This document shows, piece after piece, positions 1 through 64,000 of a DNA stretch of 64,000 bases. The notes under the pieces were generated by a model that searched no databases, was not told the origin of the DNA, and was given only the letters and a program-made list of their open reading frames with translations. Where the stretch lies: assembly GCA_024679065.1 (NCBI GenBank), contig JAGIQG010000014.1, positions 6,758,001-6,822,000 on the forward strand. The letters are read 5' to 3'. The position numbers and the translations under genes are program-made. The DNA is from Sphyrna mokarran (lineage: Eukaryota). The first letter of the stretch is position 1, and every line of letters begins with the position of its first letter.

Positions 1-855
1 ACTTACAACTTGGACAGCAACGAATCAGGAAGGCAACTCACTATCCGAAGAGCAGCGAAAAATGAAAAATAAAGGACGCGGATGCCCACATCGCACAAAT
101 AAATAAAATGAATGCGACCAGACAAATGATTTATTTCTATACAGTAATTTGCTGTGCTGCAACTTTGACAACTCAATCCATCACCACGAGCATTGTGTCA
201 GGTGATGCACCGACCAATTGTATAAGTGAGCGCGGCGGCAGGTTGGGGCAATCCGTTGAACTTAGTGTCTTAAGTTTACTTTCAAGACTTGCACCCAATA
301 TCAAGTGCGCTAACCGTAATATTCACCCATTATGTAAATAATAATACTCTTTCTAATGAATCAGTGAGATGACAAAATAACTATTGAAGTTAATTCGAGG
401 CGGTGGGGTTCTAACGTTTATCATCAGCGGAAGGGAGCTGTCGGGCACAGAAAGGGAAACAACGGAACTGATTTGCTGTCCCGCGGAGAGCAGCAGCCTC
501 CTGAACAGGTTTTCTTTTTCCTTGAAATACATTCCAGTGATTTTTGCTTTCCGGAGAGGCAGAATTTCGAGGTATTGTCATCTTTAAGAAGTAAGAATAC
601 AGATTGTTACTGCAAATAATTCGCATGCAGATCTATGAACTTTCGGAAGGGAAGGGTATCAACCTCAATATCCGTTAATGTGGGGAGGGAATTTAAACTT
701 CAGGTGTCACATTCTTCTGAGCTGAACCGCGGCTCACACGCCATGCCAACCGTTGAGACTCTCACTGATATTCAACAATTTATCTCGGGAGAGAAAAGAC
801 ATTGCAATAATGACGTTCTCGCAATCAGTTTGCTGAATCAGTGAGCAGTGAGTGA

Positions 856-1328
856 CAAAGAACAAAGAACAAAAAACAAAACAGCCGGGAAATAGGCCCT
901 TAGGCCCAACGAGCCCGCGCCGCCACCTCGATGTTCCCACTTCTACCCATGATCCCTGTCATCCCTGTCTATTTTTATAGATCTATGCATAAGAACCAAA
1001 TTTCAGACAATTGAGGGAGAATTTGCTCTGCCAATCAGCCTAAGAGCATATCTTTGGAATGTGGGAGGAAATCGGAGCACCCGGAGAAAACCCACGCCAG
1101 CACGGGGAGAATGCGCAAACTCCCACAGGCACAGGCCCACATCCATGTACCCGCACAGCACAGGAAAAGTCACTGAGCTGTCGTGTTACCCATCAACTGG
1201 CCCAGGTCAAGCGTACACTAACAATGTGAAGCAAAAGGCTACTCTTGAAAAATCAAAGAGCAGCCTTCTCACGTCCCATCGCGTGTATGCCCCTTGTTAT
1301 ACAAAGCGGACCGACGTCCCTGTAGGAT
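856..1328 (-). mobile_element. Composite V-SINE (HE1-like) with extra ~140-nt 5' head, intronic
   Basis: Reverse complement contains the V-SINE central domain (gtgggagtttgcgcattctccccgtg...tcctcccaca), a CR1-type 3' end and a (TTCTTTG)n tail. Confidence 0.8.
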
Positions 1329-1472
1329 AAAACAAATACATCAATATCATCGACAATTTACACATTTCCCAGAGAACACCCAAGGCTCATGATGCCTATC
1401 TTAAATCAGTTTTCTATATCTCTCCATTCCCGGTACTCCGCAACTGTGAGACAACACGGTGAATTGACGTAC

Positions 1473-1542
1473 CGGGCGTACCAAAAGCTGCCAGCACGGG
1501 ATAGAAAACTTCATTGACCTGTAGAATTAATGGGCGGGCCAT
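1473..1542 (-). CDS. First coding exon of GPR139-like GPCR copy C0; its second exon lies left of the window
   Basis: ATG in acaATGg context at 1542. Encodes MARPLILQVNEVFYPVLAAFGTP plus 1 nt, followed by donor GTACGT. Homologous to the other four first exons. Confidence 0.8.
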
Positions 1543-2439
1543 TGTGATTTCGAGAAGAATGCAAACGTTTTGCTCGATGCACCGTTGTGCGAAAGATTGC
1601 TAGACTGTCGCCTTTTGTACTGTAATACATTCCCTGAGGCGAAAAAAATCAGGCTACGCACTAATTGCGTCACTTTCAGCAAATTAAATCAAAATATCCC
1701 TTTCCTCTAGAGGTAATCCGGTTGGCCAATCGACAATCTGTTAGTCCATGAAGCTCCGTCAATTGACATCCGTGATCAGGCAAGAATCCCGGAGCGCATG
1801 TGTTCTGCGCTGGCTCGCGGGAGTCAGAATAGACCATCACCATGGACACAATATTTGATTCTGTCAGCTTCATCATGCACGTATTTAAACGATGCATCTA
1901 ACGTGCAGCTCACGTATATTTCGCTCCTGTGTCCATAACTTTTCATTGATGGGCATTGTGAAAATTAGTGATGAATAGCCGTTATTATTTGTAACAATTA
2001 CCTTACTTTCCAATTTCCTGAATTGTTGGAAATAAACTACAAATTTTCCATTAGTGTTAATCTATCATTATCAATGCTAATTGAACTTCAATATGTATGA
2101 GCAAATGAATCATAACTTGAAGTGATACTATTTCAGAGTGTCTCTTGCCTAACCGTGAAATATAGATTAGGTTTTGTTCATTCTTTACCGTCCCTCTGAC
2201 GCACCAGTAAGAATTTGAGAGCCAGAGCTTGACACAGCTTAATGGACACGTTGCATCACTCTGAACGAGTGGCAGCAAGCTACTGCTGGCGATTGACCTC
2301 AATGCAACCGAGCTGCAAAGAAAATTTCAGAGCGCATTGATATATTTTTCCTTTTTGAGATTTCAGTCAATCAATAAGCGATGAAAATAGTTCCTTGCCG
2401 AGTGGGCACGATATTTCATACATTGAAATTGTATTTGCA

Positions 2440-2820
2440 GAAGTTTCCCCTGATCACTTGGCCAGTACTTAATTTGAGAAAATGTTTGTTGTCTTGGATG
2501 ATAACTTGCAATGTTGTTTTGAAACATTTCTTTTGTGCGCCACTGAAATGTACGCTATTCTTCAGTTCGGCACCGAAGATTTGAGATGAAATCAGTTGTC
2601 TGGCATTCTGGCGATTGCATCAACTCATCAGAACACTTTTCCTCATAACATTGAGAAAATCTTGACCAGACTGCATCTTCCGAGTACCTGTGTGACTGAG
2701 AATTTGTCCTGTGTCTTGATTCTGTAACGTTTGTTGAGGCAGCAAAGGTAGTTGGCTTTGAAGCATTGAAACCCAGTTGTAAAATTCTGACATAAAACGT
2801 ATATTGTGGAGTTCTGGGTG
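2440..2820 (-). mobile_element. Decayed RTE-clade LINE ORF C-terminal fragment (paralogs near 16920-17280, 30320-30700, 42990-43365, 57475-57835)
   Basis: Translates to YLCCLNKRYRIKTQDKFSVTQVLGRC..IFSML...IARMPDN...QIFGAELK...GAQKKCFKTTL. This fits the RTE pattern RCLRRILxIxWQDK...VLxR...RMxDxR.PKQ..YGEL...KRFKD.L. Confidence 0.65.
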
Positions 2821-2864
2821 TGAATTGTCATCAGAGTGCAGAAATACCAATCATCATTTTAAAA

Positions 2865-3083
2865 AATCCTGTGATCATCATGAATGAATTTTCATAAATA
2901 CTTGTCGGTTTCACTTATGCCAATGGGGAAGGAAACATGCCATCCTTACTTACTGTCGTCTGCACGTCAGTCCAGGTATACAGCAATCTATTTGACTCTA
3001 ACTGCTCTCGTAAGGACGATTTGGGATTAATAGTGAATTATGAATTCTACCAGAAGTGACCCCATCCCATAACTGAACAAAAA
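2865..3083 (+). mobile_element. Old SINE 3' half (SacSINE/DeuSINE-like; paralogs near 17325, 30745, 43415, 57880)
   Basis: ggtttcacttatgcc..ggggaaggaaacatgccatccttac...cagcaat..ttgactctaactgc...catcccat..gaacaaaaa resembles the common elasmobranch SINE body and tail. Confidence 0.55.
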
Positions 3084-3289
3084 GGACTTTTCACCTTGAC
3101 ATCAACCTCCAACCCCACCTCAATTACATCATGTCCATCAATCCAATGACACCATGCCCCGCCCTCCATCGTCCTGAGGACAAAAAAGCATAGTTCACAA
3201 TAGTATGCCAGTTCATTGCCGGTGAACTGCTTTCGTGTTCTTTTTTTTTTACTTCCAAAAATCATGCCTGCAATTGCTAATTGAAATCG

Positions 3290-4565
3290 ACACTTACTTC
3301 ATCTGGAGATGCCAAGAAGAATATTCTATACTGCGGTCTCACTTCAGTAGCCTTTGATATGCTCATCCCAACATCTGTCGAAATGCACAAAGGTAAGTCT
3401 ACAGTTTTGTTCAGGATTTCATTCTATTCTGCAATTTCATCATTCTTTGGTCACAAGTAACATTGATAGTCTCAATGATGATCTTTTATTTCCGTTCTAA
3501 AACAGTGCCATTGTTTCTAGTTTCATCAAAAAAACTGACTTCCTGTGCCTTGCGTGCTTTTCGTCATCCAAAGGTCATGATTTTTTTTTTTGCTAGCGTT
3601 AGTGTACCTCTGCTTCCATTGAATTGTAATCATTTTGAACACGCATGACAATACCCTTAACTGATGCGAACAAATCTGAAACATTCAGTGAAGTTGCAGC
3701 AATCTTTGGCAATGGTTTTCTGGTGGCATTAATTTTTTGAAGCAAGTGGCTCCACAAAACATTAAAAATAGCAGTGTCACACATTTCAAATTTCTCTGCT
3801 AAAAATTTTGTTCAACGTTCTCTTTTTTTAATTTGATTTCTTTGAAAAGACTTATTTCATATTAACAAAGTCCAGTTTCAAAGTCAAAACGACCTATGCA
3901 CGACCGGGCCACCTGATGTACAAAAGTCTTGACAAAAGTTTTAAATTTGCTTGTTCCAGGACTGATTGCAATGCATTCCACCGATGTATGGAAAACGGAT
4001 AATAGACATATTATTTGAACCCTTCAATAGAAGATATAGAGCTGGATTTATTACAGTGTTGCAGTTTCAAGTCAAAAAGAAATTGGAACATGGGACGAAC
4101 AATTCATAGTTCAGTCCCCTCTAAATCTGGATAGATTCCTCCTGTCTCCATGGCATCATCAAGGCTCTGACCAGTACCAACTTTCAAACTGTAAACCACA
4201 AAATTTGCAATAAATTCCAAACATTATTACCTCCAGGCAATCAAAAATATGGGATTGTAGCTGCCAAATATTTCATCCCACTGCAGCGTTGTTGGCCACA
4301 TAGCTCAAAAGTATTGTTAATTTGTCATACACGATTCACATCTCGCGTTGAATTGACTAACATGGAATGTTTTTTTAAACATTTTTTACTTCATTCGTGA
4401 AATGGTTTCTGAATCACTCTGTCAGACTACTGGTGAACTTAGCATAGGCCCTCAACAATAAAATGTTCGTCTTCCTAAGGCATAATACCGATGACTTTTG
4501 AAATGCTCTTGGATAAGTTTATCAAATTCACTGAGATAGTCAAAACATTTTCTTGAGGCTATATG
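3290..4565 (-). mobile_element. Decayed hAT-superfamily (Tip100/ZMYM1-like) transposase relic
   Basis: Minus-strand translation across stops and frameshifts gives, in transposase order, CFDYLSEFD, SMLVNSTRDV..DKLTILLSYV, GQSLDDA, FVPCS, SIHRW, IRWPGRA, DTAIFNVLWSHLLQKINATRK, FFDET and IETINVTCDQ. Confidence 0.75.
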
Positions 4566-4790
4566 GTTGATATTTTCCTACGTTATAAAATATTTGCCCA
4601 ATGTTTTCCCACTCCATTAATATACCTAAGTTATAAAATGTTTTTATCATTCTCCCAATCAGCGTTTTGTCCTAAATATGAGCTATCTATCGATTTCAAT
4701 GTGGTGCATTCGCTTCCTACCTCCGATTTATTAACATGTATTGTAAACAATTGCGGACACAGCACTGATCCCCATGGGAGTTCATTGGTT

Positions 4791-5625
4791 AGAATTGGAC
4801 AAGTGCAGAGCTGGGCCGAGAGGTGGCAAATGGAGTTTAATGCGGAAAAGTGTGAGGTAATTCACTTTGGCAGGAATAACAAATGTGTAGAGTATAGGGC
4901 TAGTGGTAGGACTCTTAATAGTGTTGAAGAACAGAGGGATCTTGGTGTATATGTGCACAGATCCCTGAAAGCTGACAATCAAGTCGATAAGGTTGTTAAG
5001 AAGGCATATGGAGTCTTAGCTTTTATAGGTAGGGGGTTTGAATTTCGGAGCCGCAATGTCATGTTGCAACTGTACAAAACTCTAGTGCAGCCGCACTTGG
5101 AGTCTTGTGCGCAGTCCTGGTCCCCGCATTATAAGAAAGATGTGGACGCACTGGAGAGGTTACCGAGGAGGTTTACCAGGATGTTGCCTGGTATAGAAGG
5201 CAGGTCTTATGAAGAGAGGCTGATGGATTTGAGGTTGCTTTCGTTAGAAAGAAGGTGGCTAAGAGGAGACTTTATTGAAACATATAAGATGATTAGAGGT
5301 TTAGATAGGGTGGACAGTGATAGCCTTTTTCCTAGGATGGAGAAAGCTAGCAGGAGGGGACATAGCTTTAAATTAACGGAAGGTAGTTATAGGACGAATA
5401 TCAGAGGTAGGTTCTTCACCCAGAGGGTGGTTGGGGCATGGAATGCCCTGCCTGCTGCAGTTGTAGATGCGCCACGTTTGGTGGCGTTTAAGAGGTTAGT
5501 AGATAAGTTTATGGACGAAAAGGGAATGGTTTAGGTTGGAGGGTCATTGCTTTTTCCTAATTGGTCGGCGCAACGTCGAGGGCCGAAGAGCATGTTCCGC
5601 GCTGTAGTGTTCTATGTTCTATGTT
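4791..5625 (+). mobile_element. 5'-truncated young CR1-clade LINE (ORF2 C-terminus, 3' UTR, (TTCTATG)n tail)
   Basis: Translates to [21 protein letters not shown]...LYKTLVQPHLE...FFTQRVV. The empty site ggtt|actg is seen at ~19734, ~32640 and ~60532. Confidence 0.92.
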
Positions 5626-5904
5626 ACTGGTCGCCAAAGAGAAAATTTTTCATCATTTTCTGTTTTTTTTCAATACAGAATCGGTTGATTGATGTTACTT
5701 AACATTTCACGGGAAAGAATGACAGAGAATAGATGGGATCGCATTTTACGACAAATCGCATATTCAATAATTTTGCAATTCGTTAAACCAATCTCTGACC
5801 ATTTTATAATTCCACGAATGTTTTCACAATGCAATAAGTGTCATTAATAAATGCAAACCTCAAAGCAGTCCGAAGCTTTTCCGGCGCAACGGCAACTGCA
5901 AATT

Positions 5905-5969
5905 GTTTAGTTAGTCAAAGCGCTTGCCTAGTAATCGGGGCATCCTGAGTTCAAATCTCAGCGGTGCCG
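5905..5969 (+). pseudogene. tRNA-Thr(AGT)-derived pseudogene
   Basis: Resembles vertebrate tRNA-Thr-AGT (GCTTAGTTGGTTAAAGCGCCTGTCTAGTAAACAGGAGATCCTGGGTTCGAATCCCAGCGGTGCCT, recalled from memory) from the D arm to the 3' end, followed by a T run. The 5' acceptor strand is missing or displaced and the stems are mutated. Confidence 0.75.
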
Positions 5970-8059
5970 TTTTGAATTTGTTCTGAGCATGGTGTCAAAT
6001 CAAAACAGCGACATCGAGAAAGACAGGAAGTGCGGTATAAAATTTCTGGAGGCCCATAATCTGTTAGTTATCCTGCCTTTTTGAACCAATTTGATTCCAA
6101 TGTTGCACCTCCTCCGCAAATACATCTCTCCTACTTCTTACATTTTGCTTTCATAAAGTTTCAACCTTTCTTCCGATTCACACAGTTTCTTACATTGCAC
6201 TGTTAAACTGAACGTTAATGCTATCATCAAAATTCCCTTTGGCTTGCGTTCCATGACGTATTTGGGAAATCGCTGTTCGCTGTCAGCGACCACTGCACAT
6301 CTCTTTTGATCCGTTATGTGCTGCAGCAGATTCATACTTATTATGTTGTTTTTGTTGCAGGTTTTTGCAAATGCACCATCAACGTGTTGAATGGTTGCAG
6401 CAAGAACTGTGTGAAAGGATGCAACAATTTATGTTACTGTACGTGAGATAGGAAAGATTCAGAAGGGGTAAATGGTGAAATTTCTTTGATTAAGACTCGG
6501 ATTGATCTATCTCTAGCTTTTATGTTTCACACAATTTAGAGCACAGTTTCCTGCATTGACACTCAACCCCATGGAACACCAAATAAAATCCTTTCTCACA
6601 CGCACAATCCGTCTCTGGTTCTCTGTTTCCCCAAAATTAATGAAATCTTCCAAATCCGTTGAAGAAGCAGTGCAGATAATGGGTGACAGCAATTGTCACA
6701 TCACACGGTACTAGCAAGGTGAAAGTCAGACAACTTCTAAAATGAAGCCAGTCTGTATGTGAGGGAAATGCGCTGGAGAGGATAAACTACCAAAGATCGG
6801 AATATGCAAATAAAAGCGGGAGCCGTGCCTTTAATCAAATAGTGAAGGCAGCCATGCTGCTTCAAATTGGCCATGAAACATTTAGCCTGGGGTTCAATGT
6901 GCTACTCAGTGAATGGGCGCTGCTTTCAATTTCAAGAAACCACAAAAAATGAGCAAGTTATTGGGTCATATCTTCCGTACAGAATCACGCCGGAAGGAGA
7001 TTGTGCGTCACACGTACGCGTCTTGTCAATACGGAAGTCCCTTTGTGCACTGTAAAGGCGCCATGTTCAAACCTCTGAGTGCCTTGATTTAATCGCTTTC
7101 AGGATTGGAGCGCTCTGCTGAAATGACTATGATGAGACAACGCGAACCTCTCTTCCTGAAGGAAAAGTAATAGTTGAGGATATGTGCCTGTTTGTTTGCA
7201 CTTTTGTCTGCTTCTGTTGAAGCGAATGGAAGAAGCACATATATTCCAGCTCAGTTTTTCTTTTCCTTTCTCGAACCACAAAAGAATCTAATTGACTGCT
7301 AAATGTTCTCTCGGGGGCCATTTGAGATGAACAGTAAATTGTGTCCGAGGCCAACAGCTCCCCCGTCGCACAAATGGATAAAAACTGCTGCCCTTCGTTT
7401 ATTCAATTTGCCATCATATGTATATAAGACCTGAGTCTTCCGGTTGGGTGTCACGTATGTACTTACTCTTTTCCTGATATTAATAATTTCTTACAGCGAT
7501 ATTGCCCACATGATGGACTGTGTTTTTGAGCACTTGTTTATGACAACATCGCGTAAATTACATCTCGGTTGTTTCCTGACTAGTTCACTAATTTACCATG
7601 CACAGCCGCAGTGAAGGTTAGCCTGTGCACAACACTGAACAGGAAACAATCGTTTATTTTCTGGCAAACTATTCCAAATGGAGGGATTGAAGAAGTTTGA
7701 CTGGTATCTATCCTGCATTTCCCCTTTCATTGCTGCAGCTGCCAAATTATATCAGCTAATATGTGCTGCTCAGGAATGCAAAAACAATGCAATCTCCAGG
7801 ACGAAGCGATTAATCATCTGGATAAATTGCGCCTATTGACATTCTGTAGGTTCTGAATCGATATCAGGTCCATGCATGTTGACGAATTCTGATCAGGTGA
7901 TGCATACGAGAAGAACTACAACAGGATAGATGAACGCAGACTACTTGGATGAACTGATCGATCGGAGACAAATGACAAAGAGCGGAAAGATTATATTCAT
8001 TTTAAGCTCTCGCATTTAGCATTGAATTGGGGAATGACATTATGCCACAAGAATCATCA

Positions 8060-11000
8060 GATGGCATCTGCCATGTGCAAGTATCTGTGGTCTGATGCTG
8101 CCTGTGGTCGAACGCGGCAGTTGTAGTGCAAGACACTAGCTCTGTGTTACATAGCAACTGTAGTGTAAGTCAATCCACACAATAAAGCAGTATCTGGTTT
8201 GAAACAATTGCTACAGTTTTAGAAGAAACCGCAGTGTCCGGTAGTACTTGTGGTGTAATGCAGTAGCTGTGGTGTAGGGCATAACCAGGTAAGGTACATG
8301 TAATTTAAATCTGATCCAGCAATTTCAGAGGATAACTGATCTGCAAGTCAGAACTGTGGTGTAAGGTATTAACTTTCGTGCAAGGCAGCATTTGTGATGT
8401 AAGGCAGTATCTGTGGTCCAAAGTGGAACATGTGTTGTAAGACACTTCCTGCGGTTTAAGATATATCCGTGGCGCAAGGCAGCATATCTGTAGTAGGTGG
8501 CACCAGTTATAAAAACCTTTGATATAGTGCAGTACCTGCAATATAAGACACTAATGAAGAGCAGACAGTTCCTCTGGTGAAGGCAGTATCTATGTGGTGA
8601 GATATTGTCCGACGATGTAAGACAGTACCATCTATGTGACATCGTTACTGCTCTGAGAGGAATGTCGTACAGTGAAGAGAGTATTTGGATTTGGAAGGTA
8701 TACCTGTGGTGTAAATCAATACGTGCCGTGTAAGGATGTGAGTATAGTGCAATACAATACCTTTGGTGCAATTGTTTCCTGCGCTGGCAAAAAGCTCCAG
8801 TACTGTAAGGCCGAAACTATGAGGTAAGCAAGTGCATGTGCGTAAGACAACACCTGTCTTTGCAACGCAACAACTGCGGTGTAAGGCAGTACTTGCCTGG
8901 TTAAAATCTAGGTCAGAAATTTCGTGTGTTTTATGAAGTCATAAAACTTTATGTTTTGCGTTTTGAATTTGGTTTGGATAACCATGAGATGCTTCACTTC
9001 AGATATGAATTAAACGACAGACCAGTGCGCTTTAATCAGAAAATTTAATTCCAGAATACAGTTAAGAGACCCAAAGAAAATTAGCAGTAACTTTTACCAA
9101 TCGCAAACAATAACAGAAACAACGATGATTTGTCAATCTTCAGAGCACAATGTGCCGTACCAACATAACACACTTACTAACATATGCACTTAATTTCGAT
9201 TCAACACAGAAAATACAAATGCTCAATGACGTTTCAGTTCTACAAACCATGTGGTCCTTTGGATGGAGAAATGAAACACTGCCTTCTGCATTCATAGACT
9301 CCCACACTGTGCATATACTGCCACTGCTCTCCTCCAGCTAGCAAACTACCAACAACAAAATGTTCATGCTGAAAAGTACGAAAGTCTACTTCCACTAGCC
9401 AGCAGAATTTTTATTGCCAGGGAGGGACAAACCATTGCATACAGCCTAGAATCCAAACAACTTCCAACAAACCAGCAAGAGAAACTGAAAGCAAAAGATC
9501 TCCTTCGAGGAAAAAATAAAACTCTTCCGCTTGCCCTGTCAAAAATCGGCCCCCAGCAATTCCAAAGTTGCCATAAACTCCATGAGAATGTATTACGCCT
9601 AGATTGAAAATAAATAAATAAACAATTTAATAACTTAAGGAACAATTAAATGACATTTAGTAGGCGGCTCAATGCCAGCTTCTTACTACAGCAAACATGA
9701 TTAAATTGCATTTCTTAAAGCATAATAGCGTCACTTGTGCATTATTAAACGTTCCTTGAGGTGCAAAGTGTATCAGTTGCAGAACACAAAACTTGTGGTT
9801 TCAGGTAGCAGCTGCGCGAAAAAAAACAGTAACAGTTTTTTTTTAGGGAGCATCTATGGTGTAAGGCAGTAGCTGTGGAGCTATGTTGTGCTTGCAGTGC
9901 AGGGCATTACCTACGGTGTAATGCAGTAGCTATGTTTTAACGAAATAGATTCAGTGTAAGACAACATGTATGATGTAAGGCAACATCTGTGGTTTAAGAC
10001 ATCAGTTGTGGTGTAGATAGCAACTGAGGTGTAAGGCAATAACTGTGCTGCAAACCAATTCCCGCAGTGAAGAAAGTACCTGCAGCCTGTGGAAGTACTT
10101 GTCGTGAAAGGCAAAAGCTGTGGATTAAGGTCTCAATGATAGGCCTTTAACACTGTGCTGGTGACGACAGTACCTTTATGTAAGGAAGTGTCTGAGATGA
10201 AGTCATTCCCCTCGGTGTAAGGTAGTATCATTGGTGTCGTTACTGCACTGTAATGCAGTTCGTGGAGTAAAGACAATCTACGCTTTGAAAGGTAGTACCT
10301 GCGGTATAAAGTAGAACATGTAGTGGAAGGCAGTGCTTATAATGAAGGCAGCCACTACGCTGAAGGCAGACTTATGGTGGGAGGCAAGCCATTGCTGCAG
10401 TGGATTGTAAATAAAAAATATTTGTGGTAGAACGCAACACCTACAAGGAAAGATGATACATATGGTGTAAGAAAGTAGCTTCAGTTTAAATCCTGTTGTG
10501 TAATGCAGCTTCTGAAGTTCAGGGTAGTTACTATGGTTTACATAGACACTGCGTTTTTAAGCAACGCATGCAGTGTGAGTTAGTTCCTTTAGGGTCAGTG
10601 ATACCTGCAGTGTAAGGCAGAACCTGTGGCATAAGGCAATAGCTGCAATATCTGCTGTGCAAATCATTAGTTGTAGTGCAAGGCAATATCTGTTGTGCAA
10701 TAAAATTCCTGGCGTAAGGCGGTATCGTTTTGGCAAGGAAGTAGCCTCGGTGTAAAAAATGTACAATGCGGTCTCAGTGGTTCAAGGTAGTACCTTTGGT
10801 TCAAGTTAGTATTCTGCTGGAAGTGAGCGAATGTGTTTTCAAGGAGAACCTGTGGTGTGAGACATTGGGTGCGGAGTTCGAGAGCAACTGTGCTGTAACC
10901 AGAAACTATGGTGTATGCGTTGGCATGTAGTGGCAGTAGCTGTGCTGCGAAGCATCGCCTGTGCGTAAGATACAACCGGTGGCGCAAGACAGTTGCGTGC

Positions 11001-11610
11001 GGTGTACCTGTTGTACCTGTTGTGTAAAGAAGTTGTTCAAGTGTGAAACAACATCTTTGGTGTAAGGCCGCATCTGTGGTGGAATGCAGCGTCCGCGGTT
11101 CAAGGTAATACCTGCGGTGCAATGTGGTACCCCTGTCGTAAGGCAGTATGTGGTAGAAGGCAGTCGCGGTGGTTTAAGGGAGAAACTGTGGTGTATGCAT
11201 TGCCTGCGATGTAAGGCAGGGACGTGTAAGGTAGTGCTGCGGTATCAGGCAGAAGTCGCAGCATCAGGGAGTAGCATGATTCAGGATAGTGCCTGCAGTG
11301 CAGGACGATTCCTGTCATGCAATAAATCACCTGTGCTGGAAGGTGGTTCATCGGGTTTGTATCTGCTGTATCTGTGGTGAGCCTGCGGAGAAAGTATAAG
11401 ATAGCCCCAGTGGTGTCGGCAATACCTGCTGTGTAATGTTGAACCTGTACTGTAGTCAGTACCTGCGGTGTAGACAGTAGCTATGGTGCAACACAGTTCT
11501 TGTAATTTAAGATAGCACCGACAATGTAAGGCAATAGATGCGCTGCAAGGCAGTACCTGCGATGTATCGTAGAACATGCGGTGTAAGACTTTGCGTATAC
11601 TGTACGGTAG
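8060..11610. repeat. Degenerate 19-bp minisatellite (consensus about GGTGTAAGGCAGTACCTGY), split by a non-repetitive insert at ~8900-9770
   Basis: Recurrent gtgtaaggcagta.ctg motif at ~19-nt spacing. Source of the many spurious YCL/HRY-rich ORFs. Confidence 0.85.
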
Positions 11611-11631
11611 TTAGGACTGATGCGAACTCAT

Positions 11632-11906
11632 AGCTTTATGAGGGACACAGCGTTAAATTAAGGGGTGGTGGTTATAGGACGGATGTCAGAGATAGGTTCT
11701 TTACCCAGAGGGTGGTAAGGGTATGGAATGCCCTGCCTGCGTCAGTTGTAGATGCGCCAAGTTTGGTTGCGTTTAAGAGGTTAGTAGATACGTTTATGGA
11801 CGAAAAGGGAATGGTTTAGGTTAGAGGGTCATTGCTTTTTCCTAATTGGTCGGCGCAACATCGAGGGCCGAAGGGCCTGTTCTGCGCTGTAATGTTCTAT
11901 GTTCTA
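11632..11906 (+). mobile_element. Short CR1 3' fragment inserted ~220 bp 3' of the gene A stop codon
   Basis: Matches 5355-5625. Absent at the equivalent sites near 25302 and 37931. Confidence 0.88.
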
Positions 11907-12123
11907 TTTTACTCCACTATTGAATGATAACATTCGTATTTTCACTGATCGCACAGATTGGAGTAAGCCGCTACAGAAGGAAACACTAAAACTTACTGAC
12001 GAATAGCAGTAGGCATCAGAAGATACAACAAAGAATGGCCCAGTACTTCTAGGGTCCCTTATTTAAAGAAACACGTTATATTTTTGTTGCAGGAAGGCCG
12101 GCACTCAAACATGAGCTTCACTA

Positions 12124-13052
12124 CTACCTGAACAGGGAGACAAGGTTTAATTTCGCATATTTTTGCAACATCAGAATTATGGTCCAAGGAAATTTCACGA
12201 TCTTCTTCAGCTCTTCCCTGAATTTAGCTTGTGTAGCTGCATAAATACACGTGTTCGTGCATGAACTTAAATGAATGAGCAGTGTTCCGGTTTCGGTGGC
12301 GATAAATGCAGCAGATGTGTAATCCGGCCGGACATAAACAAGCATCCGACTGGCTAGATAACTAATGACTCTTGTCGCCCACAACAATATAAAGCTACTA
12401 GAAATAGTGAACAATAAAATAATGGACTTCTTTCGGTTCTGTATCTCTGGATCATTCTGATTCTCACTGTTTTGAGCCCGCAAGCCGGCACGAGCTTTGC
12501 TGGACAACAAAATCCTTCTGATTGTCAAAAAATTAAATAGCAATATTAAAATGAACGGAATCCAGTTCAATAAGATACTTTGTAACAAGACAAATGCATC
12601 ACCAATTTGAGAAGTATAAAAATCCTGCCTAGGGATGACACCCCATTGAACACCATTTCTTGTGCTTTCATGTTCAAATGCAAACCAAACGTTCAAGTTC
12701 TGCAAATAGATAAGGACTGAGGATGTTGTTAAAACTGCAGCCGCTGTTCTCGCGGTGCAATAGATTGTTTTAAACTTCTGACTACATATAGCAATATATC
12801 GGTCAAACGTGAATGAAACTGTAAACCATACTGACATATAGAAGTTATTACAAAGCATATATATAATTAATTTGCAAACAACAGTGTAGTAGAGGAATGA
12901 ATTTGGAAAACGTTTTGTCAAAACGTTATATAAAAATACATTGATGAGCATCACTAACAAATCTGCGGTTGCCATGGCCACCATGTAGATAGAGACACAT
13001 CTGGAAAGGCCGCAATTTCCTTTGGCGAGGATCACGATGGTCACGAGATTCG
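12124..13052 (-). CDS. GPR139-like orphan class A GPCR, gene A, coding exon 2 (second half of TM1 through TM7; spliced product 332 aa)
   Basis: Open frame with hydrophobic helices and motifs ANL (N1.50), MATADLL (D2.50), VVCK (C3.25), FTFDRY, WIPF, LLWAT and NTCIY. Preceded by a pyrimidine tract and TAG acceptor at 13053-13055. Split codon G|CG = Ala. Confidence 0.93.
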
Positions 13053-13639
13053 CTATAAAAACAAGGGAGAAAAACCAAGTCATGGAAACAGTTTGGTTAC
13101 ACTCAGTATACTTTCGTGAAATGTTTGGATGCACTTTTGCTCGCTTATACACATGGGCTCAGTCTATTGCACAAGACAGCAAAGGTGATATATTTATTGA
13201 AATATCAATATTTAAGCACCTGCGATGTTCTCCCAGTCGCAGTAACAGAAGTACAATCTTTTCTACATGTTGAGGAGAGGGTCGCCAGATTCAGTCTACA
13301 GAATGTTAATGGAAAGCTCTCCTCAGCACCATCGACAACTGAAGAACCCAAGTCTTAAATGGCATCAGTTATGATTTCGGAGACTTGTATAAACCGGGTG
13401 ATCTGGGATCAGCTTCCTTGCATCTATATCGATTTAATTACATTTAGCATCACCCCTGACACTAGCCCGAGACTCCATTCATCCTAAGTCGAAATCAAAC
13501 GTCATGCCGCGTGCCCGAAGGGAAATCCACAGGAAGGAAATTCCGATTTGCTCAATAAATTGTACATTTTGTCATTTCCTCAGTGAGTGTCCTCGGCTCA
13601 AACGTCTTCAGATTCATCTATATTACTCCAATATAACGA

Positions 13640-14632
13640 CATAATTGAGAATGATCATTGATGGCTACACAATGTATCACATGTGAGTCTTCAGATACCG
13701 AAGCAGCCCGTGTCTAAATGCAGCAAGATCTGGACAAAATCCAGATTTGGGCTCACGAGTGGGAATAATGGCTGTGTCACGCAAATATCGGGGAATGGCC
13801 GCTTACACCAATACATAATCTAACCATTTCCCCTTAACATTCGATGCCATCATTGAGTCCGCAACTGTTAGCTTCAACCATAAACTCTACCTGAACTGTG
13901 CGAGCCATATGAAAAATAAAGTTTAGAAAATCTCAGCACGGCTGACAGCTTCCGTCGGGAAGAAAATTGTCGGCGCTTTTTCTAGCATTCCCTACTTTTA
14001 TTTCAGATTTTAGCATGCACTTTATTTGGCTAATTTTAGCAAATAAATAATGTCCACAAAGGCAGATCAGCGGTTTCGAAAGCTTCGGTGAATAACAGAC
14101 CTCTTGTCTCCCAAAATCCTATGCACTGTTTATAAGTTGATGGAGTGATGGAATACTCTCCACTTACCTGCCCGAATGCAGCTCCAAAGACCCTCAAGAT
14201 GTTCTAGACAATGAAGGACAAAGCAGGCAGTCGGATTGCTAACCCGCTCACAAAATGTTAACTACCGCTACTGCAGACGCGCTATAGCAGCCGTGAGCAG
14301 CACTCAAGGAACACACCAGGCACCTTACACAGCATTATACCAAACCCTCGACTACGATCATCTAAAAAGTAACGGGCAGCAGATATCTGAGAACACCGCC
14401 ATCTTAATGTTGTCACAAAGTCATTGAGCGAACTGAGTGGAAAATATATCGCTGTTCCTTCACTGTAATTGTGTCAAAATCTTGGAACTCTCTTTTCCTC
14501 TACCAGCACTGTGGGTGCACTTACAACTTCGAAAGCAGCGAATCAGGAATGCAACTCACCACCCGTATCCGAAGAGCAGCGAAAAATGAAAAATAATGGA
14601 CATGCATGCCCACATCACACAAATAAATAAAA
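13640..14632 (+). mobile_element. Old CR1/L2-group LINE 3' fragment in the GPCR intron (paralogs 1-110 partial, 27060-28045, 39690-40663, 54175-55165)
   Basis: MQQDLDKIQIWA, VMEYSPL and DKA remnants, ending in gcccacatcacacaaataaataaaa. Interrupted by a short unrelated repeat at about 13905-14045. Confidence 0.65.
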
Positions 14633-15368
14633 TGAATGCGACCAAACAAATGATTCATTTCTATACAGTAATTTGCTGCGCTGCAGCTTTGACAACTCAA
14701 TCCATCCACCACGAGGCTTGTATCAGGTGATGCACCGACCAATTGTATAAGTGATCGCGGCGGCACGGTGGGGCAATCCGTTGAACTTAGCGTCTTAAGT
14801 TTACTTTCAAGAGCTGCGTCCAATATCAGGGGCGGTAAGCGTAATATTCACTCGTTATGTAAACAATAATAGTCTTTCAAATAAATCAGTGAGATAAGAA
14901 AATAGCTATTGAAATAAATTCGAAGCGGTGGGATTCTAACGTTTATCATCAGCGGAAGGGAGCTGTCGGGCACAGAAAGGGAAACTGATTTGCAACCCTG
15001 AGGAGAGCAGCAGCCTCCTAAACAGGTTTTCTTTTTCCTTGAAATACATTCCAGTGATTTTTGCTTTCCCGAGAGGCCGCATTTCGAGGTATTGTCATCT
15101 TAAAGAAGTAAGAATACAGATTGTCACTGCAAATAATTCGCATAGAGAATATGAACTGTCGGAAGGGAAGAGTATCAGCCTCAATCTCCGTTAAAGTGGG
15201 GAGGGAATTTAAACTTCAGGTGTCACATTCTGAGCTGAACCGCGGCTCACAGGCGATGACAACCGTTGAGACTCTCACTGATATTCAACAATTTATCTCG
15301 GCAGAGAAAAGACATTGCAATAATGACCTTCTCGCAATCAGTTTGCTGAATCAGTGAGCAGTGAGTGA

Positions 15369-15819
15369 CAAAGAACAAAAACAGCCCGGGAAACAGGCCC
15401 TTGGCCCAATGGCTCCGCAACCTCGATATTCCCACTTCTACCCACGAATCCTGTCATCCCTGTCTATTTTTATAGATCTATGCATTAGAACCAAATTTGA
15501 GACAATTGAGGGAGAATTTGTTCTGTCAATCAGCCTAAGAGCACATCTTTGGGATGTGGGAGGAAACCGGAGCACCCGGAGATAACTCACGCAAGCACGG
15601 GGAGAATGCATAATCTCCCACAGACACCGGCCCAAATCCATGTATCTGCACAGCACAGCAATCGTCAGCTGTCGTGATGCCGATCAACAGGCCCAGGTCA
15701 AGCGTATACTAACAATGTGAAGCAACAGGCTACTCTTGAAAAATCCAAGAGCAGCCCTCTCACGGCACATCGCGTGTATTCCCTTTCTTATACAAGGCGG
15801 ACCGAAGTCCCCGTAGGAT
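15369..15819 (-). mobile_element. Composite V-SINE, intronic copy in gene A
   Basis: Paralog of 856-1328 at the same intron position. Confidence 0.8.
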
Positions 15820-15950
15820 AAAACAAATACATCAATATCTTCAAAAATTTACACATTTCCCAGGGAGTCGCAAGGCTTATGATGCCTATTTTAAAATCAG
15901 TTTTCGATATCCCCCCATGCCCGGTATGCCGCAGCTATGAGACAACTTAC

Positions 15951-16020
15951 CAGGCGTACCAAAAGCTGCCAGCACGGGATAGAAAAAATCATTGAACTGT
16001 AGAATTATTGGGCGGGCCAT
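15951..16020 (-). CDS. GPR139-like GPCR gene A, first coding exon
   Basis: MARPIILQFNDFFYPVLAAFGTP plus G, then donor GTAAGT. Phase 1 matches the acceptor of exon 2 (intron 13053-15950, 2898 bp) and completes TM1. Confidence 0.85.
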
Positions 16021-17744
16021 TGTGATTTCGAGAAGAATGCAAACGTTTCTCTCGATGCACCGTTGTGTAAAAGATTGCGAGACTGTCGCCTTTTATACTG
16101 TAATACATTCCCTAAGGGAAAAAAAATCAGGCTACGCACTAATTGCGTCACTTTCAGCAAATTAAATCAAAAAATCCCTTTCCTCTAGAGGGAATCCGGG
16201 TTGGCCAATCGACACACTGTTAATCCATGAAGTTCTGTCAATTAACATGTGCGATCAGGAAAGAATCCCGGAGCACATGTGTTTTGAGCTGGCTCGCAGA
16301 AGACAGAATGAACTATCCCCATGGACACAATGTTAGATTCTGTCAGCTTCATCATGCACTTACTTAAACCATGCATCTAATGTACAGCTCACGTGTATTT
16401 CGCTCCTGTGTCCATAACTTTTCATTTGATGTGCATTGTGATAATTAGTGATGAATAGCCGTTATTATTTGTGACAATTATCTTACTTTCCAGTGCCTTT
16501 ACTACAATCTGAATTGTAGGAACTAAACTACAAATTTACCATTAGTGTTAATCTATCATTATCAATGCTAATTGAACTTCAATATGTATGAGCTAATGAA
16601 ACATTACTTGAAGTGATACTATTGCAGAGTGTCCCTTGCCTAACCGTGAAATATAGATTAGGCTTTGTAGCATTCTTTACCGTCACTCTGACGCACCAGT
16701 AGGAATTTGAGAGCCAGAGCTTGACACAGCTTGATGGACACGTTGCATCACTCTGAACGAGTGGCAGCAACCTACTGCTGGCGATTGACCTCAATGCAAC
16801 CGAGCTGCAAAGAAAATTTCAGAGTGCGTTGATATATTTTACCTATTTGAGATTTCAGTCAATAAAAAAGCGATGAAAGTAGTTCCTTGCCGTGTGGGCA
16901 CGATATTTCACCCATTGAAATTGCTTTTGCAGAAGTCTCCTCTGATCACTTGGCCAGTATTTAATTTGAGCAATTTTTTGTTGTCTTGGATGATAACTTG
17001 CAAAGTTCCCTTGAAACATTTCTTTTGTGCGCCGCTGATTTGAGATGAAATCAGTTGTCTGGCATTCTGGCGATTGCATCAAATCATCAGAACACTTTTC
17101 CTCATAACATTGAGAAAATCTTGACCAGACTGCATCTTCCGAGTAACTGTGTGTCTGAGAATTTGTCCTGTGTCTTGATTCTGTGACCTTTGTTGAGGCA
17201 GCAAAGGTAGCTGGCTTCGAAGCATTGAAACACAGTTGTAAAATTCTTATATAAAACGTATATTGTGGAGTTCTGGGTGTGAATTGCCATCAGGGTGCAG
17301 AATTACAAATCATCATTTACAAAAATCCTGTGGTCACCATGAATGAATTGTCATAAATACTTGGCGGTTTCACTTATGCCAATGGGGAAGGAAACATTCC
17401 ATCCTCACCTACTGTCATCTGCATGCCAGTCCAGGTATACAGCAACCTATTTGACTCTACCTGCTCTCTTAAGGACGATTTGGGATTAATAGTGAATTAT
17501 GACTTCTACCAGCAGTGTCCCCATCCCATAACTGAATAAAAAGGATTGCTCACCTTGATATCAGCCTCCAACCCCGCCTCAATTACATCATGCCCATCAT
17601 GCCAATGACGTCATGCCCCGTCCTCCATCGTCCAGAGGACAGAAAAGCATAGCTCACAATAGTATGCAAGTTTATTTCTGATGAACTGCTTTCATGCTTT
17701 TTTAGTTACTTCCAAAAATCATGCCTGCATTTGCTGAATTGAAA

Positions 17745-19500
17745 TCGACACTTACTTCATCTGAGGATGCCAAGAAGAATATTCTATACTGCGGTCTCAC
17801 TTCAGTAGCCTTTGGTATTCTCATCCAACATCTGTCGAAATGCACAAAGATAAGTCTACAGTTTTCTTCAGTGTTTCATTCTGTTCTGAAATTTCAGTAT
17901 TCTTTGGTCACAAGTAACATTGATAGTCTCAATGATGATCTTTTATTTCCGTTCTGAAAACGGGGCCATTGTTTGTAGTTTCATCAAAAAACTGACTTCC
18001 TGTGTCTTGCGACCTTTTCATCATCCAAAAGTCATGATTTTGTTTTTGCTAACGTTAGTGTACCTCTGCTTCCATTGAGTTGTAATCATTTTGAACACGC
18101 ATGACAATACTCTTAACTGATGCTAACAAATCTGAAACATTCAGTGAAGTTGCATCAATCTTTAGCAATGGGTTTCTTGGGGCATGAATTTTTTGAAGCA
18201 AGTGGCTCCACAAAACATTAAAAAAAGCAGTATCATGCATTTCAAATTTGTCTGCTAAAAATTTTGTTCAACTTTCACTCTTTTTTAATCCTACAGGTGC
18301 TTTGGTCCACCTTGTTGTCTAACGAGGGGCATACACGCGATGGGTCGTGAGAGAGCTGCTCTTGGATTGTTTTCCAGAGTATCCCAGTGCTTCACGTCGT
18401 TAGTGTACGCTTGACCTGGACCATCTGATGGGCAACACGACAGCTCAGGGACTATCGCTGTGCTGTGCAGATACATGGATTTCGGCCTGTGTCTGTGGGA
18501 GTTTGCGCATTCTCTCCGTGCTTGCGTGGGTTTTCTCCGGGTGCTCCGGTTTCCTCCCACATCCCAAAGGTGTGCTCTTCGGCTAATTGGCAAAACAAAT
18601 TCTTCCTAAATTGTCTCAAATTTGTTTTTTAATCCTTAGATCTATAAAAATGGACTGGGATCGCGGGTAGAGGTGGGAACAGCGGGTAGCGGCGCGGGCT
18701 TGTTGGGCCGAAGGGCCTGTTTCCCGTGCTGTTTTGTTCTTTATTCTTGTTGTTCTTTTTAATTTGATTTGTTTGAAAAGACTTCTTTCATATTAGCAAA
18801 GTTCATTTTCAAAGTCAAAACGACCTATGCACGAGCGGGCCACCTGATATTGAAAACTCTTGACAAAAGTTTTAAATTTGCTTGTTCCAGGCCTGAGTGC
18901 AATACATTCACCGATGAATGGAAACCGAAAAAAAAACATATTATTTCAACACTTCAAGAGCTGGACACTTATAGAGCTGGATTCATGGCAGCGTTGCAGT
19001 TTCAAGTTAAAAAGAGATTGGAATATGGGATGAACAATTCACAGTTCAGTCTCCTCTAAATCTCGATAGATTCCTCCCGTCTCCATGGTATCATCAAGGC
19101 TCTGACCAGTACCAACTTTCAAACTGTAAACCACAAAATTTGTAATAAATTCCAAACATTATTACCTCCAGACAATCAAAAATATGGGATTGTAGCTGCA
19201 AAATATTTTACCCCACTGCAGCGTTGTTGGCCACATAGCTCAAAAGTATTGTTAATTTGTCATACACGATTCACATCTCGCGTTGAATTGACTAATATGG
19301 AATGTTCTTTTTTTTAACATTTTTTACTTCATTCGTGAAATGGTTTCTGAATCACTCTGTCGGACTAGTGATGAACTTAACATAGGCCCTCAACAATGAA
19401 ACGTTGGTCTTCCTAATGCATAATACCGATGACTTCCGAAATGCTCTTGGATAAGTTTATCAAATTCACAGAGATAATCAAAACATTTTCTTAAGGCGAT
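17745..19500 (-). mobile_element. hAT transposase relic (paralog), interrupted by the V-SINE at 18290-18753
   Basis: Homologous to 3290-4565. Includes ORF 18055..18240. Confidence 0.7.
18290..18753 (+). mobile_element. Composite V-SINE, independent insertion upstream of gene A, inside the hAT relic
   Basis: Head, V domain and gggccgaagggcctgttt tail, flanked by a tcttttt(t)aat duplication. The empty site is seen near 3825, 31700 and 44370. Confidence 0.88.
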
Positions 19501-20015
19501 ATGACTGATACTTTACCACGTTATAAAACATGTGCCCAATGTTTTCCCACATCATTAATATACCTAAGTTATAAAATGTTTTTATCATTCTCGCAATCAG
19601 AGTTTTGTCCGAAATATGTGTCACCTATCAATTTATACGCGGTGCATTCGCGTATACCTCCTACCTCCGAGTTATTAACACGTATTGTAAACAATTGCGG
19701 ACCCAGCACTGATCCCCATGGGAGTTCATTGGTTACTGATCGCCAAAGAGAAATCTTTTCATCATTTACTGTTTTTTTTTAATACAGAATCGATTGATTT
19801 ATGTTACTTAACATTACACGGGAAAGTGTGACAATGAATAGATGGGATCGCATTTTACAACGACAAATCGCATATTCAATAATTTTGCAATTAGTAAAAC
19901 CAATCTCTGACCATTTTATAATTCCACTGATAGTTTCACAATACAATACGTGCCATAATAAATGCAAACCTCAAAGCAGTCCGAAGCTTTCCCGGCGCAA
20001 CGGCAACTGCAAATT

Positions 20016-20080
20016 GCTTAGTTAGTCAAAGCGCTTGCCTAGTAAACAGGGCATCTTGAATTCAAATCACAGCGGTGCCT
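20016..20080 (+). pseudogene. tRNA-Thr(AGT)-derived pseudogene
   Basis: gcttagttagtcaaagcgcttgcctAGTaaacagg...agcggtgcct followed by tttt. B box mutated to ATTCAAATC. Confidence 0.78.
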
Positions 20081-22189
20081 TTTTGAATTTGTTCTAAGCA
20101 TGGCGTCAAATCAAAACAGCGACATCGAGAAAGACAGGAAATGTTGTATAAAACTTCTGGAGGACCATAGTATGTTAGTATTAAAATTTGTTGGTTATCC
20201 TCCCTTTCTGAATCAGTTTAATTCCAATGTTGCACCTCCCCCGCAAATACATCTATCCTTCGTTCTTCAGTTTTGCATTCATAAAGTTCGAACCTATCTT
20301 CCGTTTCACACAGTTTCTTACATTGCACTGCTAAAATGCACGTTAATGCTATCATCAAAATTCCCTTTGGCTTGCGCTCCGTGACGTATTTGGGAAATCT
20401 CTGTTAGCTGTCATCGACCACTGTACACCTCTTTTGATCCGTTATTTGCTGCAGCAGATTCATACTTATTATGTTGTTTTTGTTGCAGGTTTTTGCAAAT
20501 GCACCATCAACGTGTTGAATGGTTGCAGCAAGAACTGTGTGAAAGGATGCAACAATTTATGTTACTGTACGTGAGATAGGAAAGACTCGGGAGGGATAAA
20601 TAGTGAAATTTCTTTGATTAAGACTCGGATTGATCTACCGACTTACACCTCTAGCATTTATGATTCACACAATTTAGAGCACAGTTTACTGCATTGACAC
20701 TCAAACCCATCGAACACCAAATAATACCCTTTCTGACACGCACAATCCGTCTCTGGTTCTTTGTTTCCCCAAAATTAATGCAATCTTCAAACCCGCCGAA
20801 GAAGGAGTGCAGACAGTGGGTAACAACAATTGTCGTATCACACACTACTGGCAAGTGAAAGTCAGACGACTTCTAAAATGAAGTCAGTCTGTATGTGAGG
20901 GAAATGCACTGGAGAGGGTAAATTACCAAAGATCGGAATATGAAAATAAAAAAGGGAGTCATGCCTTTAGTCAAATAGTGAAGGCAGCTATGCTGCTTCA
21001 AATTGGCCATAAAACATTAAACCAGGTGTTTCAATGTGCTACTCAGTGCATGGGCGCTGCTTTCAATTTCAGGAAGCCACAAAAAATGAGCAAGTTATTG
21101 GGTCATATCGTCCGTACAAAATCACGCCGTAAGGAGATTGTGCGTCGCACATCCGCGTCTTGTCAATACGGAAGTCCCATTGTGCACTGTAAAGGCGCCA
21201 TGTTCAAACCTTTGGGTGCCTTCATTTAATCGCTTTCAGGATTGAAGCGCTCTGCTGAAGTGACTGTGATGAGACAGCGCGAACTTCTCTTCCTGAAGGA
21301 AAAGTAATAGCTGAGGATTTATGCCTGCTTATTTGCACTTTTATCTGCTTCTGTTGAAACGATTGGAAGAAGCACACATATTTCAGGTCAGTTCTTCTTT
21401 TCCTTTCTCGAACCACATAACAATCTAATTGACTGCTAAATGTTCTCTCAGGGGCCATTTGAGATGAACAGTAAATTGTATCCGAGGCCAACAGCTCCCC
21501 CGTCGCACAAATGGATAAAACCTACTCCCTTCCTTTATTCAATTTGCCATCATTTGTGTGTAAGACCTGAGTCTTCCGGTTGGGTTTGACGTGTGTACTC
21601 ACTCTCTTCCTTATATTGATAATTTCTTGCAGAAATATTGCCCACATAATGGAGCGTGTTTTGGGGCAATTGTTTATTACAACGCCTAAACTACATTTCG
21701 ATTGTTTCATGTCTAGTTCAGTAATTTAACACGCACAGCCGCAGTGAAGGCCAGCCTGTGCACAACACTGGATAAGAAACATTCTTTTACTTTCTGGCAA
21801 ACTATTCCAAATAGAGGGGTTGAAGAAGTTTGACTGGTATTTATCCTGCATTTCCCTTTCATTGCTACAGCTGCCAAACTATATCAACTGTTATGTGCTC
21901 ATCAGTAATGCAAAAACAATGCAATCTCCTGGAAGAAGCGATTAATCATCTGGGTAAACTGCGCCTATTGACATTCTGCAGGTTCTGAATTGATATCAGG
22001 GCAATGCATGTTGACGAATTCTGATCATGTGATGCATACGAGAAGAACTACAACAGGACAAATAAACGCAGACTACTTGGATGAACTGATGGATCGGAGA
22101 CAAATGACAAAGAGCGGAAAGATTATATTCATTTAAAGTACATTTGGCATTGAATTAGGGAGTGACATTACGACACAAAAATCATCAGG

Positions 22190-25100
22190 TGGCACCTGCG
22201 AGTATCTGTGGTCTGATGCTGCCTGTAATCTGGCGCGTCAGTTGTAGTGCAAGGCACTAACTCTGTGTTACACAGCAACTGTAGTGTAAGTCAATCCACG
22301 AATAAAGCAGTATCTGGTCTGAAACAATTGCTATAGTTTTAGAGGAAACCGCAGTGTCCGGTAGTACTTGTGGTGTAATGCATTAGCTGCGGTGTAAGGC
22401 ATAACCAGTTAAGGCACATGTGATTTAAGTCTGATCCAACAGTTTCAGAGGATAACTGATCTGCAAGGCAGAACTGTGGTGTAGGGTATTAACTTTCGTG
22501 CAAGGCAGCATTTGTGAAATAAGGCAGTATCTGTGGTCCAAAGTGGAACATGTGGTGTAAGGCACTTCCTGCGGTTTAAGATATATCTGCGGCGCCAGGC
22601 AACATATCTGTAGTACGTGGCACCAGTTATATAAACCTTTGATATAGTGCAGTACCTGCAATATAAGACACTAATGAAAAGCAGGCAGTTCCTCTGGTGA
22701 AGGCAGTATCTTTGGAGTGAGATATTGTCCGACGGTGTAAGACAGTACCATCTATGTGACATTTTCACTGCTCTGTGAGGAATGTCGTACAGTGAACACA
22801 GTATTTGGATTTCGAAGGTATAGCTGTGGCGTAAAGCAATGCGTGCAGTGTAAGGATGTGAGTATAATGCAATACAATACCTTTGGTGCAATCAGTTCCT
22901 GCGCTGGCAAAAAGCTCCAGTACTGTTAGGCCGAAGCTATGATGTAAGCAAGTGCATATGCGTAAGACAACACCTGTCTTTGTAACGCAACAATTGTGGT
23001 GTAAGGCAGTACTTGCCTGGTTAAAATCCAGGTCAGAAATTTCATGTGTTTCATGGAGTCATAAAACCCTATGTTTTGCGTTTTGAATTTGGTGTGGATA
23101 ACCATGAGATGCTTCACCTCAGATATGAATTAAACGACAGACCAGTGAGGTGCGATCAGAAAATTTAATTCCAGTATACAGTTAACAGACAGAAAGAAAA
23201 TTAGCAGTAACTTTTACCAATCGCAAACAATAACATAAACAACCATGATATGTCAATCTTCAGAGCACAATGTGCCGTACCAACACGACATACTTACTAA
23301 CATATGCACCTAATTTCGATTTAACACAGAAAATACAAATGCTCAATGACGTTTCAGTTCTGCAAACCATGTGGTCCCTTGGATGGAGAAATAAAACACT
23401 GCCTTCTGCATTCATAGACTCCCACACTGTGCATATAGTGCCACTGCTTTCCTCCAGCTAATAAACTACCAACAGCAAAATGTTCATGTTGAAAAGTACG
23501 AAAGTCTAATTCCACTCACCAGCAGAATTTTTAATGGCAGGTAGGGATACACCACTGCATCCAGCCTGGAGTCCGAACAAGTTCTAACAAATCAGCAAGA
23601 GAAACTGAAAGCGAAAGAATTCCTGCGAGGAAAAAATAAAACTCTTCCGCTTGTCCTGTCAAAAATCTGCCCCAGCAATTCCAAAATTGCCATAAACTCC
23701 ATGAGAATGCATTACACCTAGATTGAAAATAAATAAATAAACAATTTAATAACTTAAGAACAATTAAATGACATTTAGAAGGCAGCTCAATGTCAGCCTA
23801 TTACTGCAGAGAACATGATTAAATTGCATTTCTTAGAGCACAATAGTGTCACTGGTGCATTATTAAACGTTCCTTGAGGTGCAAAGTGGCATCGGTGGCA
23901 GAACACAAAACTTGTGGTTTAAGGTAGCATCTGCGGTATAAGACAGTAACCGCTTTCTAAGGGACCATCTATGGTATAAGGCAGTAGCTGTGGAGCTATG
24001 TTGTGCTTGCAGTGCAGGGCATTACCTGTGATGTAAAGCAGTAGCTATGTTGTAAGGAAGTAGATTCAATGGTTCAATTAGTAGATTCAATTCAACTACC
24101 TATGGTTTACATAGACACTGCGTTTTTAGGCAACGTACGCAGTGTGAGTTAGTTCCTTTAGAGTCAGTGATACCTGCAGTGTAAGGCAGAACCTGTGGCA
24201 TAAGGCAGTAGGTGTAATATCTGTTGTGCAAATCATTAGTTGTAGTGCAAGGCATTATCTGTTGTGCAATAAAATTCCTGGCGTAAGGCGGAATCGTTTT
24301 TGCAAGAAAGTAGCCTCGGTGTAAAAACTGTTGTACAATGCGGTCTCAGTGGTTCAAGGTAGTGCCTTTGGTTCAAGTTAGTATTGTGCTCGAAGAGAGC
24401 GAATGTGTTTTCAAGGAGAACCTGCGGTGTGAGACATTGGGTGCGGAGTTCGAGAGCAACTGTGCTGTAACCAGAAACTCTGGTGTAAGGCAGTACCTGC
24501 GGTGTAAGGCAGAACGATCGGTGTAAGACATATTTGTTCTATAAGGAAGAACATGAGAGGAATGGCAGTAGCTGTGCTGCGGTGAATCGCCTGTACGTAA
24601 GACAGAACCTGCGGTGCAAGACAGCGCTTCAAATGTAATGTAGCACGGTTTCCAGCACTAGCTGCTGGGTAAGCAGTTGCCTGCGGTGTACCTGTTGTGT
24701 TGTGAAGTAGTTCAAGCACGAAACAGCATCTTTGATTCAAGGCCGCATCTGTGGTGTAATGCAGAGTCCGCGGTTCAAGGTAATACCTGCGGTGTAATGT
24801 GGCGCCTGTGGTGTAAGGTAGTATGTGGTATAAGGCAGCCACTGTGGTTTATGGGAGAAAGTGTGGTGTATGCATTGCCTGCGATGTGAGGCAGTGACGT
24901 GTAAGGTAGTGCTGCGGTATCAGGCAGAAGTCGCAGCATAAGGCAGTAGTGTGATTCAGGATAGTGCCTGCAGTGCAGGACGATTCCTGTCATACAATAA
25001 ATCACCTGTGCTGGAAGGTGGTTCATCTGGTTTAAGGGTGTATCTGCGGTGAGCCTGCGGAGAAAATACAAGACAGCCCTTGTTGTGTGAGCAATACCTG

Positions 25101-25280
25101 CTGTGTAATGTTTCACCTGTACTGTAGTCAGTACCTGCGGTGTAGGCAGTAGCTATGGTTCAACGCATTTCCTATACTTTAAGATAGCACTTAGAATGTA
25201 AGGCAATAGATGGGCTGCAAGACAGTACCTGCGCTGTATCGTATAACATGCGGTGTAAGAATTCCCGTACATTGTACGGT
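22190..25280. repeat. Degenerate 19-bp minisatellite 3' of gene B (insert ~23020-23880)
   Basis: For example 24482-24519 reads ggtgtaaggcagtacctgc ggtgtaaggcagaacgatc. Confidence 0.85.
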
Positions 25281-25518
25281 AGTTAGGACTGATGCGAACC
25301 CATTTTACTCCACTATTGAATGATAACATTCGTATTTTCACTGATTGCACACTGATTGGAGTAAGCCGCTACAGAAGAAAACACCAAAACTTACTGACGA
25401 ATAGCAGTAGGCATCAGAAGATACAACAAAGCATGGCCCAGTCCTTCTAGAGTCCCTTATTTAAAGAAACACGTTATGTTTTTGTAGCAGGAAGGCCGGC
25501 ATTCAAACATGTACTTCA

Positions 25519-26450
25519 CTACTGCCTGAACAGGAAGACTAGGTTTAATTTCACATATTTTTGCAACATCAGAATTATGGTCCAAGGAAATTTCACAATC
25601 TTCTTCAGCTCTTCCCTGAATTTAGATTGTGTAGCTGCATAAATGCACGTGTTCGTGCATGAACTTAAATGAATGAGCAGTGTTCCAGTTTCGGTGGCGA
25701 TATATGCAGCAGATGTGTAATCCAACCGGACATAAACAAGCATCCGACTGGCCAGATAACTAATGACTCTTGTCGCCCACAACAATACAAAACTACTAGA
25801 AATAGTGAACAATAAAATAATGGATTTCTTTCGGTTCTGTATCTCTGGATCATTCTGATTCTCACTGTTATGACCCCGCAGGCCGGCACGCGCTTTGCTG
25901 GACAACAAAATCCTTCTGACTGTCAAAAAATTAAATAGCAATACCAAACTGAAGGGAATTAAGTTCAATAAAATACTTTGTAACAAGACAACTGCATCAC
26001 CAATTTGAGAAGTATAAAAATCCTGCCTAGGGACGACACCCCATTGAACACCATTAATAGTGTTCTTATGTTTAAATGCAAACCAAATGTACAAGTTCTG
26101 CAAATAGATAAGGACTGAGGATGTTGTTAAAACTGCAGCCGCTGTTCTCGCGGTGCAATAGATTGTTCTAAACTTCTGACTACATATAGCAATATATCGG
26201 TCAAAAGTGAATGAGACTGTAAACCATACTGACATATACAGGTTATTACAAAGCATATATATCATTAATTTGCAAACAACAGTGTAGGAGAGGAATGAAT
26301 TTGGAAAACGTTTTCTCAAAACGTTGTACAAAATTACATTGATAAGCATCACTAACAAATCTGCGGTTGCCATGGCCACCATGTAGATAGAGACACATCT
26401 GGAAAGGCCGCAATTTCCTTTGGCGAGGATCACGATGGTCACGAGATTCG
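25519..26450 (-). CDS. GPR139-like orphan class A GPCR, gene B, coding exon 2 (spliced product 333 aa)
   Basis: Intact frame with DRY and NTCIY. CAG acceptor at 26451-26453. Paralog of gene A. Confidence 0.93.
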
Positions 26451-28785
26451 CTGTAAAAACAAGGGAGAAGAACCAAGTCATGGAAACAATTTGGTTACAC
26501 TCAGCATACTTTAGTGAAATGTTTGGATGCACTTTTGTTCAGTTATAGACATGGACTCAGTTTATTGTACAAGACAGCAGAGGTGATATATTTATTGATA
26601 TAGATCACCTTAAACTCAATATTTAGGCACCAGCGATGTTCTCCCAGTTGCAATAACTGAAGTATAATCTTTTCTACATGTTGAGGGGAGGGTCGCGAGA
26701 TTCAGTCTACAGAACGTTAATGGAAAGCTCTTCTCAGCACCATCGACAACTAAAGAACCCAAATCTTAAAAGGCATCAGTTATGATTTCGCAGACTTGTA
26801 TAAACCGGGTGATCTGGGATCAGCCTCTTTGCATCTATATAGGTTTTATTACATTAAGCACCACCCCTGACACTGGTCGGAGACTCCATTCACCCTAATT
26901 CGAAATCAAACCTTATGCCGCGTGCCCTAAGGGAAATACTCAGGAAGGAAATTCCGATTTCCTCAATAAATTGTACATTTTGTCATTTCCTCCATGAGTG
27001 TCCTACGCTCAAACGTCGTCATCTTCTTCTATATTATTCCAATGTAAGGTCAGAATTGGGAATGATCATTGATGGCTACACAATGTATCGTATCAGATTT
27101 GAGTCTCCAGATACCGAAGCAGCCGGTTCCAAATGAAGCAAGATGGGGACAAAATCCAGATTTGGGCTGACCAGTGCGAAATAATGGCTACGTCACGCAA
27201 ATTTCAGGGAATGGCCGCTTACATAATACATAATCTAACAATTTCCCTTTGACATTCGATACCATCATTGAGTTCACAATTATTAGCATCAACCATAAAC
27301 ACTACCTGAACTGTGCGCGCCATATGAAAAAAAGATTAGAAAATCTCAGCAGGGCTGCCAGCTTCGTCGGGAAGAAAATAGTCGGCACTTTTTCTAGCAT
27401 TCCTTACTTTTGTTTCAGATTCCAGTTTCCACTGCGTTTTGCTTATTTTAGCAAATAAATAATGTCCACAAAAGCAAATCAGCGGTTTGGAATCCTGCGG
27501 TGAATAATAGATCTCTTGTCTCCCAAAATCTTATGCACTGTTTATAAGTGATGGAGTGATGGAATACTCTCCACTTACCTGCCCGAACGCAGCTCCGAAG
27601 ACCCTCAAGATGTTCTAGACAATGAAGGTCGATGCAGGCAGTTGGATTACTAACCCGCCCACAAAATGTTCACTATCTACCGCGGACGCGCTATAGTAGC
27701 TGTGAGCAGCATTTACGGAACTCACCAGGCACCTTATACAGCATTATACCAAACCCTCGACCACTATCATCTAAAAAGTAACGGGCAGCAGATATGTGGG
27801 AACACCACCATTTTAACGTTGTCACAAAGTCATTGAACGATCTGAGTGGAAAATACATCGCTGTTCCTTCGCTGTAATTGTGTCAAAATCTTTGAATTCC
27901 CTTTTCCTCTACCAGCTCCGTGCGTACACTTACAACTTGGACTGCAGCGAATCAGGAAGGCAACTCACCACCCGTATCCGAAGAGCAGCGAAAAATGAAA
28001 AATAAAGGACGTGGATGCCCACATCACACAAATAAATAAAATAAATGCGACCAAACAAATGATTCATTTCTTTAAAGTAATTCGCTGTGCTGCAGCTTTG
28101 ACAACTCAATCCATCCATCACGAGGCTTGTGTCAGGTGATGCACCGACCAATTGTATAAGTGAGGGCGGCGGCACGGTGGGGCAATCCATTGAACCTAGC
28201 GTCTTAAGTTTACTTTCAAGAGCTGCGTTCAATATCAGGGGCGGTAAGCGTAATATTCACTCGTTATGTAAATAATAATAGTCTTTCAAATAAATCGGTG
28301 AGATGAGAAAATAGCCAGAGAAATTAATTCGAAACGGTGGGATTCTAACATTTATCATCAGCGGAAGGGAGCTGTCGGGCACAGAAAAGGAAACAACGGA
28401 ACTGATTTGCTACCCCGCGGAGACAGCAGTCCCTGAACAGGTTTATTTTTCCTTGAAATACATTCCAGTGATTTTTCCTTTCCGGAAAGGCCGCATTTCG
28501 AGGTATTGTCATCTTAATGGGGTAAGAATACAGATTGTCACTGCAAATAATTCACATACAGATCTATGAACTGTCGGAAGGGAAGAGTATCAGCCTCAAT
28601 CTCCGTTAATGTTGGGAGGGAATTTAAACTTCAGGTGTCACATTCTTCTGAGCTGAACCGCGGCTAACACGCCATGCCACCCGTTGAGACTCTCACTGAT
28701 ATTCAACAATATATCTCGGCAGAGAAAAGACATTGCAATAATGACCTTCTCGCAATCAGTTTGCTGGGTCATGAGCAGTGAGTGA

Positions 28786-29259
28786 CAAAGAACAAAGAAC
28801 AAAACACAAAACAGCCAGCTAAACAGGCCCATCGGCACAACGAGCCCGCGCCGCCACCTCGATGTTCCCACTTCTACCCATGATCCCTGTCATCCCTGTC
28901 TATTTTTATAGATCTATGCATTAGAACCAAATTTGAGACAATTTAGGGAGAATTTATTCTGCCAATCAGCCTAAGAGCACATCGTTGTGATGTGCGAGGA
29001 AACTGGAGCACCCGGAGAAAACTCACGCAAGAACGGGGAGAATGCGCAAACTCCCACAGCCACAGGCCCTAATCCATGTATCTGCACAGCACAGCAATAG
29101 TCACTGAGCTGTCGTGTTGCCCACCAACTGGCCCAGGTGAAGCGTACACTAACAATGTGAAGCAAAACGCTACTCTTGAAAAATCCAAGAGCACCCCTCT
29201 CACGGCCCCTCGCATGTATGCCCCTTGTTATACAAGGCGGACCGAAGTCCCTGTAGGAT
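28786..29259 (-). mobile_element. Composite V-SINE, intronic copy in gene B
   Basis: Paralog of 856-1328. Confidence 0.8.
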
Positions 29260-29388
29260 AAAGCAAATACATCAGTATCATCGAAAATTTACACATTTCC
29301 CAGGGAACTCCCAAGGCCTATTTTAAAATCAGTTTTCTAAATCCCTCCATTACCGGGACTCCGCAACTATGAAACAACATTGACTTAC

Positions 29389-29458
29389 CGGGCGTACCAA
29401 AAGCTGCCAGCACGGGATAGAAAAGTTCATTGATCTGTAGAATTAATGGGCGGGCCAT
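29389..29458 (-). CDS. GPR139-like GPCR gene B, first coding exon
   Basis: MARPLILQINELFYPVLAAFGTP plus G, then donor GTAAGT. Intron 26451-29388. Visible inside track ORF 29318..29539. Confidence 0.85.
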
Positions 29459-31159
29459 TGTGATTTCGAGAAGAATGCAAACGTTTCGCTCGATTGCGTG
29501 AAAGATTCCTAGATTGTCGCCTTTTGTAATGTAATACATTCCCGGAGGGCAAAATCAGGCTACGCATTAATTGCGTCTCTTTCAGCAAATTAAATCAAAA
29601 AATCCCTTTCCTCTGGAGGGCATCCGGGTTGGCCAATCGACACAATGTTAGACCATGAGCACATGTGTTCTGCGCTGGCTCGCTGAAGACAGAATGAACC
29701 ATCCCCATGGACACAATGTTTGATTCTGTCAGCTTCATCATGCACTTATTTAAACCATGCATTAATGTTCAGCTCACGTGTATTTCGCTCCTGTGTCCAT
29801 AACTTTTCATTTAATGGGCATTGTGATAATTAGTGATGAATAGCCGTTATTATTTGTAACAATTATCTTACTTTCCAGTGTCTTTACTACAAACTGAATT
29901 GTAGGAATTAAACTACAAATTTACCATTAGTGTTAATCTATCATTATCAATGCTAATTGAACTTCAATATGTATGAGCTAATGAAACATTACTTGAAGTG
30001 ATACTATTTCAGAGTGTCTCTTGCCTAACCGTGAAATATAGATTAGGCTTTGTAGCATTCTTTACCGTCCCTCTGACGCACCAGTAAGAGTTTGAGAGCC
30101 AGAGCTTGACACAGCTTGATGGACATGTTGCATCACTCTGAACGAGTGGCAGCAAGCTACTACTGGCGATTGACCTCAATGCAACCGAGCTGCAAAGAAA
30201 ATTTCAGAGTGCGTTGATATATTTTACCTATTTGAGATTTCAGTCAATCAATAAGCGATGAAAATAGTTCCTTGCCGTGTGGACACGATATTTCATCCAT
30301 TGAAATTGTATTTGCAGAAGTCTCCGCTGATCACTTGGCTAGTAATTAATTTGAGCAAATGTTTGTTGTCTTGGATGATAACTTGCAAAGTTCCCTTGAA
30401 ATTTTTCTTTTGTGCGCCACTGAAGCGTACGCTATTCTTCAGCCCGGCACCGAAGGTTTGAGATGAAATCAGTTGTCTGGCATTCTGGCGATTGCATCAA
30501 CTCATCAGAACAGTTTTCCCAATAACATTGAGAAAATCCTGACCAAACTGCATCTTCCGAGTACATGTGTGTATGATTATTTGTCCTGTGTCTTGATTTT
30601 GTGACGTTTGTTGAGCAGCAAAGGTCGTTGGCTTTGAAGCATTGAAACCCAGTTGTAAAATTCTGACATAAAGCGTATGTTGTGGAGTTCTGGGTGTGAA
30701 TTGTCATCAGGGTGCAGAATTACAAATCATGATTTAAAAAAATCCTGTGGTCACCATGAATGAATTGTCATAAATAGTTGTCGGTATCTCTTATGCCAAT
30801 GGGGAAGGAAACATGCCATCCTCACCTACTGTCGTCTGCACGTCAGTCCAGGTATACAGCAACCTATTTGACTCTAACTGCTCTCTTAAGGACGATTTGG
30901 GATTAAAAGTGAATTCTGACTTCTACCAACAGTGTCCCCATCCCATAATGAAGAAAAAGGATTGCTCACCTTGACATCAGCCGCCAACCCCGCCTCAATT
31001 GCATCATGCCCATCATTCCAATGACGTCATGCCCCGTCCTCCATCGTCTAAAGGACAGAAAAGCACTGTTCACAATAGTATGCAATTTCATTTCTGGTTA
31101 ACTGCTTTCGTGTATTTTTTTTTACTTCCAAAAATCATGTCTGCAATTGCTGAATTGAA

Positions 31160-32410
31160 ATCGACACATACTTCATCTGAGAATGCCAAGTAGAATATTC
31201 TATACTGCGGTCTCATTCAGTAGCCTTTGGTATTCTCATCCCAACATCTATCGAAATTCACAAAGATAAGTCTACAGTTTTCTTCAGGGATTCATTCTAT
31301 TCTGCAATTTCATCATTCGTTGGTCACAAGTAACATTGATAGTCTCAATGATGATCTTTTATTTCCGTTCCGAAAACGGTGCCATTGTTTCTAGTTTCAT
31401 CAAAAAAACTGACTTGCTTTGTCTTGCGTGCTTTTCATCATCCAAAGGTCATTTCTTTTTTTGCTAACGTTAGTGTACCTCTGCTTCCATGGAATTGTAA
31501 TCATTTTGAACACGCTTGACAACACTCTTAACTGATGCTAACAAATCTGAAACGTTTAGTGAAGTTACATCAAACTTTAGCAATGGTTTTCTGGTGGCAT
31601 TAATTTTTTGAAGCAAGTGGATCCACAAAACATTAAAAACAGCAGTATCATACATTTCAAATTTCTCTGCTAAAAATTTTGTTCAACTTTCACTCTTTTT
31701 AATTTGATTTGTTTGAAAAGACTTCTTTCATATTAACAAAGTACATTTTCAAAGTCAAAACGACCTATGCACGAGCGGGCCACCCGATAATCAAAACTCT
31801 TGACAAAAGTTTTAAATTTGCTTGTTCCAGGAATGATTGAAATACATTCCACCTTTATTATTATTTGAACACTTCAATCGAAGATATAGAGCTGGATTTA
31901 TTGCAGCGTTGCCGTTTTTAGTCAAAAAGAGATTGGAACATAGGATGAACAATTCACAGTTCAGTCTCCGCTAAATCTGGATAGATTCCTCCCGTCTTCA
32001 TGGCATCACCAAGGCTCTGACCAGTACCAACTTTCAAACTGTAAACCACAAAATTTGCAATGAATTCCAAACATCATTACCTCCAGACAATCAAAAATAT
32101 GGGATTGTAGCTGCAAAATATTTCATCCCACAGCAGCGTTTTTGGCCACATAGCTCAAAAGTATTTTTAATTTGTCATACACGATTCACATCACTCGTTG
32201 AATTGACTAGTATGGAATTTTTTTTTAACATTTTTGACTTCATTCGTGAAATGGTTTCTGAATCACTCTGTCAGACTTGTGACGAACTTAGCATAGGCCC
32301 TCAACAATAAAACGTTGGTCGTCCTAAGGCATAATAGCGATGACATTTGAAATGATCCTTGCTGCGTTTATCAAATTCACTGAGATATTCAAAACATTTT
32401 CTTGACGCTA
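31160..32410 (-). mobile_element. hAT transposase relic (paralog)
   Basis: Homologous to 3290-4565. Includes ORF 31470..31655. Confidence 0.7.
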
Positions 32411-32414
32411 TATG

Positions 32415-32795
32415 GCTGACATTTTCCCACGTTATAAAATATTTACGCAACGTTGCCCACTTCATTAATATATCCGAGTTATAAAATGTTTTTTTATCAT
32501 TCTCGCAATCAGAGTTTTGTCCTATATATGTGTTCCCTATCAATTTGACTGTGGTGCATTCGCCTCCTATCTCCGAGTTATTAACATGTATTATGAACAA
32601 TTGTGGCCCCAGCACTGATCCCCATGGGCGTTCATTGGTTACTGATCGCCAAAGAGAAAAGGAAACCCTTATCCCAAGTCGTTGTTTCCTCCCCGTTAGC
32701 CAGCCCTCTTTCCATGGTTTACTGACAAGAATATCATGAGCTTTCTCTTACGACTTAACCTTGTGTGAGTTAAACTTGTCGGACGCTTTCTGCGT
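32415..32795 (-). mobile_element. Old CR1 RT fragment, longest copy (shorter paralogs 4570-4790, 19505-19752, 45100-45324, 60303-60550)
   Basis: Minus-strand VTNE.PWGSVLGPQLF matches [16 protein letters not shown]. Forms the N-terminal half of ORF 32301..32615. Confidence 0.7.
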
Positions 32796-33299
32796 TAAAA
32801 TGTTGAAAACGAGTCTTGCATCCTTCCCTAAAAGAAATATTAGTCTCAAATACTCAAATAGCTCACACTATGTCCGGAATCTGCTTCTTGCCATTGTGCT
32901 GTGGAACTAAAGCATTAGATTCTTATTTAATCTTCAGTTCCTCTCGAAATACATTAACCTTGTTAATAGTTGTGATATTTGGAAATAGATTGTGGATGCA
33001 TTAGTGCATTAATCTGTAGGGTTATCTATGCATGGTCGGTGCAGGCTGGGAGAGCTGCGTTCCTGTGCGGTAATTTTCTTTGTTCTTTGCTCGTTTAATA
33101 CAGAGAAAAAGTGATAAAAGCCTAAATCTGTAAAGAAAAAACACAAAATACACGAAGACAGCGGTTTTGAAGTTTAAATCAAACTAACAAAGTTGAACTA
33201 AAATTCTGGACTGATATTCCACTATAAAACAACAAGACTGGATCATTAGTGCTTTGGGATGGCGATGCCTATGCAAGCGCTTTGAATTATTGCTGAACA

Positions 33300-33482
33300 C
33301 AAGTGAACAAATTGAGCAGTGGCGGCAAAATATTGCGGACGCTGCAATCTGAAGCAATTATAGAAAATGCTCAGAAATCGTATCAGGCCTGACAGCATCT
33401 CTGGAGAGTATAGAAAACTAAGTTTATGTGTCAATTTTTCGTCGGATCGCCAGACATTATTCAGTGTTTTCTGTTTTGTTTT
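33300..33482. repeat. Short interspersed repeat with inverted ends (elasmobranch, possibly Penelope-associated)
   Basis: aaaatattgcggacgctgcaatctgaa...gaaaatgct...cagcatctctggagag...ttttctgttttg. Related to 13905-14045. Family assignment is from memory only. Confidence 0.4.
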
Positions 33483-33714
33483 ATACACAGAACCGATTGA
33501 TTGATGTTACTTAACATTACACAGGAAAGAGTGACAAAGAATAGATGGGATCGCACTTTACAACGACAAATCGCATATTCAATAATTTTGCAATTCGTGA
33601 AACCAATCTCTATTTTATTCTTCCATGGATGTTTACACAATACAGTAAGTGCCATTAATAAATGCAAATCTCAAAGCAGTCCGACGTTTTCTGTCGCAAC
33701 CGCAACTGCAAATT

Positions 33715-33779
33715 GCTTAGTTGGTCAAAGCGCTTGCCGAGTAAACAGGGTACCCTGAGTTCAAATCTCGGCCGTGCCT
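33715..33779 (+). pseudogene. tRNA-Thr(AGT)-derived pseudogene
   Basis: gcttagttggtcaaagcg...gagttcaaatctc...gtgcct followed by a T run. A and B boxes recognisable. Confidence 0.78.
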
Positions 33780-36005
33780 TTTTGAATTTGTTCGAAGCAT
33801 GGCGTCAAATCAAAACAGCGACATCGAAAAAGACAGGAAATGCTGTATAAAACTTCTGGAGGCCCATAGTCTGTTGGTACTAAATTTGTTCGTTATCCTG
33901 CCTTTTTGAATCAGTTTGGTTCCAATGTTGCACCTCCCCCGCAAATACATCTCTCCTATGTTCTTACATTTTGCTTTCATAAAGTTCCAACCTTTCTTCC
34001 GATTCACACAATTTCTTACATTGCACTGCACTGCTAAAATGAACGTTAATGCTATCATCAAAATTCCCTTTGGTTTGCGTTCCGTGATGAATTTGGGAAA
34101 TCTCTGTTAGCTGTCATCTACCACTGCACATCTTTTTTGATCCGTTATTTGCTACAGCAGGTTCATACTTATTATTTTGTTTTTGTTGGAGTCTTTTGCA
34201 AATGCACAATCAACATGTTGAATGGTTCAGCGAAAAATGTGTGAAAAGATGCAACAATTTATGTTACCGTACGTGAGATAGGAAAGACTCGGGAGAGATA
34301 AATAGTGAAATTTCTTTGATTAAGACTCGGATTTATCTCCCGACTTACAAATCTAGCTTTTATGATTCACACAATTTAGAGCACAGTTTACTGCATTGAC
34401 ATTCAACCCCATCGTACACCAAATAAAACCCTTTCTGACACGCACAATCCGTCTCTGTTTTTTTGATTCCGCAAAAAACGCAATCTTTCAAATCCGCTGA
34501 AGAAGCAGTGCAGACAATGGGTGACAGCAGTTGTCACATCACACGCTACTAGCAAGGTGAAAGTCAGACGACTTCTAAAATGAAGCCTGTCTGTATGTGA
34601 GGGAAATGCGCTGGAGAGGATAAACTACCAAAGATCGGAATATGAAAATAAAAGCGGGAATGATGCCTTTAGCCAGGCTGCTTCAAATTGGACATAAAAC
34701 ATGTAGCCTGGGGGTTCAATGTGCTACTCAGTGCACGGGCGCTGCTTTCAATCTCAGGAAACCACAAAAAATGAGCAAGTTATTGGGTCATAACGTCCGT
34801 ACAGAATCACGCCGTACGGAGATTCTGTATCGCACATACGCGTCTTATCGATACGGAAATCCAATTGTGCACTGTAAAGGCGCCATGTTCAAACCTTTGG
34901 GTGCCTTGATTTAATCGCTTTCAGGATTGGAGCGCTCTGCTGAAATGACTGTGATGAGACAGCGCGAACTTCTCTTCCTGAAGGAAAAGTGATAGTTGAG
35001 GATTTATGCCTGTTTATTTGCACTATTATCGGCTTCTGTTGAAGCGAATGGAAGAAGCACACATATTTCAGGTCAGTTTTTTTTTTCCTTTCCCGAACCA
35101 CAGAAGAATCTAATTGACTGCTAAATGTTCTCTCAGGGGTCATTTGAGATGAACAGTAAATTGCATCCAAGGCCAACAGCTCCCCCAGCGCACAAATGGA
35201 TAAAAAACTGCTGACCTTCGTTTATTCAATTTACCATCATATGTATATAAGACCTGAGTCTCCCGGTTGGGTTTGGCGTATGTACTCACTCGCTTCCTCA
35301 TATTAATAATTTCTTGCAGCGATATTGCCCACATGACGGAGCGTGTTTGGGGGCAATTGTTTATGCCTAAATTACATCTTGATTGTTATTTGAATAGTTC
35401 AGTAATTTAACATGCACAGCCGCAGTGAAGGTCAGCCTGTGCACGATACTGAACAGGAAACATTCGTTTATTTTCTGACAAACTGTTCCAAATGGAGGGG
35501 TTGAAGAAGTTTGACTGGTATCTATCCTGCATTTCACCTTTCATTGCTGCAGCTGCCAAAATATATCAGCTATTGTGCGCTGCTCAGGAATGCAAAAACA
35601 ATGTAATCTCCAGGGCCAAGCGATTAATCATCTGAGTAAACTGCGCCTATTGACATTCTGCAGATTCTGAATTGTTTTCAGGTCAATGCATGTTGACGAA
35701 TTCTGATCAGATGATGCATACGAGCAGAACTACAAAAGGATAAACGCAGACTACTTGGATGAACTGATGGATCGGAGACAAATGACAAAGAGCGGAAAGA
35801 TTATATTCATTTTAAGCTCTTACATTTGGCGTTGAATTAGGAAATGACATTATGCCACAAGAATCATCAGGTGGCATCTGCCGTGTGCAAGTATCTGTGG
35901 TCTGATGCTGCCCGTGTTCGAACGCGGCAGTTGTAGTGGAAGGCACTAACTCTGTGTTACACAGCAACTGTAGTGTAAGTCAATCCACACAATAAAGCAG
36001 TATCA

Positions 36006-36105
36006 NNNNNNNNNNNNNNNNNNNNNNNNNNNNNNNNNNNNNNNNNNNNNNNNNNNNNNNNNNNNNNNNNNNNNNNNNNNNNNNNNNNNNNNNNNNNNNN
36101 NNNNN
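36006..36105. other. Assembly gap (100 N, true size unknown)
   Basis: Run of exactly 100 n. Confidence 0.99.
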
Positions 36106-37276
36106 ATACTTTACTTTAGTAAGGCTTTTGATAAGGTGGCCCATGGAAGACTTCTACAGAAAATGCAGATGTGTGGAATAGAGGGTGATTTAGCAAATTG
36201 GATTAGAAATTGGCTGGCAGATAGAAGACAGAGGGTGGTGGTTGATGGGAGATTTTCATCGTGGAGTGCGGTGACGAGTGGTGTGCCTCAGGGGTCTGTT
36301 TTGGGGCCCCTGCTGTTTGTAAATTTTATAAATGATCTGGATGAGGGTATTGAGGGATGGATCAGTAAATTTGCAGATGATACTAAAGTTGGTGGTGTGG
36401 TAGATAGTGAAGAGGGGTGTTTTAGTTACAGAGTGACTTGGACAAGTTGCAGAGCTGGGCCGAGAGGTGGCAAATGGAGTTTAATGTGGAAAAGTGTGAG
36501 GTAATGCACTTTGGCAGGAACAATAAATGTGTAGAGTATAGGGCTAATGGTAGGGCTCTTAATAGTGTTGAGGAACCGAAGGATCTTGGTGTATGTGTCA
36601 ATAGATCCCTGAAAGTAGGCAGTCAAGTGGATAAAGTTGTTAAGAAGGCATATGGAGTCTTAGCTTTTATGGGTAGGGGGATTGAATTTAGGAGCCGCAG
36701 CATCATGTTGCAACTGTACAAAACTCTAGTGCGGCCGCACTTGGAGTATTGTGTGCAGTTCTGGTCGCACATTATAAGAAAGATGTGGAGGCATTGGAGA
36801 GGGTACAGAGGAGGTTTACTAGGATGTTGCCTGGTATGGAGGGCAGGTCCTATGAATAGAGGTTGAAGGATTTGAGGTTGTTTTCGTTAGAAAGGAGGCG
36901 GCTAAGGGGGGATCTTATTGAAGCATATAAGATAATTAGATGTTTGGATAGGGTGGACAGTGATAGCCTTTTTCCTAGGATGGAGAAAGCTAGCACGAGG
37001 GGACACAACTTTAAATTAAGGGGTATGAGTTATAGGACGGATATCAGAGGTAGGTTCTTTACTCAAAGAGTGATTAGGGAGTGAATGCCCTGCCTGCAGC
37101 TGTTGTAGATGCGCCAAGTTTGGTGGCGTTTAAGAGGTTAGTGGATAAGTATATGGATGAGAAGGGAATGGTTAGTTAGGAGGGGCATTGCTTTTTATTT
37201 TGGTCGGCACAACATCGAAGGCCGAAGGGCCTGTTCTGTGCTGTATTGTTCTATGTTCTATGTTCTATGTTCTATG
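36106..37276 (+). mobile_element. CR1-clade LINE, RT domain to 3' end, frameshifted; 5' part lost in the assembly gap
   Basis: [20 protein letters not shown] and KFADDTK motifs, spread over ORFs 36136..36504, 36438..36866 and 36863..37084. (TTCTATG)n tail. Inserted into the 19-bp minisatellite. Confidence 0.93.
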
Positions 37277-37905
37277 AGTAAGCAGTTGCCTGCGGTGTAC
37301 CTGTTGTGTAAAGAAGTAGTTCAAGTGTGAAACAGCATCTTTGATTCAAGGCCGCATCAGTGGTGCAATGCAGCGTCCGCGGTTCAATGTAATGCCTGCG
37401 GTGTAATGTGGTACCTGTGTCGTAAGGCAGTATGTGGTATAAGGCAGTCACTGCGGTTTAAGGGAGAAAATGTGGTGTATGCATTGCCTGCGATGTAAGG
37501 CAGTGACGTGTAAGGTAGTGCTGCGGGATCAGGCAGAAGTCGCCGCATAAGGCAGTAGTGTGATTTCAAGGTATTTCCTGCAGTGCAGGACGATTCCTGC
37601 AGTGCAGGACGATTCCTGCCGTGCAATACATCACCTGTGCTGGAAGGTGGTTCATCGGGTTTGAGGCTGCATCTACAGTGAGTCTTCGGAGAAAGTATAA
37701 GAAAACCCCTGTGGTGTGAGCAATACCTGCTGAGTAATGTTGCACCTGTAGTGTCGTCAGTACCTGCGGTGCAGACAGTAGCTATGGTGCAACGCAGTTC
37801 CTATAGTTTAAGATAGCACCTACAATGTAAGGCAATAGATGCGCTGCAAGGCAGTACCTGCGATGTACGTAGAACATGCGGTGGAAGACTTTGCGTACAG
37901 TGTAC
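37277..37905. repeat. Degenerate 19-bp minisatellite 3' of gene C (also begins ~35870-36005 before the gap)
   Basis: Same motif. Exact 19-bp tandem duplication at 37575-37612. Confidence 0.82.
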
Positions 37906-38146
37906 GGTAGTTAGGACTGATGCGAACTCATTTTACTCCACTGTTGAATGATATCATTCGTATTTTCACTGATTGCACACTGATTGGAGTAAGCCGCTAC
38001 AGAAGGAAACACTAAAACTTACTGATGAATAGCAGTAGGCATCAGAAGATACAACAAAGAATGGCCCAGCCCTTCTAGAGTCCCTTATTTAAAGAAACAC
38101 GTTATGTTTTTGTTGCAGGAAGGCCGACATTCAAGCATGTACTTCA

Positions 38147-39078
38147 CTACTGCCTGAACAGGAAGACGAGGTTTAATTTCACATGTTTTTGCAACATCAG
38201 AATTATGGTCCAAGGGAATTTCACCATGTTCTTTAGCTCTTCCCTGAATTTATCTTGTGTAGCTGCATAAATGCACGTGTTCGTGCATGAACTTAAATGA
38301 ATGAGCAGTGTTCCGGTTTCGGTGGCGATATACGCTGCAGATGTGTAATCCGACCGGACATAAACAAGCATCCGACTGGCTAGATAACTAATGGCTCTTG
38401 TCGCCCACAACAATATAAAGCTACTAGAAATAGTGAACAATAAAATAATGGACTTCTTTCGTTTCTGTATCTCTGGATCATTCTGATTCTCACTGTTATG
38501 ACCCCTCAAGCCGGCACGCGCTTTGCTGGACAACAAAATCCTTCTGACTGTCAAAAAATTAAATAACAATATCAAACTGAAGGGAATCAAGTTCAATAAA
38601 ATACTTTGTAACAAGACAACTGCATCACCAATTTGAGAAGTATAAAAATCCTGCCTAGGGATGACACCCCATTGAACACCATTAATAATGCTTTTATGTT
38701 TAAATGCAAACCAAACGTACAAGTTCTGCAAATAGATAAGGACTGAGGATGTTGTTAAAACTGCAGCCGCCGTTCTCGCGGTGCAATAGATTGTTTTAAA
38801 CTTCTGACTACATATAACAATATATCGGTCAAAAGTGAATGAGACTGTAAACCATACTGACATATACAGGTTATTACAAAGCATATGTATCATTAATTTG
38901 CAAACAACACTGTAGGAGAGGAATGAATTTGGAAAACGTTTTCTCAAAACGTTGTACAAAATTACATTGATAAGCATCTCTAACAAATCTGCTATTGCCA
39001 TGGCCCTCATGTACATAGAGACACATCTGGAAAGGCCGCAATTTCCTTTGGCGAGGATCACGATGGTCACGAGATTCG
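38147..39078 (-). CDS. GPR139-like orphan class A GPCR, gene C, coding exon 2 (spliced product 333 aa)
   Basis: Intact frame with DRY and NTCIY. CAG acceptor at 39079-39081. Two charged substitutions in TM2. Confidence 0.9.
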
Positions 39079-41410
39079 CTGTAAAAACAATGGAGAAGAA
39101 CCAAATCATGGAAACAGTTTGGTTACACTCAGTATACTTCAGTGAAATGAATAGATGCACTTTTGCTCAGTTATAGACATGGACTCAGTCCATTGTACAA
39201 GATAGCAGAGGTGATATATTTATTGAAATAGATCACCATAAACTCAATATTTAGGCACCTGCGATGTTCTCCCAGTTGAAGTAACTGAAGTATATTCTTT
39301 TCTACATGTTGAGGGGAGGGTCGCGAGACTCTGTCTACAGAATGTTAATTGGCAAGATCTCCTCAGCACCATCAACAATTAAAGAACCCAAGCCTTAAAT
39401 GGCATCAGTTATGATTTCGCAGACTTGTATAAACCGTGTAATCTGGGATCAGCTTCCTTGCATCTGTATCGATTTTATTAAATTAAGCATCACCACTGAA
39501 GCTGGCCCGAGACTCCATTCACCGTAAGTCGAAATCAAACATCGAATTCGCACTAAGGGAAATCCTCAGGAAGGAAATTCCGATTTGCTCAATAAATTGT
39601 ACATTTTGTCATTTCCTGAGTGAATATCCTAGGCTCAAACGTCTTCAGCTCCTTCTATATTATTCTAATATAAGGTCAGAATTGAGAATGATCATTGATG
39701 GCTACACCGTGTATAGTATCAGATTTGAGTCTCCAGATACCGAAGCAGCCCGTGTCTGAATGCAGTAAGATCTGCACAACATCCAGATTTGGGCTGACCA
39801 GTGGGAAATAATGGCTGCGTCACGCAAATTTCAGGGAATGGCCGCTTACAGCAATACGTAATCTAACCAATTCCCCTTGACATTTCCTGCTATCATTGCC
39901 TCCGCATCTATTAGCATCAAACATAAACACTGCCTGAACTGTGCGAGCCATATGAAAGAAAAAAAGACTGGAAAATCTCAGCAGGGCTGACAGCTTCAGT
40001 CGGGAAGAAAATAATCGACGCTTTTTCTCGCATTCCCTACTTTATTTCAGATTTCAGCATCCACTATATTTGGATAATTTTAGCAAATAAGTAATGTCCA
40101 CAAAAGCAGATCAGCGGTTTGGATATACAGACCGCTTGTCTCCCAAAATCCTGTGCACTGTTCATAAGTTGATGAAGTGATGGAATACTCTCCACTTATC
40201 TGCGCGGAGGCAGCTCCAAAGACCCTCAAGATGTTCTAGACAATGAAGGACGAAGCAGGCAGTTGTATTGCTAACCCGCCCACAAAATGTTAACGACTTC
40301 TACGGCAAACGCGCTATAGCAGCCGTGAGCAGCATTTACAGCAACTCACCAGGCAACTTACACAGCATTCGACCAAACCCTCGACCACTATCATCTAAAA
40401 AGTAACGGGCAGCAGATATGTGGGAACACCACCATTTTAATGTTGTCACAGAGTCACTGAACGAACTGAGTGGAAAATGTATCGCTGTTCCTTCACTGTA
40501 ATTGTGTCAAAATCTTGGAACTCTCTTTTCCTCTACCAGCAGTATGGGTACACTTACAACTTGGACAGCAACGAATCAGGAAGGCAACTCACCACCCGTA
40601 TCCGAAGAGCAGCGAAAAATGAAAAATAAAGGACGCGGATGCCCACATCGGACAAATAAATAAAATGAATGCGACCAAACAAATGATTTATTTCTATACA
40701 GTAATTTGTTGTGCTGCAACTTTGACAACTCAATCCATCACCACGAGGCTTGTGTCAGGTGATGCACCGACCAATTGTATAAGTGAGCGCGGCGGCAGGT
40801 TGGGGCAATCCGTTGAACTTAGTGTTTTAAGTTTACTTTCAAGACTTGCACCCAATATCAAGTGCGCTAACCGTAATATTCACTCATTATGTAAATAATA
40901 ATACTCTTTCTAATGAATCAGTGAGATGACAAAATAGCTATTGAAGTTAATTCGAGGCGGTGGGATTCTAACATTTATCATCAGCGGAAGGGAGCTGTCG
41001 GGCACAGAAAGGGAAACAACAGAACTGATTTGCTGCCCCGCGGAGAGCAGCAGCCTCCTGAACAGGTTTTCTTTTTCCTTGAAATACATTCCAGTGATTT
41101 TTGCTTTCCGGAGAGGCAGAATTTCGAGGTATTGTCATCTTAAAGAAGTAAGAATACAGATTGTTACTGCAAATAATTCGCATGCAGATCTATGAACTTT
41201 CGGAAGGGAAGGGTATCAGCCTCAATATCCGTTAATGTGGGGAGGGAATTTAAACTTCAGGTGTCACATTCTTCTGAGCTGAACCGCGGCTCACGCCATG
41301 CCAACCGTTGAGACTCTCACTGATATTCAACAATTTATCTCGGGAGAGAAAAGACATTGCAATAATGACCTTCTCGCAATCAGTTTGCTGAATCAGTGAG
41401 CAGTGAGTGA

Positions 41411-41885
41411 CAAAGAACAAAGAACAAAAAACAAAACAGCCCGGGAAATAGGCCCTTAGGCCCAACGAGCCCGCGCCGCCACCTCGATGTTCCCACTTCT
41501 ACCCATGATCCCTGTCATCTCTGTCTATTTTTATAGATCTATGCATTAGAACCAAATTTCAGACAATTGAGGGAGAATTTGCTCTGCCGATCAGCCCTTA
41601 GAGCATATCTTTGGGATGTGGGAGGAAACCAGAGCACCCGGAGAAAACCCACGCCAGCACGAGGAGAATGCGCAAACTCCCACAGGCACAGGCCCACATC
41701 CATGTACCCGCACAGCACAGCAATAGTCACTGAGCTGTCGTGTTACCCATCAACTGGCCCAGGTCAAGCGTACACTAACAATGTGAAGCAAAAGGCTACT
41801 CTTGAAAAATCAAAGAGCAGCCTTCTCACGCCCCATCGCGTGTATGCCCCTTGTTATACAAAGCGGACCGACGTCCCCGTAGGAT
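41411..41885 (-). mobile_element. Composite V-SINE, intronic copy in gene C
   Basis: Paralog of 856-1328. Confidence 0.8.
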
Positions 41886-42017
41886 AAAACAAGTACATCA
41901 ATTTACACATTTCCCAGAGAACTCCCAAGGCTCATGATGCCTATCTTAAATCAGTTTTCTATACCTCTCCATTCCCGGTACTCCGCAACTATGAGACAAC
42001 ACGGTGCATTGACGTAC

Positions 42018-42087
42018 CGGGCGTACCAAAAGCTGCCAGCACGGGATAGAAAAGTTCATTGACCTGTAGAATTAATGGGCGGGCCAT
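42018..42087 (-). CDS. GPR139-like GPCR gene C, first coding exon
   Basis: MARPLILQVNELFYPVLAAFGTP plus G, then donor GTACGT. Intron 39079-42017. Confidence 0.83.
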
Positions 42088-43829
42088 TGTGATTTCGAGA
42101 AGAATGCAAACGTTTTGCTCGATGCACCGTTGTGCGAAAGATTGCTAGACTGTCGACTTTTGTACTGTAATACATTCCCTGAGGCGAAAAAAATCAAGCT
42201 ACGCACTAATTGCGTCACTTTCAGCAAATTAAATCAAAATATCCCTTTCCTCTAGAGGTAATCCGGTTGGCCAATCGACAAACTGTTAGTCCATGAAGCT
42301 CCGTCAATTGACATCAGTGATCAGGCAAGAATCCTGGAGCGCATGTGTTCTGCGCTGGCTCGCGGGAGTCAGAATAGACCATCACCATGGACACAATGTT
42401 TGATTCTGTCAGCTTCATCATGCACGTATTTAAACGATGCATCTAACGTGCAACTCACGTATATTTCGCTCCTGTGTCCATAACTTTTCAATGATGGGCA
42501 TTGTGAAAATTAGTGATGAATAGCCGTTATTATTTGTAACAATTATCTTACTTTCCAATTTCCTGAATTGTTGGAAATAAACTACAAATTTTCCATTAGT
42601 GTTAACCTATCATTATCAATGCTAATTGAACTTCAATATGTATGAGCAAATGAATCATAACTTGAAGTGATACTATTTCAGAGTGTCTCTTGCCTAACCG
42701 TGAAATATAGATTAGGTTTTGTTCATTCTTTACCGTCCCTCTGACGCACCAGTAAGAATTTGAGAGCCAGAGCTTGACACAGCTTAATGGACACGTTGCA
42801 TCACTCTGAACGAGTGGCAGAAAGCTACTGCTGGCGATTGACCTCAATGCAACCGAGCTGCAAAGAAAATTTCAGAGCGCATTGATATATTTTACCTATT
42901 TGAGATTTCAGTCAATCAATAAGCGATGAAAATAGTTCCTTGCCGAGTGGGTACGATATTTCATACAGTGAAATTGTATTTGCAGAAGTTTCCCCTGATC
43001 ACTTGGCCAGTACTTAATTTGAGAAAATGTTTGTTGTCTTGGATGATAACTTGCAATGTTCTTTTGAAACATTTTTTTTGTGCGCCACTGAAGCGTACGC
43101 TATTCTTCAGTTCGGCACCGAAGATTTGAGATGAAATCAGCTGTCTGGCATTCTGGCGATTGCATCAACTCATCAGAACACTTTTCCTCATAACATTGAG
43201 AAAATCTTGACCAGACTGCATCTTCCGAGTACCTGTGTGACTGAGAATTTGTCCTGTGTCTTGATTCTGTAATGTTTGTTGAGGCAGCAAAGGTAGTTGA
43301 CTTTGAAGCATTGAAACCCAGTTGTAAAATTCTGACATAAAACGTATATTGTGGAGTTCTGGGTGTGAATTGTCATCAGAGTGCAGAAATACAAATCATC
43401 ATTTTAAAAAATCCTGTGATCATCATGAATGAATTTTCATAAATACTTGTCGGTTTCACTTATGCCAATGGGGAAGGAAACATGCCATCCTTACCTACTG
43501 TCGTCTGCACGTCAGTCCAGGTATACAGCAATCTATTTGACTCTAACTGCTCTCTTAAGGACGATTTGGGATTAATAGTGAATTATGAATTCTACCAGCA
43601 GTGACCCCATCCCATAACTGAACAAAAAGGACTTTTCACCTTGACATCAACCTCCAACCCCACCTCAATTACATCATGTCCATCAATCCAATGACACCAT
43701 GCCCCGTCCTCCATCGTCCTGAGGACAGAAAAGCATAGTTCACAATAGTATGCAAGTTCATTGCTAGTGAACTGCTTTCGTGTTCTTTTTTTTACTTCCA
43801 AAAATCATGCCTGCAATTGCTAATTGAAA

Positions 43830-45098
43830 TCGACACTTACTTCATCTGGAGGTGCCAAGAAGAATATTCTATACTGCGGTCTCACTTCAGTAGCCTTTGA
43901 TATGCTCATCCCAACATCTGTCGAAATGCACAAAGGTAAGTCTACAGTTTTGTTCAGGATTTCATTCTATTCTGCAATTTAATCATTATTTGGTCACAAG
44001 TAACATTAATAGTCTCAATGATGATCTTTTATTTCCGTTCTAAAACAGTGCCATTGTTTCTAGTTTCATCAAAAAAACTGACTTCCTGTGCCTTGCGTGC
44101 TTTTCGTCATCCAAAGGTCATGATTTTTTTTTTGCTAGCTTTAGTGTATCTCTGCTTCCATTGAATTGTAATCATTTTGAACACGCATGACAATACCCTT
44201 AACTGATGCGAACAAATCTGAAACATTCAGTGAAGTTGCAGCAATCTTTAGCAATGGTTTTCTGGTGGCATTAATTTTTTGAAGCAAGTGGCTCCACAAA
44301 ACATTAAAAATAGCAGTGTCATACATTTCAAATTTCTCTGCTAAAAATTTTGTTCAACTTTCTCTTTTTTTAATTTGATTTCTTTGAAAAGACTTATTTC
44401 ATATTAACAAAGTCCATTTTCGAAGTCAAAACGACCTATGCACGACCGGGCCACCTGATGTACAAAAGTCTTGACAAAAGTTTTAAATTTGCTTGTTCCA
44501 GGACTGATTGCAATGCATTCCACCGATGTATGGAAGACGTAAAATAAACATATTATTTGAACCCTTCAATAGAAGATATAGAGCTGGATTTATTACAGTT
44601 TCAAGTCAAAAAGAGATTGGAACATAGGATGAACAATTCATAGTTCAGTCTCCTCTAAATCTGGATAGATTCCTCCTGTCTCCATGGCATCATCAAGGCT
44701 CTGACCAATACCGACTTTCAAACTGTAAACCACAAAATTTGCAATAAATTCCAAACATTATTACCTCCAGGCAATCAAAAATATGGGATTGTGGCTGCCA
44801 AATATTTCATCCCACTGCAGCGTTGTTGGCCACATAGCTCAAAAGTATTGTTAATTTGTCATACACGATTCACATCTCGCGTTGAATTGACTAACATGGA
44901 ATGTTTTTTTAAACTTTTTTTACTTCATTCGTGAAATGGTTTCTGAATCACTCTGTCAGACTACTGGTGAACTTAGCATAGGCCCTCAACAATAAAATGT
45001 TCGTCTTCCTAAGGCATAATACCGATGACTTTTCAAATGCTCTTGGATAAGTTTATCAAATTCACTGAGATAGTCAAAACATTTTCTTGAGGCTATAT
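43830..45098 (-). mobile_element. hAT transposase relic (paralog)
   Basis: Homologous to 3290-4565. Includes ORF 44141..44326. Confidence 0.7.
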
Positions 45099-45324
45099 GG
45101 TTGATATTTTCCTACGTTATAAAATATTTGCCCAATGTTTTCCCACTCCATTAATATACCTAAGTTATAAAATGTTTTTATCATTCTCCCAATCAGCGTT
45201 TTGTCCTAAATATGAGCTATCTATCGATTTCAATGTGGTGCATTCGCTTCCTACCTCCGATTTATTAACATGTATTGTAAACAATTGCGGACACAGCACT
45301 GATCCCCATGGGAGTTCATTGGTT

Positions 45325-46159
45325 AGAATTGGACAAGTGCAGAGCTGGGCCGAGAGGTGGCAAATGGAGTTTAATGCGGAAAAGTGTGAGGTCATTCACT
45401 TTGGCAGGAATAACAAATGTGTAGAGTATAGGGCTAGTGGTAGGACTCTTAATAGTGTTGAAGAACAGAGGGATCTTGTTGTATATGTGCACAGATCCCT
45501 GAAAGCTGGCAATCAAGTCGATAAGGCTGTTAAGAAGGCATATAGAGTCTTAGCTTTTATTGGTAGGGGGATTGAATTTCGGAGCCGCAATGTCATGTTG
45601 CAACTGTACAAAGCTCTAGTGCAGCCGCACTTGGAGTATTGTGTGCAGTTCTGGTCCCCGCATTTTAAGAAAGATGTGGACGCATTGGAGAGGTTACCGA
45701 GGAGGTTTACCAGGATGTTGCCTGGTATAGAAGGCAGGTCTTATGAAGAGAGGCTGATGGATTTGAGGTTGCTTTCGTTAGAAAGAAGGTGGCTAAAAGG
45801 AGACTTTATTGAAACATATAAGATGATTAGAGGTTTAGATAGGGTGGACAGTGATAGCCTTTTTCCTAGGATGGAGAAAGCTAGCAGGAGGGGACATAGC
45901 TTTAAATTAACGGAAGGTAGTTATAGGACGAATATCAGAGGTAGGTTCTTCACCCAGAGGGTGGTTGGGGTATGGAATGCCCTGCCTGCTGCAGTTGTAG
46001 ATGCGCCAGGTTTGGTGGCGTTTAAGAGGTTAGTAGATAAGTTTATGGACGAAAAGGGAATGGTTTAGGTTGGAGGGTCATTGCTTTTTCCTAATTGGTC
46101 GGCGCAACGTCGAGGGCCGAAGAGCATGTTCTGCGATGTAATGTTCTATGTTCTATGTT
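45325..46159 (+). mobile_element. 5'-truncated CR1-clade LINE, duplicate of 4791-5625
   Basis: Same junctions and tail as 4791-5625. Confidence 0.92.
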
Positions 46160-46437
46160 ACTGATGACCAAAGAGAAAATTTTTCATCATTTTCTGTTTT
46201 TTTTAATACAGAATCGGTTGATTGATGTTACTTAACATTACACGGGAAAGAATGACAAAGAATAGATGGGATCGCATTTTACGACAAATCGCATATTCAA
46301 TAATTTTGCAATTCGTTAAACCAATCTCTGACCATTTTATAATTCCACGAATGTTTTCACAATGCAATAAGTGTCATTAATAAATGCAAACCTCAAAGCA
46401 GTCCGAAGCTTTTCCGGCGCAACGGCAACTGCAAATT

Positions 46438-46502
46438 GTTTAGTTAGTCAAAGCGCTTCCCTAGTAAACAGAGCATCCTGAGTTCAAATCTCAGCGGTGC
46501 CG
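46438..46502 (+). pseudogene. tRNA-Thr(AGT)-derived pseudogene
   Basis: Paralog of 5905-5969. B box GTTCAAATC intact. Confidence 0.75.
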
Positions 46503-48589
46503 TTTTGAATTTGTTCTAAGCATGGTGTCAAATCGAAACAGCGACATCGAGAAAGACAGGAAGTGCGGTATAAAATTTCTGGAGGCCCATAGTCTGTTAG
46601 TTATCCTGCCTTTTTGAACCAATTTGATTCCAATGTTGCACCTCCTCCGCAAATACACCTCTCCTACTTCTTACATTTTGCTTTCATAAAGTTCCAACCT
46701 TTCTTCCGATTCACACAGTTTCTTACATTGCACTGTTAAACTGAACGTTAATGCTATCATCAAAATTCCCTTTGGCTTGCGTTCCATGACGTATTTGGGA
46801 AATCGCTGTTCGCTGTCAGCGACCACTGCACATCTCTTTTGATCCGTTATGTGCTGCAGCAGATTCATACTTATTATGTTGTTTTTGTTGCAGGTTTTTG
46901 CAAATGCACCATCAACGTGTTGAATGGTTGCAGCAAGAACTGTGTGAAAGGATGCAACAATTTATGTTACTGTACGTGAGATAGGAAAGATTCAGAAGGG
47001 GTAAATGGTGAAATTTCTTTGATTAAGACTCGGATTGATCTATCTCTAGCTTTTATGTTTCACACAATTTAGAGCACAGTTTCCTGCATTGACACTCAAC
47101 CCCATGGAACACCAAATAAAATCCTTTCTCACACGCACAATCCGTCTCTGGTTCTCTGTTTCCCCAAAATTAATGAAATCTTCCAAATCCGTTGAAGAAG
47201 CAGTGCAGATAATGGGTGACAGCAATTGTCACATCACACGGTACTAGCAAGGTGAAAGTCAGACAACTTCTAAAATGAAGCCAGTCTGTATGTGAGGGAA
47301 ATGCGCTGGAGAGGATAAACTACCAAAGATCGGAATATGCAAATAAAAGCGGGAGCCGTGCCTTTAATCAAATAGTGAAGGCAGCCATGCTGCTTCAAAT
47401 TGGCCATGAAACATTTAGCCTGGGGTTCAATGTGCTACTCAGTGAATGGGCGCTGCTTTCAATTTCAAGAAACCACAAAAAATGAGCAAGTTATTGGGTC
47501 ATATCTTCCGTACAGAATCACGCCGTAAGGAGATTGTGCGTCACACGTACGCGTCTTGTCAATACGGAAGTCCCTTTGTGCACTGTAAAGGCGCCATGTT
47601 CAAACCTCTGAGTGCCTTGATTTAATCGCTTTCAGGATTGGAGCGCTCTGCTGAAATGACTATGATGAGACAACGCGAACCTCTCTTCCTGAAGGAAAAG
47701 TAATAGTTGAGGATATGTGCCTGTTTGTTTGCACTTTTGTCTGCTTCTGTTGAAGCGAACGGAAGAAGCACATATATTCCAGCTCAGTTTTTCTTTTCCT
47801 TTCTCGAACCACAAAAGAATCTAATTGACTGCTAAATGTTCTCTCAGGGGCCATTTGAGATGAACAGTAAATTGTGTCCGAGGCCAACAGCTCCCCCGTC
47901 GCACAAATGGATAAAAACTGCTGCCCTTCGTTTATTCAATTTGCCATCATATGTATATAAGACCTGAGTCTTCCGGTTGGGTGTCACGTATGTACTTACT
48001 CTTTTCCTGATATTAATAATTTCTTACAGCGATATTGCCCACATGATGGACTGTGTTTTTGAGCACTTGTTTATGACAACATCGCGTAAATTACATCTCG
48101 GTTGTTTCCTGACTAGTTCACTAATTTACCATGCACAGCCGCAGTGAAGGTTAGCCTGTGCACAACACTGAACAGGAAACAATCGTTTATTTTCTGGCAA
48201 ACTATTCCAAATGGAGGGATTGAAGAAGTTTGACTGGTATCTATCCTGCATTTCCCCTTTCATTGCTGCAGCTGCCAAATTATATCAGCTAATATGTGCT
48301 GCTCAGGAATGCAAAAACAATGCAATCTCCAGGACGAAGCGATTAATCATCTGGATAAATTGCGCCTATTGACATTCTGTAGGTTCTGAATCGATATCAG
48401 GTCCATGCATGTTGACGAATTCTGATCAGGTGATGCATACGAGAAGAACTACAACAGGATAGATGAACGCAGACTACTTGGATGAACTGATCGATCGGAG
48501 ACAAATGACAAAGAGCGGAAAGATTATATTCATTTTAAGCTCTCGCATTTAGCATTGAATTGGGGAATGACATTATGCCACAAGAATCA

Positions 48590-51500
48590 TCAGATGGCAT
48601 CTGCCATGTGCAAGTATCTGTGGTCTGATGCTGCCTGTGGTCGAACGCGGCAGTTGTAGTGCAAGACACTAGCTCTGTGTTACATAGCAACTGTAGTGTA
48701 AGTCAATCCACACAATAAAGCAGTATCTGGTTTGAAACAATTGCTACAGTTTTAGAAGAAACCGCAGTGTCCGGTAGTACTTGTGGTGTAATGCAGTAGC
48801 TGTGGTGTAGGGCATAACCAGGTAAGGTACATGTAATTTAAATCTGATCCAGCAATTTCAGAGGATAACTGATCTGCAAGTCAGAACTGTGGTGTAAGGT
48901 ATTAACTTTCGTGCAAGGCAGCATTTGTGATGTAAGGCAGTATCTGTGGTCCAAAGTGGAACATGTGTTGTAAGACACTTCCTGCGGTTTAAGATATATC
49001 CGTGGCGCAAGGCAGCATATCTGTAGTAGGTGGCACCAGTTATAAAAACCTTTGATATAGTGCAGTACCTGCAATATAAGACACTAATGAAGAGCAGACA
49101 GTTCCTCTGGTGAAGGCAGTATCTATGTGGTGAGATATTGTCCGACGATGTAAGACAGTACCATCTATGTGACATCGTTACTGCTCTGAGAGGAATGTCG
49201 TACAGTGAAGAGAGTATTTGGATTTGGAAGGTATACCTGTGGTGTAAATCAATACGTGCCGTGTAAGGATGTGAGTATAGTGCAATACAATACCTTTGGT
49301 GCAATTGTTTCCTGCGCTGGCAAAAAGCTCCAGTACTGTAAGGCCGAAACTATGAGGTAAGCAAGTGCATGTGCGTAAGACAACACCTGTCTTTGCAACG
49401 CAACAACTGCGGTGTAAGGCAGTACTTGCCTGGTTAAAATCTAGGTCAGAAATTTCATGTGTTTTATGAAGTCATAAAACTTTATGTTTTGCGTTTTGAA
49501 TTTGGTTTGGATAACCATGAGATGCTTCACTTCAGATATGAATTAAACGACAGACCAGTGCGCTTTAATCAGAAAATTTAATTCCAGAATACAGTTAAGA
49601 GACCCAAAGAAAATTAGCAGTAACTTTTACCAATCGCAAACAATAACAGAAACAACGATGATTTGTCAATCTTCAGAGCACAATGTGCCGTACCAACATA
49701 ACACACTTACTAACATATGCACTTAATTTCGATTCAACACAGAAAATACAAATGCTCAATGACGTTTCAGTTCTACAAACCATGTGGTCCTTTGGATGGA
49801 GAAATGAAACACTGCCTTCTGCATTCATAGACTCCCACACTGTGCATATACTGCCACTGCTCTCCTCCAGCTAGCAAACTACCAACAACAAAATGTTCAT
49901 GCTGAAAAGTACGAAAGTCTACTTCCACTAGCCAGCAGAATTTTTATTGCCAGGGAGGGACAAACCATTGCATACAGCCTAGAATCCAAACAACTTCCAA
50001 CAAACCAGCAAGAGAAACTGAAAGCAAAAGATCTCCTTCGAGGAAAAAATAAAACTCTTCCGCTTGCCCTGTCAAAAATCGGCCCCCAGCAATTCCAAAG
50101 TTGCCATAAACTCCATGAGAATGTATTACGCCTAGATTGAAAATAAATAAATAAACAATTTAATAACTTAAGGAACAATTAAATGACATTTAGTAGGCGG
50201 CTCAATGCCAGCTTCTTACTACAGCAAACATGATTAAATTGCATTTCTTAAAGCATAATAGCGTCACTTGTGCATTATTAAACGTTCCTTGAGGTGCAAA
50301 GTGTATCAGTTGCAGAACACAAAACTTGTGGTTTCAGGTAGCAGCTGCGCGAAAAAAAACAGTAACAGTTTTTTTTTAGGGAGCATCTATGGTGTAAGGC
50401 AGTAGCTTTGGAGCTATGTTGTGCTTGCAGTGCAGGGCATTACCTACGGTGTAATGCAGTAGCTATGTTTTAACGAAATAGATTCAGTGTAAGACAACAT
50501 GTATGATGTAAGGCAACATCTGTGGTTTAAGACATCAGTTGTGGTGTAGATAGCAACTGAGGTGTAAGGCAATAACTGTGCTGCAAACCAATTCCCGCAG
50601 TGAAGAAAGTACCTGCAGCCTGTGGAAGTACTTGTCGTGAAAGGCAAAAGCTGTGGATTAAGGTCTCAATGATAGGCCTTTTACACTGTGCTGGTGACGA
50701 CAGTACCTTTATGTAAGGAAGTGTCTGAGATGAAGTCATTCCCCTCGGTGTAAGGTAGTATCATTTGTGTCGTTACTGCACTGTAATGCAGTTCGTGGAG
50801 TAAAGACAATCTACGCTTTGAAAGGTAGTACCTGCGGTATAAAATAGAACATGTAGTGGAGGGCAGTGCTTATAATGAAGGCAGCCACTACGCTGAAGGC
50901 AGACTTATGGTGGGAGGCAAGCCATTGCTGCAGTGGAGTGTAAATAAAAAATATTTGTGGCAGAACGCAACACCTTCAAGGAAAGATGATACATATGGTG
51001 TAAGAACGTAGCTTCAGTTTAAATCCTGTTGTGTAATGCAGCTTCTGAAGTTCAGGGTAGTTACTATGGTTTACATAGACACTGCGTTTTTAAGCAACGC
51101 ATGCAGTGTGAGTTAGTTCCTTTAGGGTCAGTGATACCTGCAGTGTAAGGCAGAACCTGTGGCATAAGGCAATAGCTGCAATATCTGCTGTGCAAATCAT
51201 TAGTTGTAGTGCAAGGCAATATCTGTTGTGCAATAAAATTCCTGGCGTAAGGCGGTATCGTTTTGGCAAGGAAGTAGCCTCGGTGTAAAAAATGTACAAT
51301 GCGGTCTCAGTGGTTCAAGGTAGTACCTTTGGTTCAAGTTAGTATTCTGCTGGAAGTGAGCGAATGTGTTTTCAAGGAGAACCTGTGGTGTGAGACATTG
51401 GGTGCGGAGTTCGAGAGCAACTGTGCTGTAACCAGAAACTATGGTGTATGCGTTGGCATGTAGTGGCAGTAGCTGTGCTGCGAAGCATCGCCTGTGCGTA

Positions 51501-52140
51501 AGATACAACCGGTGGCGCAAGACAGTTGCGTGCGGTGTACCTGTTGTACCTGTTGTGTAAAGAAGTTGTTCAAGTGTGAAACAGCATCTTTGGTGTAAGG
51601 CCGCATCTGTGGTGGAATGCAGCGTCCGCGGTTCAAGGTAAGACCTGCGGTGCAATGTGGTATCCCTGTCGTAAGGCAGTATGTGGTAGAAGGCAGTCGC
51701 GGTGGTTTAAGGGAGAAACTGTGGTGTATGCATTGCCTGCGATGTAAGGCAGGGACGTGTAAGGTAGTGCTGCGGTATCAGGCAGAAGTCGCAGCATCAG
51801 GGAGTAGCATGATTCAGGATAGTGCCTGCAGTGCAGGACGATTCCTGTCATGCAATAAATCACCTGTGCTGGAAGGTGGTTCATCGGGTTTGTATCTGCT
51901 GTATCTGTGGTGAGCCTGCGGAGAAAGTATAAGATAGCCCCAGTGGTGTCGGCAATACCTGCTGTGTAATGTTGAACCTGTACTGTAGTCAGTACCTGCG
52001 GTGTAGACAGTAGCTATGGTGCAACACAGTTCTTGTAATTTAAGATAGCACCGACAATGTAAGGCAATAGATGCGCTGCAAGGCAGTACCTGCGATGTAT
52101 CGTAGAACATGCGGTGTAAGACTTTGCGTATACTGTACGG
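48590..52140. repeat. Degenerate 19-bp minisatellite 3' of gene A' (insert ~49430-50305)
   Basis: Duplicate of 8060-11610. Confidence 0.85.
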
Positions 52141-52164
52141 TAGTTAGGACTGATGCGAACTCAT

Positions 52165-52439
52165 AGCTTTATGAGGGACACAGCGTTAAATTAAGGGGTG
52201 GTGGTTATAGGACGGATGTCAGAGATAGGTTCTTTACCCAGAGGGTGGTAAGGGTATGGAATGCCCTGCCTGCGTCAGTTGTAGATGCGCCAAGTTTGGT
52301 TGCGTTTAAGAGGTTAGTAGATACGTTTATGGACGAAAAGGGAATGGTTTAGGTTAGAGGGTCATTGCTTTTTCCTAATTGGTCGGCGCAACATCGAGGG
52401 CCGAAGGGCCTGTTCTGCGCTGTAATGTTCTATGTTCTA
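52165..52439 (+). mobile_element. Short CR1 3' fragment 3' of gene A'
   Basis: Duplicate of 11632-11906. Confidence 0.88.
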
Positions 52440-52656
52440 TTTTACTCCACTATTGAATGATAACATTCGTATTTTCACTGATCGCACAGATTGGAGTAAG
52501 CCGCTACAGAAGGAAACACTAAAACTTACTGACGAATAGCAGTAGGCATCAGAAGATACAACAAAGAATGGCCCAGTACTTCTAGGGTCCCTTATTTAAA
52601 GAAACACGTTATATTTTTGTTGCAGGAAGGCCGGCACTCAAACATGAGCTTCACTA

Positions 52657-53585
52657 CTACCTGAACAGGGAGACAAGGTTTAATTTCGCATATTTTTGCA
52701 ACATCAGAATTATGGTCCAAGGAAATTTCACGATCTTCTTCAGCTCTTCCCTGAATTTAGCTTGTGTAGCTGCATAAATACACGTGTTCGTGCATGAACT
52801 TAAATGAATGAGCAGTGTTCCGGTTTCGGTGGCGATAAATGCAGCAGATGTGTAATCCGGCCGGATATAAACAAGCATCCGACTGGCTAGATAACTAATG
52901 ACTCTTGTCGCCCACAACAATATAAAGCTACTAGAAATAGTGAACAATAAAATAATGGACTTCTTTCGGTTCTGTATCTCTGGATCATTCTGATTCTCAC
53001 TGTTTTGAGCCCGCAAGCCGGCACGAGCTTTGCTGGACAACAAAATCCTTCTGATTGTCAAAAAATTAAATAGCAATATTAAAATGAACGGAATCCAGTT
53101 CAATAAGATACTTTGTAACAAGACAAATGCATCACCAATTTGAGAAGTATAAAAATCCTGCCTAGGGATGACACCCCATTGAACACCATTTCTTGTGCTT
53201 TCATGTTCAAATGCAAACCAAACGTACAAGTTCTGCAAATAGATAAGGACTGAGGATGTTGTTAAAACTGCAGCCGCTGTTCTCGCGGTGCAATAGATTG
53301 TTTTAAACTTCTGACTACATATAGCAATATATCGGTCAAACGTGAATGAAACTGTAAACCATACTGACATATAGAAGTTATTACAAAGCATATATATAAT
53401 TAATTTGCAAACAACAGTGTAGTAGAGGAATGAATTTGGAAAACGTTTTGTCAAAACGTTATATAAAAATACATTGATGAGCATCACTAACAAATCTGCG
53501 GTTGCCATGGCCACCATGTAGATAGAGACACATCTGGAAAGGCCGCAATTTCCTTTGGCGAGGATCACGATGGTCACGAGATTCG
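52657..53585 (-). CDS. GPR139-like orphan class A GPCR, gene A', coding exon 2 (spliced product 332 aa)
   Basis: Near-identical to gene A exon 2 (protein differs at N/Y and V/I only). TAG acceptor at 53586-53588. Confidence 0.92.
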
Positions 53586-55900
53586 CTATAAAAACAAGGG
53601 AGAAAAACCAAGTCATGGAAACAGTTTGGTTACACTCAGTATACTTTCGTGAAATGTTTGGATGCACTTTTGCTCGCTTATACACATGGGCTCAGTCTAT
53701 TGCACAAGACAGCAAAGGTGATATATTTATTGAAATATCAATATTTAAGCACCTGCGATGTTCTCCCAGTCGCAGTAACAGAAGTACAATCTTTTCTACA
53801 TGTTGAGGAGAGGGTCGCCAGATTCAGTCTACAGAATGTTAATGGAAAGCTCTCCTCAGCACCATCGACAACTGAAGAACCCAAGTCTTAAATGGCATCA
53901 GTTATGATTTCGGAGACTTGTATAAACCGGGTGATCTGGGATCAGCTTCCTTGCATCTATATCGATTTAATTACATTTAGCATCACCCCTGACACTAGCC
54001 CGAGACTCCATTCATCCTAAGTCGAAATCAAACGTCATGCCGCGTGCCCGAAGGGAAATCCACAGGAAGGAAATTCCGATTTGCTCAATAAATTGTACAT
54101 TTTGTCATTTCCTCAGTGAGTGTCCTCGGCTCAAACGTCTTCAGATTCATCTATATTACTCCAATATAACGACATAATTGAGAATGATCATTGATGGCTA
54201 CACAATGTATCACATGTGAGTCTTCAGATACCGAAGCAGCCCGTGTCTAAATGCAGCAAGATCTGGACAAAATGCAGATTTGGGCTCACGAGTGGGAATA
54301 ATGGCTGTGTCACGCAAATCTCGGGGAATGGCCGCTTACACCAATACATAATCTAACCATTTCCCCTTAACATTCGATGCCATCATTGAGTCCGCAACTG
54401 TTAGCATCAACCATAAACTCTACCTGAACTGTGCGAGCCATATGAAAAATAAAGTTTAGAAAATCTCAGCACGGCTGACAGATTCCGTCGGGAAGAAAAT
54501 TGTCGGCGCTTTTTCTAGCATTCCCTACTTTTATTTCAGATTTTAGCATGCACTTTATTTGGCTAATTTTAGCAAATAAATAATGTCCACAAAAGCAGAT
54601 CAGCGGTTTCGAAAGCTTCGGTGAATATCAGACCTCTTGTCTCCCAAAATCCTATGCACTGTTTCTAAGTTGATGGAGTGATGGAATACTCTCCACTTAC
54701 CTGCCCGAAGGCAGCTCCAAAGACCCTCAAGATGTTCTAGACAATGAAGGACAAAGCAGGCAGTCGGATTGCTAATCCGCTCACAAAATGTTAACTACCG
54801 CTACTGCAGACGCGCTATAGCAGCCGTGGGCAGCACTTAAGGAACACACCAGGCACCTTACACAGCATTATAACAAACCCTCGACTACGATCATCTAAAA
54901 AGTAACGGGCAGCAGATATCTGAGAACACCGCCATCTTAATATTGTCACAAAGTCATTGGACGAACTGAGTGGAAAATATATCGCTGTTCCTTCACTGTA
55001 ATTGTGTCAAAATCTTGGAACTCTCTTTTCCTCAACCAGCACTGTGGGTGCACTTACAACTTCGAAAGCAGCGAATCAGGAAGGCAACTCACCACCCGTA
55101 TCCGAAGAGCAGCGAAAAATGAAAAATAATGGACATGCATGCCCACATCACACAAATAAATAAAATGAATGCGACCAAACAAATGATTCATTTCTATACA
55201 GTAATTTGCTGCGCTGCAGCTTTGACAACTCAATCCATCCACCACGAGGCTTGTATCAGGTGATGCACCGACCAATTGTATAAGTGATCGCGGCGGCACG
55301 GTGGGGCAATCCATTGAACTTAGCGTCTTAAGTTTACTTTCAAGAGCTGCGTCCAATATCAGGGGCGGTAAGCGTAATATTCACTCGTTATGTAAATAAT
55401 AATAGTCTTTCAAATAAATCAGTGAGGTGAGAAAATAGCTATTGAAATTAATTCGAAGCGGTGGGATTCTAACGTTTATCATCAGCGGAAGGGAGCTGTC
55501 GGGCACAGAAAAGGAAACTGATTTGCAACCCTGAGGAGAGCAGCAGCCTCCTGAACAGGTTTTCCTTTTCCTTGAAATACATTCCAGTGATTTTTGCTTT
55601 CCCGAGAGGCCGCATTTCGAGGTATTGTCATCTTAAAGAAGTAAGAATACATATTGTCACTGCAAATAATTCGCATAGAGAATATGAACTGTCGGAAGGG
55701 AAGAGTATCAGCCTCAATCTCCGTTAATGTGGGGAGGGAATTTAAACTTCAGGTGTCACATTCTGAGCTGAACCGCGGCTCACAGGCGATGACAACCGTT
55801 GAGACTCTCACTGATATTCAACAATTTATCTCGGCAGAGAAAAGACATTGCAATAATGACCTTCTCGCAATCAGTTTGCTGAATCGGTGAGCAGTGAGTG

Positions 55901-56357
55901 ACAAAGAACAAAAACAGCCCGGGAAACAGGCCCTTGGCCCAATGAGCCCGCTCCGCAACCTCGATATTCCCACTTCTACCCATGAATCCTGTCATCCCTG
56001 TCTATTTTTATAGATCTATGCATTAGAACCAAATTTGAGAGAATTGAGGGAGAATTTGTTCTGTCAATCAGCCTAAGAGCACATCTTTGGGATGTGGGAG
56101 GAAACCGGAGCACACGGAGAAAACCCACGCAAGCACGGGGAGAATGCGTAATCTCCCACAGACACCGGCCCAAATCCATGTATCTGCACAGCACAGCAAT
56201 AGTCAGCTGTCGTGATGCCGATCAACAGGCCCAGGTCAAGCGTATACTAACAATGTGAAGCAACAGGCTACTCTTGAAAAATCCAAGAGCAGCCCTCTCA
56301 CGGCACATCGCGTGTATTCCCTTTGTTATACAAGGCGGACCGAAGTCCCCGTAGGAT
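55901..56357 (-). mobile_element. Composite V-SINE, intronic copy in gene A'
   Basis: Paralog of 15369-15819. Confidence 0.8.
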
Positions 56358-56502
56358 AAAACAAATACATCAATATCTTCAAAAATTTACACATTTCCCA
56401 GGGAAGTCACAAGGCTTATGATGCCTATTTTAAAATCAGTTTTCCATATCCCCCCATGCCCGGTATGCCGCAACTATGAGACAACACGGTGCATTGACTT
56501 AC

Positions 56503-56572
56503 CAGGCGTACCAAAAGCTGCCAGCACGGGATAGAAAAAATCAGTGAACTCTAGAATTAATGGGCGGGCCAT
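56503..56572 (-). CDS. GPR139-like GPCR gene A', first coding exon
   Basis: MARPLILEFTDFFYPVLAAFGTP plus G, then donor GTAAGT. Intron 53586-56502. Visible inside track ORF 56474..56713. Confidence 0.85.
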
Positions 56573-58299
56573 TGTGATTTCGAGAAGAATGCAAACGTTT
56601 CTCTCAATGCACCGTTGTGTAAAAGATTGCGAGGCTGTCACCTTTTGTACTGTAATACATTCCCTAAGGGAAAAAAAAATCAGGCTACGCACTAATTGCG
56701 TCACTTTCAGCAAATTAAATCAAAAAATCCCTTTCCTCTGGAGGGAATCCGGGTTGGCCAATCGACACACTGTTAATCCATGAAGCTCTGTCAATTAACA
56801 TATGTGATCAGGAAAAAATCCCGGAGCGCATGTGTTTTGAGCTGGCTCGCAGAAGACAGAATGAACTATGCCCATGGACACAATGTTAGATTCTGTCAGC
56901 TTCATCATGCACTTACTTAAACCATGCATCTACTGTATAGCTCACGTGCATTTCGCTCCTGTGTCCATAACTTTTCATTTGATGTGCATTGTGATAACTA
57001 GTGATGAATAGCCGTTCTTATTTGTGACAATTATCTTACTTTCCAGTGTCTTTACTACAGTCTGAATTGTAGGAACTAAACTACAAATTTACCATTAGTG
57101 TTAATCTATCATTATCAATGCGAATTGAACTTCAATATGTATGTGCTAATGAAACATTACTTGAAGTGATACTATCGCAGAGTGTCCCTTGCCTAACCCT
57201 GAAATATAGATTAGGCTTTGTAGCATTCTTTACCGTCACTCTGACGCACCAGTAAGAATTTGAGAGCCAGAGCTTGACACAGCTTGATGGACACGTTGCA
57301 TCACTCTGAACGAGTGGCAGCAACCTACTGCTGGCGATTGACCTCAATGCAACCGAGCTGCAAAGAAAATTTCTGAGTGCGTTGATATATTTTACCTATT
57401 TGAGATTTCAGTCAATAAAAAAGCGATGAAAATAGTTCCTTGCCGTGTGGGCACGATATTTCACCCATTGAAATTGCTTTTGCTGAAGTCTCCTCTGATC
57501 ACTTGGCCAGTATTTAATTTGAGCAAATGTTTGTTGTCTTGGATGATAACTTGCAAAGTTCCCTTGAAACATTTCTTTTGTGCGCCGCTGATTTGACATG
57601 AAATCAGTTGTCTGGCATTCTGGCGATTGCATCAACTCATCAGAACACTTTTCCTCATAACATTGAGAAAATCTTGACCAGACTGCATTCTTCCGAGTAA
57701 TTGTGTATCTGAGAATTTGTCCTATGTCTTGATTCTGTGACCTTTGTTGAGGCAGCAAAGGTAGCTGGCTTCGAAGCATTGAAACACAATTGTAAAATGC
57801 TGATATAAAACGTATATTGTGGAGTTCTGGGTGTGAATTGTCATCAGGGTGCAGAATTACAAATCATCATTTACAAAAATCCTGTGGTCACCATGAATGA
57901 ATTGTCATAAATACTTGTCGGTTTCACTTACGCCAATGGGGAAGGAAACATTCCATCCTCACCTACTGTCGTCTGCATGCCAGTCCAGGTATACAGCAAC
58001 CTATTTGACTCTACCTGCTCTCTTAAGGACGATTTGGGATTAATCGTGAATTATGACTTCTACCAGCAGTGTCCCCATCCCATAACTGAATGAAAAGGAT
58101 TGCTCACCTTGATATCAGCCTCCAACCCCGCCTCAATTACATCATGCCCATCATGCCAATGACGTCATGCCCCGTCCTCCATCGTCCAGAGGCCAGAAAA
58201 GCATAGCTTACAATAGTATGCAAGTTTATTTTTGATGAACTGCTTTCGTGCTTTTTTAGTTACTTCCAAAAATCATGCCTGCATTTGCTGAATTGAAAT

Positions 58300-60300
58300 C
58301 GACACTTACTTCATCTGAGGATGCCAAGAAGAATATTCTATACTGCGGCCTCACTTCAGTAGCCTTTGGTATTCTCATCCAACATCTGTCGAAATGCACA
58401 AAGATAAGTCTACAGTTTTCTTCAGTGTTTCATTCTGTTCTGAAATTTCATTATTCTTTGGTCACAAGTAACATTGATAGTCTCAATGATGATCTTTTAT
58501 TTCCGTTCTGAAAACGGGGCCATTGTTTCTAGTTTCATCAAAAAACTGACTTTCTGTGTCTTGCGAGCTTTTTATCATCTAAAAGTCATGATTTTGTTTT
58601 TGCTAACGTTAGTGTACCTCTGCTTCCTTTGAGTTCTAATCATTTTGAACACGCATGACAATACTCTTAACTGATGCTAACAAATCTGAAACATTCAGTG
58701 AAGTTGCATCAATCTTTAGCAATGGTTTTCTTGGGGCATGAATTTTTTGAAGCAAGTGGCTCCACAAAACATTAAAAACAGCAGTATCATACATTTCAAA
58801 TTTGTCTGCTAAAAATTTTGTTCAACTTTCACTCTTTTGTAATCCTACAGGTGCTTTGGTCCACCTTGTTGTCTAACGAGGGGCATACACGCGATGGGTC
58901 GTGAGAGAGCTGCTCTTGGATTGTTTTCCAGAGTATCCCAGTGCTTCACGTCGTTAGTGTACGCTTGACCTGGACCATCTGATGGGCAACACGACAGCTC
59001 AGGGACTATCGCTGTGCTGTGCAGATACATGGATTTCGGCCTGTGTCTGTGGGAGTTTGTGCATTCTCCCCGTGCTTGCGTGGGTTTCCTCCGGGTGCTC
59101 CGGTTTCCTCCCACATCCCAAAAATGTGCTCTTAGGCTGATTGGGTAACAAATTGCCCCTATATTGGTCCCTATATAGGAACCTTCAACAATAGGCATAG
59201 CCTACGTTAGTGTACGCTTGACCTGGACCCATCTATGTCACACGACAGCTCAGGTACTTCGCTGTTCTGTGCATATCATGTATTTCGTCCTGTTTCCTTG
59301 TGGGAGTTTGCCATTCTCCCCGTGCTTTCGTGGTTTTCTTCCTTTCCTCTGGTTTTTTCCTCCCACATCCAAAGGTGTGCTCTTCGTCTAATTGTTCAAA
59401 ACCCATCTTCCTAAATTGTCTCAAATTTGTTTTTTAATCTATTCTCTAAAAATTGACTTTGATCGCGGGTAGAGGTGGGAACAGCGGGTAGCGGCGCGGC
59501 CTTGTTGGGCCGAAGGGCCTGTTTACCGTGCTGTTTTGTTCTTTATTCTTGTTGTTCTTTTTAATTTGATTTGTTTGAAAAGACTTCTTTCATATTAGCA
59601 AAGTTCATTTTCAAAGTCAAAACGACCCATGCACGAGCGGGCCACCTGATATTCAAAACTCTTGACAAAAGTTTTAAATTTGCTTGTTCCAGGCCTGAGT
59701 GCAATACATTCCACCGATGAATGGAAACCGAAAAAAAACATATTATTTCAACACTTCAAGAGCTGGGCACTTATAGAGCTGGATTCATGGCAGCGTTGCA
59801 GTTTCAAGTCAAAAAGAGATTGGAATATGGGATGAACAATTCACAGTTCAGTCTCCTCTAAATCTGGATAGATTCCTCCCGTCTCCGTGGCATCATCGAG
59901 GCTCTGACCAGTACCAACTTTCAAACTGTAAACCACAAAATTTGTAATAAATTTCAAACATTATTACCTCCAGACAATCAAAAATATGGGATTGTAGCTG
60001 CAAAATATTTTACCCCACTGCCGCGTTGTTGGCCACATAGCTCAAAAGTATTGTTAATTTGTCATACACAATTCACATCTCGCGTTGAATTGACTAGTAT
60101 GGAATGTTTTTTTGACATTTTTTACTTCATTCGTGAAATGGTTTCTGAATCACTCTGTCGGACTAGTGATGAACTTAACATACGCCCTCAACAATGAAAC
60201 GTTGGTCTTCCTAATGCATAATACCGATGACTTTCGAAATGCTCTTGGGTAAGTTTATCAAATTCACAGAGATAATCAAAACATTTTCTTAAGGCGATAT
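58300..60300 (-). mobile_element. hAT transposase relic (paralog), interrupted by a V-SINE
   Basis: Homologous to 17745-19500. Confidence 0.68.
58844..59555 (+). mobile_element. Composite V-SINE upstream of gene A', with an internal ~250-bp degenerate duplication
   Basis: Same insertion site as 18290-18753. The V domain appears twice (about 59045-59130 and 59290-59385). Confidence 0.8.
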
Positions 60301-60814
60301 GACTGATCATTTACCACGTTATAAAACATGTGCCCAATGTTTTCCCACATCATTAATATACCTAAGTTATAAAATGTTTTTATCATTCTCGCAATCAGAG
60401 TTTTGTCCGAAATATGTGTCACCTATCAATTTATACGCGGTGCATTCGCGTATAACTCCTACCTCCGAGTTATTAACACGTATTGTAAACAATTGCGGAC
60501 CCAGCACTGATCCCCATGGGAGTTCATTGATTACTGATCGCCAAAGAGATTTTTTTTCATCATTTACTGTTTTTTTTTTAATACCGAATCAATTGATTTA
60601 TGTTACTTAACATTACACGGGAAAATGTGACAAAGAATAGATGGGATCGCATTTTACAACGACAAATCGCATATTCAATAATTTTGCAATTAGTAAAACC
60701 AATCTCTGACCATTTTATAATTCCACTGATAGTTTCACAATACAATACGTGCCATAATAAATGCAAACCTCAAAGCAGTCCGAAGCTTTCCCGGCGCAAC
60801 GGCAACTGCAAATT

Positions 60815-60879
60815 GCTTAGTTAGTCAAAGCGCTTGCCTAGTAAACAGGGCATCTTGAATTCAAATCACAGCGGTGCCT
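60815..60879 (+). pseudogene. tRNA-Thr(AGT)-derived pseudogene
   Basis: Paralog of 20016-20080. Confidence 0.78.
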
Positions 60880-62989
60880 TTTTGAATTTGTTCTAAGCAT
60901 GGCGTCAAATCAAAACAGCGACATCGAGAAAGACAGGAAATGTTGTATAAAACTTCTGGAGGACCATAGTATGTTAGTATTAAAATTTGTTGGTTATCCT
61001 CCCTTTCTGAATCAGTTTAATTCCAATGTTGCACCTCCCCCGCAAATACATCTATCCTTCGTTCTTCAGTTTTGCATTCATAAAGTTCGAACCTATCTTC
61101 CGTTTCACACAGTTTCTTACATTGCACTGCTAAAATGCACGTTAATGCTATCATCAAAATTCCCTTTGGCTTGCGTTCCGTGACGTATTTGGGAAATCTC
61201 TGTTAGCTGTCATCGACCACTGTACATCTCTTTTGATCCGTTATTTGCTGCAGAAGATTCATACTTATTATGTTGTTTTTGCTGCAGGTTTTTGCAAATG
61301 CACCATCAACGTGTTGAATGGTTGCAGCAAGAACTGTGTGAAAGGATGCAACAATTTATGTTACTGTACGTGAGATAGGAAAGACTCGGGAGGGATAAAT
61401 AGTGAAATTTCTTTGATTAAGACTCGGATTGATCTACCGACTTACACCTCTACCTTTTATGATTCACACAATTTAGAACACAGTTTACTGCATTGACACT
61501 CAAACCCATCGAACACCAAATAATACCCTTTCTGACACGCACAATCCGTCTCTGGTTCTTTGTTTCCCCAAAATTAATGCAATCTTCAAACCCGCCGAAG
61601 AAGGAGTGCAGACAGTGGGTAACAACAATTGTCATATCACACACTACTGGCAAGTGAAAGTCAGACGACTTCTAAAATGAAGTCAGTCTGTATGTGAGGG
61701 AAATGCACTGGAGAAGGTAAATTACCAAAGATCGGAATATGAAAATAAAAAAGGGAGTCATGCCTTTAGTCAAATAGTGAAGGCAGCTATGCTGCTTCAA
61801 ATTGGCCATAAAACATTAAACCAAGTGTTTCAATGTGCTACTCAGTGCATGGGCGCTGCTTTCAATTTCAGGAAACCACAAAAAATGAGCACGTTATTGG
61901 GTCATAACGTCCGTACAAAATCACGCCGTAAGGAGATTGTGCGTCGCACATCTGCGTCTTGTCAATACGGAAGTCCCATTGTGCACTGTAAAGGCGCCAT
62001 GTTCAAACCTTTGGGTGCCTTCATTTAATCGTTTTCAGGATTGGAGCGCTCTGCTGAAGTGACTGTGATGAGACAGCGCGAACTTCTCTTCCTGAAGGAA
62101 AAGTAATAGCTGAGGATTTGTGCCTGCTTATTTGCACTTTTATCTGCTTCTGTTGAAACGATTGGAAGAAGCACACATATTTCAGGTCAGTTTTTCTTTT
62201 CCTTTCTCGAACCACACAACAATCTAATTGACTGCTAAATGTTCTCTCAGGGGCCATTTGAGATGAACAGTAAATTGTATCCGAGGCCAACAGCTCCCCC
62301 GTCGCACAAATGGATAAAACCTACTCCCTTCCTTTATTCAATTTGCCATCATATGTGTGTAAGACCTGAGTCTTCCGGTTGGGTTTGACGTGTGTACTCA
62401 CTCTCTTCCTTATATTGATAATTTCTTGCAGAGATATTGCCCACATAATGGAGCGTGTTTTGGGGCAATTGTTTATTACAACGCCTAAATTACATTTTGA
62501 TTGTTTCATGTCTAGTTCAGTAATTTAACACGCACAGCCGCAGTGAAGGCCAGCCTGTGCACAACACTGGACAAGAAACATTCTTTTACTTTCTGGCAAA
62601 CTATTCCAAATAGAGGGGTTGAAGAAGTTTGACTGGTATTTATCCTGTATTTCCCTTTCATTGCTACAGCTGCCAAACTATATCAGCTATTATGTGCTGC
62701 TCAGTAATGCAAAAACAATGCAATCTCCTGGAAGAAGCGATTAATCATCTGGGTAAACTGCGCCTATTGACATTCTGCAGGTTCTGAATTGATATCAGGG
62801 CAATGCATGTTGACGAATTCAGATCAGGTGACGCATACGAGAAGAACTACAACAGGATAGATGAACGCAGACTACTTGGATGAACTGATGGATCGGAGAC
62901 AAATGACAAAGAGCGGAAAGATTATATTCATTTTAAGTACATTTGGCATTGATTTAGGGAATGACATTATGACACAAAAATCATCAGGT

Positions 62990-63825
62990 GGCACCTGCGA
63001 GTATCTGTGGTCTGATGCTGCCTGTAATCTGGCGCGTCAGTTGTAGTGCAAGGCACTAACTCTGTGTTACACAGCAACTGTAGTGTAAGTCAATCCACGA
63101 ATAAAGCAGTATCTGGTCTGAAACAATTGCGATAGTTTTAGAGGAAAAACTAGAGCAGTGTCCGGTAGTACTTGTGGTGTAATGCATTAGCTGCGGTGTA
63201 AGGCATAACCAGTTAAGGCACATGTGATTTAAGTCTGATCCAACAGTTTCAGAGGATAACTGATCTGCAAGGCAGAACTGTGGTGTAGCGTATTAACTTT
63301 CGTGCAAGGCATCATTTGTGAAATAAGGCAGTATCTGTGGTCCAAAGTGGAACATGTCGTGTAAGGCACTTCCTGCAGTTTAAGATATATCTGCGGCGCC
63401 AGGCAACGTATCTGTAGTAGATGGCACCAGTTATATAAACCTTTGATATAGTGCAGTACCTGCAATATAAGACACTAATGAAAAGCAGGCAGTTCCTCTG
63501 GTGAAGGCAGTATCTTTGGAGTGAGATATTGTCCGACGGTGTAAGACAGTACCATCTATGTGACATTTTCACTGCTCTGTGAGGAATTTCGTACAGTGAA
63601 GAGAGTATTTGGATTTGGAAGGTATACCTGTGGTGTAAAGCAATGCGTGCAGTGTAAGGGTGTGAGTATAATGCAATACAATACCTTTGGTGCAATCAGT
63701 TCCTGCGCTGGCAAAAAGCTCCCGTACTGTAAGGCCAAAGCTATGATGTAAGCAAGTGCATATGCGTAAGACAACACCTGTCTTTGCAACGCAACAACTG
63801 TGGTGTAAGGCAGTACTTGCCTGGT
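62990..63825. repeat. Degenerate 19-bp minisatellite, first block; implies a further B-type gene beyond the window
   Basis: Duplicate of 22190-23020. Confidence 0.8.
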
Positions 63826-64000
63826 TAAAATCCAGGTCAGAAATTTCATGTGTTTCATGGAGTCATAAAACCTTATGTTTTACGTTTTGAATTTGGTGCG
63901 GATAACTATGAGATGCTTCACCTCAGATATGAATTAAACGACAGACCAGTGAGGTGTAATCAGAAAATTTAATTCCAGTATACAGTTAACAGACAGAAAG

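Follow-up and report, generated by a model that had tools for sequence, protein, structure and literature searches.

A tandem array of GPCR genes in Sphyrna mokarran belongs to a very large elasmobranch family, a candidate many-ligand chemical-sensing repertoire

In GPR139, the residues of the Trp/Phe site are F109, H187, W241 and N271 (PMC5430874, available in part), and the agonist contacts are E108 and R244 (PMC12775434, available in part). GPR210A and GPR210B are the tentative names of orphan GPCRs, single-copy in fishes, gar and coelacanth, that were placed beside GPR139/142 (Rinne et al. 2019, PMC6504862), in a study that included no shark (0 occurrences of the word 'shark') and reported no expansion. 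According to the accessible part of PMC10638732, the Pfam srw branch, to which the receptors described here also belong, has expanded in a snail and is expressed in its osphradium. Cartilaginous fishes are portrayed as GPCR-poor (PMC8455134) and as smelling with ~50 receptors (PMC10116579 and PMC11979771, each available in part); the former of these two gives sharks only 4–9 genes in each of OR, TAAR and V1R, and 34 V2R.

The window, i.e. the whole stretch of 64,000 nucleotides of Sphyrna mokarran DNA that was analysed, contains five co-oriented, minus-strand, two-exon class A GPCR genes in tandem. Exon 1 (70 coding bases each) starts at 1542, 16020, 29458, 42087 and 56572, and exon 2, within the window, at 13052, 26450, 39078 and 53585. 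The first-pass annotation had described five co-oriented copies 13–14 kb apart; their number and common orientation hold, while the spacing is slightly wider, 12.6–14.5 kb. It had overlooked both the scaffold gap and the second copy of a higher-order unit, which are listed below with the other features.

1034–36005, no strand: 35-kb block, inverted, 99.85% identical to G000:C446:6418053-6453018 and ending exactly at the gap
1473–1542, minus strand: copy A exon 1 (70 coding bases); exon 2 just left of the window; gene whole, 333 aa
8001–12000, no strand: degenerate ~19-base satellite in the 3' flank of copy B, again at about 22001–25500, 37001–38000 and 48501–52500
12124–13052, minus strand: copy B exon 2, TM1 end to stop (Pfam 7tm_1 E 2.9e-17, Srw E 3.1e-7)
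15951–16020, minus strand: copy B exon 1; product 332 aa after splicing, intron 2898 bases
25519–26450, minus strand: copy C exon 2 (Pfam 7tm_1 E 3.9e-16)
29389–29458, minus strand: copy C exon 1; product 333 aa after splicing, intron 2938 bases
35974–36504, plus strand: reverse-transcriptase fragment adjoining the gap (Pfam RVT_1 E 1.7e-14), a LINE remnant outside the receptor genes
36006–36105, no strand: scaffold gap, 100 N, within the array
38147–39078, minus strand: copy D exon 2
40552–59166, plus strand: second copy of a three-gene higher-order unit, 98.3% identity to window 1–18613
42018–42087, minus strand: copy D exon 1; product 333 aa after splicing, intron 2939 bases
52657–53585, minus strand: copy E exon 2; amino-acid identity to copy B 98.5%
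56503–56572, minus strand: copy E exon 1; product 332 aa after splicing, intron 2917 bases

As previously annotated, the four complete copies are open with intact GT..AG sites, and splicing yields products of 332, 333, 333 and 332 aa; the fifth gene is also whole, its second exon lying just beyond the window edge. All window copies carry the class A hallmarks N1.50, D2.50, D/E-R-Y/F, P5.50, W6.48 and the TM7 N-x-x-Y, which are near-invariant across 89 family rows, and Pfam 7tm_1 scores above its cut-off, identifying them as class A (rhodopsin-like) GPCRs. TRF detects the satellite at 37575–37625 only; its ~19-base period, 3' of the genes, is the sole one seen, and a 26-base satellite upstream of them is rejected.

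The window copies are under purifying selection. Introns of non-sister copies are ~10% different, with 20–23 gap openings per 2.9 kb, while the coding sequences have 0, which bears out the earlier remark that frames stay intact amid indel-rich unit DNA; at the intron rate, the probability of zero indels in 996 bases is ~0.0004–0.001 per pair. By counting methods, dN/dS was 0.37–0.48 in five of the six window pairs (0.49–0.64 with kappa 3) and 0.31–0.53 over 19 distinct local genes. These values, about 0.3–0.6 altogether, indicate purifying selection, as opposed to the dN/dS near 1 that the first-pass annotation had named, in combination with an absence of transcripts, as refuting its reading. 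Counted by region, pN/pS was 0.28–0.37 in the pocket, 0.30–0.97 in ECL3 and 1.62 in the exon-1 N-terminus, the last from only 10 + 2 changes. Since no region is clearly above 1, diversification may reflect relaxed constraint and not positive selection.

Because of the higher-order repeat (1–18613 and 40552–59166), the copies at 16020/13052 and 56572/53585 are near twins, with five non-synonymous and no synonymous differences. On a larger scale, two inverted arms of at least 160 kb make up the locus; they are 94–98% identical and include the 99.85% block. This block is either a recent conversion or an assembly duplicate and, as it ends at a scaffold gap, the local copy number may be inflated. 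Exact twins of loci are also present on small contigs, and about one tenth of the family loci look like exact duplicates and may be assembly artefacts. One could argue from the block and these twins that the whole array is an artefact, or a GPR139 orthologue assembled several times. However, copies B, C and D are ~10% apart in introns and 6–11% in protein, and the true GPR139 and GPR142 are single genes elsewhere. A pure artefact is thereby ruled out, and we find this explanation very hard to believe in any form; the most that could follow is an overcount at this locus.

The five copies represent less than 0.5% of the family. Scanning the genome with two independent motifs gave 1,299 (588 + 711) matches for TM3 and 1,124 (514 + 610) for TM7, against 0 for both reversed-pattern controls; matches were counted as patterns, not each confirmed, and the TM3 motif also matched 2 of 268 non-family proteins. 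Among the matches listed for both motifs, 61 of 100 TM7 matches were paired with a TM3 match, which brings the union near 1,650. The family in Sphyrna mokarran thus comprises well over 1,100 loci. They form clusters on at least 19 large contigs, many of them within a few Mb of contig ends. Among 30 unselected loci, 19–22 have an open main exon, 7 are broken and 1 is cut by a contig end; open and broken copies lie side by side within clusters, the mark of birth-and-death turnover. After dropping the 19 of 108 loci that failed the open-frame rule, 89 sequences from the match lists were aligned, 20 of them from one cluster. Their median identity is 46%, and 86 of the 89 open loci have a phase-1 intron at the end of TM1. 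At least 13 species of sharks and rays show comparable expansions. RefSeq names these genes 'probable GPR139', and isoform X1–X3 labels on some models hint at transcript support.

Regarding its phylogenetic position, the family is one clade (support 100/100), seen only in sharks and rays, which have deep subfamilies in common. The earlier description of a young, lineage-specific array therefore applies to the sub-array in the window but not to the family. It joins single-copy GPR139-like genes of bichir, sturgeon, teleosts, lungfish, frog and this shark (L084, L085 and L086) at 100/98 and then amphioxus at 97/90, with GPR139/142 apart (100/99); a topology uniting the family with GPR139/142 is rejected (p-AU 0.0004). 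The family falls within a deuterostome clade that includes a hemichordate row (98/95) and is sister to protostome MIP/FMRFamide-type receptors. The first tree left out 2 of 191 rows that were short, and representatives under 260 aa; the careful tree comprised 40 of 61 rows. The phase-1 TM1-end intron also occurs in GPR139, GPR142 and three single-copy relatives and, judged by sequence, this shared intron and the placement in the deuterostome clade make the family a member of the GPR139/142/GPR210 superfamily. The single-copy relatives are probably GPR210A/GPR210B, given their taxon spread, and the family would be at most their many-to-one sister or co-orthologue, the branching order having a support of 70/54.

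The true shark GPR139 is a single gene on contig C749, 86% identical to the human protein; together with the AU rejection, this rules out the window genes as GPR139 orthologues. The single GPR142 likewise sits on another contig than the array, and both proteins share 17–23% identity with a window copy. The proposal of an expanding, uncharacterised family distinct from the GPR139 orthologue is thus upheld, but its nearest kin are the sister chordate branch of single-copy genes rather than GPR139/142.

Predicted pocket and cytoplasmic face behave very differently in the family. With pocket positions assigned by alignment to GPR139 at ~24% identity, and not from structure, mean entropy over the 89 sequences was 2.40 bits at 26 pocket positions vs 1.92 at 40 neighbouring positions (p 0.015; p 0.0002 by chemical class), and 0.91 bits at 86 positions of the cytoplasmic half (p 3e-10 against the pocket). 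The pocket contrast persists after thinning to 60 sequences of <80% identity and is absent from three single-copy control sets (p 0.18–0.83). Nine-site pocket signatures number 62 among the 89 sequences. Arg6.51, present in 27 of 27 GPR139/142 sequences, in 13 of 14 orthologues of a single-copy relative and in 4 of 4 other sequences, is found in only 10 of 89 family members. A predicted pocket that is conserved in single-copy relatives and hypervariable in the family, above a conserved G-protein face, is the pattern to be expected of a ligand-diverse sensory repertoire. At F109, H187, W241 and N271 the window copies carry C, Q, W and T, and at E108 and R244 they carry L and R; none of the 89 sequences keeps all four Trp/Phe-site residues. 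As four of the five residues with an established part in Trp/Phe-site activation or agonist binding of GPR139 (E108, F109, H187 and N271) differ and only W241, plus R244, is kept, the aromatic-amino-acid sensing of GPR139/142, raised at first pass, cannot be carried over.

With moderate confidence, we interpret the window as a sub-array, amplified in tandem not long ago, of a very large class A GPCR family of elasmobranchs. This family would derive from the single-copy sister branch of GPR139/142 and likely acts as a many-ligand chemical-sensing repertoire. Pocket diversity is what suggests chemosensory or metabolite sensing, and the large clustered birth-and-death repertoire agrees with known chemosensory families. 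Under this proposal, inverted segmental duplications and unequal crossing-over would account for the many copies of the 13-kb unit. The subfamilies would have different small-molecule or peptide ligands and one G protein in common, and the cells that express them would be sensory cells exposed to the exterior (in nose, taste buds, skin, gills or gut), each with few members, as in ORs, TAARs and nematode srw receptors. More tentatively, these genes could be a fifth vertebrate chemoreceptor family, with ~1,000 intact class A receptors in sharks and rays from a peptide-receptor branch of which mammals have only GPR139/142 left, expressed in the nose or other sensory epithelia; we regard this extension as possible but doubtful. 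If true, it would outnumber all known shark olfactory receptors ~twenty-fold and explain a keen smell despite a tiny OR/TAAR/V1R/V2R set.

A ligand-diverse repertoire could also work inside the body, with leukocytes, mast-like or barrier cells detecting microbial or host peptides and metabolites, as in the MRGPR and formyl-peptide receptor expansions of rodents; its sequence signature would be identical to that of a sensory repertoire. Against this unlikely alternative stands the size of the family, since vertebrate GPCR families of >1,000 members are not known outside chemosensation. In its favour, the branch descends from peptide receptors (PMC8557429, available in part), and in the catshark, expression of ORs and of some V2Rs extends to spleen, stomach, testis or rectal gland (accessible part of PMC11979771), so the repertoire need not be olfactory. 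The testis enrichment of several catshark chemoreceptor genes in that same part, and the amplicon-like inverted arms, would suit a reproductive role (sperm/oviduct chemoreception or pheromone-like signals, with turnover from sexual selection or amplicon dynamics), but the clusters are not on one chromosome and deep subfamilies are common to sharks and rays, and we give this role very little credence. It is also improbable that duplication-prone chromosome ends account for most of the copy number as a side effect, with redundant, weakly selected genes for one or few ligands. The relaxed dN/dS, the quarter of sampled loci that are broken and the proximity of many clusters to contig ends are in line with such an origin; yet coding indels are purged, the cytoplasmic half stays conserved among sequences of 46% median identity whose pocket residues switch chemical class, and expansions recur across species.

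Full-text literature searches, with most subscription papers outside their reach, returned no description of the family. Term look-ups found no mention of it in the main texts of PMC12294341, bioRxiv 2025.06.08.657570, PMC10620051, PMC11979771 and PMC8455134, and the supplements of PMC8455134 and PMC7677710 gave no hit either. Whatever their function, 1,100–1,650 loci hidden under one automatic name overturn the GPCR-poor view, and the family offers a direct test of the ~50-receptor view of shark smell. The highly varied predicted pockets make it likely that the family is a sizeable and so far unstudied repertoire of chemical sensors, in animals credited with hardly any. It would also be a mega-repertoire that vertebrates evolved on their own out of a branch of neuropeptide receptors, in parallel with nematode srw, and would supply many naturally occurring pocket variants beside the drug target GPR139.

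Compared with known chemoreceptors, the family resembles OR, TAAR, V1R/ORA and V2R/OlfC in its clustered, multi-chromosome, birth-and-death organisation, short N-terminus, variable pocket and conserved cytoplasmic face, and its size is within the range of mammalian ORs. It differs from them by its origin in the branch of protostome MIP/FMRFamide/proctolin receptors (PMC8557429, same part) and by the intron within TM1. Pfam returns 7tm_1 and Srw only and the nearest relatives are GPR139-like, which by sequence places it outside these families, the trees being without OR/TAAR rows. With GPR139/142, the best solved-structure match (E 4e-12), it shares the position of the phase-1 intron and W6.48, but those are single conserved genes in the same genome and the family is a separate clade. 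The single-copy relatives have the same intron, the TM3 cysteine and a similar first intracellular loop, whereas their pocket is conserved (Arg6.51, Asp7.36) and their median identity to the family is 22–29%. Finally, copy B passes the Pfam Srw cut-off (30.4 bits vs 22.2), srw clusters are among the Atlas neighbours of the shark family, and the mollusc srw/FMRFamide-receptor-like expansions, including those of the osphradium, stem from the same deep branch. In contrast to both nematode and mollusc srw, the shark expansion is independent and vertebrate, lying inside the chordate clade of our trees, apart from protostome receptors.

Compared with itself, the window shows a 12.6-14.5 kb repeat unit running through it, with copies approximately 89-90% identical; a longer, higher-order repeat spans 18.6 kb (98.3% identity). 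Four long frames, all on the minus strand, encode 7tm_1 domains (Pfam), and about 2.9 kb upstream of each lies a 70-base coding exon 1, so that five first exons and four second exons fall within the window. The fifth gene is complete once the sequence just beyond the window is included. The first-pass annotation had described five co-oriented copies about 13-14 kb apart, four of them complete, with open frames and GT-AG sites. Number and orientation stand, spacing is corrected to 12.6-14.5 kb, and GT..AG splicing of the complete copies gives products of 332, 333, 333 and 332 aa. The window also contains:

36006-36105: gap of 100 N
8001-12000, 22001-25500, 37001-38000, 48501-52500: ~19-base degenerate satellite, 3' of each gene and carried along with the unit
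857-1335 against 18281-18758, and further copies: ~480-base element found in each unit by self-comparison, in both orientations, 83% identical, once intronic; probably a short mobile element
4557-5534 and 45091-46068, plus strand: 325-aa open frames with no Pfam match, confined to the higher-order twin units and resembling, we presume, the 3' end of a LINE ORF2

At this locus two arms lie in inverted orientation, with a length of at least 160 kb and 94-98% identity, on contig JAGIQG010000014.1 (C446):

C446:6380001-6520000 against 6678001-6852000: inverted arms

Window positions 1034-36005 are 99.85% identical to the other arm, and the match ends at the gap. Either gene conversion in the recent past or a haplotype assembled twice accounts for this block, and copies B and C (exon 1 from 16020 and 29458) may have been counted twice; it is unable to produce the 10% differences between neighbouring copies. 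The arms also include a tandem pair of 11.3 kb with 99.65% identity (C446:6395512-6418149), and in several plus-arm copies the intron is reduced, to 846 and 1820 bases.

Leaving aside the twins (copies B and E), five pairs of window genes gave dS values of 0.076-0.111, dN of 0.032-0.053 and dN/dS of 0.37-0.48, or 0.49-0.64 with transitions weighted three-fold; transitions and transversions are about equally numerous in the introns. As first noticed, unit DNA is rich in indels while the frames stay intact: introns of non-twin genes diverge by 0.10 and need 20-23 gap openings, versus zero in the coding sequences. In the local subfamily (near relatives at this locus, 24 recovered), the 19 genes that were distinct and full-length had dN/dS of 0.31-0.53; stops interrupt 3 of the 21 closest copies. 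By these measures, the genes are maintained as functional, with ordinary turnover.

A short motif taken from the solved-GPR139 alignment matches a single site in the S. mokarran genome, whose protein shares 98% identity with a GPR139 cluster of Mustelus asterias and 86% with human GPR139. GPR142 is a second single gene, and members of the expanded elasmobranch family that includes the window copies come after both in the search, at 24-33% identity. Since true GPR139 and GPR142 are separate single genes, the window genes are neither, and we rejected orthology with GPR139, in line with the first-pass proposal on that gene. For outgroups, shark GPR139 was searched against 50% representatives, and 20 were named by look-up. 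Amphioxus proteins and one bichir and one frog protein placed beside the family. A profile search with the bichir/frog-type proteins turned up single-copy orthologues in ray-finned fishes, lungfish, sharks and frogs; in S. mokarran it gave three single genes (L084-L086). Loci relevant to the trees are:

C1104:25011285-25012232: L084, single-copy GPR139-like orphan gene
C816:3841913-3842887: L085, single-copy GPR139-like orphan gene
C805:46800503-46801390: L086, single-copy GPR139-like orphan gene
C446:4669497-4670345: L024, family member, deepest-branching in 3/3 trees and with the best GPR139 score in the family; candidate least derived, ancestral-like gene
C557:49938967-49939797: L026, intronless outgroup gene, presumably somatostatin-receptor-like by its sequence

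In a careful 40-row tree under a mixture model, support was 100/100 for the family, 100/98 for the family with the single-copy relatives and 97/90 with amphioxus added, while GPR139/142 with lamprey and hagfish formed a separate branch (100/99). Forcing the family onto GPR139/142 was rejected (p-AU 0.0004), a result to be read with some caution given the long family stem (1.11). The tree proposed at first pass sets the window genes' family in its own clade. No bony-vertebrate protein fell inside it among the matches listed. A phase-1 intron located where TM1 ends, present in 86 of 89 open family loci, is common to GPR139, GPR142 and the single-copy relatives. L084-L086 are orthologous to bichir/teleost/lungfish and frog proteins misnamed GPR139; they lack W6.48 (Ser/Cys instead) and keep Arg6.51 and Asp7.36, and no amniote orthologue of this type appeared among the 120 matches listed. 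Three fish/gar/coelacanth gene sets beside GPR139/142 have been tentatively named GPR210A/B, sharks being absent from the sampling in the accessible part of that study (Rinne et al. 2019, PMC6504862). The single-copy relatives probably correspond to these sets, with L084-L086 probably representing GPR210A/B plus the third. The GPR139-type branch is placed as sister to protostome MIP/FMRFamide-type receptors (PMC8557429).

The protein search scored 126 of 2,444 candidates, every one significant, 19 with an internal stop. The genome-wide copy count suggested at first pass, made as two full pattern counts, gave 1,299 matches for a TM3 motif and 1,124 for a TM7 motif, with 0 for the controls. Of 120 public family proteins, the TM3 motif picks out 105 and the TM7 motif 62; of 268 other proteins they match 2 and 0. 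Over the stretch listed for the two motifs alike, 92 TM3 and 100 TM7 matches have 61 in common; scaling gives a union of ~1,650 loci, and capture-recapture 1,700-2,100, a rough figure since the motifs depend on subfamily. Among the first 30 TM7 loci (21 from one cluster, 2 exact duplicates), 19 passed a strict rule for open frames, another 3 were open from TM1 to TM7, 7 were broken and 1 was truncated at a contig end. A cautious reading would put open loci at 800-1,200. Open members occur on at least 19 contigs >10 Mb, many close to contig ends.

Activation of GPR139 requires F109, H187, W241 and N271 (PMC5430874), and agonists contact E108 and R244 (PMC12775434). Unlike GPR139, the window copies retain only the W and the R. 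Pocket positions were placed on the family by alignment. The 89 family sequences compared have a median identity of 46%; their mean entropy was 2.40 bits at the 26 pocket-facing positions of the standard class A set, 1.92 at neighbouring extracellular-half positions and 0.91 in the cytoplasmic half. Thinning of sequences left this contrast unchanged, and it was absent in GPR139/142 (27 rows, 52%), in one set of single-copy orthologues (14 rows, 55%) and in all single-copy rows together (46 rows, 30%). Its presence in the family and absence from the single-copy controls make ligand diversification between subfamilies a well-supported reading of the sequences. Pocket pN/pS is <1 within two young arrays, so positive selection is unproven there; extracellular loops change more in these arrays (59:36 vs 40:52; p 0.013 before any correction for site composition). 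The ECL2 cysteine, retained in 80 of 89 family rows, is lost in the local subfamily (25/25 genes), which keeps the TM3 cysteine, and likewise in its closest Heterodontus and Carcharodon relatives. The replaced residue is 162 in the window copies, at the site of the usual class A disulfide; the aligned cysteine is also missing from the human GPR139 and GPR142 rows. No N-glycosylation sequon was found in the local subfamily.

Family genes are already in RefSeq, under a misleading name. We found no published description of the family in the texts searched. New here are the copy counts from two motifs, with controls, a position in the tree next to GPR210-like single-copy genes rather than GPR139, and the pocket analysis with controls. 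Gene structure, selection, family size, clade and pocket contrast are demonstrated; as to function, we lean towards a many-ligand sensing repertoire, most likely environment-facing. Immune or barrier sensing is a less probable role, redundancy of the copies seems unlikely, and a reproductive role slightly more so.

An environment-facing repertoire would stand beside a catshark complement of 4-9 genes in each of OR, TAAR and V1R and 34 V2R, in an animal whose olfactory neurons are all Go- and TRPC2-positive (PMC10116579), and in a group, the cartilaginous fishes, described as GPCR-poor (PMC8455134). In a snail, the osphradium expresses an srw expansion that includes a 'GPR139' gene (PMC10638732).
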